From assembly GCA_030390025.1 (NCBI GenBank), contig CM059427.1, positions 208,382,001 through 208,446,000 of the forward strand: DNA of 64,000 nucleotides, given 5' to 3'. Within the stretch, counting starts at the first letter, position 1. Every line of letters starts with the position of its first letter. Positions 1 to 64,000 of the stretch are shown piece by piece. Below the pieces are notes generated by a model. It saw only the letters and a program-made list of their open reading frames with translations, was not told the origin of the DNA and did not search any database. The stretch comes from Squalus acanthias. Lineage: Eukaryota. The position numbers and the translations under genes were made by a program.

Positions 1-1409
1 ACACCGCACCGCAGGAAGTTTTGGACCAAGTAGGGAGGCAAAGAAGGGGTTTGGTGAACGATGCGTTCACTGCTTTTAACACAGGGACATCTGTGGTCAA
101 CGCTCTAGACAGTGTGGAGCTGCAGACCCAGATTAATGGTTTAAAAACACAGTTAAAGGATATTCTTACAGATGAGAATAAAGTGGTAGGGTCGGGTCTG
201 CACGAGGACCAAGCCATGACACTACACTTAAAAGAGATTATAGCAGAGCTGGAGAAACATGCGCGTACGGTAAATGCCCTGATTAGGGAAGATCGGAATG
301 CATCCGATCAAGCTGCGCAGAACGAGGTGTGCGTGCTTTACGGGGCGTGGTTACTGGGCGAGGGCCGCAGTAATTTGGAGGATTTAAAACAAGGTTTGGT
401 CCCGTCCTGGATAAGTAACAAACACCTGCGGGCGCTCCACCCTTTTCAGAATGCATTAAGTCCGTGCCAGCTCAGGCTAGCTTCAGAAGCTTACCCAGTC
501 CCCGTGGACTGCGGACGTTCAAACCATACTATTATGGGAATAGTATTACGCATGCCGGTTTTGGGCAACACAGCAAAGCCCGCCCCGGTATATCGGGTAG
601 AGAACATTGGTGTCATTCAGGGGGGAGCCCACATTCGTTATGCAGCGGTTCCACCTTACGTCATCCGCTGGGAGCAAACGATGACAGGTACAGATCTCTC
701 TGGTTGTCGTGGCAGGGGAGCACACATAATACTGTGCCCCCAGCACTTGAATGCCTTTTTAACACCACAGTGCGGGTTCAGAACGGCTGGCGCCAAGTCC
801 ATGAATTGCACCATGGAGGCAATGGCACAAGATCATGTGCCTCCGCAGGTAGCATACATCGGGGGTGGAACATATTGTGTTACCACTGCAGCGCAACACT
901 ACCAGCATGGAAACCGTAGCCGGTGTCCGGTGAGTGACAGCAGTTTCTGTTTTAAACCCAGGGCTGAAGTTCAAGTAGCACAACAGCGAATTATCCCAAT
1001 CCCTGAACCATCCACTGTTCATCTCACAGTAAAAGAGAATTTTACCGACTTGCAGCGATTTGTCGCACATTTTGGGTACCTCATTCCCCCTCTCCCTGAG
1101 CATTTAACCAAACTTCTAAAAGCCGTCGCGGTGTCACAAAAGCATTTCTATACATTAGAACAGAAAACCGTCGAGATAGGTACAGACATTTTGGACATAG
1201 TGGTTCCACCGTGGTGGAATCTGTTCACGAATATTGAAGTGCCCTCATGGGTCAGAATAGCCTCCCACATTTTAGTCGTCTGTCAAGTGTTTATTGTAGT
1301 ATACCTTTTGTTCATACATTGTAAAAGAGACAAGCGCCTCACCAAGCATGAGAACACGGGAGAGTGGCGAGAACGTTACGTGCGCGTGCACGACGAGAGC
1401 GCAGTGTAA
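1..1409 (+). CDS. env: Envelope/class I fusion glycoprotein of an endogenous retrovirus-like element (5' end outside window)
   Basis: Frame is open from the window edge to TAA at 1407-1409. It shows a furin site RQRR (36-47), a fusion-peptide-like GLVNDAFTAFNTGTSVVN, a heptad-like segment, a Cys-rich block (DLSGC...IILCPQH...CGF...NCT...TYCVTT), a TM helix (IASHILVVCQVFIVVYLLFIHC) and a short tail. A PPT and LTR follow. Confidence 0.85.
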   Translation, partial: TAPQEVLDQVGRQRRGLVNDAFTAFNTGTSVVNALDSVELQTQINGLKTQLKDILTDENKVVGSGLHEDQAMTLHLKEIIAELEKHARTVNALIREDRNASDQAAQNEVCVLYGAWLLGEGRSNLEDLKQGLVPSWISNKHLRALHPFQNALSPCQLRLASEAYPVPVDCGRSNHTIMGIVLRMPVLGNTAKPAPVYRVENIGVIQGGAHIRYAAVPPYVIRWEQTMTGTDLSGCRGRGAHIILCPQHLNAFLTPQCGFRTAGAKSMNCTMEAMAQDHVPPQVAYIGGGTYCVTTAAQHYQHGNRSRCPVSDSSFCFKPRAEVQVAQQRIIPIPEPSTVHLTVKENFTDLQRFVAHFGYLIPPLPEHLTKLLKAVAVSQKHFYTLEQKTVEIGTDILDIVVPPWWNLFTNIEVPSWVRIASHILVVCQVFIVVYLLFIHCKRDKRLTKHENTGEWRERYVRVHDESAV

Positions 1410-1826
1410 TGGGAAAATGGCGTCACTCCCGCTCGCCACGTGCGCCGCGGAAGTTTGTACTCATTGTAAATACGTTGGAAACTCGACATGTTTAAGAGTC
1501 GGGATTTGTTTATTTTGGTGATGGTGTTGATTGTTTGGTTTTTGGGTTTTGTTTTTCCTTCCCTTGAATAAAAGACAAATATACAGGTGATGCGTGAGGT
1601 ATCGGCCTGGTTACGCCGGGAAGGAAAACAAGTGGTGTAAGTTTAAGGGCAAATGATGCCTACGGTGATATAAAATGTGATTTTTTCTTGGGAAATGAGG
1701 ACGACATAGAGACCCTAGTGAAGTTAAAATTTTATGGGATTAATTTACTGGATTCGGAGTGAAATCGAGATAAGATTGCTCACCACTGAGATTTTTGATA
1801 CGATAAGCGGAGTTATTCGCATCAAC

Positions 1827-1835
1827 AGGAGGGAC
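1827..1835 (+). promoter_or_regulatory. Polypurine tract of ERV copy 1
   Basis: AGGAGGGAC immediately precedes the TG start of the LTR. Confidence 0.7.
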
Positions 1836-3458
1836 TGTAGAATTCGCAATTATCGCGATTTCATTTTAATAAGGAGAAAACACAAGTTTCGTTCAAAACA
1901 GCTTTTATTTCAGCGGAATGCTGTCAGGTTTAAATTGGACACAAGCAGCCTGTAAAATGGCCGCCGCACCGCGTGACAGAACATTCGAGACTTTTCAGCA
2001 GGCAGACAAGATGGCGTTCCAATAAACATTTTTGCAGGATCGATAACGATTCAGCACAGTGAAGACAATACACAGGACATTATGGGTTTACAGTATAAAC
2101 ATCGATACTGGGATCGGTCTCCCAGGTACAAAGGAAAGCCATCAAGGGCCCATCCAAAGGACATTAATATGTAAACTCCCAACGGCTCTACGATGAGAGA
2201 GCCGTTAGCAGGTAGTTATACAGGACACTTGGAAGCCCCAAACCCCTCCAGGGGGAACACCGACCGATTTAACAATGGGAGAAATATTAACAGGTACTCA
2301 AACATTCAGGAGTAGCCCCGAAACCCATTAAGGACAGAGATCACCCATACAGGACATTTTTGGGCGCCAAACCTTAAACAAAAGAATGGACATTGTAGTT
2401 GGGCGGGAAACGGAAGAACTGTGCACTATAATTGCAGGCCCAAACCGTCCATTCGCTCTCTTGCTTTTTTGCTCTTGACTCTTGCCGCTTGCTGCTGTTA
2501 TCATCGTGGCTGCTCCTGTGTTTTATCCGGTCGATTCGTAACCTCGTGGCTGCTCCTGGGTAAAAGACTGTTGCAAAGACCTATGTTGGTAGCTGGCAGC
2601 GGAACCGAAGGCCCGGGATGAGATGAGATGAGATGAGATGAGATGAGAGGAGAAGAGAAGAAGACCTTATCCATCGCCACGGTCAGTAAATCCCGACCGC
2701 GCCTGTAGGTCGATCAGCCAAGTCTTCTTGACAGGAAGTTCTCTTCTTTAACAAGACATATTGCATCAATGATAACTGGACTGTGTAAACACATCGTATC
2801 AGCGATATTGACAACGGTGCTCCACCATACCCTGTATCCAACCAACAGAGGTCTTCACTACAGCGGACGGTCCAGCCGACTGACCGAGCAGCAGAAGCAG
2901 TAAACAAGTGGGACCAGGAGATCTCCTGACCAACACGTGGGTGCTGCGGTGAAAAACATCCGATCAGCTATTCGGGATTTCTCCGAGTTATTACGAGTGG
3001 TGAGCATGAGTCTCGGGATCCTACGAAGCTAGTTTTAGGATAGTTATTGATAGGGGAGGGTTTAAAGATTAAGGATATTTGTAATGTGTGCCCTATTTAC
3101 GTTGTGCTGGTCGTTCCTCGTTTCCCTAAGAGTGATTATAACTGTTTGTAAGATTGTACTGTCATTAATCTGTGCATATGACATGTATTTCATAATTTTA
3201 AGTATCATGCAATAAAGATTTTCCATTTCGTACCGTTCAAACCAAGTCTACATGAGTTTTATCTCCATTACTGCTCTCGCATCTAAGTCCAGTGTCTAGA
3301 ACCGTAAGGGAGAGTGATTCGAACCACTCACAGGGGTGTCTAGTGTTCCCAGACTGGCTGGAGACCAGGCCTAGACCCGCACTGACATACAGGCTGCACA
3401 GAGCCGCGTGAACCTCACAGGCTACGAGACACGCAGGGTCAGGAGAGAATCCCTTACA
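1836..3458 (+). mobile_element. 3' LTR of ERV copy 1 (~1.6 kb)
   Basis: Starts TGTAGAATTCGCAA (compare TGTAGGCTTCGCAA in copy 2) and ends CCCTTACA. AATAAA at 3211, (GATGA)n at ~2617-2645, and an abrupt junction into the 35-bp satellite. Confidence 0.8.
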
Positions 3459-5697
3459 CCACACTGAATGTAATCGTGCTGAACTGGACCAGTCCATATC
3501 GAATGTAACCGTGCTGAACTGGACCTGTCCAAACTGAAGGTAAACCTGATGATATGGACCATTCCACACAGAATGTAACTGTGCTGAAAAGGACGTGTCC
3601 ACACTGAATGTAACTGTGCTGACCGAAAACTGTCCATATTGTATGTAACTGTGCTGAACTGAACCTGTCCACACTGAATGTAAACATGCTGAACTGGACC
3701 TGTCCACACAGAATGTAAACGTGCTGAACTGGACCAGTCCACACGGAATGTAAGCTTGCTTGACTGGACCTCTCCACGTTAAGTTTAACTGTGCTGAACT
3801 GTACCTGCCATCACTGAATGTAACCCAGTTGAAAGGGACCAGTACACAGTGAATGTAAACGTGCTGAACTGGGCCAGGGAACACTGAATGTAACTGTGGT
3901 GAACTGAACCTGTCCACTCTGAATGTAACGGTGTTGAACTGTACCCGTCCACACTAAATGTAAACATGCTGAACTGGATCAGTCTATACTAAATTTAAAT
4001 ATGTTAAACAGGACCTGTCCACTCCAAATTTAACTGTGCTTTACTGAACCTGTCAACACTGAATTTAACCGAGCTGAACTGGACCTGTCCACATTGAATG
4101 TAACCGTGCTGAACAGGACCTGTCCACACTGAATGTAAACGTGCTGAACTGGACCAGTCCACACGGAATGTAAGCTTGCTTGACTGGACCTCTCCACGTT
4201 AAGTTTAACTGTGCTGAACTGTACCTGCCATCACTGAATGTAACCCAGTTGAAAGGGACCAGTACACAGTGAATGTAAACGTGCTGAACTGGGCCAGGGA
4301 ACACTGAATGTAACTGTGGTGAACTGAACCTGTCCACTCTGAATGTAACGGTGTTGAACTGAACTCGTCCACACTAAATGTAAACATGCTGAACTGGATC
4401 AGTCTATACTAAATTTAAATGTGTTAAACTGGACCTGTCCACTCCAAATTTAACTGTGCTTTACTGAACCTGTCAACACTGAATTTAACCGAGCTGTACT
4501 GGACCTGGCCACATTGAATGTAACCGTGCTGAACTGGACCTGTCCACACTGAATGTAAACGTGCTGAACGAGACGAGTCCACACTGAATGTAACTGTGCT
4601 GAACTTGACCTGTCAACACTGAATGGAACTGTGATGAACTGGACCTGTCCACACTGAATTTAAACGTGCTGAACTGGACCTGTCCACACTGATTGCAACT
4701 GTTCTGAACTGGACCTGTTCACTCTGAATGTAACTGCTGAACTTGACCTGTCAAACTGAATGGAACTGTGATGAACTGGACCTGTCCACACTGAATTTAA
4801 ACGTGCTGAACTGGACCTGTCCACACTGATTGCAACTGTGCTGAACTAGACCTGTTCACTCTGAATGTAACTGCTGAACTTGACCTGTCAACACTGAATG
4901 TAACTGTGCTGAAATGGACCTGTCCACACTGAATGTAACTCTGCTGAATTGGCACTGTCCACACTGAATTTAACTCTGCTGAATTGGCCCAGTCCACTCT
5001 GAATGTAATTGTGCTGAACTGGACTTGTCCACACTGATTGTAACTATGCTGAACTGGACCTGTCCAAACTGAATGTAACCTTGCTGTTCTTGACCCGACC
5101 ACACTGAATGTAACCGTGCTGAACTGGTCCTGTCCACACTGAATGTAACGTTTCTGAAATGGATCTGTCCTCACTGATTGTAACCATGCTGAACTGGACC
5201 TGTTTGCACTGAATGTAACTGTGGTGAACTGGACCTCCCTGCACTGTCTGTAACTGTTCTGAACTGGATTTGTCCTCACTAAATGTAACTGTGCTGACTG
5301 GACCTTTCTGCACTGAATGAAGCTGTGCTGAACTGGACCTGTCCTCACTAAATGTAACTGTGCTGAAATGGAACTGTCTGCACTGAATGTAATTGTGCTG
5401 AACTGGAACAGTCCTCACTAAATGTAACTGTGCTGAAATGGAACTGTCCTCACTGAATGTAACTGTGCTGAACTGTACCTGTCCACACTGAATGTGTCTG
5501 TGCTGAACTGGACCTGTCTGCACTGAATATAACTGTGCTGAACTGGACCTGTCCACACTGAATGTAACTGTGCTGAACTGGAGCTTTCCACACTGATTGT
5601 AACCATGCTGAACAGGACCTGTCCACACTGAATGTAACTATGCTGAACTGGACCAGTCCACACTGAATGTAAATGTGCTGTACTGAACCTGTCCACA
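3459..5697. repeat. 35-bp tandem satellite (AATGTAACTGTGCTGAACTGGACCTGTCCACACTG), about 60+ units
   Basis: Tandem array is directly visible. The 35-aa periodicity in overlapping ORFs equals 3 units. Confidence 0.95.
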
Positions 5698-6153
5698 CGA
5701 AAAACACAGACTGTTGGTTAATGTGGCTTGACACTCTCAGATGGATTTGGAGGCAGCTGCTCGTTCTCCGTGCTTAGCCGGACTGAGCTGGATAATGACC
5801 AGGATCGACTTTTCCGATTGCAGGAACAGAGTTGCTGTGGTCAATTATAGCTTTTGCTGAGACCACTTAACTGAGCATTAAAGGGAGTAAACCTGTGAAT
5901 TCCTCCAGTAAAATACTCACTTTCACCTGGGCAAACAATCATTCACCATTTTATTATATTTTATGAAGATATCTACCCGGGATCATACTGTAATCTCTGG
6001 GTATTTCACTTCAGAACCGGGTCATAGTTATTTGAAGACATTCCATTCCATCAAAACATAAACACCACACTTGCAGCGGCTGCACTAATCTCTTTGTTTC
6101 AATTAATGTAATTAATATAACAGATCAAGGCATCTGATTATCTCCCTGGAGCC

Positions 6154-6170
6154 TGACATCAGGTATAAAT
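6154..6170 (+). promoter_or_regulatory. Putative core promoter of GPCR copy A (CRE-like TGACATCA + TATAAAT)
   Basis: TATAAAT lies ~50 bp upstream of the ATG at 6221. The same motif block is conserved in copy B at 38877-38893. Confidence 0.65.
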
Positions 6171-6644
6171 GTGACAATCTGTGAGTGGAGTGCAGAGTGC
6201 GCTCAGAGCTTCTGAGAGTAATGCACGGGATACCAAAAGGTATGGTCTTTCCCCTTTACTATCCCGTCATTGCAGCTATCGGCGTTCCAGGTAAAGTATT
6301 GGAGTTAGTTACTACTTATTGGTATCATTGGCTAACTGTATCACTGCTCCTATTTACGGGGAACGCTTGTCCCCTTTACCTGTATCTTTTCTGCCGTTTC
6401 ATGATATATTTTATCTCCTTTAACTGAAGCATTTCCCCCTTTGACAGTATAATTCCTCCCCCTTTACCGCGATAATTTCTTCCCTTTCTCGGCATAATTT
6501 CTTCCTTTTAACAGAATCACTGCCTAGTTTGAGTGCCTGATTCTGCAATATGTGTTTTAATGAGTTTTCAACAGAGCCGCCTCTTCAGCGGTACCAGTCC
6601 ATTTGCTCCGAGTGATGTTTTATTGAAATACATCAGTAGATGTC

Positions 6645-7030
6645 GCTGCACTGTGAGTGGTATTATCACACTATTATAATTGTGTGCATATATTTCCTAT
6701 TGTGTTACTGGTATTTCACTCTGAGGGGTATTATCACACTGTAATAACTGTGTACATATATTTCCTATTGTGTTATTGCTATTTAACTGTGAATGGTATT
6801 ATCGCTCTATTATAACTGTGTGCATATATTTCCTATTGTGTTATTGGTATTTCACTGTGAGTGGTATTATCACATTATTATAACTGTGTACATATAATTC
6901 ATATTGTGTTATTGGTATTTCACTGAGTGGTATTATCACATTATTATAACTGTGTGCATATATTTCCTATTGTGTTATTGGTATTTCAAAGTGAGTGGTA
7001 TAATTAAAGTATTATAATTTGTGGATATTT
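6645..7030. repeat. AT-rich ~66-68 bp intronic minisatellite (related array at ~8910-9200; counterparts in copy B at ~38240-38420 and ~36280-36500)
   Basis: Repeated CTATTGTGTTATTGGTATTTCACTGTGAGTGGTATTATCAC units. Confidence 0.85.
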
Positions 7031-7034
7031 GCAC

Positions 7035-7725
7035 TTGTACTTCTTGCATTTTAGAATACTGTATTCGCTGGTCAGGATGCGGTTGCCTCTATATTGGGGA
7101 GACCAAACGCGGATCGGGTGACCGCTTTGCTGAACACTTCCGTTCAATCTGCAAGCCTGACCCTGGGCTTCCGGACGCTTGTCTGTTTAATTCTCCAGCC
7201 CTCTCCCACTCTGCCCTCTCTGTCATCGGCCTCTTACAAGGTGCTAATGCAGCTCAACGGAAACTCACGCAACAGCACCTCGTCTTTCGAATAGGTATTT
7301 TACAACCTTCCAGACTCAAAATCGAGATCAACAATTTTAGATCAATACCACTGCTCCCATTTTTTGGACAGCAGGTGTTGGTAATGATTCTCCCATTGCC
7401 ATTTACACCTCCTCTAGATCAATCATTTGTTTCTTTACTTGTCCCATTAGGACCTCCTTTTTGTGTTGCACCATCATCCCTTTTGTCATTTAATCACTCC
7501 TGCCTTCTACCCATTCACTGACCTTCCCGTTAGTTCTTTCTTCCACTTGCCCCTTTCTCTGCCTCTGCACTTGCATCTCTAACTTTATCCAGTTCCGGCA
7601 AAAGTCGATCGACCTGAAATGTTAACTCTGTTTCTCGCTCCACAGATGCTGCCTAACCTGTTGAGTATTTCCAGCATTTTCTGTTTTTATTTCAGATTTC
7701 CAGCATCCTCAGTATTTTTCTTTTG
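7035..7725 (+). mobile_element. Penelope-like element 3' fragment (GIY-YIG endonuclease end + terminal repeat)
   Basis: YCIRWSGCGCLYIGETKR...RFAEH motif; same tail as the element ending at ~18650. Confidence 0.85.
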
Positions 7726-7784
7726 TACATCTATTTCCGATTGTGTTATTGTTGCTGTACTGGGAGCCGCATTAGCAGCCACAA

Positions 7785-8910
7785 CAACCTGCATTTATAT
7801 ATCGCCTTTAACGTATTAAAATGCTTCACAGGAGCGTTATCAAACAACATTTCACACCGAGCCACATAAGGAAATATTGGCACAGCAAAAGCTTGGGCAA
7901 ATAGGTAGGTTTTAAGGAGCGTTTTAAAGAAGGAGATAGAGGGAAAGCTCTCCGAATGATTTCGAATTAGGGAGGTTACAATGATAGGGAGGAGCGAAGC
8001 TCTGGAGAGATTTGAACACTAGTATGAGAATTTTAAAATCGTGGCGAGGCTGGACCGGGAGCCAATGGAGGTCAGCGAGCACAGGGGTGATGGATGAACG
8101 GGACTTGGTGCGAGTTAGTCTATGGGCAGCGGAGAATTGGATGAGCTAATTTTTATGGAGGGTGAAAGATGGGAGGCCGGGCAGGAGAGCATTGGAATAG
8201 TCAACTCTAGACGTAACAAAGGCATGGATGAGTGATTCAACAAGTTATGAGCTGAAGCGGGGGTGGAGACGATTATGTTACGGAAGTAGAAGTAGACGTT
8301 CTTGGTGATGGAGCGAATATGTGGTTGGAAGCTCAATTTAGGTCAAATAGGAGGCCAAGGTTACGACCTGTTTGGTTCAGCTTCAGACTATTGCCAGCGA
8401 GAGGGATTGAGTTGGCTAGCGAATAGAGTTTGTGCAGGGACCGAATACAATGGCTTCGGTCTACCCAGTATTCAGTTGGAGGATGTTCCTGCTTATTCAG
8501 TCCTGGATGTACTTCAAGCAGTGTGACAAACCAGAGACAGTGGAGAGGTCTAGAGGGGTCATGGTGAGGTAGAGCTGAGTGTCGTCAGCGTAGATGTGGA
8601 ACCTGCCGCTGTATTTCCGGATGATATCGCCGAGGGGCAGCATGTAGATGAGAAATAGGAGGGGCCAAGGATAGATCCATCAGGGATTCAAGAGCTAACG
8701 GTGCGGAGCGGAAAGATAAGTGATTGCAGCTGATTCTCTGGCTTCCAGGGTCGTTCCACCGAGCTGGATGACGGAGGAGAGGCGTTGGAGGAGTTTGGTG
8801 TGGGTAACCATTTCAAAGGCTGCAGATATTTCCAGAAGGATGAGAGGGATTGTTTACCACGGTCACAGACACATAGGATGTCATTTGTGATTTGGTAAGA
8901 GCTGTTTCAG
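7785..8910 (-). mobile_element. L2-clade LINE 3' fragment, decayed
   Basis: FQPHIRSITKNVYFYFRNI and YADD-type motifs on the minus strand. The orthologous copy in GPCR B is at 36530-37660. Confidence 0.75.
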
Positions 8911-9312
8911 CGCTATCATAATGGTGTGCATATACTTTCTATTGTATTATTTGTATTTAACTGTGGGTGAATTATGACACTGTTATTACTGTGTACATGG
9001 AGTTCTATTGTATTATTGACACTGTTAATGTGGCTGAATTATCACACTATTATCACTGTGTACATGGAGTTCTATTGTATTATTGACACTGTTACTGTGG
9101 GTGAATTATCACACTGTTATCGCTGTGTGCATGGAGTTCCATTGTATTATTGACACTGTTACTTTGGGTGAATTATCACACGGTTGTCACGTTTATCACA
9201 TTTAGTCCTATTGTGTCTGTATTTTCCCCGAACACCCACAACGCAGTTTTCTACTCTCAGTCTCTGACTCACACTGGTTGAGCTCGGCTGCCTCTTCCAC
9301 ATTCTGCTGCTG

Positions 9313-12300
9313 TCTTGAATAGGCGCCAATCACCAGGAGCAGGGGAGCTGAGACATCACTTGTAAATTGGGTGAGGCTCCTAGTGTATAAATGTAAACAT
9401 TTCTGCAGAGCACAGAGCGGTCTGCACAGAGCGGGCTTAAACGGAGTGGAGTTGAACAGAGTGTTTAATTGGGAATTTGGAAAGAGTGGGAATATCTGGT
9501 AAGTATTTTGTAAAAAGAAGCTGTAAAAAGTAAAACTTTGTTTAAGGTTTTGATTTTAACCTATAACTTTAAAAACTGTAGTTAACAGAAGCTGTTGCTA
9601 GTGGCAGTTAACTGTCAGTCAGCTTTAAGTGTTTGTCTTGAATATGCGCTAATCACCAGGAGCAGGGGAGTCGATTTATCACTTGTAAATTGGGTGATTT
9701 AGAAAGAGTGGGAATACAGAGAAGAGGGGGAAGGAGGTGTTGCTTGTTGCCAACACTACGATAGTGCTTTGTGTTTCAGTTAGATATTTAATTTCAGTTC
9801 CCTTAACTTGATCTAGATCAAGTGCGTGGTCAAGAAACTATACTGTTATCTAAGTTACCTAAATACAAATTGAATTACATTTAATTAAATAAAACAAGGT
9901 CATATAGGGCTGCTAGTGCAGGCGGTGTGCAACAACTGCAGCATGTGGGAGTTTGTGGAGAGCATTGTGATCCCGGACAACCACGTATGAAGCAAGTGCC
10001 TGCATCTTGATGCACTTCAGGTCAGAGTTTTTGAGCTGGAGTCTGAGGTGCAGACATTGCGGGGCATCGGGGATAAGGAGAGTTACCTGGACACTTTGAT
10101 CCAGGAGGCAGTCACAACCGTTAGGTTAGGTAGTTGTACATGTCAGGTTAGTGGTCATAGATAGGAGGTTGTGACTGCAAATCAGGCAGGTAAGGGGACC
10201 CCAGGTGCACTGCTGGAGGAGCCTCAGTGGTTGCCCTGGTCCAATAGGTATGAAGTCCTTGCTGCCGGTGTGGATGAGGGAAAAGCCTGAAGGATGGATG
10301 AGCAAGCTGACCGTGGCACTATGGTGCAGTGGGCCATTCAAGTGGGGGGAGTGACAGTGAATGCAGTTGCGGTAGGGGGCAGTATAGTCAGGGCGGTAGG
10401 TACTGTTCTCTGCAGCCACTACCGAGAGTACCGAAGGTTGCGTTGCCTGCCCGGTGCCAGGACTAAAGACATCTCCTCGCGGCTGGAGAAGAACTTGGAG
10501 TAGGAAGGGGAGGATCCAGTTGTCCTGGTCCACGTAGGAACCAACGACATAGGTAGAACTTGGAGTAGTTGGGGGAGGATCCAGTTGTCCTGGTCCACGT
10601 AGGAACCAACGACATATGTAGAACTAGGAATGATGGAATTCTGCTGAGGGAGTTTAAGGAGCTAGAATTCAAATTAAAAAGCAGAAGCTCAAAGCTAATA
10701 ATCTCTGGAGTGTTACCTGAGACAGGCGCAATTTGGCTTCGGGACAAACAGATTAGAGGTTTAAATGAGTGGCTCAAAGAAGGGGGTCAGTTCATGGGGC
10801 ACTGGCACCAGTACTGGGGAAAGAGGGAGCTGTTCCGCTGAGACGGGCTCCAATAAAACCGGGCTGGGTCTAATGTCCTGGTGAAACGAATAACTAGGGC
10901 AGTAAACAGGACTTTAAAATAATGAAAGGTTGGGGGGTGGTAGGATTCAGGAAAGGGTAAATTTAAAAGCAGCGAGAGTAATGTCAAGGATCTAGAGCAG
11001 AGTAGAGTTTTGGGTAAAAATAAGCAGTGTGTGTCAGGAAGGGGATGAGAGAACAACAAAGGTAATAAGGCATCAGTGACTAAGGTGAGATCAGGGAAAA
11101 ATAGAAATGAGTTAAAGCTAAAGGCACTATATCTGAATACACGAAGCATTCGCAACAAATAGATGAATTAATAGCGCAGATAGAAATAAACCAGTTGCAA
11201 AGTGGCCAAGGTTGGCAACGAAATATTCCAGGATACTTAACTTTTAGCAGAGGTAGGCAAAGTGGGAAAGGAGGAAGGGTAGCCCCGATAATAAAGGATG
11301 TGATGAAGACAGTAGAGAGAAAGGATCTTAGCTCCGATAATCAGGAAGTAGAATCGGTTTGCTGGAGCTAAGAAACAGCAAGGGGCAGAAAATATTGGTG
11401 GAGTTGTTTATAAGCCGCCAAAGAGTAGTTGTAATGTAGGGCAGAGTATAAATCAGGAAATTAGAGGCACATATAAGAAGGGGAATACAGTAATCATGGG
11501 GGACTTTAATCTACTTATAAACCAAATTTGCGGTAATAGTGTGGCGGACGAATTCATGGAATGTATGCAAGATAGTTTTACGAATATATGAACATACGAA
11601 TTAGGAGGAGGTATAGGCCAGTCGGTCCCTCGAGCCTGCTCCGCCATTCAATAAGATCATGGGTTATCTGATTACACCGCATTTCCGTCTACCCCCAATA
11701 ACCTTTCACCCCCTTGCTTATCAAGAATCTATCGACCTCTGCATTAAAAATATTCAAAGACTCTGCTTCCACCGCCCACTTTGGGCGGAGCTAAGAAACA
11801 GCAAGCGGCAGAACACATTGGTGGGGGTTGTTTATAGGCCCCCAAAGAGTAGTTGTAATGATGGGCAGAGTATATATCAGGAAATTAGTGGATGCATGCA
11901 ACAAGTGTAATACAGTAATCATGGGGTCTTTAATCTACACAGAAACCAAATCAGTATGTTGGGAAACCAACTAGGGAACAGGCTACATTAGATCTAGTAT
12001 TGTGCAATGAGAAAGGGTCAATTAATAACCTTGCAGTAAAGGGGAATTTAGGGAAGAGTGACCATAATATGATAGAATTTTATATTGAGTTTGAAAGTGA
12101 TTCAGTTGAACCCGAAACTAGGATCTCAAATCTAAACACAGCAAACTACGTAGGTGTGAGAGGCGAGTTTGCGAAGGTAGATTGGGAAACTACAATAAAA
12201 TGTATGATGGTAGAGAAATCCTGGAATATGGAATATACCGTGGAGAAACGTGAAGTTATCCACTTTGGTAGGAAAAATAGAAAAGCAGTGTACTTTTTAA

Positions 12301-13051
12301 ATGGTGAGAGATTGGGAAAAGTTGGTTTTCAGAGGGAACTGGGTGTCCTTGTACACCAATCGCTGAAAGTTAACTTGCAGGTACTGCAAGCAATTCGGAA
12401 AGCAAATGATTTGATGACCATTATTACAAGAGGATTTGAGTATAAGTGTAAAGACGTCATATTCCAATTATATAGCGCCCAGGTGAGATCACATCTGGAG
12501 TATTGTGTACAGTTTTGGTCTCCTTACCGAAGGAAGGATATACTTGCCATAGAGAGAGACAACGAAGGTTCACCAGACTGGTTCCTGGGATGGGGGGTTT
12601 GGCCTATGAGGAGAGATTTAGTAGACTAGGCCTATATTCTCACGAGTTTAGAAGAATGAGAGGAGATCTCACTGAAACACACAAAATTCTTACAAGGCTT
12701 GACAGGGTAGAAGCAGCGAGGATGTTTCCCTGGCTGGGGAGCCTAGAACCAGGGGTCACCGTCAGAGTATAAGGGGTCGGACTATGTGACTGAGATGAGG
12801 AGAAATCTCTTCACTTAGAGGGTGGTGAATCTTTGGAATTCTCTACCCCAGAGGGCTGTGGAGGCTCACTCGTTGAATATATTCAAGACAGAGATCGATA
12901 TATTTTTGAATATTATGGTAATCAATGGATATGGGGACAGTGCAGGAAAAGAGTTGAGGTAGAAGATCAGCCATGATGTTATTGAATGGTGGAGCAGGCT
13001 CGAAGGGCAAAATGGCCTCCTGCTGCTCCTCTGTTCTTATGTTGTTATTTT
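9313..13051 (+). mobile_element. CR1 LINE, 5' UTR to tail, with internal deletions (decayed esterase ORF1, APE, RT C-terminus)
   Basis: VVLVHVGTNDI (SGNH esterase), VGVVYRPP, KSDHNMIEF, HLEYCVQFWSP and a CR1 tail. The flanks join seamlessly in the copy B intron (empty site near 36020). Confidence 0.9.
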
Positions 13052-15029
13052 CTGACAGTTCTCACAGTGACCGCTGCTGAGCCCGGGAGTTCCCGTCTTC
13101 AATCATTGAGTGAGGCTGCATAACTGGTGTCATGTCTCGTAACTGAGTCACAAAGTTTTAGGCTCAATATCCACTCTAAAACTTTTTATTTATTCGTTCA
13201 TGGGATGCGGGCGTCGCTGGCAAGGCCAGCATTTATTTCCCATCCCTAGTTGTCCTTGATCAGGTGGTGGTGAGCCGCCTTCTTGAAACGCTGCATCGTG
13301 TTGTGAAGGTATTCCCAAAGCGCTGTTATGGAGGGAGTTCCAGGATTTTGACCCAGCGACGATGAAGTAACGGCGATAAATTTCCAAGTCAGGATGGTGT
13401 GTGACTTGGAGGGGAACTTGGGTGGTGGTTCTCCCAAGCGCCTGCTGCCCTTGTCCTTCTAGATGATAGTGGTCGCGGATATCGGAGAAGCTGCCAAAGA
13501 AGCCTCGGTACTCCGGTTGTGGAGGGAGTGAATGTTTAATGTGGTGGATGGGGTACTAATCAAGCAGGCTGCTTTTGCTTGCATAGTGTCGAGCTTCTTG
13601 ACTGTAGTTGGAGCTGCACTCAACCAGGGAAGTGGCGAGTGTTCCATTGCACTCCTGACTTGTGCCTTGTAGATGGGGGAAAGGCTTTGGGGAATCAGGA
13701 GGTGAGACACTCGCCGCAGAATCCCCAGCCTCTGACCTGCTCTTGTTGCCACAGTATTTCTGTGGCCGGACCAGTTAAGTTTCTGGTCAATGGTGACCCC
13801 CAGGATATTGATGGTTGGGATTCGGCGATGTTAATGCCGGTGAATGTCAAGATGAGGTGGTTAGGCGTTCGCTTGTTGGAGATAATCATTGCCTGGCCCT
13901 TGTGTGGCACAAATGTTACGTGCCACTTATCAGCCCAAGCCTGAATGTCGTCCAGGTCTTGTTGCTTGCGTGCATGGACTGCTTCATTATCTGAGGAGTT
14001 GTGAATGTTACTGAACACTGTGCAGTCATCAGCAAACATCCCCATTTCTGACCTTATGTTGCAGGGAAGTTCATTGATGAAGCAGCTGAAGATGGTTGGG
14101 CCTCGGACACTGCCCTGAGGGCCTCCTGCAGCGATATGCTGGGGTAGTGATGATAGATCTCCAACTACCACAACCATCTTCCTTTGTGCTAGGTGTGACT
14201 CCAGCCAGTGGAGAGTTTTCCCACTGATTCCCATTGACTTAAGTTTTACCAGGGTTCTTTGGTGCCACACTCTGTCAAATGCTGCCTTGATGTCAAGGGC
14301 AGTCGCTCTCACCTCACCTCTGGAATTCAGCTCCTTTGTCCATGTTTGGACCAAGGCTGTAATGAGGGCGGGAGCCGAGTGGTCTTTGCGGAACCCAAAC
14401 TGGGCATCAAGGAGCAGGTTATTGGTGAGTAAGTGCCGTTTGATAGCACTCACGACGACAAGTCAAGACTCGGTTTCACAGTCACATCATTTTCCTCAGC
14501 AACTGTCTCCGGTTCCGACTTATCCCACGTGGATTCCAACTAAACTTCCACCCTTCGAGTTTCGGATCCACCCAGGATTACAAATATCTCCAAGATATTC
14601 ATAGTTCCTCGATCTACTGCTCTCGCCGCTTCTTGAGATCCACGCTCAACACCATGCGGCGCCACATGAACACTCTCGACCTCTCTCTTCAGCAGCACCG
14701 ACGCACTCTATCTCAAAGCTGTCCGGGTCCACAGTTCCATTTCATCCTTAGACTCATCCGACGCTTCAAAAAAATACTTTTCTTCTTCCTTTCCGATGTC
14801 AAGGATCGTAAGCTTCAACAACTCTTGGACAGTAACGCCCCCCTTCACTTTCCTCTGACCCCCCATCTCCCAATCTCACCCCCTGCCGCGTTTTCACTAT
14901 CCCCTCTGACCGTCCCCTCTCTGACCCCGAACGATCAGTCCTCAGCAAAGGCCTGAGCTTCATCCCCTTACGCCCCCACCTCAATGAATTTCGAGCTCCG
15001 CACGATGCTGAGCTCTTTTTCCGCCGCCG

Positions 15030-16175
15030 CAACAAGTAGCCAGTGGTGTTCCGCAGGGGTCGGTGCTGGGTCCCCAACTCTTTACAATCTATAATAACGA
15101 TTTGGAGGAGGGGAATGAGTGTAACATATCAAAGTTTGCAGATGATACAAAGATGGGAGGGAAAGTAGAGAGAGAGGAGGAAATAAAAAACATACAAGGG
15201 GAAATAGACAGGCTGGGTGAGTGGGCAGAGATTTGGCAGATGCAATACAATATTGGAAAATGTGAGGTTATGCACTGTGGCAGGAAAAATCAGAGAGCAA
15301 GTTATTATCTTAATGGCGAGAAACTGGAAAGTACTGCAGTACAAAGGGATCTGGGTGTCTTGGCGCAAGAAAATCAAAAAGTTAGTATGCAGGTGCAGCA
15401 GGTGATCAAGAAAGCCAATGGAATGTTGGCTTTTATTGCTAGGGGGATAGAATATAAAAACAGGGAGGTATTGCTGCAGTTGTATAGGGTATTGGTGAGA
15501 CCGCACCTGGAGTACTGCATACAGTTTTGGTGTCCATACTTAAGAAAAGACATACTTGCTCTCGAGGCAGTACAAAGAAGGTTCACTCGGTTAATTCCGG
15601 GGATGAAGGGGTGGACATACGAGGAGAGGTTGAGTAGATTGGGACTCTACTCATTGGAGTTCAGAAGAATGAGAGGCGATCTTATTGAAACATATAAGAT
15701 TGTGAAGGGGCTTGATCAGGTGGACGCGGTGAGGATGTTCCCAATGATGGGTGAAACTAGGACTAGGGGACATAATCTTAGAATAAGGGGCTCCTCTTTC
15801 AAAACTGAGATGAGGAGAAACTTTTTCACTCAGACGGTAGTGGGTCTGTGGAATTTGCTACCCCAGGAAGCTGTGGAAGCTACTTCATTAAATACATTTA
15901 AAACAGAAATAGACCGTTTCCTAGAAGTAAAGGGAATCAGGGGTTACGGGGAGCGGGCTGGAAATTGGACATGAGTTTGAGTTCGGATCGGTCAAGGCCC
16001 TGTGGGCGGCGGAGCGGGCCCAGGGGCCGAGTGGCCTGGTCCTGCTCCTAATTCCTGTGTTGTTTAGAGTTGAGTTTGGATCAGATCAGCCATGATCTCA
16101 TTGAATGGCGGAGCAGGCTCGAGGGGCCGATTGGTCTACTCCTGCTCCTATTTCTTATGTTCTTATGTTATTATG
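15030..16175 (+). mobile_element. 5'-truncated young CR1 LINE (uninterrupted 303-aa RT C-terminus)
   Basis: ORF 15063-15974 (GPQLFTIY...KFADD...RPHLEYCIQFW), a duplicated 3' UTR and a (TTCTTATG)n-type tail. Confidence 0.92.
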
Positions 16176-18520
16176 TTCGTCTCCATGCCCACTTCATTGG
16201 CCAGGAGTCTTCCCCCCGCATGGCTGACCCTTTATCCCGCTTTCAGAATTCTCGTTCCACCTGGACCCCTCCCTCTGGCCTCTTACCCTCTCGAGATCTT
16301 TTCATTGCTAACGGCCGCCGTGACATCGGCCATCTCAATTTCTCTGATACCCTCATTCACTCCTACCTACCTCCATCTGAACTTGCAGCACTCCATTCTC
16401 TCCGATCCAACCCCGACCTTGTCATTAAACCTGCTGACAAGGGTGGTGCTGTTGTTGTTTGGCGAACCGAACTCTACCTAGCGGAAGTTGAACGCCAACT
16501 CTCCGACATCGCCTCCTACCTCCACCTGGACCATGACCCCACTACCAAACATCAAGCCACCGTTTCCAAGACTGTCACTGACCTCATCTCCTCTGGAGAT
16601 CTTCCCCCACGGCCGCCTACCACATAGTTCCCCAACCACGCACAGCCCGCTGCTACCTCCTTCCCAAGTTCCACAAACAGGACTGCACTGGTAGACCCAT
16701 CGTTTCAGCCTGCTCTTGCCCCACGGAACTTATCTCTTCCTATCTCGATTCTATTTTTTCTCCCCTTGTCCACTCTCTTCCCACCTACATCCACGATTAC
16801 TCTGACGCCCTCCGCCACTTTAACAGTTTCCAGTTTCCAGACCCCAACCACCTCCTTTTCACTATTGACGTACAATCCCTCTACACCTCCATCCCCCACC
16901 AGGATGGCCTGAGGGCGCTCCGCTTCTTCTTCGAACAGATGCCCAACCAATCCCCAGCCACCGCCAAACTCCTCCACCTGGCTGAACTTGTTCTCACAGT
17001 TGAACAACTTCTCCTTTGACTCCACTCATTTCCTCCAAATCAAAGGTGTTGCTATGGGTACCCGCATGGGTCCTAGCTATGCCTGCCTTTTCGTGGGATA
17101 TGTGGAACACTCTTTGTTCCAGGCCTACTCGGGTCCCCTCCCTCACCACTTTTTCCGGTACATTGATGACTGTATCGGTGCCGTTTCCTGCTCTCTCCCT
17201 GAAATAGACAATTTCATTCACTTTGCCTCCAATTTCCACCCGCCCCTCACCTTCACATGGTCCATCTCCGACTCTTCCCTTCCCTTCCTCGACTTCTCCG
17301 TCTCCATCTCTGGGGATAGGTTATTGACAAACATTCACTACAAGCCCACTGACTCCCACAGCTACCTGGACTACACTTCCTCCCACCCCGCCTCCTGTAA
17401 GGACTCTATTCCCTTCTCCCAGTTTCTCCATCTCCGCCGCATCTGCTCCGACGATGCCACCTTCCATACCAGTACTTCCGACATGTCTTCCTTTTTCCTC
17501 AACTGAGGATTCCCCTCTACCGTGGTCGACAATGCCCTCGACCGTGTTCGTTCTATCTCCCGCACTTCTGCCCTCACCCCGGCCCCTCCCTCCCAGAACC
17601 ACGATAGATTTCCCCTTGTCCGCACCTTTCACCCCACCAGCCTCCACATTCAACGGATCATCCTCTGCCATTTCCGCCACCTCCAACATGATCCCACCAC
17701 CAAACGTATCTTCCCCTCACCTCCCCTTTCAGCATTCCGTAGGGACAGCTCCCTCCGAGACACACTAGTCCACTCCTCTATCACCCCCAACACCCCTTCC
17801 CCTTCGCCCGGCACCTTCCCGTGCAAGCGCAGGAGATGCAACACCTGCCCTTATACATCCCCCCTTCCCACTCTCCAGGGCCCCAAACACCCCTTCCAGG
17901 TGAAACAGCGATTTACTTGTACTTCTTACAATCTAGTATACTGTATTCGCTGCTCACAATGTGGTCTCCTCTACATTGGGGAGACCAACCGCAGATTGGG
18001 TTACCGCTTTGCGGAACACCTCCGTTCAGTCTGTAAGGGTGACCCCGAGCTTCCGGTCGCTTGTCATTTTAATTCACCTCTCCACGTCCACTCAGACCTC
18101 ACCATCCTTGGTCTCGTGCATTGTTCCACGGAAGCTTAGCGTAAGCTCGAGGAACAGCACCTCATCTTTCGTTTAGGCACTTTACAGCCTTCCGAACTCA
18201 ATATCGATTTCAACAATTTCAGATCATATACTCGGCCCCTACCACATATATATATACATTTTATCCACCATTTTGGTTCGTGCCTTTTTCCTTTTTTTTT
18301 TTCTCTCTCCCATTACGGCAGCTGTCTCTCATTCTGCCAAGATTTCACTCTTCACACTTCTAGCCACCTTTTGTTTCTTAACCTGTCCCATTACCAACTC
18401 GTCTTGCCTTGAGCATCTCTTAATGTCTCTACTTACCATAGACCACCCCTTTTGTTCTTTTATTCCTCCCCCCAGCCACCACTTTGCTTTTTTAACTGTT
18501 TCATTTCCTACTTTTTTCTC

Positions 18521-18556
18521 AGTTCTGACGAAGGGTTTCGACCTGAAACGTCAACT
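18521..18556 (+). ncRNA. Minimal hammerhead ribozyme in a Penelope terminal repeat
   Basis: AGTT-CTGACGA-A-GGGT(TTCG)ACCT-GAAAC-GTC-AACT: stem I, catalytic core, UUCG-capped stem II, palindromic ACGT and a GUC cleavage triplet. Confidence 0.75.
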
Positions 18557-21254
18557 CTGTTTCTCTCTCCACGGATGTTGCCTGGCCTGCTGAGTTTTTC
18601 CAGCGTTTTCTGTTGTTGTTTCAATGTTCCAGCATCCGCAGTATTTTGCTATCGTACCTTCCATCACTTTGCTGATGATTGAGAGTAGACTGCTGGGGCA
18701 GTAATTGGCCGTATTGGACTTGTCCTGCTTTTTGTGGACAGGACATTCCTCGGCAGTTTTCCACATTGTCGAATAGATGTCAGTGTTGTAGCTGTACTGG
18801 AACAGCTTGGCTAGATGCGCAGCTAGTTCTGGAGCACAAGTCTTCAGCACCACAGCCGGGATGTTGTCGGGACCCACAGCCTTTGATGTATCCACTGCGC
18901 TCAGCCGTTTCTTGATATCACGTGGAGTGAATTGGCTGAAGAATGGCTTCTGTGTTGGTGCAAACCTCAGGAGGAGGCCGATATAGATCATCTACTCTAC
19001 GCTTCTAGCTGAAGATGGTTGCAAACGCTTCAGCTTTGTCTTTTGCACTCACGTGCTGGGCTCTACCATCATTGAGAATGGGGATATTCATGGATCCGCC
19101 TCCTCCCGTTAGTTGTTTAATAGTCCACCACCATTCAAGATTGGATGTGGCAGGACTGCGGAGCTTTGATCTGATCCGTTGATTGTGGGATCATTCCCTC
19201 TGTCTATGGCATGCTGATTCCGCTTTTAATCAGGAATGTCGTCCTGTGTTTCAGCTTCCCCAGGCTGGCATCTCATTTTTAGGTACGCCTGGTGCTGCTC
19301 CCGGCATGCTCTTCTACACTCCTTATTGAACCAGTGTTGTTCACCTGGCTTCAATTTAATGGTAGATTGAGGGATATGCCGCGCCATCGGTTACAGATTG
19401 TGATGGAATACAATTCTCCTGCTGCCCCACAGCACCTCATGGATGCTCAGTTTTGAGCTGCTAGACCTGTTCTGTATCTATCCCATTTCGCACGGTGGTA
19501 GTGCCACACAACACGATGGAGGATGACCTCAGTAAGAAGATGGGACTTCGTCTTCACAATGACTGTGCGGTGGTCACTGCTACCAATGCTGTCTTGGACA
19601 GAAACATCTGCGACTGGTAAATTGTTTAGGACGATGTCAAGTAGGTTTTTCCCGCGTTTTGTTTGTCCCACCACCTGTCGCAGGCCCAGACTGGCAGTTA
19701 TATCCTTCAGGTAGTGGTGCTACCGAGACAATCTTGGTGATGGACTTTGAAGTCCCCCACCCAGAGTACATGCTGTGTCCTTGCTACTCTCAGTGCTTCT
19801 TCCAAGTGGTGTTCAACATGAAGGAGTACTGATTCATCAGCTGTGGGAGGACGGTAGGTGCTAATCAGCAGGAGGTTTCCTTGTCCATGCCTGAGCTGAG
19901 GCCATGAAACTCAATAGGGTCCGATGTCAATGTTGTGGACTCCCAGGGCCACTCCTTCCCGACTATATACCACTGTACCGCCACCACTGCAGAGTCTGTC
20001 ATTCAGGACATTCCCAGGGATGGCAATGGAGGAGTTGGGGACATTGGCTGAAAGTTATGATTCTGTGAGTATGACGATGACAGCCTGTTGTTTGACTAAT
20101 CTGTGGGACAGCTCTCCCAATTTTGGCACAAGTCCCAAGATGCTGGTGAGGAGGACTTTGCAGGGTGGACTGGGCTGCGCTGGGTGTCCGCAGCCGGTGC
20201 TGCGGATGCTGCGTGGAGCGTCCGGGTATATTCTTATTATTTTTCGCATTTTTTTTTTACATCTGAGTTGTTCGGCTATTTTAGAGGGGAGTTAAGAGTT
20301 AACCACACTGCTGTGGGTCTGGCGTCACAGGTAGGCCAGCCCAGGTAATAATGGCAGTTTCCCTTCCCTAAAGGATATTAGTGAGCTAGATGGGTTTTTA
20401 CAACAATCCGTTATTTGGTCACTTTTACTGATGCTAGCTTTATTTTCCAGATTTATTTAATTAATTGAATTTTAATTCCACAGCTGCCATGGTGGGTTTA
20501 TGAACTCACGTCTCTGGATCATTAGTCCAATAAAATTACCACTACGCTACCGTTCCCAATCATTTTTACCGGCAGCGCTGTTCAGTACTGAGCAAGTGCT
20601 GCATTGTAGGTGGTGCCTTTCACCGACTGAGACCTCATCCTCTGCCAGTTCTGATGGTTCCGATGAACACCGAGGATCCCAGGTGATTATCAGAAGAAGA
20701 GCTCGGAGTTTTCACTGTGTTCTCGCAACATCCCCTCCGCAAAGTCAATAGCGCCAATTGTTCATCCGCCCCTCGCTGTTTGCGAATATTTTGGCGCAAG
20801 TTGTCTTCCAAAAGTGAATAGTTTTACAGTAATTCATCGGATGAGGGCGTTTTGGGTCCTCCGCAGGAGATAATCCGTTTTAAATGCACTTTTCCTATTT
20901 TCTTGTTACTTTCCACTTTCATTTTTACCCTCTTAAATATCGTCTCAACTGCGTTACTGTAATGTTATATTTACTGATTTGCTATTTTTTCTATTTGATG
21001 TTCGCGCGTTGGTTTCGAGGTGTTTAAGATGCTCTCTTGTTCTCCATTAGGATTCATTATATTATTTCACATTCCGATGTCATTGGTCTGTCTTATTTTT
21101 AACCTGGAGGACTATTTTAAACAAAGTAACAGATGCCCATAGCGTAAGCGATCTGTTTTCAACTCAGGATCACATGTCAAAGCTATAAATTTCACACTGA
21201 ATCCTGTCAAAAGGATGATCTTGCGGGGATTCGGAACAGTAATTTTCCTGTTCT

Positions 21255-22140
21255 CGCTCTCACACACATTCAATCTCTATCCCTCTCTCTCACACACATT
21301 CACTCTCTCTCCCTCTCTCTCACACACAATCACCCTCTCTCCCACTCTCTCACACACATTCACTCTATCTCCCTCTTTCTCACACACATTCACTCTCTCT
21401 CCCTCTCTCTCACACATTCACTCTCTCTCCCTCTCTCTCATACACATTCACTCTCTCTCCATTTCTCTATCACTCATTCACTCTCTCTCCCTCTCTCTCA
21501 CACACATTGACTCTTTCTCCATCTCTCTCTCACTCATTCACTCTCTCCCTCTCTCGCACACACAATCTCTCTCTCTCTCTCACACACACATTCACTCTCT
21601 CTCCGTCTCTCTCACAATCACACTCTCTCCCTCTCTCTCATACACAATCAATCTCTCTCTTCTCAAACACAATCATTCACTCTCTCTCTCCCTCTCTCAC
21701 ACACTCATTTACTCTCTCTCCCTCTCTCTCACACACATTCACACTCTCTCCCTCTCTCTCACACTCATTCACTCTCTCTCCCTCTCTCTCACACTCATTC
21801 ACTCTCTCTCCCTCTCTCTCACACACATTCACTCTATCTCCCTCTCTCTCACACTATCACACTCGCTCCCTCTCTCTCGCAAACATTCACTCTCTCTCCG
21901 TCTCTCTCTCACACTCATTCACTCTCTCTCCCTCTCTCTCACACTCATTCACTCTCTCTCCCTCTATCTCACACACATTCACTCTCTTCCCTCTCTCTCA
22001 CACTCATTCACATTCTCTCCCTCTCTCACACACACATTCACTCTCTCTCTCCCTCTCTCTCAAACACATTCACTCTCTCTCACTCTCTCTCACATACATT
22101 CACTCTCTCTCTCCCTCTCTCACACTCTCTCTCTTTCTGT
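21255..22140. repeat. CT/CA-rich ~30-bp minisatellite abutting the exon 2 acceptor of GPCR A
   Basis: (CTCTCTCTCCCTCTCTCTCACACACATTCA)n; mirrored at 33455-35150. Confidence 0.95.
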
Positions 22141-22524
22141 TACAGCGAACTTGGCAGTGATTGTGATCCTGTCCCGAGGACGGTGCGGTCTCTCCAGATG
22201 TATCAACCTATACCTGTTGTCCATGGCGGTGACGGATCTCCTGGTCATTATCATCGCTGTGATATTTAACCGGATTGTTGATATTTATTTTCCAGTTAGT
22301 TTCCTGTGCATCACTCCGGTCTGTTGTCTCCGTTTTGCCCTAATCTATGCAGCCAGAGATAGTTCTGTCTGGGTAACGGTCGCTTTCACCTTTGATCGAT
22401 TTGTCGCCATTTGTTGCCTGAAGCTGAAAACAAAATATTGCACCGAAAAAACAGCGGTGGTTATAGGAACGGTCAGTGCCGTGAGCTGTTTAAAAAATAA
22501 CATATTTTATTTTATATATGAACC

Positions 22525-25500
22525 GGGTAGGCCCAAAGAGGCGGCGTTCCTGGGTGGAGCGACAGCGGCAACGCGGCGGCAATAAAAGTCGGCAGCGACC
22601 AGGAAGGCTTACCAATCTGAGCCCCGAGAGTGGGAGAGAGAGAGGTAAAAAATAATCAAAGTGTGACGTCAGCAGAAAGCAGGTAAGTGATTGGTTGGTG
22701 AGTATTTCTCTTTTTCTCCTTTTTCCAAACTTATATTTTGTGGTTCATAGTTTCTAGTTTTTTGTGGTGTAGCGGCGACAGTTGGTAAACAAGGGCCCTA
22801 TATAATTTAATTATAGTATAATTGTGGGATTGATTTGATTTAATTTAAGTTCAATGAATTAAAGGGTAAGTCATGGCAACACAGCTCGGCGCTGTGGTAT
22901 GCTCCTCCTACGCTATGTGGGAAATCGGGGACACTTCCTGTGTCCCTGACGACCATATGTGCAGGAAGTGTATCCAGCTGCAGCTACTGGCAGACCGCAT
23001 TGTGGCGCTGGAGTTGCGAATGGATACCTACTGGAGCATTCGCGATGCTGAGGACCTCGTGGATGGCACGTTTAACCAGTTGGTCACACCGCAGGTAAAG
23101 GTTGCACAGGCAGAAAGGGAATGGGTGAACACCAGGCAGAGTAGTAGGCGCAGGCAGGTGGTGCATGAGTCCCGTTGTGGACATCGCCCTCTCAAACAGA
23201 TATACCCCTTTGGATACTGTTGAGGGGGATGGCTTATCAGGGGAAGGCAGCAGCAGCCAACTTCCTGGCACCAGGGTTGGTTCTGCTGCACAGGACGGGA
23301 GGAAAAAGAGGGGTAAAGCTATAGTGTTAGGGGATTCTATTGTAAGGGGAATAGATAGGCATTTCTGCGGCGGCAGACGAGACTCCAGGATGGTGTGTTG
23401 CCTCTCTGGTGCTAAGGTGAAGGATCTCTCAGAGCGGCTGCAGAGCATTTTGGAAGGGGAGGGTGAACAGCCAGTTGTCGTGTTGTATACAGGTACCAAC
23501 GATATAGGTAAAAAAGGGGATGAGGTCCTAAAAGCTGAAGATAGGGAGTTAGGAGGTAAATTAAATAATAGGACCTCAAAGATAGTAAACTCAGGATTGC
23601 TACCAATGCCTCGTGCTAGTCAGAGTAGAAATAGAAGGATATTTCAGGTGAATACGTGGCTAGGAGAATGGTGCAAGGGGGAGTGATTCAAATTCCTGGG
23701 ACATTGGAACCGGTTCTGGGGGAGGTGGGACAAGTACAAATCGCACGGTTTGCACCTGGGCAGGATCGGGACCGATGTCCTTGGGAGAATGTTTTCTTGT
23801 GCTCTGGGGGAGCGTTTAAAGTAAAATGGCAGGGGGTTGGGAACATGAGCAGGGAGACAGAGGAAAGCGAAACAAGGATAGAAGCAAAAGTCAGGAAGGA
23901 AAAAAACAACGGTGTCAGTCAGAGAAATCAAGTGTTTTAATCAAACGTGGCCACAGAAAATAACAATTCTAAAAGGTCTAAGAGCGTTAAAAAAACAAGC
24001 CTGAAGGCTTTGTGTCTTAATGCGAGGAGCATTCGTAATAAGGTGGATGAATTAGCGGCGCAAATAGAGGTAAACGAATATGATATGATTGGGATTATGG
24101 AAACATGGCTCCAGGGTTACCAAGGCTGGGAACTCAACATACAGGGGTATTCAATATACAGGTAAGATAGGCAAAAAGGAAAAGGAGGTGGGGTAGCATT
24201 GCTGGTTAAGGAGGGGATTAACATAATTGTAAGGAAGGATATTAGCTCTGATGATGTGTAATCTGTATGGGTAGAACTGAGAAATACCAAGGGGCAGAAA
24301 ACGCAAGTGGGAGTGGTGTATAGACCCCCAAACAGTAATACGGAGGTTGGGGATGGCATTAAAAGGGAAATTAGAGAAGCGTGCAATAAGAGCACAGCAG
24401 TTATCATGAGCGACTTTAATCTACATATAGGTTCGGCTAACCAAATTAGTAACAATAATGTGGAGGAGGAATTCCTGGAGTGTATACGGGATGATTTCCT
24501 GTAACAATATGTCGAGGAACAAACTAGAGATCAGGCCATGTTAGACTGGGTTTTATGTAATGAGAAAGGATTAATTAACAATCTCTTTGTGCGAGGCCCC
24601 TTGGGTCGGAGCGATCATAATGCGATAGAATTCTTCATTAAGATGGAGAGTGAAGTAGATGAGTCAGAGACTGGTGTCCTGAATTTAAATAAAGGAAACT
24701 ACGATGCTATGAGGCGCGAGTTGGGTAGGATTGATTGGGGAATGTCACTCAAATGGTTGACGGTGGATAGGCAATGGAAAACTTTCAAAGATCGCATGAA
24801 TGAACTACAGAATTTGTTCATCCCAATTTGGCATAAAAATAAAACAAAAAAGGTGACTCAACCGTGGCTAACAAAGGAAATTAGGGACAGCATAAGATCC
24901 AGGGAGAGGACATATACATTGGCCAGAAAAAGCAGAAAACCTGAGGATTGGGAGCAGTATAGGATTCAGCAAAGAGGGACAAAGGGATTAATTAAGAGGG
25001 GGAAAATAGAGTATGAGAGTAAGCTTGGAGGGCACATAAAAACTGACTGTAAAAGCTTTTAGAGATATGTGAAGAGAAAAAGATTGGTGAAGTCAAGCGT
25101 AGGTCCCTTGCAGTCAGAATCAGGGGAATTTATAATGGGGAAAAATAATTGGCAGACCAATTAAATACATACCTTGGTTCTGGCTTCACAAAGGAGGACA
25201 CAAATAACCTCCCAGAGATTTCGGGGAACATAGGGTCTAATGAGAGGGAGGAACTGAAAGAAATCAGTATTGGTAGGGATATAGTGTTCGGGAAATTGAC
25301 GGGATTGAAGGCCGATAAATCCCCAGGGCCTGATAATCTACATCCTAGGGTACTTAAGGAAGTGGCCCGAGAAATAGTAGATGCATTGCTGGTCATCTTC
25401 CAAAATTCTATAGACTCTGGAACAGTACCCATGGATTGCAGGGTAGCTAATGTTACCCCACTATTCAAAAAAGGTGATGGAGAGAAAACGGGGAATTATA

Positions 25501-26906
25501 GACCGGTAAGCCTGACATCGGTAGTGGAGAAAATGCTAGAGTCCATTATAAAAGATGTAATAGCAGAGCACTTGGAAAACAGTGACAGGAAAGGACAAAG
25601 TCAACATGGATTTACAAAAGGTAAATCGTGCTTGACTAATCTACTGGAATTTTTTGAGGATGTAACTGGTAAAATAGATAAGGGAGAACCAGTGGATGTG
25701 GTGTGTTTGGACTTTCAGAAGGCTTCCGATAAGGTCCCGCATAAGAGATTAGCGTGTAAAGTTAAGGCACATGGGATTGGGGGCAAGGTATTGACTTGGA
25801 TAGAGAACTGTTTGGCAGACAGAAAGCAAAGAGTTGGAATAAATGGGTCTTTTTCCGAGTTGAAGGAAGTGACTAGTGGGGTACCGCAAGGATCGGTCCT
25901 AGGATCCCAGCTATTCACAATATATATTAATGATCTAGACGAGGGAATTGGATGTAAAATCTCCATGTTTGCAGACGACACAAAGCTGGGTGGGAGTGTG
26001 TGCCGTGAGGAGGATGCCGAGAAGCTCCAGTATGATTTGGACAGGTTGGTGATTGGGCAGAAGCATGGCAGATGCAATATAATGTGGATAAATGCGAGGT
26101 TATCCACTTTGGTGTCAAAAACAGGAAGGCAGATTAGTATCTGTATTGCAATAGATTGGGAGAAGGGGAAGTGCAACAAGACCTGGGTGTCCTTGTGCAC
26201 CAGTCGCTGTAGGTAAGCATGCAGGTGCAGCAGGCGGTTAAGAAGGCAAATGGTGTGCTGGCCTTCGTAGCGAAAGGGTTTGAGTGCAGGAACAAGGATG
26301 TCTTACTATAGTTGTACAAGGCCTTGGTGAGACCACATCTTGAGTATTGTGTGCAGTTTTGGTTGCCTTATCTGGGGAAGGATGTTCTTGCCATGGAGGG
26401 AGTGCAGCGAAGATTCACCAGTCTGATACCTGGGATGACAGGAATGACGTATGAGGAGAGATTGGGTCGATTGGGCTTACACTCGCTGGAGTTCAGAAGA
26501 ATGAGAGGGGATCTCATTGAAACTTATAAAATTCTAACAGGACTGGACAGACAAAATGCAGGAAGGATGTTCCCGATGGCCGGGGAGTCCAGAACCAGGG
26601 GTCACAGTCTAAGCATAAGGGGTAAGTCATTTAGGACTGAGATGAGGAGGAATTTCTTCACCCAGAGGGTGGGGAGCCTGTGGAATTCTCTACCACAGAA
26701 GGCAGTAGAGGCCAATTCATTAAATATATTCAAGAAGGAGTTAGATATATTTCTTAAAGCTAAAGTGATCAAGAGATATGGAGAGAAGACAGGGACAGGG
26801 TAATGAATTTGGATCATCCCCCATGATCTCATTGAATGGTGGAGCAGGATCGAGGTGCTAAATGGCCTACTCCTGGTCCTATCTTCTATGTTTCTATGTT
26901 TCTATG
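22525..26906 (+). mobile_element. Full-length CR1 LINE (ORF1 Zn-finger + esterase from 22873; ORF2 APE-RT to 26803), disabled by stops/frameshifts
   Basis: CRKCIQLQLL, VLGDSIVRG, CLNARSIRNK, GPDNLHPRVLKE, GVPQGSVLG and FADD motifs; (TTTCTATG)n tail. Confidence 0.93.
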
Positions 26907-26942
26907 GTGAGGACAGTGGAATAGCGCTCAGAATTTCTCTGT

Positions 26943-27764
26943 TGTAAGAAACATTAAATCCTAATGAAAGTTGCAAGTTCTAAGGTGGTAAATGATTCCG
27001 TAGGAAATAGATCTGCTAACACAGCAAGTAAGGCTGACTGATCATCCAGAAAGAATTCCAATCACATCAGATTAGAACAGAGAGAGGCCTTAGTGCAACA
27101 CAAGTACAAGCAGGCCTCCCAAACAGACATAGCGAGACTGATAATGGAGACAGCAGGGAACCAGCCAGCCGAATGAGCAAAACATTCTTAACCATAATAA
27201 AACATTTAACACAAAGTTAAGAAATAACTGAGCTCCAGCTCAGGAAATAAGATGATTAGGTAGTACCTTTGCCTTGGTAATGAAAGTCATGAGTTGGATG
27301 AAACATTATGGACACCTGTGAGCCAAGCCCACCGACATAAGATACATAAATGGGCAACAAAGAGAGAGAAACTGGCTGTTAGGGGAAGGGCTTCTCGGAG
27401 GGGATGAATGATATCTTCGGCTTAACACTCTGATCAGGCTCGACCTCTGAGGTGGTTCCATGCTGACTGACAGCCTAACACCTCCGACAGCTCGAGGAGA
27501 GACCCAACAGAAATGCCCGTTGTTGCAGACAGAGACATCCATCAACATTCATCGACGTCCGTCCGTCCAGCGTCCGTCCATCCGTCCGATCGTTTCGTTC
27601 AGACCATTCCATCGCGGGGCTCTTATCTGTCACGCGTTGTATGTCTACAATATCTATTTCAATCGCATGTAGTATCTGATTATGCTTAAACTGTAGCTCT
27701 CTAATAATAAGCTGTACAACTCCTAAGACCCTTTTGGGTAATCAGTGTGATCCATAATCTTACA
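26943..27764 (+). mobile_element. Solo LTR (822 bp) with 4-bp TSD CTGT
   Basis: TGTAAGA...TCTTACA inverted termini with CTGT on both sides (26939-26942 and 27765-27768). Strand assignment is tentative. Confidence 0.8.
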
Positions 27765-27819
27765 CTGTCGAGGGTCACACGTGTAGATTGGGCACATGGG
27801 TAACACATTGGAGAGAAAC

Positions 27820-28410
27820 AGGTGAGCGTAGAAGTGAACTCAGCCAGAGTCAGCACCTTCAGGCGAGTAGTGGGAGGTACCAGCGGGTGTAGAACTGAAC
27901 CCAGCCAGAGTCAGCACATTCAGGGGAGGAGAGGGAGGGGAACCAGTGAGTGTAGAACTGAACTCAGCCAGAGTCAGCACCTTCAGGGAGGAGAGAGAGG
28001 GGAACCAGTGAGTGTAGAACTGAACCCAGCCAGAGTCAGCACCTTAATGGGAGGAGAGGGAGGGGAACCAGTGAGTGTCGAACTGATCTCAGCCAGAGTC
28101 AGCACCTTCAGGGGAGGAGAAAGAGGGGAACCAGTGAGTGTAGAACTGAACTCAGCTAGAGTCAGCACCTTCAGGGGAGGAGAGGGAGGGGAATCAGTGA
28201 ATGTAGAACTGACCCTAGCCAGAGTCAGCACTTTCAGGGGAGGAGAGGGAAGGGAACCAGTGAGTGTGGAACTGAACCCAGCCAGAGTCAGCAGCTTCAG
28301 GGTAGGAGATGAGGGGAACCAGTGAGTGTAGAACTGAACCCAGCCAGAATCAACACCTTCAGGGGAGGAGTGAGAGGGGATCCAGTGAGTGTGGAACTGA
28401 ACCCAGTCAC
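27820..28410. repeat. 63-bp purine-rich minisatellite, ~9 copies
   Basis: GAACCAGTGAGTGTAGAACTGAACCCAGCCAGAGTCAGCACCTTCAGGGGAGGAGAGGGAGGG repeats. Confidence 0.92.
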
Positions 28411-31400
28411 GGAAATTTGAAGAATTTGAGTGGGTCGATAGCGAGAAAATATTTCTTCTGGTTGTGGAGTCCAGCAAAATGAGGCTTAAATTAAAATTAT
28501 AGTTGGGCCGTTCAGGGGTGATGCCAGAATGCCCTTCTTCACACAAAGGGCAGTGAAAATCTGGAACTCTCTACAATCCTCCACATTGTTTATAACATTT
28601 TCAAGTTTTGTTTCATCTTCAAAATTTTAAATTGTGGCTCCTAGGTACAGCTCATTAATATATATAAAAAAGAGCAGTGGACCCTGAGGGACACCACTGT
28701 ATACTTCCCTCTAGTCTGAACAAACCCGTTCACCACTACTCTCTGCTTTCTGTCCCTTACCAATGTTGTATCCATGCTGGCACTGGCTCATTAATCCCAT
28801 GGGCTTCCATTTTGCGAACAAGTCTATTACATGGCACTTTATCAAATACCTTTTGAAAGTCCATATACCCATTAACCTCACTGCCTTTATCAACCCTCTG
28901 TTATTTCATCGAAGTACTCAATCAAGTTTCTCAGATACGATTTGCCTTTTACAAATCCATGTTGGCTCTCATTTATTAACCCATGATCTTCCAAGTGACA
29001 ATTAATGTCCCGCATTTTGCTCACTAGAACTTTTCATGCCACCGATGTTTGGCTGACTTGTCTGTAGTCACCGGATTTATCCCTCTCCCCTGTTTTGAAC
29101 AGGGTGTAACATTTGGATCCCTTCAGTCTTCTGGCAACTCTCCTGTATCCAAGGAAGGTTGAAAAATTACGTTCAGGGCCTACGCTATTTCCACGCTTAA
29201 TCCCCTCAACAAGCTAGGATGCAACCCATCCGGAACAGGTGACCTTTTCTACATTGATCGCTTGCAACCTATTAATCTATTTTTATCCTATCCAATTGCT
29301 CCACCCTCCTCCTTTACCGTGACATTGGCAGATTTCACCTCTTTTTTGAAGACAGATTCAAATCAATCACATATTGTCTGAATTTAAAGTAAACATTTAA
29401 TGAATTTACATTATAAGTCAATGAGTGGTTGACAAAACATTTTAATCAATTATATAATTGTCCGTTATTATTAATGAATTTGTGATTCCATCAACAAATA
29501 TAGACACCTCCCTCGTGACTGAACCTTGATGTGCTGGGAGGGCTTGCGTGCTACCCTGACCCTGAAAGCTATGCAGCCATGAGTACAACGAAAGAAATAA
29601 AGCATTTAAAATCAACAACAAAAGGCATCCCTGGAGATGAAGTTATAGATAGCCATATACCCAAGATTACTGAAGACATTGTTAGATAGCACAGTAAGTA
29701 GTGTAGATGGATTCAATACTAAACGCATGCCTGGAGTGTAAAAAGGGCATAAAGATGGCAAAGACAATTTTTGAGTTGAATATAGCTACAGAAGGGGTTG
29801 TCAATATTTTTTTCTTTAGTTGCATTAAGAGAAAAATTGAAACGATGGACGAAGTGGGGGAACTGGAAGTGTGATCTGGTGAGGGCCTGATAACTGATGC
29901 TCCATACACATGATAACTGATGCTACATACACATGATAACTGATGCTACATACACATAATAACTGATGCTCCATACACATGATAACTGAAGCTCCATACA
30001 CATGATAACTGATGCTCCATACACAAGATAACTCATTCTACACAGACTACAAAGGGGCTAAATAAATGTTTTGCCTCAATTTTTAAAAAAGACATGTCAG
30101 GTAATTTATTAGACCTGGAAATGCGAACTAGAGGGTGTCTCAGATGTTCGCTGTGACACTATTCACATTACCACCGGCAAGGTTGACGAACAGCTGTGCA
30201 ATCTTAAGATGAATCAATCTCAGGGGCTGGGGAAGATTCATCCGAGGATACTTGTGGAGATAAGGGAGAAAATTGCAGTAACTCAGGCATAACACTGGGA
30301 GAAATTATTGAATGCTGGAGAGTTGCCGGGGACTGGAGAAAGGCAGATGCTAAGCCTATATTCTAAAAGGTAGTTGGCAAAAGTGACCAAGTAAACTACA
30401 GACCAGTGAGTTAGAGGCCCATTGTGGGTAAAGTCATGGAAACCCTGATTAAAGATAAGATCATGGACCATCTGGATTGAAACGTCATCTTACAATATAA
30501 CCAGAGGAGGCCTTTCCAATCTAGTTCACTTGTTCTCTGTGAGGGTGTGACAAAGGAGCTGGACAGGGGTGAGGCAGTGGGTGAGTTGTACTTGGCTTCA
30601 GTCAGGCCTTTTATATACATCCTCTGGAAAGGCTGGTACTGAAAAGAAAATCGTGAGAATCAGTGGAAATATTTTACAAGGGATGGGTAATTAGTACATC
30701 GATAGAGCCCAGAGAGCGGTGACAGAGGGATTGTAATCGGACTGGGAGAATGTTGCCAGTGGGGTCTCACAGAGATCTGTTTGGACCTCTTTCGTTTAAT
30801 ATCTTTATAAATTATCAGGAACTAGGAGTCACAATATTTTCAGATGAAACAGAGCTGGTGAAGGTGGCAGACTGCAAAGCAGAAGAGGACAAGCTACAGG
30901 AGGGTTTAAAAACTGGGGAATTGTGCAGACAGGCGACAGATGCCATTCAATGTAGAGAAAGGCAAAGTGCGTCACATGGAGACAAGGAATCCAGGAAGGG
31001 AAAATAACTTAAATGAAAATAAATTAATCTCCATGGAAAGTGAAAGAGATCTTTGTTTCTTATTAACAATAAATTGAAGCTATCGCAACAAAGAATAAAG
31101 CAAATCAGACGTTGGGCTGTATTAAAAGGTCAACATTGAGCCGAGATAGCGAGTCAATCCTGCCCCACTTTATAAATCATTGGTGCAACCGGGCTCAGAC
31201 TACTGTGTACAGCTCTGGACACCACAGGGTATTGCAGCTATTGAACGGACACGGAAAAGAGTCACCAGGATTGCTGGAGGATGGAGTGATTGGATTGTGA
31301 GGATCGATTCTGTAAATTGAGCATGTTCTCACTGGAAAAGAGAATATCGAGAGGTGATATGATTTCTGTTTTTTTGGATTCGAAAGGGACCAGATAATGT

Positions 31401-31660
31401 AGAGCACGACAAGTTATTTCACCTTGTCCAGAGCAGTAGAACCAGAGGACACGGCCTTCGCTTGAAGGTGGTCAATTCAAACCCAATCTGCTGAAACAAT
31501 ATTTCAGTGAGTGAGTGGTTAATCTATGGATATGCTGCCTAGGGAGTCGATGGAAGCAGTTAGTGTTGATTCTTTCAAATGCAAATTAAATAGACATCAT
31601 TCCTAGTATAACACTTGGGGACACAGTTTGTGAGTAATTAGAGACATGACATGTGGTAAG
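28411..31660. mobile_element. Old, highly decayed CR1 fragments in both orientations
   Basis: Degenerate RT and 3' motifs (minus ~28580-29380; plus ~29650-31660). A 23-bp tandem repeat (TGATAACTGATGCTCCATACACA x~6) lies at 29888-30033. Confidence 0.7.
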
Positions 31661-32542
31661 TGCAGCGTGCTCGCGAGGAACAGGTGACTGTGGCCCTCTG
31701 GTCCGTAAAGATCTCCACCGACTGGGGTTTTCCTCACCTCATGTCTGGGTTTGTTGCAGACTAATCGATGGAGATTGATTTCTGTGACTAGGCAACAACT
31801 CCATTATCATTGTATCGAGGGACGACCAGGATGGTAGAAAGTGAACTGGACTGGAGTGTATAAACGATAGTGACGATAATATTCTCATTTGGTTTGATGA
31901 GCTTCATATTTGTATGATTTTGGTGTTTATTGATTTGCCCCTTTACAAAGGGGGCACGTTCTTTAGATTAATATTTTTTATTTAATTACACTGGGGGTGT
32001 CGTCCCAGTTGGCCACTGAAAAGAGCAGAAAGTGACCTGGATGGTCTTTATCCTCCAACAATTCCTCTGTTCCTCTGTTCCTGGACACAGGAGTGCGGCT
32101 GTGGGGCGGTGCCCAGTGAGCGGAGAACAATGCGTGGGGACAGCGCATGCTCCCATTTCAGAGCGGAACCGACCCTCAAGATCCAAACCAGTCCCATTCG
32201 GGATATTGGGACCCTTCATTAACCAGTTCAAATTGATATCCAATCACAGATCAGAGGTCGGACTCCACATGAATGTAGAGATACTCCAGGGCCCTCGGGG
32301 CTGGTGGGAATGTTCCAGGCCTGAGTCAGCACCGACAAGAGAACTGGAAACTAACTGAGAACGGGTTACAAAACTGAATTGTGCGCTGATGAAGTGTTCC
32401 TTATACATTCTTAAATTCACATCGGGTAAGGATCTTACAGAGAGTGACTGTGTATCAGGGAGGGGAGACTGTGTCTGACATGGACAAGAAGAGCATGACA
32501 TGGAATATAAGGTACAATTCATGCTATACTTTACTATTTTCA

Positions 32543-35500
32543 TCATTTAAATAATTTACCAATTAGACTCAGTGGATATTTCACCCCATTATTTAACTCC
32601 TCTCTGAATTTACTCTGGGTACCTGCATAAATAAACGGGTTGATGCAGGAACTCAGAAGCTGAAGCATAAATCCGCTTTCCTCCAGAATAAAATTCGATT
32701 CCTTGAAATTGGAACCGGAGAAGTAAGTAACGTTCGCAATCCGGACATAGAGGAAAGTTAAAAGATACAACAAATATAAAAGTATGAAACTGCCCGAGAT
32801 ACAGAAGAGTAAAACCATGGAATTTCTCCGCTTCTCCATCTCTGGGTCACTTTGATTCTCTCCACTGCTGTGGGCCCGGAGTCTCCTGCGGGCTCTACTG
32901 GCCGCTAGAATGTGTCTGACGGTCAGAGCATTGAGCAGCAAAATCAGAATGAATGGGAGACACGGGTTTAAAATGCAATTAATCCAGTCAAACGCGGCCC
33001 ATGCAGGTGAGGTATAAAATATTAATTTTACACTGCAGAACCAGGGTATGTTGTTAATTGTGTACAAAGGTTCATATATAAAATAAAATAATGCATTTTT
33101 GATGCAGCTCACGGCACAGACCGTTCCTATAACCACCGACATTGTTTTCTCGGTGCAATATCTTGTTTTCAGCTTCTGGCAACAAATGGCCGCAAATCGA
33201 TCAAAGGTGAAAGCGACCGTTACCCAGACAGAACTGTCTATGACTCCAAAAATTATCGCAAGTTTCAGACTACATACCGGAGTGAGGGACAGGAAACTGA
33301 ACGGGAAATAAATACCAGCAATGCGGTTTAATATCACAGCAGTGATACTGACCAGGAGATCCGTCACCGCCATGGACAAAAGGTACCGAGTGATACATCT
33401 GGAGAGACCGCACCTTCCTCGGGGCAGGATCACAATCACTGCCAAGTTAGCTGTAACAGAGAGAGAGAGAGAAACAGAGCGTGAGAGAGGGAGAGAGAGT
33501 GAATGTGTGTGAGAGAGGGAGAGTGAATGAGTGTGGGTGAGAGGGAGCGAGAGTGAATGTGTGTGAGAGAGAGGGAGAGAGTGTAAATGTGAGTGAGAGA
33601 GAGGGAGAGAGAGTGAATGTGTGAGAGAGAGGGAGTGTGAATGAGTGTGAGTGAGAGGGAGCGAGAGTGAATGTGAGTGAGAGAGAGGGAGAGAGAGTGA
33701 ATGTGTGAAGAGAGAGGGAGAGAAGGGTATGTGTGTGAGAGAAAAGTGAGAAGTCGCACAACACCAGGTTATAGTCCAACAGCTTTATTTGAAATCACAA
33801 GCTTTCGGAGCGGCTGCTCCTTCGTCAGGTGACAAAGGAGCAGCCGCTCCGAAAGCTTGTGATTTCAAATAAAGCTGTTGGACTATAACCTGGTGTTGTG
33901 CGACTTCTCACTTTTGTCCACCCCAGTCCAACACCGGCATCTCCGCGTCGTGTGTGAGATAGAGGGAGAGAGAGTGAATGTGTGCGAGAGAGAGGGCGAG
34001 AGAGTGAATGTGTGTGAGAGAGAGGGAGAGAGAGTGAATGTGTGTGAGAGAGGGGGAGAGAGAATGAATGTGCGTGAGAGAGAGGGCGAGAGAGTGAATG
34101 TGTTTGAGAGAGAGGGAGAGAGAGTGAATGTGTTGGAGAGAGAGGGAGATAGAGTGAACATGTGAGAAAGAGGGGGTGAAAAAGTGAATTTGTGTGAGAG
34201 AGAGGGAGAGAGAGTGAATGTGTGTGAGAGAAAGGGAGAGAGAGTGAATGTGTGTGAGAGAGAGGAAGAGAGAGTGAATGTGTGTGAGAGAGAGGGAGAG
34301 AGAGTGAATGTGTGTGAGGGAGAGGGAGAGAGAGTGAATGTCTGTGACAGGGAGGGAGAGAGAGTGAATGTGTGTGAGAGAGAGGGAGAGAGAATGTGTC
34401 TGTGAGAGAAGGAGAGAGAGTGACTGTGTGTGAGAGAGGGAGAGAGAGTGAATGTGTGTGAGGAAGAGGGAGAGAGAGTGAATGTGTGTGACAGAGAGGG
34501 AGAGAGAGTGAATGTTTGTGAGAGAGTGGAAGAGAGAGTGAATGTGTGTGAGAGAGAGGGAGAGAGAGTGGATGTGTGTGAGAGAGAGGGAGAGAGATTG
34601 AATGTGTGTGAGAGAGAGGGAGAGAGGGTGAATGTGTGTGCGAGAGAGGGAGAGAGTGTGAATGTGTGTGAGAGAGAAGGAGATAGAGTGAATGAGTGTG
34701 AGAGAGAGGGAGAGAGAGCGAATGTGTGTGTGAGAGAGGGAGAGAGTGTGAATGTGTGTGAGAGAGAGGGAGAGAGAATTAATGTGTGTGAGAGAGTGGG
34801 AGAGAGAATGAATGTGTGTGAGAGAGAGGGAGAGAGATTGAATGTGTGTGAGAGAGAGGGAGAGAGAATGAATGTGTGTGAGAGAGAGGGAGAGAGATTG
34901 AATGTGTGTGAGAGAGAGTAGAGTGGGTGAACGTGTGTGCGAGAGAGGGAGAGAGAATGAATGTGTGTGAGAGAGTGGGAGAGAGAGTGAATGTGTGTGT
35001 GAGAGAGGGAGAGAGAGTGACTGTGTGAGAGAGAGGGAGAGAGAGAGTGAATGAGTGATAGAGGTAGAGAGAGTGAATGTGTGTGAGAGAGAGGGGGGGA
35101 GACTGAATGTGTGTGAGAGAGAGGGAGAGAGAGTGAAAGTGTGTGAGAGCGAGAACAGAAATATTGCTGGTCCGAATCCCGGCAAGATCATCCGTTTGAC
35201 AGATTTAAGTGTGAAATGTACAGCTTTGACAAGTGACCCTAAGTTGAAAACAGATCCCTTACGCTTTGGGCACCTGTTTCGGTGCTGAAAATAATTCTCC
35301 AATTTAAAAATAAGACAGACCAGTGAAATCGGAATGTAAAATAATACAATGAAACAACGGAGAGCAAGAAAGCACCACGAAATCAACGCGTTGACATCAA
35401 ATACACAAAAAATAACATACCAGTAACGCAGTAGAGAAGATATTTAAGAGAGTAAATAATAAATACGATAATGAAAGGGGAGAGTAACAAGAAAATAGGA

Positions 35501-38500
35501 AAACGTGCATTTAAAACGGATTAGGTCCTGCGGAGGACCCAAAACGCCCTCATCCGACGAATTACTGTAAAATGATTCACTTTTGGAGAATCAGCTGTCA
35601 ACTTGCGCCAAAATATTCGCAAACAGCGAGGGGAGGATTGACAATTGGTGTTTCTGTCTTTGCGGAGGGTATGTTGCGAGGAAACTCCGAGCTCTTCTTC
35701 TGATAATCACCTGGAATCTTCGGTGGCCATCGGAACCACCGGAACTGGCTGAGGATGAGGTCTGAGTCGTTGAAAGGCACCTCCTACAATGCAGTACTTG
35801 CTCAGTAATGCACAGCGCTACCTGGAAAATGATCGGTCTAGTCTTAGAGTGGCTATTGAACTTAAAACTTTATGACTCAGAAACGAAACATGCCACCAGT
35901 TATGCAGCCTCAGTCAATGAGGAGAAAAGAGTGAAGACGGGGACAGTCCGGGACATAGTCAGGTGTCAGGAGCAGAAGGAAATCCCGGGCTCAGCAGCGG
36001 TCACTGTAGAACTGTCAGCAGCAGCGAAAGTGGAAGAGGGATCCGGGCTGGTCAGTGAGAGTCAGAGTCTGAGAGCAGAAACACGGCGCTGTGTGAGTTT
36101 GGGGCAAATACAGATCCATTCATAAAACTGCCACGTGTTACCGTGTTATATTTCTGACAACAACTCAGCGCCTAATAATGTTTTTTTCAAAAATACTTCA
36201 TTATATTCATTCGGGAATTATTTATCGGTGAATAATCTCAATGAACGAATTATTTGTGGAAATTAGTCAGTCACTGCCAATGTCAGTAACACAATAGAAT
36301 TCCATGTACACAGTGATAACAGTGTGATAATTCAGCCACAGTGACAGTGTCAGTAACACAATAGAACTCCATGTACACAGTGATAACTGTCTGATAACTC
36401 ACCCAGAGTGACAGTGTCAGTAACACAATAGAACTCCATGTACACAGTGATAACAGTGTGATAATTCACGCAAAGTAAATTACTCATAATAAATAGGAAA
36501 TATATGCACACCATTATAATACAATAACAGTTCTTATCAAAATCACAAATGACATCCTGCGTGTCTGTGATCGTGGTAAACTATCCCTCTCATCTTTCTG
36601 GACCTGTCTGCAGCCTTTGACACGGTTGACCACAACCTCCTCCTCCAACGCCTCTCCTCCGTCGTCCAGCTCGCTGTGACTGTCCTCATAGCCAGAGAAT
36701 CACCTGCAATGGCTTCTCTTCCCGCTTCGCACCGTTAGCTCTTGAATCCCTGATGGATCTATCTTTGCCCCCCGCCCCACCCTATTTCTCATCTACATGC
36801 TGACCCTCGGCGACATCATCCGAAAACACAGCGTCAGGTTCCACGTATACGCTGACGACACTCAGCTCTACCTCACCATGACCTCTCTCGACCCCTCCAC
36901 TGTCTCCGACATGTCACACTGCTTCTCCGACATCCAGCCATGGATGAGCAAAAATTTCCTCCAAATAAATACTGTGTAGTCCGAAGCCATTGTCTTCGGT
37001 CCCACCACAAACTCTATTCCCTAGCCACCGCCTCCAGCCCTCTGCCTGGCAAATCTCTGAGGCTGAACCAGACAGTTCGCAAAGTTGACCTCCTATTTGA
37101 CACTGAATGGAGCTTCCAAACACATATTGGTTAAATCACCAAGACCGCCTAATTCCTTCGCCGAAATGTCGCCCGTCTCCGCCCTTGCCTCAGCTCATCA
37201 GCTGTTGAAACCCTCATCCATGCCTTTGTTACCTCTACACGTTACTATTCCAATGATCTCCTGGCCGGCCTCCCACCTTCCACCCTCCATAAACTTCAGC
37301 TCATCCAAAACAAAGCCTGCCGTAAACCCAGTCCCGTTCGCCCATCACCCCTCTGCTCGCTGACATACAATAGATCCCGGATAAGCAACGCCTCGATGTT
37401 AAAATTGTCATCCTTGATTTCAAATCCCTCCATAGCTTCGCTTCTCCCGATCATTGTAACCTCCCCAACCCTACATCATTCCGAGAGCTTGGACTTCATC
37501 TACACCTTTAAGTTGGTCCTTAAAACCTCCCTATTTAACAAAGATATTGCTGTGGTAATATCTCCTTATGCGGCTCGGTGTGAAATTTTGTATGATAACG
37601 CTCCTGTGAAGATTTTACAACTTAAAAGGGCTGTACAAATGTAAGTTGTTGTTGTTGAAAATACGACTCACAGTACAGCACCAGTAACACCATAGGAAAT
37701 AGAAGTTTACATTTATTGTAAATATATATATGTATAATAGTGTGATAATACCACTCAGTGAAATACCAATAACACAATAGGAAATATACGTACAAAAGCA
37801 AAATAGAGTGAAAGCTGGAAATCTAAAATAAAATCAGAAAATTCTGGAAATGCTCAGCAGGTCAGGCAGCATCAGTGGAGAGAGCCACACAGTTAATGCT
37901 TCAGGTCGATGACCTTTCATCAGAACTGGATAACGTTAGAGATGTAATTGATTTTAAGCAAGTACGGGCTGGGAAAGGGGGATTGGAGGTAATAGCAAAA
38001 GGGAAGTTATGCGAATGGGTGGAAGGCAGGAGTGATTAAATGACAAAAGGGATGATGGTGCAAGGCAAAGGGGGATGGTAATGGAATAAGTAAAGAATAA
38101 AAAGATGGGTGTCGAGGAGTTGTAAATGGCAACAGCAGCATAATTATCAACAGCTGCTGCCTGAGTAAATGGAAACAGTGGTTATCAACTGACATTGTTG
38201 AACTCAATGTTGAGTCCGAAAGGCTGTAAAGTGCCTAACCGAATAGGAAATATATGTACAGAGTTATAATAGTGTGATAACACTGACAGTGAAATACCAA
38301 TAATACATTAGCAAATACATGCACACAGTTATAATAGTGTGATAATACCCCTCACAGTGAAATACCAATAACACAATAGGAAATATATGTACACAGTTAT
38401 AATAGTGTGATAATACCACTCACAATGTAGCGCCATACACTGTTGAGTTTCAATAAATCATCACTTAATGAACTTGTACCGCTGAAGAGGCGGCTGTGTA

Positions 38501-38826
38501 GAAAACACATATCAACAAATATTGGAGAACCAGTCACTCAGATTAGCTATTGATTCCGTTAAATGGGAGAAATGATTGCGGTAAAGGGGGAGGAAGAATA
38601 CTGTCAAAGGGGAGAAGTTATTCCGTTAAAGGAGATAAAATATACCATGAAACGCCGAAATTGATACAGTTGAAGGAGAGAAGCGACCGGTAAATAGGAG
38701 CAGTGATACAGTTAACCAATGATTTCCATAACTAGTAACTAACTCCAATACTTTACCTGGAACCCCGATAGCTGCAATGACAGGATAGTAAAGGGCAAAC
38801 ACCAGACCTTTTGCTGACCCGTGCAT
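32543..38826 (-). CDS. GPR139-like class A GPCR, copy B, intact (exon 1 38826-38757, exon 2 33450-32543; 325 aa)
   Basis: 70 + 908 bp with a canonical phase-1 GT/AG intron. Motifs YYPVIAAIGVPANL, LLSMAVTDLLV, SSVWVTVAFTFDRF and SSCINPFIY match the GPR139/142 family and its intron position. Candidate AATAAA at 31977-31982 and 31926-31931. Confidence 0.9.
33455..35150. repeat. GA/GT-rich ~30-bp minisatellite upstream of the exon 2 acceptor of GPCR B
   Basis: (GAGAGAGGGAGAGAGAGTGAATGTGTGTGA)n. Confidence 0.95.
33742..33949. mobile_element. Short palindromic Penelope terminal-repeat insertion with a hammerhead motif (33795-33832, minus)
   Basis: Perfect 81-bp inverted arms at 33742-33822 and 33835-33915. 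The minus strand reads TCAC-CTGACGA-A-GGAGC(AGCC)GCTCC-GAAAGCTT-GTGA. Confidence 0.82.
36530..37660 (+). mobile_element. L2-clade LINE 3' fragment (orthologue of 7785-8910)
   Basis: FHVYADDTQLY motif; homologous to the copy A intron element. Confidence 0.8.
37795..38245 (-). mobile_element. Penelope 3' fragment within the AT-rich minisatellite of the GPCR B intron
   Basis: Reverse complement of the Penelope tail with a degenerate hammerhead core. Confidence 0.75.
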
Positions 38827-38876
38827 TTCTCTCAGAAGCTCTGAGCGCGCTCTGCACTACACTCACAGATTGTCAC

Positions 38877-38893
38877 ATTTATACCTGATGTCA
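38877..38893 (-). promoter_or_regulatory. Putative core promoter of GPCR copy B (TGACATCA + TATAAAT)
   Basis: Identical to the copy A motif block. Confidence 0.65.
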
Positions 38894-39336
38894 GGCTCCA
38901 GGGAGATAATCAGATGGCTTGATCTTGTATATTAATTACACTAAATGAAACAAACAGATTAGTGCAGCCGCTGCCAGGATGGTGCTTATGTTTTGATGGA
39001 ATGGAATGTCTTTAAATAACTCTGACCCGGCTCTGAAGTGAAATACCCAGAGATTACAGTATGATCCCGGGTAGAGTTCTTCAAAAATATAATAAAACGC
39101 TGAATAAGTGATTGCCATGGTGAGAGTGAGCCTTCTACATGAGGAATTAATGGGTTTAAGCACCTTAGTACTGAGTTAAGTGATCTCAGCACAATCTATA
39201 ATTAACGAGAGAAACTCTGGTTCAGCAGCCGGAAAACGCGCCCAGGTACTCGCTCCTGCCCGGGTAAGCACCGTACACAGGCACTTGGCTCCAAATCCCT
39301 CTGAGAGTGTACGCCCACTTTAAAACAGGTGTCTCT

Positions 39337-40285
39337 ACATTCAGTGTGGACAGGTCCAGTTCAGCACAGTTACATTCAATGTGGACTGGTCCAGTTCAGC
39401 ACAGTTAGATTCATTGTGGACAGGTCCAGTTCAGCACGGTTACATTCAGCGTGGACTGGTCCATTTCAGCACGGTTATATTCAGTGAGGACAGGCCCAGG
39501 TCATAGAAACATAGAAACATAGAAACATAGAAGATAGGAGCAGGAATAGGCCATTCGGCCGCTCGAGCCTGCTCCGCCATTCGATCAGATCATGGCTGAT
39601 CATCCAAACTCAGTACCCTGTACCTGCCTTCTCCCCATATCACTTGATACCTTTAGCTTTAAGAAATATATCTAACTCATTCTTGAATATATTTAATGAA
39701 TTGGCCTCAACTACCTTCTGTGGTAAAGAATTCCACAGGTTCACCACTCTCTGAGTGAAGAAATTCTTCCTCATTTCTGTCCTAAATTGCTTACCCCTTA
39801 TCCTTAGATTATGACCCCTGGTTCTGGACTCTCCGACCATCGGGAACATTCTTCCTGCATCTAGTTTGTCCAGACATGTCAGATTGTTATATGTTTCGAT
39901 GAGATCCCCTCTCATTCTTCAATACTCCAGCGAGTACAAGCCCAATCGACCCAATCTCTCCTCATATGTCATTTCTGCCAGGTCAGCACGGTTACATTCA
40001 GTGTGGCCATGTCCAGTTCTGCAGGGATGCATTCAGTGTGGACACGTCCAGTTCAGCACAGTTACATTCAGTGTGGACAGGTCCAGTTCAGCACAGTTAC
40101 ATTCAGTGTGGACAGGTCCAGTTCAGCACAGTTATATTCCGTGTTGACATGTCCAGTTCAGCACTGTTACATTCAGTGTGGACAGGTCCAGGTCAGCACG
40201 GTAACATTCAGTGTGGATAGGTCCAGGTCAGCACGGTTACAATCAATGTGGACAGGTCCAGTTAAGCGCGGTTGCATTTAGTCTG
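39337..40285. repeat. Inverted copy of the 35-bp satellite, interrupted by a CR1 3' fragment (39503-39975, minus)
   Basis: CATTCAGTGTGGACAGGTCCAGTTCAGCACAGTTA units on both sides of a CR1 piece with a (CATAGAAA)n tail. Confidence 0.92.
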
Positions 40286-40429
40286 CACCTGCCCTGTTGT
40301 GCCCGAGACATTTGACACATCTCTACCTCCATTCCCTGTGTGTGGTCCGGCTGTTTGTCCGAAACTCTATCTTGGATTTCCACCAGTTAAATGTCAGGTA
40401 CACTTACGCCATTATTTCGGCCCGCCATT

Positions 40430-41170
40430 GGGCCAAAAATTCATCCCGCTGCGCGAGAGTACGCACTGCGTACTCTCGCGTATTCTCTCTCCAATTGCCG
40501 GTTTTCTGCATGCCCTGCGCATGCGCTGAAAACCGGCACTTGGTCTTTTGAAAAGGGGGCGGTTCCTCGGTGCATCGCGTGCGCGCTACAGGCTGCGCGC
40601 ACGCTGTGCACTTCGTGCTTTGGACGCGCAGGTAAGGACGGTAGATTTTAGAAATGGAAAAAGGAGGAGTAAGACCCACTTTTAACAAGGTAAGTAGTGA
40701 ATTAAGTACTTTTTTGAATTTTTTTTAACAGGTATATCTTTTTTAGAGACTTTAAAGACAGGTAAGTTTATTTTTATAACTTTTTAAAAGATTTTAAATT
40801 TTTTCAAAAATTTAATTTTTTATTTAAAATGGTTAATTTATTTAACTATACTTATTTTATTAATGTGATGTTTTTTTTTAATTTAATTGAGGTTTAGCTG
40901 TTATTTTGGGGGGGTGTAATATTCATAGATTTCACAACACGGAGGTGAAACTTATGAATGGAAGATGGTGTGCTGCCATTGGCTCTAACTGAGTCACGTG
41001 ATCCCACAGCTCGCACGAATTCACTACGCCGGTGGGATACGCAAGCACTGCCCAGCTGATGTCTGGAACATCAAGTTCGTGCGAGCTGAATCTGAAAAAG
41101 CCAACGCGGAGTGAGAGTAAGCGGGGAAGCCTTACCCCCGCGGGAACAGAGCGAGATCAATTTCTGGGCC
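40430..41170. mobile_element. Putative non-autonomous DNA transposon/MITE (possibly Harbinger-like)
   Basis: Imperfect terminal inverted repeats GGGCCAAAAATTCATCCCGCT and AGCGAGATCAATTTCTGGGCC, GC-rich ends, an AT-rich core, and ATT/AAT flanks. Confidence 0.5.
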
Positions 41171-42333
41171 AATATCTGTATGCTCGCCATCATTTCCATT
41201 CCCGACTACTGCCTGACGCTGTATAGAGCCTTGATCAGTCCCCGGATGCAGTATTGCGTTCAGTTTGGGGCACCGAACCACAGTAAGTAGAAATTGGCGT
41301 CGGATGTGCGGAAGGAGGTGGGGGGTGGGGTACATCGCAGATTCATCAAAATAATACCGGGGCCACAGAGTTAAATTATGAGTGTAGCAAAATCATAGCT
41401 TGTATTCCCATGAGTGTCAGAGCTGAGGGGCGATCTGATGGAGGTGTTTAAAATGTTAAAATGTTTCGATAGTGTAGATAGAGATAAACTCCTTCATCTA
41501 ATGGGGGAATCAAGAAAATGAAGCAGTATTTCACAAAAAAAGGGCTGTGTATACCTGGAACTCTCTCCTTCAAAAAGCTGTTGATGCTGGGGGTCAATTC
41601 AAACTTTCTAAACTGAGAGGGCAAGCCTATTAGGGGGTTACGGAACTAAGCCGAGTAAATTCAGTTAAGATACACATCAGTCAGGATCTAATTAAATGGC
41701 GGAAGAGGATCGAGGGGCTGTTTGGCCTACTCCTGTTCCAATGAACCTATTCGACTGCTATTCGACATTCGGTTGAGAATCTGACCCTATATCCTCTCCA
41801 TCACAAAGCACTTTTTCACACAAAGGGTAGAATTAATCTTGAATTCTACCAAAAACGGCGCAGATGAAGGACAATTGGAGTTTCAAGACAGACATGACAT
41901 ATTTTTGTTCGGTCACGGTGCTCCTAGATTCTATGTTTCTATGTTTCTATGATGTGGAGGTCGGGCGGGTAAATCAGGAACAGCTCAGCCATGATCTAAT
42001 TAAATTGTGAAGAAATTCCGAGGTGCTGTATGGCCTATTCCTGTCCCTATGACCAAGTCCGGGCGACCTATTCGTCCCTCATTTGAGGTTCTGACCCAAT
42101 ACCCTCTCCATCACAGCGGTCGCCTAAGTTCACCTCCGTAATATCGCCCGTCTCCACTTCTGCATCACCCATCTGCCGACGAAACCCTTCTCCATGCTGT
42201 TGTTACCTTCAAACGCGACAATTCCAATGCTCTTGCAATAGCACAATACTGCGAATGCTGGAAACCTGAAATAACAGCAGAAAATGCTGGAAACACTCAG
42301 CAGGTCAGGCAGCATCCGTGGAGAGAGAAACAG

Positions 42334-42370
42334 AGTTAACGTTTCAGGTCAGGGACCCTTCTTCAGAACT
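42334..42370 (-). ncRNA. Minimal hammerhead motif in an isolated Penelope tail (42237-42385)
   Basis: Minus strand reads AGTT-CTGAAGA-AGGGTCCCTGACCT-GAAAC-GTT-AACT. Confidence 0.6.
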
Positions 42371-42504
42371 GGAGAAAGTTAGGGATTCTCTATTGGCCGG
42401 CCTCCCATCCACTTCCCTCTCGGAACTTCAGCTCCTCCAAATCTCCAGTGTCTGTTTTAATTCCCGCAGCAAATCTCGCTCGCCCATTTACCCTGTCAGC
42501 TCTC

Positions 42505-42830
42505 AGCTGTGGTTCTGTGGGCAGCACTCTCGCCTCTGATTCAGAAGGTTGTGGGTTGAAGTCCCACTCCAGAGGCTTGAACACGAAAATCTAGGCTGAC
42601 ACTCCAGTGCAGTACTGGAGGAGTGCTGCACTCTCGGAGGTGCATTCTATCGAATGAGAATTTAAGCCGAGACCACAGCTGTTCTCTCAGGTGGACGTAA
42701 AAGATCCCACGGCACTATTTCGAACGAAGATCAGGGGCGTTATCCCCGGTGTCCTGACCAATATTTATCCCTTAATCAACGTCACTAAAACAGAATATCT
42801 GGTCATTAACACATTGCTGTTTGTGGGAGA
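42505..42830 (+). mobile_element. tRNA-derived Deu-domain SINE (SacSINE1-like); second copy at ~45440-45722
   Basis: tRNA-like head followed by the CTCTCAGGTGGACGTAAAAGATCCC...CCCCGGTGTCCTG..CAATATTTATCCC core. Confidence 0.8.
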
Positions 42831-42834
42831 CTAT

Positions 42835-43010
42835 TCGACAGGACAGTACGGGAAGGCATAGCGGTGACACTGAATTGTAGTCTTACAGCAACAGATACAT
42901 ACCCTGAGCTTTTCTGGTACCGGCAGCTTCCCGGTCGTGCTCCGGCAAAAGCTGAGAGTTTCTGGGGCGGCGCTGTCAGGTGGCGCCATGTATTACTGCG
43001 CTCTGAGACC
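42835..43010 (+). pseudogene. T-cell receptor V-alpha/delta segment pseudogene
   Basis: VREGIAVTLNCSLTATDTYPELFWYRQLPGRAP, then a deletion/frameshift, then KLRVSGAALSGGAMYYCALRP. The leader and FR1 start are replaced by a SINE. Confidence 0.82.
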
Positions 43011-43049
43011 CACAGCTGCACAGCTCCGTGCTCGTCCTGTACATAAACT
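43011..43049 (+). promoter_or_regulatory. 23-bp-spacer recombination signal sequence
   Basis: CACAGCT + exactly 23 nt + ACATAAACT, directly after the YYCALRP codons. Confidence 0.85.
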
Positions 43050-44822
43050 GCGGCAAACTGTGGGTAAATAGAACATCCCGCCTGTGATTGTATGACTAGG
43101 ACGGTTACTGTCAGGACAGAATATCCCCACAGGGCATTTCCCAACAGCTCTGAATAGAGGAGTAAGATTTTAGATATTATTCATTCTATAGTGAGAGATG
43201 AACACGAGGAAACCCCCGCAGGTTTAATAGCCCATCGCTACCGTGTAATCTGTGTTCAAATTCAAGTTTCCCCTTTTCACTGCCCGTGTATTTTTTTTTC
43301 ATTGTCACTGCACTTAAACCAGCACAGAAATCTGCAGCTTTGCTTAGGTTTTGATTGTATTCAAAGGGCTCTAAACAGTCCCTTTTCTGAGCGATGATTT
43401 AATTTCTGTCGGTGTGTGAAGGTTCACCGGGAGCACTGACTTCACTCTCCTGCAACATTCGTGTTTACACGGAGCTATCCACTCCGTCGGGTAGATGTCA
43501 TCTGGTCGCTACTTCTAGTGGCATAGTGAATGCATGCTAAGAGAATGAATGCCGTTTCTACTAAACTAGCGATCGTACGAAATTTTCCGCTCTGTTTGGG
43601 ATGTCGCTACGACAGATAGACCAGATAAAATCTTCACCTTGTGTGTCCCCAGCAGAAGGTTATTCAGTAAGAGAAGAGAGGAAATCTTCACCTTGTGTGT
43701 CCCCAGCAGAGAGAATGACCCCAATAATTCCAATGCATGTATCAAACAATTCTCAATATCAGAGACACTTATGCATATTAAAACTTAGAATCTTAATTTT
43801 TAGCAGGTTTCAGGAGGTCACATTGAGGATAAGATTAGTAACCGATGAACAAACACTAACGGACTAATAATCTGCAAGGACAGACATTGTGTGCTCTAGA
43901 CACCGGGCCAGATAGTCAGAAGACCGACTCAACACAAGGCTAATAGAGACGGTATCAGAAAAGATGAGATAGTGAGCTACAAACCGTTTAAAGAACAATG
44001 CACAAAGACTAGATAACGTCGTGCAGAATCACTAAAGATAATGATATAATTTACAAGATGAATTGATGGGTTAACGTGTTATGTATTAATTAAAAATAAC
44101 CAGAAGGTGTTGACATGTTGCCTTCACGTTAGCAAGACGTTGCTAAGACTATAACAGGCACAGCACACAAAAGATCAAAAAACCTGAAAGATACGAGCTT
44201 GAGGCAATCAAGGAACAAGATGTCAACGCTGCTCACATTAGGAGCGGGTAATATTACTTCTATTGTATCTGTGGCCTTAGCTGGTAAGATTTTTAGTAAT
44301 CTGACTTATTAACTGTGCTTTGACGTGTACTTAATAAAAATATTTAATTGTCAGACCGTTTTGGCAAAATATATTTCTGAACGTCTGACACGGGTAAGTC
44401 GTTAACATTATCTTCACCGAATTGAAGGAAAAAATACCGGGGACTAAGTCTGATTTATTCCACTCGATAACAGCAAATCCCCTGGAATCACCCGGCCGCC
44501 GATCTCTGCCTGTGTTATACAGGAGTTCACACACAGAGTCGGCCATTAACCACTGAACTAAGGTTACTGGAAATAAGGTCACCCAGCAGCTGCTCTGGGA
44601 CTTGCTTATCAGCAACTAAGTAATTTAAAATCGTTTTGTACTCCCAGAAATCACTCGACTTAAATTGGTAAGTTCACCAGTCCTCAGTGAACAGATTCTC
44701 CAGCCTGTCTCCGTCTCACTCGATGGTCCTTCGGTAAAAAAAAATCGAAAGTTCGGTCACTTCTGCAAATTCACAATCAGGTATAAGTTGATTTGGTGAG
44801 AAGTGTGAAAATTCATTCTCAC

Positions 44823-46427
44823 CTAACAAAAATCCAACGAACTCAGTTTTGAATATTTCAATTGACCTCCAGCCTCAACAGCTTTTTGGGGGAGATAATT
44901 CCAGATTTCCATTATTCTTTGTGTGAAGGAATCCTTCCTGACATCACCGCTGCACGGCCTAGCTTTAATTTTATGGTTATGATCCTTGTTCTGGACTCCC
45001 GGACCAGAGGAAATATTTCCTCTATACCAACCCAATCAATTCGATTAATCAACTTAAACACCTCAATTAGATCACCTCTTAATCTTCTATACTCAAAGGT
45101 ATACAAGCCTATTCTGTGCAACCTCTCCTCATTATTTAACTCTTTTATCCGCGGTATCATTCTGGTAAACCTGCACTGTAGCCCCTCCAATGACAGTATA
45201 TCCTTCCTGATGTGTGGAGCCCAGAATTGAACTCAGTTCTCTGAATAGGGTAGATGCACTTTCTAGCAGTGGGTTCCTGGACAGTTACCAGAAAAGGGTT
45301 CCAGACACCTACTGCCGCTCCGAAAATGATCAGCCAACTCAGGCTAAACCTGAGACCAAGGACATCTCACTCACTGTCTGACACCGGAGCAGAGGTAAAC
45401 ATTCTTTGCCGAGGTTATTAAATCCTGAACCGTGAGGAATCCTGATTCAGAAGATCGTGGGTTCAAGTCCAACACTAGAGACTTGAACACAAAATGAAAA
45501 TCGACACTCCCAGTTCAGTACTGAGGGAGTGCTGCACTGTCGGATGTGCTGTCATTCACATGAGATTTTAAACCGAGGATCCGCCTGCTCTCGCAGGTGG
45601 GCGTAATAGATCGCATGGCTCTATTTCGAGGAAGAGCAGGGGAGTTCTCCCCGGTGTCCTGGCCAATATTTATCCCGCAACGAACATTATTAAACAAAAA
45701 GATTATCTGATCATTATCACAGTGCGATAAGAACATAAGAAACAGGAGCAGGATTCGTACAATCGGCCCCTCGAGCATGCTCCGCCATTCAATAAGATCA
45801 TGGCTGATCCAATCTTGGCCTCAACAACACTTTCCCGCTATCTCCCCATACCCCTTGACTCCCTTGTAGTTCAAATGTCTGTCAATCTCCGCCTTAAATG
45901 TATTCAATGACCCAGCCTCCACAGCTCTCTGGGGTAGAGAATTCCAAAGATTCTCGACCCTCTGAGAGAAGAAATTCCTCCTCATCTGCGTCTTAAATGG
46001 GCGACCGCTTATTCTGAAACTACGCACCCTAGTTCTTGATACCCCCACTAGGGGAAACATCCTCTCAGCATCCACCCTGTCAATCCCCCTCAGAATCGTG
46101 TATGTTTCAATAAGATCACCTCTCATTCTTCGAAACTCCAATGAGTTTTGGCCCAAACTGCTCAACCTTTAATCATACGTCAACCCCTTCATACCAGGAA
46201 TCAACCTAGTGAACCTTCTCTGTACTGCATCTAATGCAAGTATATCCTTCCTTAAATATGGAGACCAAAACTGTACGCAGTACTCCAGGTGCGGTCTCAC
46301 CAGCGCCCTGTAAAGTTGCACCAAACTTCCCTACTTTTATACTCCATACCCCTTGCAACAAATGCCAACATTCCATTAGCCTTCCTAATTACTAGCTGTA
46401 CCTGCATGCTAACTTTTTGTGTTTCAT
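44823..46427 (-). mobile_element. Two CR1 3' fragments (44823-45240 and 45727-46427) flanking a SINE
   Basis: RRLRGDLIE / RRMRGDLIETY and RNFFSQRVENLWNSLP motifs. Confidence 0.85.
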
Positions 46428-46528
46428 GTACTAGAAATAGCTCGGTGCTTTTTACTAATTTCAACAAAAGTCCTGATTGAGATTAGCGCCCAGAATGAAC
46501 TGAAACTTCCCTGGGTTGTGTCTCTTAC

Positions 46529-46843
46529 CCGGAGATCTGGTGATGTCGTGGCTTTGGGTGACTCCTTCATGAGTGACCTGGCAGGTATAGACCGAGCCGG
46601 TGAACCATTCCCCGGCAGGGACTGTCAGCAGACTGGTCGCCGAGAAGTTCCCGTTGACTTCACAGACGGGAGAGGTGACGAAGCCCGAATCAATGCGTTG
46701 TCCATTCTTCAGCCAATTCAGGGTCAGTGAGTCTGGACGGAAATCCATGATTGAACACACGACGGTTGGAAATCTGCTGCTGGTGATTTGTTCACTGGAA
46801 CTCAGCGTGAGGATAACAGTTGAAGGGACGTCCGGTTTAGAAC
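46529..46843 (-). pseudogene. Immunoglobulin heavy chain IgM constant exon Cmu2 (open frame, orphan)
   Basis: 315-bp exon encoding [40 protein letters not shown]...[27 protein letters not shown]...YTCQVTHE, matching shark Cmu2. Donor GTAAG is intact; acceptor is GAG. Confidence 0.88.
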
Positions 46844-46969
46844 CTCCAAAAGAGCACATGTTAATGAAATTCTTTGCAAAATAAATGATTAAAAAATGCA
46901 TAGTGTCCTTATATTTTAACAGGTCCCTTACTGTCAGGCTACATTAACCTGGCACTTCAAGAGACCAGA

Positions 46970-47445
46970 AGTGTTCACAGTGCACCAACTGTGATATGGG
47001 GACCAGAGCTGTGCACTGTATTCTATATGTGATATGGAGACCAGAGCTGTGTACTGTATTCTAAGTGTAATTTGGAGACCGGAACGCTACACAGTATAGT
47101 AAGTGAGATATGGAGACCAGAGCTGTGCACAGTATTCAAAGTGTGATATGGAGATCTGAATCTGCACAGTACAGTAAGCGTGTTATGGAGACCAGAATTG
47201 TGCACAATACTTTAAGTATGATGTGGAGACTAGAACTGTGCACAGTGTTGTAAATGTAATATGGAAGCCAGAATTCTGCACAATATTCTAAGTGATATGG
47301 AGACCAGAACTGTGCACATTATTGTAAATGTGGTATGGAGACCAGAACTGTACACAGTACTGTGTGATATGGAGACCAGAACTGTGCACAGCATTCTAAA
47401 TGTGATATGGAGACCAGAAATGTTCACAATACTCAAAGTGTGGAC
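46970..47445. repeat. 38-bp minisatellite derived from a CR1 ORF2 segment, in the Cmu1-Cmu2 intron
   Basis: ATATGGAGACCAGAACTGTGCACAGCATTCTAAATGTG units; the reverse strand encodes an HLEY..QLWSPY-like peptide. Confidence 0.85.
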
Positions 47446-47520
47446 TAACCAAGTTTCTATAAAAGTTGAACATAACTCCTCACCTTATTACAGTTTCCCC
47501 CATGTACCCACAACACTAAA

Positions 47521-47820
47521 CTGCCATTGTGATGTTCCAGACCGACTCACATCGCCGAACCACGCAGTAGATAGTGCTGCTCCCTACCTCTGATTCGGTG
47601 ATCGTTAATTGGCTGCACAGGGTGTAGGTTCCCCTCTTGTTGAGCACTGGCGGGTAAGTCTTCAATCCAGTGGTGATCGGCTCTTTATCTTTCTTTCAGG
47701 AAAGGCTGGTGATTTCGGGTGATTAGTCTATCGCCAAACAGCCGACGGTCACGGAGCTGTCAGTGTTGGGTTGTTCACAGGATGAGAACAGGGCGTAGAG
47801 GGTGGGAGGAGACGGTTTTG
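47521..47820 (-). pseudogene. IgM constant exon Cmu1, disabled
   Basis: TTTCCCAG acceptor, then [87 protein letters not shown]. Stops at 47723-47725 and 47696-47698; the donor reads TT instead of GT. Missed by the ORF track. Confidence 0.9.
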
Positions 47821-48739
47821 CTGGGAAAGAATGGCCAATTGAACAAGTTAGACTCTGTAATCCGTGTTCATAAAACAACCAAACAACTCGAAATTTGACA
47901 ACAGGATAAATTCATTCCATCATTTTCCGCTCAAAGACTACATCGGCATTTGAGCTTCTGTCAGTTCCATCATGCACACCTTTCGATCCCCTGGTCAGGA
48001 ACACATCTCTGTGACCCCGAGCTCTATCACATTACAGAAATAAGAACCTTTTCACCTCACCACAATAAAGTATCTTTCATTGGATCATGCAATAGAAGAG
48101 CAGAGACGTGTCCCTGCTATTTCGGACAGCCTTTATTTCTCAATCAACGACACTTTTAGTCATTTATTTCACTGATGTTTTTCGAAATTTGCTCTGTGCG
48201 AATTGACTGCTGCGTTTCCTTACAAAACAATAGTGACTACAGTTCAAAAGTAACAGCGTAATCCGTGATTATAAAATTACCTAAATACCTCAAACCTTGA
48301 CTACCATAGAATTGAACAGGGAACTTTTCCACTGCCTAGTTTCTGAGATGCAAGCTGCAGATGAATCGGGATTGATTCGAATCTATCCCTTTCTTCTCAG
48401 TATTTTAGGAAGAGTGATGTATTTCAATGCATTGTGATTTGTGCTCTGTCCCATTCTATTGAATGGATGTCTCCTGAGTTTCCTCCTCCATCCCACTCAA
48501 TTAATAATCCGAATTAAATTCGATTCCAAAAGTCCGGTCAATTGGAAGTGTCTCTTTAAATGGTCCATTTCATTCACCAAAGTACCTTCTGACCTCCCAC
48601 CAATGAGAACAGGCGCTGCTTTCTGGGTCGTTACAGTCACCTCTTGTTGCTGTTTGTCCCGAACATAATCTAAACATCGGGACAGGCTTCTTCTCTAAAT
48701 ATCTAATATTGACAATCCTTAGACATTATAAATCTATAG

Positions 48740-49497
48740 GAGGCAGAGAGTAGTGGTGAGCGGATGTTTTACTAACTGTAGAATATTATGCAGTGAGGTC
48801 TCCCATGGATCGGTATATAAGGATCATTGATGTTCTCGTTATATAAAAATGACCTGGTCTTGGGAACAGGGAGTGCAATTTCGAAGTTCGCAGAAGATTC
48901 AAAACTTGGCAACGTAGCAAATAGTGATCAGGAGAGTAGCAGACTTCAGGAGGACATAAACAGACTGGGGAAATGGACAGGCACATGGTAGGTGCAATTT
49001 AATGCAGATAAGTGTGAAGCGCCGCACCATGGGAGGAACAAGATGGAGAGACAGTATAATCTAAATGGTGCTATTTTGAGGGGATGCAAGAACAGAGAGA
49101 CCTGGATGTGCATATTCGCAAATCGTTGAAGATGACAGTGCAAGTTGATAAAGCTGTTATGAAAGCGTATGGGATACTTGGCTTTGTAAATAGGAGCACT
49201 GAATATAAAAAAAAAACAAGGAAGTTGTGATAAACTTTTACAAATCACCAGTTAGGCCTCAGCTGGAATATTGTGCACAATTCTGGCACCACAATTTAGG
49301 AAGGATGACAAGGCCTTGGTGAGGGTACAGAGGAAGTTCACATTGATGATACCAGGGATGAGGAACTTGAGTTATGTGGAGAGATTGGAGAAGATGGGAT
49401 GTTCTCCTTCGAGCAGAGGTTAGGTGGAGACCTAATAGAGGTATTCAAAGATATGGGAGGCTTTGATCGAATAAATAGACAGAAACTGTTTCCTCTG
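48740..49497 (+). mobile_element. Decayed CR1 fragment cut by the ERV LTR
   Basis: RPQLEYCAQF and RLGGDLIEVFK-like motifs; ends abruptly at TGTAGG (49498). Confidence 0.8.
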
Positions 49498-52400
49498 TGT
49501 AGGGGGTGGTAATGGGGTCAACCTTCACCTCTGACTCAGTGAGCAGTTGGAATCGCTCCCACGACCCTGGTTCCCAGACGTTGGACTTATTTAGGGGTTG
49601 TGAACAAAGATGCAGTAGACAACAGGTTCTGATGAAAGAATTTTGACTTTATTAAAAGAAAAAGGGAACAAACTTAAAACAGACTTAATACTTAAACACA
49701 GGTTGTGGAACACACAGTACAGCGCGAGAGAAAGACAACATACAAAAAAAACCTTATTCCTCCCAAAAATCCCACAATCTAGCTAGGTTTTGGTTTCAGG
49801 AGATCAGGGATAATGCTCACCAAACGAATCCTTGACAGTTGAGAGTTAGGGTTTAGAGTCTGTGCAGTAAAAGGTTTCGTAAGGCCCTTGTTGCCGCGAG
49901 GTGTCCAATGGTTACTGAGCCAGTCTCTCTGGTTTCTTCTTGTGAGCTAGTCTGTTGGTATTTTCTGTTAAGTTTTTTGTTCAGTTTTAAGTGTATTTCT
50001 GCTGAGTAGTTCATACCTCATTACTAGATGGAGAGCGCTCATTGCTGAGTTGCAGGTGAGTGTTTTTGTTAAGTTTTTAAGTTTATTTCGCGGGCTTTTT
50101 TACAGGGGCCAGTGTCGGGAGCGGACAGAGCAGCAGCACTGTGAGTAGTTAAACTCACTTTTGCGGGCTTTTTACAGAGTCCAGTGTCGGGAGCGGAGAG
50201 AGAAGCAGCACAGTGAGTAGTTAAACTCACTTTCATGGGCTTTTTAAATAGGCCAGCGTCGGGAAAGGGCCCTTGAGAATATCATTTAGTTGAAGTGAAA
50301 TTGGTGGGATTCATTTAATTAAATTTTAATTAATTAATTAAAGGGTAAGTCATGGCAGGAGAGCTCCGCCCCGTGATGTGCTCCTCCTGCTATATGTGAG
50401 AAACCAGGCACGCTTCCTGTGTCCCTGACGACCATGTGTGTGGGAAGTGTACCCAGCTGCAGCTATTGATAGACCGCATTGCGGCGCTGGAGCTGCGGAT
50501 GGATGCATATTGGAGCATTCGCGACGCTGCGAACGTCGTGGATAGCACGTTTAGCGAGTTGATCACACCGCAGGCAAAGGGTGTACAGGCAGGAAGTGAA
50601 TGGGTGACCACCAGGCAGAGTAAGAGGTGCAGGCAGGTAGTGCAGGGGTCCCCTGTGGCCATCCCCCTCTCAAACAGATATATCACTTTGGATACTGTTG
50701 GGAGGCTGAATTATCAGGGGAAGGCAGCAGCAGCCAACTTCCTGGCACCATGGGTGGCTCTGCTGCATCAGGCTGGGAGGAAAAAGTGTGGAAGAGCTAC
50801 AGTGATAGCGGACTCTATTGTAAGGGGAATAGATAGACGTTTCTGCGGCCGCAAACAAGACTCCAGGATGGTGTGTTGCCTCCCTGGTGCAAGGGTCAAG
50901 GACGTCTCGAAGCGGCTACTGAAAATTTTGGAGGGGGAGGGCGAACAGCCAGTTCTCGTGTTGCACATAGGCATCAACGATATAGGTAAACAACGGGATG
51001 AGGTCCTAAAAGCAGAATATAGGGTATTAGGAGGTAAATTAAAAAATAGGACCTCAAAGGTACTAATCTCAGGATTGCTAACAGTGCCACGTGCTAGTCA
51101 GAGTAGAACTAGGAGGCTATTTCAAATGAATACGTGGCTAGAGGAATGGTGCAAGGGAGAGGGATTCAAATATCTTGGACATTGGAACCGGTTTTGTGGG
51201 AGGGGGGACCAGTACAAACGGGGCAGTCTGCACCTGCGCAGCACCGCGACCGATGTCCTAGGGGGAGTGTTTGCTAGTGCTGTTGGGGAGGGTTTAAACT
51301 AAAGTGGCAGGGTGTTGGGAGCCTGAGCAGGGAGACAGAGGAAATGGAAACAAGGATGAAAGCAAAAGACAGGAAGGAGAAAAACAAAAGTAGAAGGCAA
51401 AGAACTCAACGGTTTAAATCAAACATGGTCAGAGCAAATAATAATTCATATAGGTCTGAGAGCGTTAAAAAAAACAAGCCTAACGGCTTTCTGTCTTATT
51501 GCAAGGAGCATTCGGAACAAGGTGGATGAATTAGCTGCGCAAATAGAGGTAAATGAAGACGATTTGATTGGGATTGCAGAAACATGGCTCCAGAGTGGCC
51601 AAGGCTGGGAACTCATCATCCAGGGGTATTCAATATTTAGGAAAGATAGGCAAAAAAGAAAGGGAGGTGGGGTAGCATTGCTGGTTAAAGAGGGGATTAA
51701 CACAATTGAAAGGAAGGATATTAGCTCTGATGATGCAGAATCTGTATGGTAGAACTGAGAAATAACAAGGGGCAGAAAACTTTAGTGGGAGTGGTATATA
51801 GACCTCCAAACAGTAATGCGGAGGTTGCGGACGGCATTAAAAGGGAAATTAGAGAAGCATGCAGTAAGGGCACAGCAGTCATCATGGGTGACTTTAATTT
51901 AAATATAGATTGGGATAAGCAAATTAGTAAAAATACTGTGGAGGAGGAATTCCGAGAATGTTTACGGGATGGTTTTCTGGAAGAATATGTCGAGGAACCA
52001 ACCAGAGATCAGGCCATCTTAGTCTGGGTATTATGTAACGAGAAAGGATTAATTAGCAATCTTGTTGTACGAGGCCCCTTGGGTCAGAGTGACCATAATA
52101 TGATAGAATTCTTCATTAGGATGGAGAGTGAAGTAGTTGAATCAGAGATTAGGATCCTGAATTTAAATAAAGGAAACTACGATGGTATGAGGCGCGAATT
52201 GGGTAGGATTGATTGGGGAATGTCACTCAAAGGGTTGACGGTGGATAGGCAATGGCAAACATTCAAAGACTGCATGGTTGAACTACATAATTTGTTCATC
52301 CCAGTGTGGCATATGAATAAAACAAAAAGTGTAATGCAACCGTGGCTAACAAGGTAAATTAGGGATAGCATAAGATCCAAGGAGAGGGCATATAAATTGG

Positions 52401-55148
52401 CCAGCAAATTCGGTAACCCTGAGGATTGGGAGCAGTTTAGTATTCAACAAAGGAGGACAAAGGGATTAATTAAGAAGAAGAAAATAGAATATGAAAGTAA
52501 GCTTGCAGGGAACATAAAAACTGACTGTAAGAGCTTTTATAGATATGTGGAGAGAAAAAGATAAGTGAAATCAAGTGTAGGCCCCTTGCAGTCAGAAGCA
52601 GGGGAAGTTATAATGGGGAAAAAAGAAATGGCAGACCAATTAAATGCATATTTTGGTTCTGTCTTCAAAAAAGAGGACACAAATAACCTCCCAGAGATGT
52701 TGGAGAATATAGGTTCTGATGAAAGGGAGGAATTGAAAGAAATCAGTATTAACAGGGAAATGGTGTTACGGAAATTGACGGGATTGAAAGCCCATAAATC
52801 CCCAGGGCCTGATAATCTACATCCTAGGGTACTTAAGGAAGTGGCCCTAGAAATAGTAGATGCATTGCTGATCATCTTCCAACATTCGATGGAATCTGGA
52901 ACTGTTCCCATGGATTGGAGGGTAGCTAATGTTACCCCACTATTCAAAAAGGGTGGTGGAGAGAAAGTGGGGAATTACAGACCGGTAAGCCTGACATCGG
53001 TAGTGGGGAAAATGCTAGAGTCCATTATAAAGGATGTAATAGCTGAGCATTTGGAAAACAGTGACAGGATCGAACAAAGTCAACATGGATTTACAAAAGT
53101 TAAATCGTGCTTGACTAATCTACTGGAAATTTTTGAGGAAGTAACTTGGAAAATGGATAAGGGAGAACCAGTATATGTGGTGTATTTGGACTTTCAAAAG
53201 GCTTTCGATAAGGTCCCGCATAAGAGATTAGCGTGTAAAGTTAAGTCACGTGGGACTGGGGGCAAGGTATTGACTTGGATAGAGAACTGGTTGGTGGACA
53301 GAAAGCAGAGAGTAGGAATTAATGGTTATTTTTCCAAGTGGCAGGCAGTGACTAGTGGGATACCGCAGGGTTCGGGCCTTGGAACACAGCTATTCACAAT
53401 ATACATTAATGATCTGGATAAGGGAACTAAATGTAATATCACCAAGTTTGCAGATGACAAAAAGCTGGGTGGGCGTGTGTGCTCCGAGGAGAATACCGAG
53501 AAACTCCAGAATGATTTGGACAGGTGGGTTAGTGGGCAGAAGCGTGGCAGATGCAATATAACGTGGATAAATGCGAGGTTATCCACTTTGGTGTCAAAAA
53601 AAGAAAGGCAGACCATTATCTGAATGGCAATAGATTGGGAGAAGGGGAAGTGCAACGAGACCTGGGTGTCCTTGTGCACCAGTCGCTGAGAGTAAGAATG
53701 CAGGTGCAGCAGGCGGTGAAGAAAGCAAATGGTATGTTTGCGTTCAGAGCGAAAGGGTTTGAGTATAGGAACAGGGATGTCCTGCTGCAGTTGTACAGGG
53801 CCTTGGTGAGACCACACCTTGAGTACTGTGTGCAGTTTTGATCGCCTTATCTGAGGAAGGATGTTCTTGCCATGGAAGGAGTTCAGCGAAGATTCACAAG
53901 GCTGATACCTGGGATGGCAGGAATGACATATGAGGAGAGATTGGGTCGATTGGGTTTGTACTCGCTGGAGTATTGAAGAATGAGAGGGGATCTCATCGAA
54001 ACATATAAAATTCTGACAGGTCTGGACAAACTAGATGCAGGAAGAATGTTCCCGATGATCGGAGAGTCCAGAACCAGGGGTCATAATCTAAGGATAAGGG
54101 GTAAGCCATTTAGGACAGAAATGAGGAAGAATTTCTTCACCTAGAGAGTGGTGAACCTTTGGAATTCTCTACCACAGTAGGTAGTTGAGGCCAAGTCATT
54201 AATTATATTCAAGAATGAGTTAGATATATTTCTTAAAGCTAAAGGTATCAAGGGATATGGGGAGAAGGCAAGTACAGGGTACTGAGTTTGGATGATCAGC
54301 CATGAACTTATCGAATGGCGGAGCAGGCTCGAGCGGCCGAATGGCCTACTCCTTCTATGTTTCTTTGAAGTTGTTGGCCTTCTTTCCTCCTCCTCCTCCT
54401 CGTGGCTTGTGGTGTCTATGCTGGAGCAGAGCTGAGAGAGACAGAGCTGTGCGAACGTTGAGAGCGTTGTCATCGAGTCCAGAGAGAGAATCTTGGGACA
54501 TTAGGCCCCCAAAACCCCTTACTAAAACGGTTTCCTTTAGATTTCAAATGGGCTCTGTTTATTCCATTGTCTTAGTTTTGGCGGGCTTGTCAGTTTCGAT
54601 GGCTTAAACTTGGTGTTAAACATGTCCTGATAGCTTCCGATTTAGGCAAGGCCTTTATCTACGCCCCAAATCTTGTCCCTATTGTCTTCGGTTTTTTTAG
54701 GGCTTTAAATCTGTCCTGTGGATACCTGGTTGATTGGTTTTTGATGAAGTAAATCGGGGTACTAAATGTTTTATTGATTTCCGGCTTCTGGTATCCTGTG
54801 TGGGCCTGGGAATTTCAAAAGAGGTCTTGGATTATTCATATTTCGATGTGTGTGTCAGGCTTTTCGGTTTGTCTCTTCCTCCTTGGAAGGAAGGCAGTGT
54901 AAACACATTACCAGAAAGCTTGATTGTGCCCCAATACCCAAAGCTGTCCACTGCCTGGTCACGCTCCCCGGAAGCCTGTCGGTGTCTGTGAAAGGTGTAT
55001 TTCCCAACAGTAAGATTCAAAAGATCATTTTCCTCAGGGTTTTTCTTCCCTGATCTTTAAAAATGTTCAAAACTGAGGTTTTATTTTAACTCAAATCACT
55101 TCACTTAGGGTTCTGTTCGAGTTTCTGGGGGATTTTGCGAAGCCTACA
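49498..55148 (-). mobile_element. 3' LTR of ERV copy 2, split by a CR1 (parts 49498-~49957 and ~54366-55148)
   Basis: Both parts align colinearly to the 5' LTR at 59786-61066. Confidence 0.88.
49958..54365 (+). mobile_element. Full-length CR1 LINE inserted in the LTR (ORF1 ~50352-51302; ORF2 to ~54285), disabled
   Basis: Zn-finger/esterase ORF1, APE and RT motifs and a CTATGTTTC tail. Close relative of 22525-26906. Confidence 0.92.
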
Positions 55149-55461
55149 TTCCCCTCTTTGATACTAAACCTGAATTAGTATCATTAACAGGTCAGCAAAA
55201 TTTCTGATCCCCGAAAACCAACCTTCTCCTGTATTACCTAAACTAAAAATCTAAACATACATTTCCCTTTTAAATGTGATTTTTCAGGTACATACAGGTA
55301 AGAATCAATCTTTATTTCACATCCAAGCACGGAGGGGGTCCGACACCCCTGCACAGCTTGGAAAAACACATCATACACATTATAAAAATGACACAACACA
55401 CACACAAAATGTTTTATTAAAAAGACAAAATCAAGGTTAGTTCCAGCCCTGGCCATAGCCT

Positions 55462-56556
55462 TTATTTTGATGCATTTCCCAAGTCCCTTCGTGTCTGGAA
55501 ATGAGCTCCCCATCCCTTCCTTGCACTTTTACACAACAGGTAGAGAACTATCCCGAGCTGGCAGACCACCAAAAGATGGGAAGCTATCCTGATCCAGGAA
55601 GGCACCTCTATATTCTGCAAAATATCCCACCAGGGTGGAACTACTATATCCAAAATCTCTGCCCCTATTTCAACTGTTTTCTGTGAAATCCCTACAGCTT
55701 TAAATAGGATGGTAAGATGTTCGGGTAGAGGGGGACTTTTAGATCCAAAGTAAGTCCAATACTTTTGCAGGTTGGTGACGTTTTCTGTTACAGTGAGGTG
55801 AACAGTGGAGGGTTCAGAAATGGGGACAATCCGTTCCTGGGCCACTTAAACTTCTGCCTCGGGTTTAAAGCAGAAACTGCTGTCACTTACCGGAAGTATC
55901 CATGCTTGTAGTGTGACGCACCTGTGGTGACACAATATGTCCCACCCCCTATATATGCTACCTGTGGGGAAACATGGCCGTGTGCCATTACCTCCATGGT
56001 ACAGTTTATAGGTCGTGCGCCAGCAGCTTTAAACCCGCACTATGGTTTAGAATAGGCGTTCAAGTGCTGGGGACACAGGACTCCCACCACTTATCCCAAC
56101 ACACACCCACTCCTCCTTGGGTCCCTATGATTATCCGGTAGGTGCCGTTCCCTAATCTTTCCCAGTCGGCTTTATGGTCCCCTTCTTCCCTGCTCAGCTT
56201 CCTGAGCCACCACCATCTATTCAGGGGATTTCGTCCCTTACAGGTAAGGCACACACGCCTCCCCTCGGTGACACTGACCCTTGTGGCAACGACCAGTATT
56301 CTGGTTATGGGAGGGTGGCCTCCCCGTACGTGAACCCGGGCTGGTTGGAGTATTTAGTAGAGTTGGACCCCAGCCACCCTGGCCACTTTCCCTCGTGGAA
56401 GTAGATGGCGAGCTCCTCCACTCCCCGCTCGCCACCCCCTGCGGTGACGACTGGTGCTTTCTCTCCCGAGCACCCATAGATGTGGGAGTCCTCTACTTCA
56501 CCTCGGTCACCGATGCTCACCCCTACCAGGGCGAGCAGGAGCAGAACCCTTGTCAT
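55462..56556 (-). pseudogene. env: env of ERV copy 2, internally deleted
   Basis: Signal peptide MTRVLLLLALVGVSIG. At ~56080 the frame jumps into LCPQHLNAYSKP*CGFKAAG...QVAYIGGGTYCVTT, then VVPPWWDILQNIEVPSWIRIASHLLVVCQLGIVLYLLC, homologous to copy 1. Confidence 0.88.
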
Positions 56557-56753
56557 TCCGAATTCCTTTCTGTAGGGGCACACACAAAACATATATCCAT
56601 GTCCCAGAAAGATTCTCTGGCTGGATAATTAATCGAGCCCTTAAACTTAAAACTCTACAAATAACTAAACTAATGATAACCAATAACTACCAAAACTGCA
56701 ATTACTTAAAACCGAAAATGTGTACATTTGCCGCCTGTCTCCGGACGGCCAGG

Positions 56754-57458
56754 TTAAATCCTGTTTAGCCTTTGCCTTATGTGGCCTCTGGATGGCTTGT
56801 ACACCTGGGTGTAGTGCGGTCTGTACCACCGGACCCAGAAGGCCTTCATCAAAACCGCTGGGGGTATCTTAACATCCCAGCTGAGTCCTGTGCTGCAGCA
56901 CACTACCCCCTTTGGTGTGGCTGCAGCGCCCTCGTTCATATCTGTGGGGTCCTCCCAGCCTGAGGCTGCAGGCTGGGGACCCTTCTCTCTCTCTTCTCCC
57001 TGTACTCCCTCTCCTGTGAAACCCTCACTGTTGGAGGCTGTAGGCTGGGGATCCTCAACTTTAGAGCGCTCCCTGCTCTTGGGCGCTCTCTTTCGGGATG
57101 CAACCGTCTTTGGGTGGGGCCCTTAAACTGATACACCTGTGGCCACAGTCGCCTTGGCTGTAGTGTCCGGGGAGACCTTCTTAGGGTTCTGGCCACTGGG
57201 GGTGTGCTTGAGTCCCAAATAATCGAGGAGGGTTCTCTTTTGTGAAACAGCACATTGTTCCTCCAGCTGCAGCTTGTGCGTCTGCCACAGCTGCTGCTGG
57301 CTGAGGATTTCTAACTTGGGGGCAGTCCACCTTTGCTGGCTGTTCCCTTTTCTCGAGTTCAAGCAGTTTACACCGGTCAATCTCTCACTCGAGGGTTCTC
57401 TGGGGTTCCAACAGCAGCCGATGTTTCTAGTGCTGGCTCCCCAGGTTACTGGCTGCAT
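56754..57458 (-). pseudogene. Putative accessory ORF between pol and env (~235 codons, one in-frame stop)
   Basis: ORFs 57123-57458 and 56754-56939 are in the same frame, and the 61 intervening codons are open. Confidence 0.5.
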
Positions 57459-57519
57459 GCCAGTGACTCTGTTTTAAAATCTCGTCCTCTGCCCTCAACG
57501 GACATTCTAGGGACTCCCC

Positions 57520-57964
57520 ACTCTCTCCCTCTCTACCAGGACGGCCTTAAGGACGGTGCCTGGGCTTGGACCTGCTGTAAATCCGGAGGCAAAGCTACCC
57601 CCTGCATGCCTCCCTTGTCCCGGATTGCAGCTACCGGTCCTGCTTTATAGGGATCCCAGAACTCTCCTTCCCTGGCCCCCTGCTAGGCCAAATTGTTGGC
57701 CTTTTGGTTACCCTCCCACGTGGTATGGAGGGATCCTAAATCTATGTCCAATGTTTTGGACATTGCCCCAGCCTGCTCGTTCCCTGTGAACCCCATTGAA
57801 CTGTACGGGACCCCGTTAGACCTGGGTGAATTGTTCAGGTCTTCTGAATGGACCACAGTGCTGGCAGCTCCGGTGTCCACCAAACATCTCAACTGCAGAG
57901 TCTCCACCCCCATCTTACCATCGTATCCAGGGGAACACAGGTAGACAGGCTGCACCGGTTCTAG
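57520..57964 (-). pseudogene. pol: pro-pol remnant: aspartic protease fused to the RNase H C-terminus and integrase N-terminal linker
   Basis: CLVDTGAASTVV...MGFTG, then WEGNQKANNLA*QGAREG (RNase H GNxxADxLA-like) and PDLQQVQAQAPSL. No RT or DDE core is present. Confidence 0.75.
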
Positions 57965-59711
57965 TTATAGGTCTCCGTTAGGGGGGCAGGTGTGATTACA
58001 GCACCAGGGGCTGCAGCTACCTTCCCTGGGACACCAAACGGGACTCTGATGGCCGATACTATTGTGTCCAGTGTGGGGGAAGAGGTCGGTGCCTCTATTT
58101 TTTTGGGAAAAAGCTGGGTAATTCATTGTTAGTATATCCTTCCAGGGATTTCTACAGTCCTTTCTCCAGTGCCCCCTCTTCCCGCTCCCGAAGCAGTTAC
58201 GCTTTGATTCGGAAGGTTTACCACCTTCCTGGTGCCTCTCCTTCTTATCCTGACTGGGCTTTATTTCATACACCTTTCCTTTTGGTGGGGGCTCTTCAGC
58301 TCCCCTACCATTCCGGTAGGCTAGGGTCAGTTGTCTGACCATTGCCTCCTCGGTGACCCGGGGGTCATTCGGGTCAAACCAAAGCTCAGCCATGGTTTTT
58401 ATTCGTGCAAAGCTGTTTGCCACTAGGCTTCGGAGCCAGTGGGCCAGCTCGTCCCTGTTCAGGTTAGCTCGGTCGAGATCCCTATTACAAGCAGCCCTGT
58501 ACACAGGCCACAGTCTGTCTGCGAAAGCCATGGGGTCTCCCTTGCGAGCTACACTGTCCTCTCCACCCGTGAGAAGGGACTACCATCATTCATTCCCATG
58601 GCCTCTAAAACCTCCTCTCTGACGGCAGCATACCCTTTGTGTCCTCTCTTGCTCTCATCAGAGAGGGACTGGTATAGCTTGCCATCTAATGAGAACAGGA
58701 GCATTTTTGCCATCTCGGCATCGTCACAGTCATTGATGCCTGCCATCTGTTCCAGTTCCATGAAGTGTACTGAGGGGTCCCCTTTTTGTGTGAGCTTACT
58801 CAGGTGGCTTACCATAGCCCTAAGCTGTTGTGTACCGTGGGGAGCCACGAATTGATTTTCAATGGGTCCCTGACCTCCACCACCGGCAGGCGGGCCAAAC
58901 TTTTGCTGTCGTGCTGGGCACATTGGCCCTGGCTCCGACTTCTCCAGCATCGGTTTGCACCCCTCTCCCTCTGCCAGACCGAGTCAAAATTCGGCGCCAC
59001 AGGTGCTGGTGTGCCCTCCCTGTCAGCCTCACAGATTGTCTGCCCATCCTGCTGCCAAAAATGCTTCTCCTTGGCGCCACAGGTGGTGGTCGAACAGCCT
59101 CCCCTTTCTCTTCCAGGTCTACCTGGGCCGCACCCGGGCTTATCAGGCACATCATGCCTTTTGTCTTGGACAGAGCAAGTTTCAGACACTCAATCTGCTT
59201 CTGACAGGGGCCGTGTCCCCTACCTCAAACCCCCTTGTACTGGCTACTCTGTAAGCTGCCTGAACATCTTTTAACTTCTCTGTGAGTTCCCTTAATTGCT
59301 TGGCAAGGCGGGTGTTCTCTTCCCACAATGCCAGTTCGCTACTTTTGGCTCGGTGGCCTGACACTGCAAGTATCCCTTACTGGCACGGTGTTCCTCCAGT
59401 ATCTGTGACTGTTACTGATCTTTTGTGTCTAGCTCTGCTTACAACCTCTCCCCTGCTATAGCTCTGGCATGGGACAGTTGGCTTTCTTCCTTTAGCTCTT
59501 CTGTGAGAGCCTGAAAGTGCTTCCCCATAAGCTGCATTTGTTTCTGGGAGCAGACCAACCATATGGCTTTCTCCACAGACTTATTGTATTCCTTGCTCTC
59601 AGTCCACGTAGCTGCAGCGTCCATAGGACGGTCGGCATGCAACAGCCTGAGGACCCATTGCTTGGTGATATTGACCTTTTTATATACATAGGAAGACATA
59701 TTCTCTTCCAT
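57965..59711 (-). pseudogene. gag: gag of ERV copy 2 (coiled-coil N-terminus, capsid-like region, degenerate CCHC knuckle), frameshifted
   Basis: Fragments KAIWLVCSQKQ..., LAKQLRELTEKLKDVQAAY, DPSVHFMELEQ...KMLLFSLD, AFADRLWPVY and CFGSGKRGHWRKDC. Confidence 0.8.
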
Positions 59712-59763
59712 TCTTGTTCTCTCCTCAAAACCAGCATTTACTGCTTCACAACCCTTTCGCCAA

Positions 59764-59782
59764 AGTCCTGCCGCGGTCCCCA
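59764..59782 (-). promoter_or_regulatory. Primer-binding site complementary to the tRNA-Arg(UCG) 3' end
   Basis: TGGGGACCGCGGCAGGACT lies 3 nt from the LTR. It matches the vertebrate tRNA-Arg-TCG end AGTCCTGCCGCGGTCGCCA (recalled, not searched) with one mismatch. Confidence 0.8.
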
Positions 59783-59785
59783 TTT

Positions 59786-61066
59786 TGTAGGGGGTGATAG
59801 TGGGATCAGCCTTCACCTCTGACTCAGTGAGCGGTTCGAATCGCTCCCACGCCACTGGTTCCGAGACGTTGGACTTATTTAGGGGTTGTGAACAAAGATG
59901 CAGTAGACAACAGGATCTGATGAAACAATTTTGACAATATTAAAAGAAAATGGTAACAAACTTAAAAAACACTTAATACTTAAACACAGGTTGGGGAACA
60001 CACGGTGCAGGCGAGGGAGAAAGAGAATATACAAAAAAAAACCTTATTCCTCCCAAAAATCGCACTATCTAGCTAGGTTTTGGTTTCAGATCAGGGATAA
60101 TGCTCACCAAACGAATCCTTGACAGTTGAGAGGTAGGGTTTAGAGTCTTTTGAGTAAAAGTCTTCATAAGGCCCTTGTTGCCGCGAGGTGTTCGATGGTC
60201 ACTGAGGCAGTCACTCTGGTTTCTTTTTGTGTGTTGGTCTGTTTGTGAAGTTGTTGGCCTTCTTTCCTCCTCCTCCTCGTGGCTTGTGGTATCTTGCTGG
60301 AGCAGAGCTGAGAGAGAGCTGTGCGAGCATTGAGAGCATTGTCAGAAAGACCAGAGAGAGAGAGTCTTGGGGGGTTAGGCCCCCAATTATGCTTGTTCAG
60401 CCCCGTTGTCCTTTTTGCGCACAAAACCCCTTACTAAAATGGTTTCCTTTAGATTTCAATTTAACCCTGTTTATTCCATTGTCTTAGTTTTGGCGGGCTT
60501 GTCAGTTTCGACGGCTTGAACTTGGTGTTAAACATGTCCTGATGGCTTCCGATGTTGCCCATTTAGGCAAGGCCTTTATCTACGCGCCAAATATTGTCCC
60601 TATTGTCCTAGGTTTTCGGCGGACTTGCAAATCTGTCCTGTGGATACCTGGTTGATTGGTTTTTGATGAAGTAAATCGCGGTACTAAATGTTTTATTGAT
60701 TTCAGGCTTCTAGTATCCTGTTTAGGCCTGGGAATTTCAAAAGATGTCTTGGATTATTGATATTTCGATGTGTGTGTGAGGCTTTTGGGTTTGTCTCTTC
60801 CACCTTGGTAGGAAGGCAGTGTAAACAAATTCCCCAGACAGCTTGATTGGGCCCAATACCCAAAGCTATCCACTGCCTGGCCACGACCCTCCCCAGCCTG
60901 TCTGTGTCTGTGAAAGGTTTCTTTCCCAACAGTAAGATTCAAAAAGTCATTTTCCTCAGGGTTTTTCTTCCCTGATCTTTAAAAATGTCCAAAACTGAGG
61001 TTTTTACCACAAATCACTTCACTTAGGGTTCTGTTCGAGTTTCTGGGGGATTTTGCGAAGCCTACA
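59786..61066 (-). mobile_element. 5' LTR of ERV copy 2 (1281 bp)
   Basis: TGTAGGCTTCGC...CCCCTACA, followed by the PBS. Confidence 0.9.
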
Positions 61067-61979
61067 AGAGAGATTTACGGACCATAGGTATTTTCCAGGC
61101 CGTCATATTAATAAACAAATGGTTTTTTTTCTCAATACTGTCGGCCTTCGTCGTGTTTTCAAGCAATAGATGTTTCTCAATCCATTAGTGGCTTCAATCT
61201 ACACATAGTTCCCCAACCATCAGCTTTATCAAACAACTGAGAGCTTGAAGTTTCTCGACCTATCAATGATTCCCAAATCTTTCAAGACGCCCACCAGAAT
61301 GACGTTTAGCAATCTATTAATGATCACCAATCCTTTAACAATTCATAATCCATTGATGTTTCGTTTAAAAACTGAGAGAGTTCGCCCACACATCCTTTGG
61401 GTGTTTCTGCGACTCCTTCACCCGTGGCGGTTCTGGGTTGCCCACTAAGCGATTGGATCGTTTGGTAAAATTCCCAGAATGGACGTGTGATTCCGGTGTC
61501 GGATTCAGGATCACACCTGCACACAGTGTCTGTACCATCGGCCGTTCTGTACAAATGTAGTGAATATCTGAGAGGTCCGGATTCAGTCTCATTTGTCTCT
61601 GTTTCTACATCGGAAGCTGAGCCGCTTAATGCCTGGGGTTCGATTTACCTATTTCTTGTTGATCTATTTATTAAGTAGTAACGGCCCTTGATCATTAGTA
61701 ATAGCTGTAAATAAGGAAGTGTTGGACTGAGCCGGTAAATCATCGAATCCTAGAATGATACAGCTGAGAAGGAAGCCGTTCAGTCCCCCATGACTGTACC
61801 ACCGCTTTGCAAGTGTTATCCATTTAGTCCCACTCCCATCTGCTGTTTCCCTGCAAGTTTTTCCATTTGTAGGATTTATCAATTTTCCTCTGAAAATGAT
61901 TATTGATTCTGCTTCCACCGTCCTCTCAGCCAATGCATTGCAGATCATAACAACTCGCTTCATAATTTATATTTCCCCT

Positions 61980-63165
61980 CAGGTGAGAGTGACTGCCCTT
62001 GACATCAAGACAGCATTTGACCGAGTGTGGCATCAACGAGTCCTAGTAAAACTGAAATCAATGGGAATCGGGGGGAAAAATCTCCACTGACTGGAGTCAT
62101 ACCTAGCGCAAAGGAAGATGGTTGTGGTGTTCGAAGGTGAATCATCACAGCCCCAGGACATCGCTGCAGGAGTTCCACAGGCCAGTGTTCTCGGCCCAAC
62201 CATCTTCAGCAGCTTCATCAATGACCTTCCCTCGAACATAAGGTCAGAAGTGGGGATGTTCGCTGATGACTGCACAGTGTTCAGCGCCATTCACAACTCC
62301 TCAGATAATGAAGCAGTCCATGCCGGCACGCAACAAAGACCTGGACGACGTTCAGGCTTGAGCTGATAAGTGGCAGGTAACTTTCGCGCCACACAAGTGC
62401 CAGGCAATGACTATCTCCAAAAGCGAGAGTCTAACCATCAGCCATTGAACATCAACGGCATTACCATCGGTGAATCTCACAACATCAATATCCTGAGAGT
62501 TACCATTGACCAGAAACTTAACTGGACCAGCCAAATAAATACTGTGGCAACAAGAGCAGATCAGACGCTGGTTATTTTGCGGCGAGTGTCTCACCTCCTG
62601 ACTCCCCAAAGCCTTTCCACCATCTACAAGGCACAAGTCAGGACTGTGTATAGAATACTCTCCACTTGCCTGGATGAGTGCAGCTCCAACAACATTAAGA
62701 AGCTCGACACCATTGACGACAAATCAGCCCACTTGATTGGCACCCCATCCACCACCTTAAACATTTACTACTTCCACCACCACCGTCGAACCGTGGCTGC
62801 AGTGTGTACCATCTACAAGATGCACTTCAACAACTCGCCAAGGCTTCTTCGGCAGCACCTCCGAAACCCGCGACCTCTATCACCTATAAGGACAAGGGCA
62901 GCAGGCGCATGGGAACACCACCACCTCTAAGTTATATTCCAAGTCACACACCATCCAGACTTGGAATTATATCGCCGATCCTTCATCGTAGCTGGGTCAA
63001 AATCCTGGAACTCCCTCCCTAGCAGTACTGTGGGAGTACCTTCACCACACGGACTGCAGTGGTTCAAGGAGGCGGCTCACCACCACCTTCTCAAGGTCAA
63101 TTAGGGATGGGCAATAAATGCTGGCCTTGCCAGCCACGCACACATCCCATGTTCCAATAAAAATA
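61980..63165 (+). mobile_element. 3' part of a LINE of the same family as 13183-20556
   Basis: ALDIKTAFDRVWH, GVPQASVLGP and FADD motifs; same 3' tail. Confidence 0.85.
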
Positions 63166-63469
63166 AAATATTGAGGTCGAGCTTCTTCCTGCTGCTGTAA
63201 CATGGGGTGAGAGTTCCAGTCTAATGTGTGTCAGCTCGACGCAGGTGCACTTCCGGTTCCAGCGGCATCTTCTGATCTCCAACTTACTGGACACAGAAAT
63301 GGGACTGAATAGAGAGCAGAACAATTCGAGGATGAAACTGATGATGACGGTGATCTAGAATCTGCACAACACTGTTGATGGCATATTTCAAGCACTGAGT
63401 TCACTTTTGGTGATCGAATTCTGAAAAGAATATTGAAGCCGTGGAACAATTGTAAATTAGTTTCATTAA

Positions 63470-63640
63470 GATCGAAACAGAAAATGCCGTAAATACTCAG
63501 CAGGCCAGGCAGCAACTGTGGAGAGAGAAACACAGTTAATGTTTCAGGTCAATGTAAGGTCAGATGCAGCCTGACCTGCTGAGATTTTCCAGAACTTTTT
63601 TTTTATTTTAGATTTCCAGCATCTGCGGTATTTTGCTTTA
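63470..63640. mobile_element. Inverted pair of Penelope terminal-repeat fragments
   Basis: CTCAGCAGGCCAGGCAGC...GCAGCCTGACCTGCTGAG inverted arrangement of the Penelope tail. Confidence 0.7.
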
Positions 63641-64000
63641 CTTTTCAACAAGTCGAACCAGGCAAGGGGTTCGAGGTCTGATTGGAAATATGAGAAGCTG
63701 GGGCTGCCTTTAACGGAACACAGATCGTCAAATCTAGTGTTCGATATTAAGAAAAACAACAAGAAGGTAAATAGTGAAACCTATCACGAGGGAAGACTTG
63801 ATAGAAATCTTTAAGATTTTAGCCATTGTGGAGAATTTGGATCCAGGAAACCTCTTGTGTGTGCTGCAGTGTTAGAGGACTAGGAGACAAGGGTTAATAA
63901 TAAGACTGTTGAAGGAATGTGTGAACGTTTAATAACATTGTTTATTAAAAGGAATTTATTGTGGACATGTTGCAAGCGGTGGTGGTTGTGGGATGAACAG

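Follow-up and report, generated by a model that had tools for sequence, protein, structure and literature searches.

Odorant receptors, TAARs, V1R/V2R, T2R, FPRs and MRGPRs are clustered in genomes, evolve by birth and death, are encoded by small genes and combine a variable pocket with a fixed signalling side. GPR139 and GPR142 are class A orphan receptors activated by L-Trp and L-Phe (PMC5430874, PMC7318219). Sharks have been described with very few odorant receptors, the catshark possessing 2 OR, 6-7 OR-like and about 32 V2R genes (PMC11979771). In elasmobranchs, the IgH clusters of the antigen-receptor complex have V exons of TCR-alpha/delta type between them (Flajnik et al. 2025, PMC12227049). 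We analyzed a window of 64,000 nt of Squalus acanthias contig CM059427.1. Judging from the letters of this stretch and of its relatives, we read it as carrying an intact and a LINE-broken member of a very large cartilaginous-fish family of two-exon class A GPCRs, distinct from GPR139 and variable in its predicted pocket, which is rather likely a sensor repertoire.

The two receptor copies, A and B, are arranged as mirror images, as a previous sequence-only reading had stated. Masked self-BLAST of the window revealed 12 inverted collinear blocks with E-values from 0.0 to 8e-15, far beyond chance, and these blocks cover 5,895 of the 6,961 bases of the B cassette when tandem arrays are counted in (Table 1). 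Intronic arrays of 68, 67 and 30 bp follow the same order in both copies, both first exons end in a GT donor and an AG acceptor precedes both second exons. The mirror extends past the limits initially given to it (5700..39340), since a 35-bp array is found upstream of both genes. No third receptor copy was found in the window, and the search of Rfam returned 0 matches across it.

Table 1. Coordinates of the features identified in the window.
Feature	Position	Strand	Remarks
Upstream 35-bp minisatellite of copy A with 64 units	3459..5698	.	ends 523 bp before ATG
Copy A proximal promoter and 5' leader	5961..6220	+	TATAAA at 6164
Copy A coding exon 1, 70 bp	6221..6290	+	GT donor, phase 1
Copy A intron, 15,855 bp	6291..22145	+	shared 68/67-bp arrays and 30-bp CT-rich array
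Retroelement pieces in copy A intron, shared with B	7299-8906	+	self-BLAST
A-only intron inserts	about 9314-13069 and 13184-20555	+	near-empty sites in B
Remaining 5' part of copy A exon 2, from the end of TM1 to TM4	22146..22524	+	7tm_1 E=3e-7
Decayed near full-length LINE cutting copy A	22525..about 26906	+	GDSL-type ORF1 and RT matches
Copy B exon 2, intact	32543..33450	-	7tm_1 (Pfam) E=5e-19
Copy B intron, 5,306 bp	33451..38756	-	180-bp palindrome specific to B at 33739-33918
Copy B coding exon 1, 70 bp	38757..38826	-	GT donor
Copy B proximal promoter and 5' leader	38827..39085	-	aligned with copy A
35-bp minisatellite upstream of copy B	39336..40282 (39336-39503 and 39978-40282)	.	ends 510 bp before ATG; split by young LINE
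Young LINE 3' end splitting B-side 35-bp array	39504-39977		95% identical to 53918-54356
Putative TCR-alpha/delta-type V exon, broken	42810..43049	+	frameshift, internal loss; 23-bp-spacer recombination signal
IgM CH2 exon, open frame	46533..46829	-	C1-set E=5e-17
IgM CH1 exon, two stop codons	47525..47821	-	75-77% identity
Inverted block pair A/B	5711-6647/39328-38429		masked self-BLAST
Inverted block pair A/B	7299-7751/38230-37767		masked self-BLAST
Inverted block pair A/B	7727-8906/37706-36526		masked self-BLAST
Inverted block pair A/B	9217-9312/36113-36019		masked self-BLAST
Inverted block pair A/B	13103-13183/35920-35840		masked self-BLAST
Inverted block pair A/B	20556-21239/35836-35167		masked self-BLAST
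Inverted block pair A/B	22145-22524/33451-33069		masked self-BLAST

The description of the pair as one live and one dead gene was likewise upheld. Copy B is an intact two-exon gene with an open frame of 325 aa. Copy A ends after about TM4 at a LINE: homology stops at 22524 and the LINE, which is 87% identical to another LINE copy at 50265-54353, starts at 22525. What is left of exon 2 in copy A has an open frame with one 3-nt deletion, and this frame meets a stop at 22585 when read through into the LINE. No 3' half of copy A was found in the window by tblastn with 283 homologues. By itself, such an inverted pair of a live and a dead gene is ordinary gene turnover. The same elements occur in mirror order in both introns, which supports the proposal that they are older than the A/B split. 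The A intron (15,855 vs 5,306 bp) is longer through later elements, as two A inserts containing RT, endonuclease and GIY-YIG pieces stand opposite near-empty sites in B; no clear target-site duplication was seen at these inserts. The names 'L2' and 'Penelope' given to the shared pieces are putative, drawn from motifs and a weak GIY-YIG match (E=0.0025) in a related copy; the shared pieces themselves have no Pfam match.

The cassette consists of the 35-bp array, a conserved TATA promoter, the 70-bp exon 1, the intron and exon 2, and its duplication is old (dS = 0.22). The promoters of A and B are 92.7% identical over 259 bp, against 79-88% for the intron, and this conservation exceeds the intron rate (p=6e-6). 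Over 149 codons, dN/dS was 0.52 (bootstrap 0.30-0.92), and 8 of the 31 differences between the copies are located in residues 84-94 (scan p=0.012). After the duplication, both copies stayed open (dN/dS about 0.5) as changes accumulated at the top of TM3, and copy A later lost its 3' half at the LINE.

The claim of an inverted tail-to-tail duplication was substantiated for the order of the parts but not for the relationship of the copies. We built a tree of 150 columns from A, B and the 89 matches in which 140 or more of the first 150 residues were aligned. Both copies fell in one supported clade of 25 rows (99/88) that includes other shark genera, and a sister grouping of A and B was not resolved within this clade. 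That one local inverted duplication produced the pair, rather than two older cassettes being brought tail to tail, is a possibility that we regard with some doubt. The two copies are adjacent, belong to the same supported clade and share their intron furniture and their 35-bp array. However, the protein of copy A is closer to a Heterodontus protein (80.0% identity) than to B (78.7%), and the 3' ends show no mirror symmetry (26.9-32.5 kb). Moreover, sawfish chr34 harbors 13 same-named genes, matched by name only, among MHC-Ib, B2M and C4 genes, and this cluster presents mixed orientations and a tail-to-tail pair 5.1 kb apart (PMC10751288 supplement).

The receptor family is very large, as had been suspected, as 2,028 clusters out of 4,579 candidates reached E<=1e-20. 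All of the best 120 matches carry shark names, and 81 of these come from one shark species, on five contigs. Members were also found in rays and a chimaera, are spread over many chromosomes and form deep subfamilies common to these three groups. Across 81 sequences, the marks of class A GPCRs (N1.50, D2.50, D-R 3.49-3.50, P5.50, NPxxY and the C3.25-ECL2 pair) are 88-100% conserved. The signalling side is fixed: D3.49, R3.50, N7.49, C3.25 and the ECL2 Cys reach 100% and Y7.53 reaches 98%. Since P6.50 is mostly replaced (L in 73%), activation may be atypical. The AlphaFold model of one relative (P0002) is a 7TM bundle with a pLDDT of 76.6, and its top matches in a fold search are generic peptide receptors, with GPR139 not singled out.

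An assignment of these genes to GPR139 was not supported. Human GPR139 obtains 53.5 bits with the family profile, about as much as the TRH receptor (54.3 bits), whereas unnamed bony-vertebrate relatives score 171-205 bits; one family member matches GPR139 with E=3e-6. The link to amino-acid sensing was not supported either, with only one of four key pocket residues (F109, H187, W241, N271) kept. The F109 site (3.33) is Y/F in the family and remains aromatic, while the H187 site reads H41/R22/D10/L10, the W241 site Y70/W21 and the N271 site Y56/F35/N7. In addition, the family possesses C3.25 and the ECL2 Cys, both of which human GPR139 lacks in our alignment, and GPR139, a receptor of the brain, is one conserved gene. 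On the side of likeness, profile searches place the family and GPR139/142 in the same broad clade, their TM1-TM3 motifs are similar, and the intron presumably interrupts the same codon as in GPR139. It is very improbable that these genes are true GPR139/142 paralogues sensing L-Trp and L-Phe. This idea draws on the database names, the aromatic residue at 3.33, the fact that GPR139 is the solved structure best matched by the sister receptor described below (E=2e-18) and the two exons shared with GPR139 (PMC7318219). It conflicts with the profile scores, with the loss of H187, W241 and N271 as family features and with the 70% identity of true GPR139 orthologues from human to zebrafish (PMC7318219).

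A second tree, based on 82 of 167 proteins plus exon 2 of copy B and containing neither true GPR139 nor GPR142, recovered an unnamed single-copy 'GPR139-like' receptor (P0228, P0296) as the sister group of the shark family. This receptor is present in sharks, bony fish, amphibians and reptiles, mostly as one copy per species among the 120 matches listed, and its shark orthologue exists separately from the family (P0296). It scores 171-190 bits, has a short N-terminus, keeps C3.25 and displays a near-invariant polar pocket. It is possibly one of the tentative GPR210A/B clades proposed by Rinne et al. 2019 (PMC6504862). A salamander relict clade (P0221, P0276, P0279) falls inside a clade with the shark family (SH-aLRT 100) and reaches the best non-shark profile score (205 bits). 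It forms one 90% cluster of 5 members from three salamander species, in which no expansion was seen.

The anticipated diversification of the pocket was observed. We predicted pocket positions by generic numbering, counted from anchor residues, rather than by docking. The alignment comprised 80 of the 120 matches, all near full length, and exon 2 of copy B (81 sequences). Entropy was 1.24 at 26 predicted pocket positions and 0.64 at 154 other TM positions (p=4e-5), in a test that ignores relatedness and on a set dominated by one species. The predicted pocket was also more variable than 61 non-pocket positions on the extracellular side (p=0.013, or p=6e-4 when residues are grouped by class). As a control, we took from about 120 proteins of the sister receptor the 93 with a length of 300-375 aa, whose alignment may slip in TM5; there, the same positions were not more variable (0.74 vs 1.01), despite a lower mean identity (58%) than in the shark family (73%). 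E2.61, R3.28, D3.29, Y3.33, N3.37, Q5.42, R6.51, Q6.55 and D7.36 are 97-100% fixed in the sister receptor. The new result is that the predicted pocket is hypervariable in the shark family and not in its single-copy sister. The acidic residues D3.37, D5.39, E7.35 and E7.36 are kept in the shark family, from which we infer ligands bearing a basic group (amines or cationic peptides). Specificity would be tuned at 3.28-3.36, 5.42-5.43 and 6.51-6.55.

Variation of the predicted pocket between copies suggests that the family is likely a sensor repertoire for many outside or foreign ligands. Its many clustered paralogues and pseudogenes and its diversified predicted pocket are features of chemoreceptors, and it resembles the vertebrate sensor repertoires in its clustering, birth-and-death turnover, small genes, variable predicted pocket and fixed signalling side. 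It differs by its separate origin from a peptide-receptor-like orphan and is not counted in the shark chemoreceptor surveys, to the extent that these are represented by the accessible parts of PMC11979771. An ancient orphan receptor, present in single copy and with an invariant polar pocket, may have given rise to the family, whose members would have become numerous through segmental duplication in immune-gene regions rich in repeats. Alternatively, the cassette could simply hitch-hike in unstable, repeat-rich regions, its copies being mostly redundant and their variation reflecting relaxed constraint. The surrounding dead sequences (copy A, IgM, TCR V and retroelements), the satellites favouring unequal exchange and a dN/dS <1 would fit such passive expansion. 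We consider it improbable, however, as the predicted pocket concentrates the variation and the signalling side shows none, conservation of the promoter is strong, B remained open across a dS of 0.22 and deep subfamilies are common to sharks, rays and a chimaera.

A broken, putative V exon of TCR-alpha/delta type and broken exons for IgM CH1-CH2 lie at distances of 3.5-8.5 kb from the receptor pair. The V exon matches V-set with E=0.003, below the Pfam cut-off, and its PDB matches include many TCR-alpha chains and also scFvs. Its Cys/Trp motifs and a 23-spacer signal are present, the latter read by eye and missed by a strict signal scan; the exon is broken, and alpha and delta could not be told apart. 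CH2 shares 71-78% of its residues with the shark IgM heavy chains P0123 and P0122. A complete shark IgM heavy-chain cluster (V-D-D-J, CH1-CH4) was considered and rejected: only CH1 and CH2 lie in the window, where no CH3, CH4, VH or J was found, and they constitute a remnant. The proximity of IgM constant exons to a V exon of TCR-alpha/delta type recalls the elasmobranch antigen-receptor complex (PMC12227049), although the immune pieces of this window are broken. From this likeness, the region is likely part of the IgM/TCR-alpha-delta complex. The main text and two supplement files of PMC12227049 contain no mention of a GPCR.

Such surroundings raise a narrower form of the sensor-repertoire reading, in which the family would serve immune cells, as formyl-peptide or Mas-related receptors do, and would be kept in the antigen-receptor complex and the MHC through co-regulation with them. 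The remains of IgM CH1-CH2 and of a TCR-type V exon at most 8.5 kb away from copy B, the same-named genes among sawfish MHC genes and the acidic residues on the pocket floor speak for it. We nevertheless view it as rather unlikely: members are found on many chromosomes, and the family names are absent from four supplement files of one shark immune single-cell study and one small file of another, where genes may be listed by ID. An immune-gene neighbourhood says little on cell type, given that odorant receptors of mammals are likewise found beside the MHC and TRA/TRD. For the sensor repertoire in general, we tentatively give sensory epithelia a small lead over leukocytes. A weak hint of expression comes from four runs that are presumably RNA (best share of words 0.04), in which contigs of related copies cover exon 2. 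Exon 1 and the unique parts of the intron are hardly covered by these contigs and none is listed across the splice joint, an absence that proves nothing. The catshark top-50 list for 'brain & olfactory epithelium' contains no GPCR (PMC11979771), but an individual gene of a repertoire would seldom reach such a list.

Our literature search, with most subscription papers outside its coverage, found no description of the shark 'GPR139-like' family. If sensory, a family hidden under this wrong name would change the shark chemoreceptor count; if immune, it would represent a new class of innate-immune receptors. Moreover, it would provide an independent case of a one-ligand orphan turned into a repertoire, and the conserved sister receptor offers a direct handle for finding the ancestral ligand. 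More speculatively, and on sequence grounds, cartilaginous fish might possess a further large sensor family with an origin apart from OR/TAAR/V1R/V2R/T2R. It would have grown from one orphan whose pocket was freed, would be embedded in the antigen-receptor complex and the MHC and would yield hundreds of germline-encoded amine or peptide sensors, few of them expressed per cell from a conserved short promoter.

Finally, derivation of the promoter-side 35-bp array from a LINE motif was rejected (p 0.2-0.9). A separate 38-bp array in the IgM intron did match the LINE motif.

The receptor cassette that recurs in this window (a 35-bp array, promoter, exon 1, intron and exon 2) is probably a single member of a repertoire of sensors that evolves by birth and death. 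A search with copy B exon 2 gave 4,579 candidates, and among these 2,028 clusters reached E<=1e-20; the family is very large. All of the best 120 matches listed carried shark names (120/120), 81 of them from Heterodontus and spread over five contigs, and deeper members of the family came from rays and a chimaera. The sequence-only reading had proposed a chemosensory or immune repertoire: the duplication and diversification of the family are observed, whereas for the remaining part we infer that its members sense ligands. Passive expansion of the family is an alternative that we consider improbable.

Self-comparison of the window, which is DNA of shark type, bore out the mirror order that had been read from the sequence. 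Twelve blocks recur in reverse between copies A and B: the 35-bp upstream array, the promoter and exon 1, then arrays of 68 and 67 bp, two retroelement pieces common to both copies, a CT-rich array of 30 bp, and finally exon 2. These blocks hold 5,895 of the 6,961 bases of cassette B. The reading of one live and one dead copy was also borne out, with copy B unbroken and copy A truncated at a LINE. The 3' half of copy A was not found anywhere in the window, which indicates that it was lost or moved rather than merely interrupted. The copy A intron is indeed the longer (15,855 bp against 5,306 bp). Its two large inserts lie opposite near-empty sites in copy B, which supports later insertion, target-site duplications being not clearly seen; copy B has later inserts of its own. 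The intron elements are presumably L2 and Penelope, labels that are based on motifs and for which Pfam backing is weak. The palindrome inside the copy B CT array, which we take to be Penelope-like, showed very high depth in all four sequencing runs examined, suggesting a high-copy element.

Features of the window and their positions
Feature	Position	Strand	Remark
Open frame of 468 codons	3-1406	+	Partial similarity to LTR element at 55.6-56.1 kb; no Pfam match above cut-off
Copy A exon 1	6221-6290	+	
Copy A exon 2, 5' part	from 22146; match to B ends 22524	+	
Decayed LINE adjoining truncated copy A exon 2	22525 to about 26906		
Consensus splice donor in this LINE	about 22680		Downstream of new stop codon
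63-bp tandem array	27822-28406		Non-mirrored gap between A and B 3' ends
23-bp tandem array	29888-30033		Same gap
Copy B exon 2	33450-32543	-	Part of unbroken 325-aa reading
Near-perfect palindrome	33739-33918		89-nt arms, 98%, 2-nt gap
Copy B exon 1	38826-38757	-	Part of unbroken 325-aa reading
Broken TCR-alpha/delta-type V exon with 23-spacer recombination signal	42810-43049	+	Upstream of copy B
IgM CH1 (two stops) and CH2 (open) exons	46533-47821	-	Upstream of copy B
38-bp minisatellite	46961-47442		Between CH1 and CH2
Decayed LTR retroelement	49498-61066		
Its direct repeats	49498-49959/59786-60246		90%; split by LINE
Its further direct repeats	54366-55148/60246-61066		85%
Segment resembling inverted 732-1285	55559-56078		72%

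The mirror order stood, but the inverted duplication as a single event is less secure. A and B fell in one supported 25-row clade that also holds proteins of Heptranchias, Pristiophorus, Heterodontus and Rhincodon (tree of 91 rows and 150 columns), in which they were not recovered as sisters. Their 3' ends likewise lack mirror symmetry, and one local inversion is therefore no more than a possible origin of the pair. Identity between the two copies is 79-88% in the intron blocks, with a dS of 0.22. A dN/dS of 0.52 (bootstrap 0.30-0.92, 149 codons) indicates that copy A was constrained through most of its history. The 259 bp before the ATG, TATA box included, are 92.7% identical, far above the intron-rate expectation (p=6e-6); either promoter selection or gene conversion could be the source. 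The top of TM3 (residues 84-94) holds 8 of the 31 amino-acid differences (scan p=0.012).

The identification as GPR139-like receptors was not supported. Human GPR139 reaches 53.5 bits against the profile of the family, much the same as the TRH receptor, whereas true GPR139 orthologues of human and zebrafish are 70% identical (PMC7318219), and the annotation "probable GPR139" therefore appears misleading. GPR139 requires F109, H187, W241 and N271 for activation by Trp/Phe (PMC5430874); of these, the family as a whole keeps only the aromatic at 3.33. That its members are true amino-acid sensors of the GPR139 type is thus very unlikely. In the full profile search the next ranks after the family were a salamander clade (205 bits), coelacanth (190), teleost (171) and amphioxus (127). 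The salamander gene (P0221, P0276, P0279) grouped with the shark expansion (SH-aLRT 100) and a coelacanth-teleost receptor was sister to both (support 89) in an 83-row tree, which, like the 91-row tree, leaves out true GPR139 and GPR142. This grouping suggests that the lineage is older than the shark/bony-fish split.

A live/dead inverted pair is ordinary by itself; what is new from the window is the association with IgM and TCR remnants and a contrast in the binding pocket with the sister receptor. This unnamed "GPR139-like" receptor (P0228, P0296-P0413) is mostly single-copy per species from sharks to reptiles, conserved as far as turtles and squamates with a near-invariant polar pocket, and no bird or mammal sequence was among the best 120 of 145 matches. 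Two records are named TMEM183A, which hints at a neighbouring gene. The receptor may be one of the GPR210 clades, described as tentative (PMC6504862).

We set generic positions from anchor residues and used 26 positions that are taken to form the pocket. Across 81 family sequences, pocket entropy was 1.24, compared with 0.64 for the 154 other TM positions (p=4e-5), and also exceeded that of 61 extracellular non-pocket positions (p=0.013), in a test that ignores relatedness and measures variability, separate from positive selection. In 93 sister-receptor sequences the pattern was absent or reversed (0.74 against 1.01) and nine polar pocket residues were 97-100% fixed. These sequences are less alike overall than those of the family, yet their pocket is more fixed. 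Together with the fixed signalling motifs of the family, this contrast would fit a repertoire that grew out of a receptor for one ligand. Most family members retain acidic residues at 3.37, 5.39, 7.35 and 7.36; we infer that the ligands would carry a basic group. The AlphaFold model of P0002, an 82%-identical relative, predicts a normal 7TM bundle (pLDDT 76.6); the structures that match it best are those of generic peptide receptors.

The broken V exon lies 3.5 kb from the upstream array region of copy B. The CH1 and CH2 exons are 71-78% identical to shark IgM and are a truncated remnant, IgH V, J, CH3 and CH4 being not found in the window. In the antigen-receptor complex of elasmobranchs, IgH clusters are reported to have TCR-alpha/delta-type V exons between them (Flajnik et al. 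2025, PMC12227049, whose main text and two supplement files do not mention GPCRs). For the sawfish, Verissimo et al. (PMC10751288) tabulate 13 same-named genes, matched to the family by name only, among MHC-Ib, B2M and C4 genes on chr34. On these grounds the family likely resides within immune-gene regions.

Mammalian odorant receptors also adjoin MHC and TRA/TRD, so this location is a poor guide to the cell type. Within a sensor repertoire, sensory epithelia are a tentative choice, with leukocytes, which are rather doubtful, only a little behind. Four sequencing runs, presumed to be RNA, gave contigs of related copies over exon 2, which is at most a weak hint of expression. There was no GPCR in the catshark olfactory top-50 list (PMC11979771), no match to family names in the supplements of two shark immune single-cell studies, and no bearing on the family in the content seen of PMC13113109 and PMC12208981. 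Family genes are already catalogued through automatic annotation; no paper describing them was found in the literature searched, most subscription journals being outside its reach.

Among the other repeats, the LTR retroelement contains protease and Ig-domain matches, both weak. The 38-bp minisatellite matches a coding motif of the window LINEs, with a score reached by 0/100 shuffles in three LINE copies, and would on this match be a satellite born from a LINE.

Follow-up and report, generated by a model that had tools for sequence, protein, structure and literature searches.

A decayed TCR alpha/delta-type V segment beside an IgM remnant and GPR139-like genes in Squalus acanthias

How did a TCR-type V segment come to lie a few kilobases from IgM constant exons on one side and from a receptor gene promoter on the other? 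The arrangement is found in a window of 64,000 nucleotides from Squalus acanthias (contig CM059427.1, positions 208,382,001 to 208,446,000), from which a preliminary description had reported a plus-strand TCR-type V with YYCALRP and a 23-RSS, about 3.5 kb from Cmu2 and Cmu1 on the minus strand and about 4 kb from a GPCR promoter. The identity of the V was borne out by its reading frames, its PDB matches and the placement of the RSS, and both distances held, with 3,480 nt from the end of the RSS to Cmu2 and about 3,950 nt from the start of the V to the TATA-like box of the GPR139-like gene B. The features of the antigen-receptor part are as follows.

42523..42829, plus strand: SINE, cut on its 3' side and joined straight onto the V fragment
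42832..43010, plus strand: TCR alpha/delta-type V pseudogene, frameshifted, with the leader and the first ~13 profile positions missing
43011..43049, plus strand: 23-RSS, with heptamer CACAGCT at 43011, a 23-bp spacer and nonamer ACATAAACT ending at 43049
43050..44830, plus strand: low-copy V 3' flank, its first ~240 nt found joined to V and RSS in related-shark contigs, with no second copy in the window
44830..46431, no strand assigned: stack of high-copy LINE/SINE fragments in which the V and IgM blocks join
46529..46843, minus strand: IgM Cmu2 exon, Pfam C1-set, with an open frame and its AG/GT sites in place
46961..47442, no strand assigned: 38-bp tandem repeat, about 13 copies, within the Cmu1-Cmu2 intron
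47521..47820, minus strand: IgM Cmu1 exon, two in-frame stops, Pfam C1-set

A V pseudogene and an IgM stump

The V is read in two plus-strand frames, of which 42837-42944 covers the A'-B-C strands and 42946-43011 the E-F strands with the terminal YYCALRP. Between 42944 and 42946, about 30 internal codons are gone together with a frameshift (profile positions 48-77 of 98), and the W-to-C spacing is 82 nt, whereas 79 intact V domains picked by motif have a median of 171 nt. YYCALRP was the commonest ending in this motif-picked set (13/79). The V-set framework (Cys, Trp, Tyr-x-Cys) comes nearest to that of TCR alpha/delta; TCR alpha chains accounted for 17 of the 20 single-domain matches above threshold among the 60 PDB rows listed for the 5' half. 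The 3' half alone gave no significant match in the PDB, its weak matches being mainly to heavy chains; Pfam V-set was detected at E=0.001, under the curated cut-off, and a score of 0.88 for the 5' half against the Atlas is a mere lead. A homologue search with the V read across its break found none among 202 candidates. Lacking the leader exon and the complete open V exon of a functional TCR V gene, the segment is a dead one of TCR alpha/delta type; shark V genes are common to TCR alpha and delta, as stated in the part of PMC5931798 consulted.

The RSS lies directly 3' of the V exon, starting 14 nt 3' of the second Cys codon, counted from that codon's first base, and retains CACAG and 7/9 nonamer bases. 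With up to two nonamer mismatches allowed, it was the only such site among 263 CACAG motifs on both strands of the window, against a background of 0.17 per 128 kb in 30 mononucleotide shuffles. It might still be cut by RAG, but any joint would be non-productive, as use of the RSS of a V without its leader and a third of its domain cannot yield a receptor. The 5' end of the V is severed by the SINE (junction ~42829), and loose contig ends at 42829 run on into ordinary SINE sequence. On the 3' side, the first ~240 nt of the flank are joined to the V and RSS in related-shark contigs, while the remainder of 43050..44830 could be a low-copy repeat of its own. Single contigs from two shark DNA runs contain the V end, RSS and flank (42952-43286 and 42961-43236), with 33-39 differing letters plus gaps. 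Position 42900 was covered by 13, 3 and 5 contigs in three runs, and the presence of several contigs in each run indicates that the V belongs to a V family. Around the internal V deletion, the joint and indel tables from shark contigs were swamped by repeats. In tblastn, 63532-63627 looked like a possible further V, but it was rejected, since this segment lies in a dispersed repeat and scores 1 bit on the V profile.

The IgM piece comprises Cmu1 and Cmu2 only and is dead. The stops in Cmu1 are TAA and TGA, and TT occupies its expected phase-1 donor position. The two exons are 71-78% identical to CH1/CH2 of horn-shark IgM (P23088 / UTD43067), the reference used here, and their identity with other CH domains is about 30%. 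Neither Cmu3 nor Cmu4 is present in the 46 kb of the window downstream, full-length IgM matching CH1 and CH2 only in tblastn, and no VH was found in the 16 kb upstream of Cmu1; the V profile, run over the whole window, detected the TCR-type V alone. These 16 kb are mostly mobile elements, so that VH and JH could lie past the window. The stump resembles the horn-shark IgM minicluster (VH-D-D-JH-Cmu1-4) in its CH1/CH2 exons and phase-1 boundaries, but it is without VH, Cmu3 and Cmu4, its Cmu1 contains stops and the donor is lost; it falls short of a functional minicluster with VH-D-D-JH, Cmu1-4, tail exons and open frames. Furthermore, the V (plus strand) and Cmu (minus strand) are convergent, so the V cannot splice to Cmu and no V-Cmu transcript is possible. 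One putative RNA run gave zero cover on the V and deep cover on Cmu2, the latter most likely from functional IgM paralogues and therefore saying nothing on the expression of this copy. The pseudogene state of both pieces was absent from the preliminary description.

GPR139-like genes and their probable link to TCR V segments

On the other side of the V, the window contains two GPR139-like genes.

6221..6290, plus strand: gene A exon 1, with a 35-bp satellite (3459-5698) upstream
22143..22525, plus strand: gene A exon 2, ending after about 128 codons; pseudogene
32543..33450, minus strand: gene B exon 2, an intact 325-aa 7TM frame together with exon 1
38757..38826, minus strand: gene B exon 1, with a TATA-like box at 38876-38885
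39336..40282, no strand assigned: 35-bp satellite upstream of gene B, interrupted by a LINE piece

Both are two-exon 7tm_1 genes that nest among RefSeq shark GPR139-like models, and gene B is 80-82% identical to models of horn shark and sevengill. At gene level, nothing sets gene B apart from the RefSeq shark expansion of 'probable G-protein coupled receptor 139', and what is added here is a link to the antigen-receptor region. Of the 120 top-ranking relatives of gene B, 81 come from horn shark, on 5 chromosomes, and by hand count 57 of these 81 lie on the chromosome of 59,489,666 bp. The same chromosome bears the model XP_067869829.1 with two TCR-V-type domains, whose accession number differs by 14 and 19 from those of the GPR139-like XP_067869843 and XP_067869848, an order that suggests physical closeness; this horn-shark link is a single V model, from the 20 of 150 V-type matches with names resolved. 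In a FastTree clade (support 0.895), genes A and B group with 56 of the 57 genes of the 59.5-Mb chromosome. However, the closest protein relatives of gene B are found on different chromosomes of horn shark, 62.8 and 83.8 Mb long, and with relatives on five chromosomes, the presence of GPR139-like genes nearby does not settle where the window lies. As the copies on the 62.8- and 83.8-Mb chromosomes nest within the 59.5-Mb clade, GPR139-like copies evidently disperse. In catshark, the sole GPR139-like match among the best 120 is on a chromosome of 133,841,611 bp, which is likely chr17 of PMC12227049 table S1, where AgRC genes reach 133.54 Mb.

A link between GPCRs and antigen receptors was not found in the literature searched, most subscription papers being outside its scope. 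By term search, G-protein-coupled receptors are unmentioned in PMC12227049 and its two supplementary files, and PMC10620051, PMC11979771, PMC7677710 and PMC8692893 gave nothing relevant. Of the proposal that such a linkage exists and reflects co-amplified cassettes, the linkage gains support in horn shark and is hinted at in catshark, whereas co-amplification as a cassette is not supported in the window. The new point is likely that a large GPR139-like family shares the antigen-receptor region in other sharks too, and the subfamily would be a long-standing neighbour of TCR V segments in sharks and not a passenger in one repeated cassette.

In the tetrapod TCR alpha/delta locus, expanded class A GPCRs, the olfactory receptors, likewise adjoin V segments (PMC3457774, in the part consulted). 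The shark genes differ from these in being two-exon GPR139-like models, and the parallel may reflect shared ancestry or convergence. We tentatively suggest, while considering it the less probable outcome, that the GPR139-like genes could be a resident spacer family of the AgRC, interleaved with its TCR V segments and IgM miniclusters, radiated from that chromosome and carried to others with dispersed IgM clusters, as a shark counterpart of the olfactory receptors at TCR alpha/delta. This link would weigh more than the relic itself. If true, it would provide a conserved non-immune marker family for the shark antigen-receptor complex and give a home locus to a family of hundreds of receptor genes that is so far undescribed. 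Public annotation would then also allow two questions to be tested, namely whether IgM clusters took flanking genes with them on leaving the complex, and whether arrays of GPCRs next to TCR alpha/delta V segments date to early jawed vertebrates.

Origin of the arrangement

Flajnik et al. (2025) described TCRalpha/delta-type V exons between IgH clusters in the elasmobranch AgRC (PMC12227049 section 6), and models of TCR alpha V and IgH alternate on bamboo-shark chr44 (PMC7677710 supplement 2). Like the window, the AgRC has TCRalpha/delta-type V between IgM clusters in both orientations, and pseudogene, C-only and V-less IgM clusters are among those given in PMC12227049 (the first two in table S1). 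The defining feature, a TCRalpha/delta V among IgH clusters, is represented here by one V beside one IgM stump; further marks of the complex are TCRalpha/delta C exons, IgW/IgNAR, PSMB5 and UrIg2 linked to it. Our data support the suggestion that the window either belongs to the TCRa/d-IgH region or was copied from it, and match the interleaving already published there; the relic is a further decayed example of this locus type. Unlike in the AgRC as published, the V and Cmu are merely 3.5 kb apart and both are dead, the great-white distances from TCR V to IgM in table S1 being longer (7-203 kb, for 10 IgM rows versus 9 hand-chosen V rows).

The spacing of 3.5 kb likely arose when the 3' half of the IgM gene was deleted. 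Overall, we consider it probable that the V and IgM stump are decayed pieces of the AgRC, brought this close by that deletion, which would have run through repeats. TCR V segments, IgM miniclusters and GPR139-like genes would duplicate in one repeat-rich region by birth-and-death, and there may have been three deletions: SINE-to-V, inside the V and after Cmu2. On the 64 kb analysed, residence in the main AgRC is putative. Alternatively, a fragment with the V and Cmu1-2 may be an orphon, copied out of the complex to a different chromosome, where it decayed within a GPR139-like cluster, which we regard as rather unlikely. IgM clusters do occur on several chromosomes, bamboo shark having 37 of them on seven (PMC8692893; also PMC5192425, both in the parts consulted), the 62.8- and 83.8-Mb chromosomes of horn shark carry GPR139-like copies that nest within the 59.5-Mb clade, and the window holds a single V. 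However, one V per 64 kb agrees with the spacing in table S1 of PMC12227049, and the horn-shark GPCR subfamily is centred on the very chromosome that bears TCR V segments. The co-amplification proposed earlier, with the GPR139-like cassette, V and IgM piece as one duplicated block, is very unlikely. The V with its flank is multi-copy in related sharks and the horn-shark GPCR and V models are near each other in accession order, but cassettes A and B align from satellite to exon 2 only (81-85%), the satellite at 39336..40282 being the outer limit of their common sequence. Beyond it, 1400-3458 and 42830-44830 have no other match anywhere in the window and 40283-42530 matches dispersed repeats only; the upstream part of cassette A holds unrelated mobile-element-like sequence, which limits this comparison. 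Fused V-GPCR gene models were likewise absent, with 0/133 GPCR models carrying a V domain and 0/150 V-type models matching a GPCR.

A role of the V, its RSS and Cmu in an Ig-TCR trans-rearrangement, a chimeric transcript or as a conversion donor is highly improbable. Such trans-rearrangements occur in sharks (PMC12227049, in the part consulted), the RSS keeps its CACAG and most of its nonamer, and Cmu2 has an open frame and both of its splice sites. Nevertheless, the V without leader and about 30 codons, its frameshift, the two stops in Cmu1 and the convergent parts argue against a function. The TAILV and IgH-V to TCR-delta trans-rearrangements (via the same source) do reflect the same tight linkage of IgH and TCR segments, yet they pair an intact IgH-type V with TCR delta D-J-C and not a TCR V with Cmu, while the V of the window is of TCR type, broken and in convergent orientation to Cmu. 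Finally, an assembly artefact, or a V that is a non-TCR IgSF exon, is hardly credible. Repeats are very abundant in the region, and no contig crosses the V-to-Cmu junction or the whole stretch; against this stand the canonical position of the RSS, TCR alpha as the best matches and the V-RSS-flank contigs in other sharks.

A dead V segment beside an IgM stump

The V segment, its 23-RSS and the two IgM constant exons lie where the preliminary description had placed them:

42832-43010, plus strand: V pseudogene of TCR alpha/delta type
43011-43049, plus strand: 23-RSS of this V
46529-46843, minus strand: Cmu2
47521-47820, minus strand: Cmu1

The RSS starts 14 nt downstream of the initial base of the second Cys codon and is the only site of comparable quality among the 263 CACAG motifs on both strands of the window; shuffled sequence gave a background of 0.17 such sites per 128 kb. 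TCR alpha chains accounted for 17 of the 20 single-domain PDB matches (among 60 matches listed), and the ending YYCALRP was the most frequent one, present in 13 of 79 V domains. Together with the RSS position, this upholds the identification as a TCR-type V, with alpha and delta not distinguishable. Searched by itself, the 3' half of the V yielded no significant PDB match and so adds nothing to the class assignment. In two DNA runs from sharks, single contigs carried the V end, the RSS and approximately 240 nt of flank together; in three runs the V was covered by several different contigs, so it belongs to a real V family. An Atlas match to the V is a lead only.

The V itself is a pseudogene. 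A 98-position profile, for which 79 V domains were picked by motif out of 150 proteins, aligns only at positions 14-47 and 78-98, in differing frames, and the Trp-to-Cys spacing is 82 nt compared with a median of 171 nt in the 79 domains. A SINE truncated at approximately 42829 directly joins the 5' end of the V, while contigs of other sharks continue there as normal SINE sequence. Further downstream, 43681-44018 shows only 2 differences in 312-338 bases to contigs from two runs of one related organism, with adjoining pieces only 85-90% alike; this near-identity may reflect either a young repeat or else a conversion tract.

Both constant exons were recognized by 71-78% identity to horn-shark IgM (range for the two exons together). 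Cmu1 carries two stops and reads TT at the expected donor position; Cmu2 has an open frame and both splice sites. Full-length IgM queries, which might miss short J or transmembrane exons, found no VH, Cmu3 or Cmu4 in the window. Since the upstream region (48.7-63.2 kb) consists mostly of a nested LTR element and LINEs, VH and JH may sit beyond the window. A V-Cmu transcript is ruled out because the two are convergent. Tested as a functional V and as a functional IgM cluster, this copy fails on both counts.

Origin and precedent of the juxtaposition

The proposed distances were confirmed, with 3,480 nt from the RSS end to Cmu2 and approximately 3,950 nt from the V start to the TATA-like box of the GPR139-like gene B. 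Approximately 100 nt beyond Cmu2, the intron enters a 1.6-kb block of LINE and SINE fragments of high copy number (44830-46431), and the V flank begins on the far side. In the simplest account, a deletion through these repeats would have removed Cmu3 onward and left the 3.5-kb gap, and two further deletions would have broken the V. RAG might still cut at the RSS, yet no receptor would result.

Interleaving of Ig and TCR segments is already known. According to PMC12227049, IgM, IgW, IgNAR and TCRalpha/delta are linked in four elasmobranchs, TCR-type V exons sit between IgH clusters, and several IgM copies are pseudogenes or C-only (table S1). In the great-white part of that table, each of 10 IgM rows has the nearest of 9 hand-picked TCR-type V rows at a distance of 7-203 kb; on bamboo-shark chr44, TCR alpha V and IgH models alternate (PMC7677710, supplement 2 part 2). 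Of the interdigitated locus inferred earlier, the V beside an IgM piece is real and of this published type, but both are dead relics.

GPR139-like genes and the TCR V region

The two GPR139-like genes, A (plus strand, exon 2 truncated) and B (minus strand, intact 325-aa frame), stand tail to tail. A 35-bp satellite lies upstream of each promoter (3459-5698 for A, 39336-40282 for B) and faces the same way with respect to its gene in both cases. Shared A/B sequence stops at this satellite, so V and Cmu fall outside the repeated cassette, in a comparison limited by unrelated sequence upstream of A. The suggested co-amplification of GPCR and antigen-receptor segments as one cassette is hence very unlikely.

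With regards to linkage on a larger scale, 81 of the 120 best among 2,017 GPR139-like matches were horn-shark genes, distributed over five chromosomes (57/10/10/2/2, counted by hand). The 59.5-Mb chromosome with the 57 also encodes XP_067869829.1, a protein with two TCR-V-type domains and the only horn-shark record among the 17 of 150 V-type matches whose names were looked up. Two of the 57, XP_067869843/848, have accession numbers only 14 and 19 away. As LOC numbers in table S1 often follow positional order, this would point to a distance of a few megabases at most. A FastTree phylogeny of all 120 matches with A and B placed both in one clade with 56 of the 57, within which most copies from the 62.8- and 83.8-Mb chromosomes are scattered. 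The single catshark match among the best 120 is on a 133.84-Mb chromosome, probably chr17, which bears the elasmobranch antigen receptor complex (AgRC). Against linkage, a different horn-shark chromosome holds the top two matches of gene B. The window is shark-type DNA: all its IgM and GPCR relatives are chondrichthyan, and gene B shows a weak grouping with genes of sawsharks (support 0.63-0.76). A possible conserved GPR139-like and TCR V neighbourhood is a reasonable lead, suggested by chromosome sharing and accession order. That the family is a resident spacer family of the AgRC, radiated there and dispersed with IgM clusters, is possible but rather doubtful.

This link was not found in the literature searched, including term searches of PMC12227049, PMC10620051, PMC11979771, PMC7677710 and PMC8692893; subscription papers and one supplement may bear on it. 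Olfactory-receptor genes flank tetrapod TCR alpha/delta loci (PMC3457774), possibly in parallel to the shark GPR139-like neighbours.

Mobile elements and repeats

The two LTRs of an LTR element at 49498-61066 (minus strand) are approximately 90% alike; one (49498-55148) is interrupted by a 4-kb LINE, and the other spans 59786-61066. The internal frames of the element are broken, and inspection by eye showed no target-site duplication that matches. At 3-1406 (plus strand), a 468-aa open frame whose C-terminal part includes a hydrophobic stretch is envelope-like by eye, had no Pfam match above cut-off and is 78% like part of the element's interior (55766-56078). Two 4-kb LINE copies (22800-26874 and 50279-54353) are 87% alike, one of them directly past the break in gene A, and a microsatellite in the gene B intron contains a 188-bp near-perfect palindrome (33735-33921, 96%).
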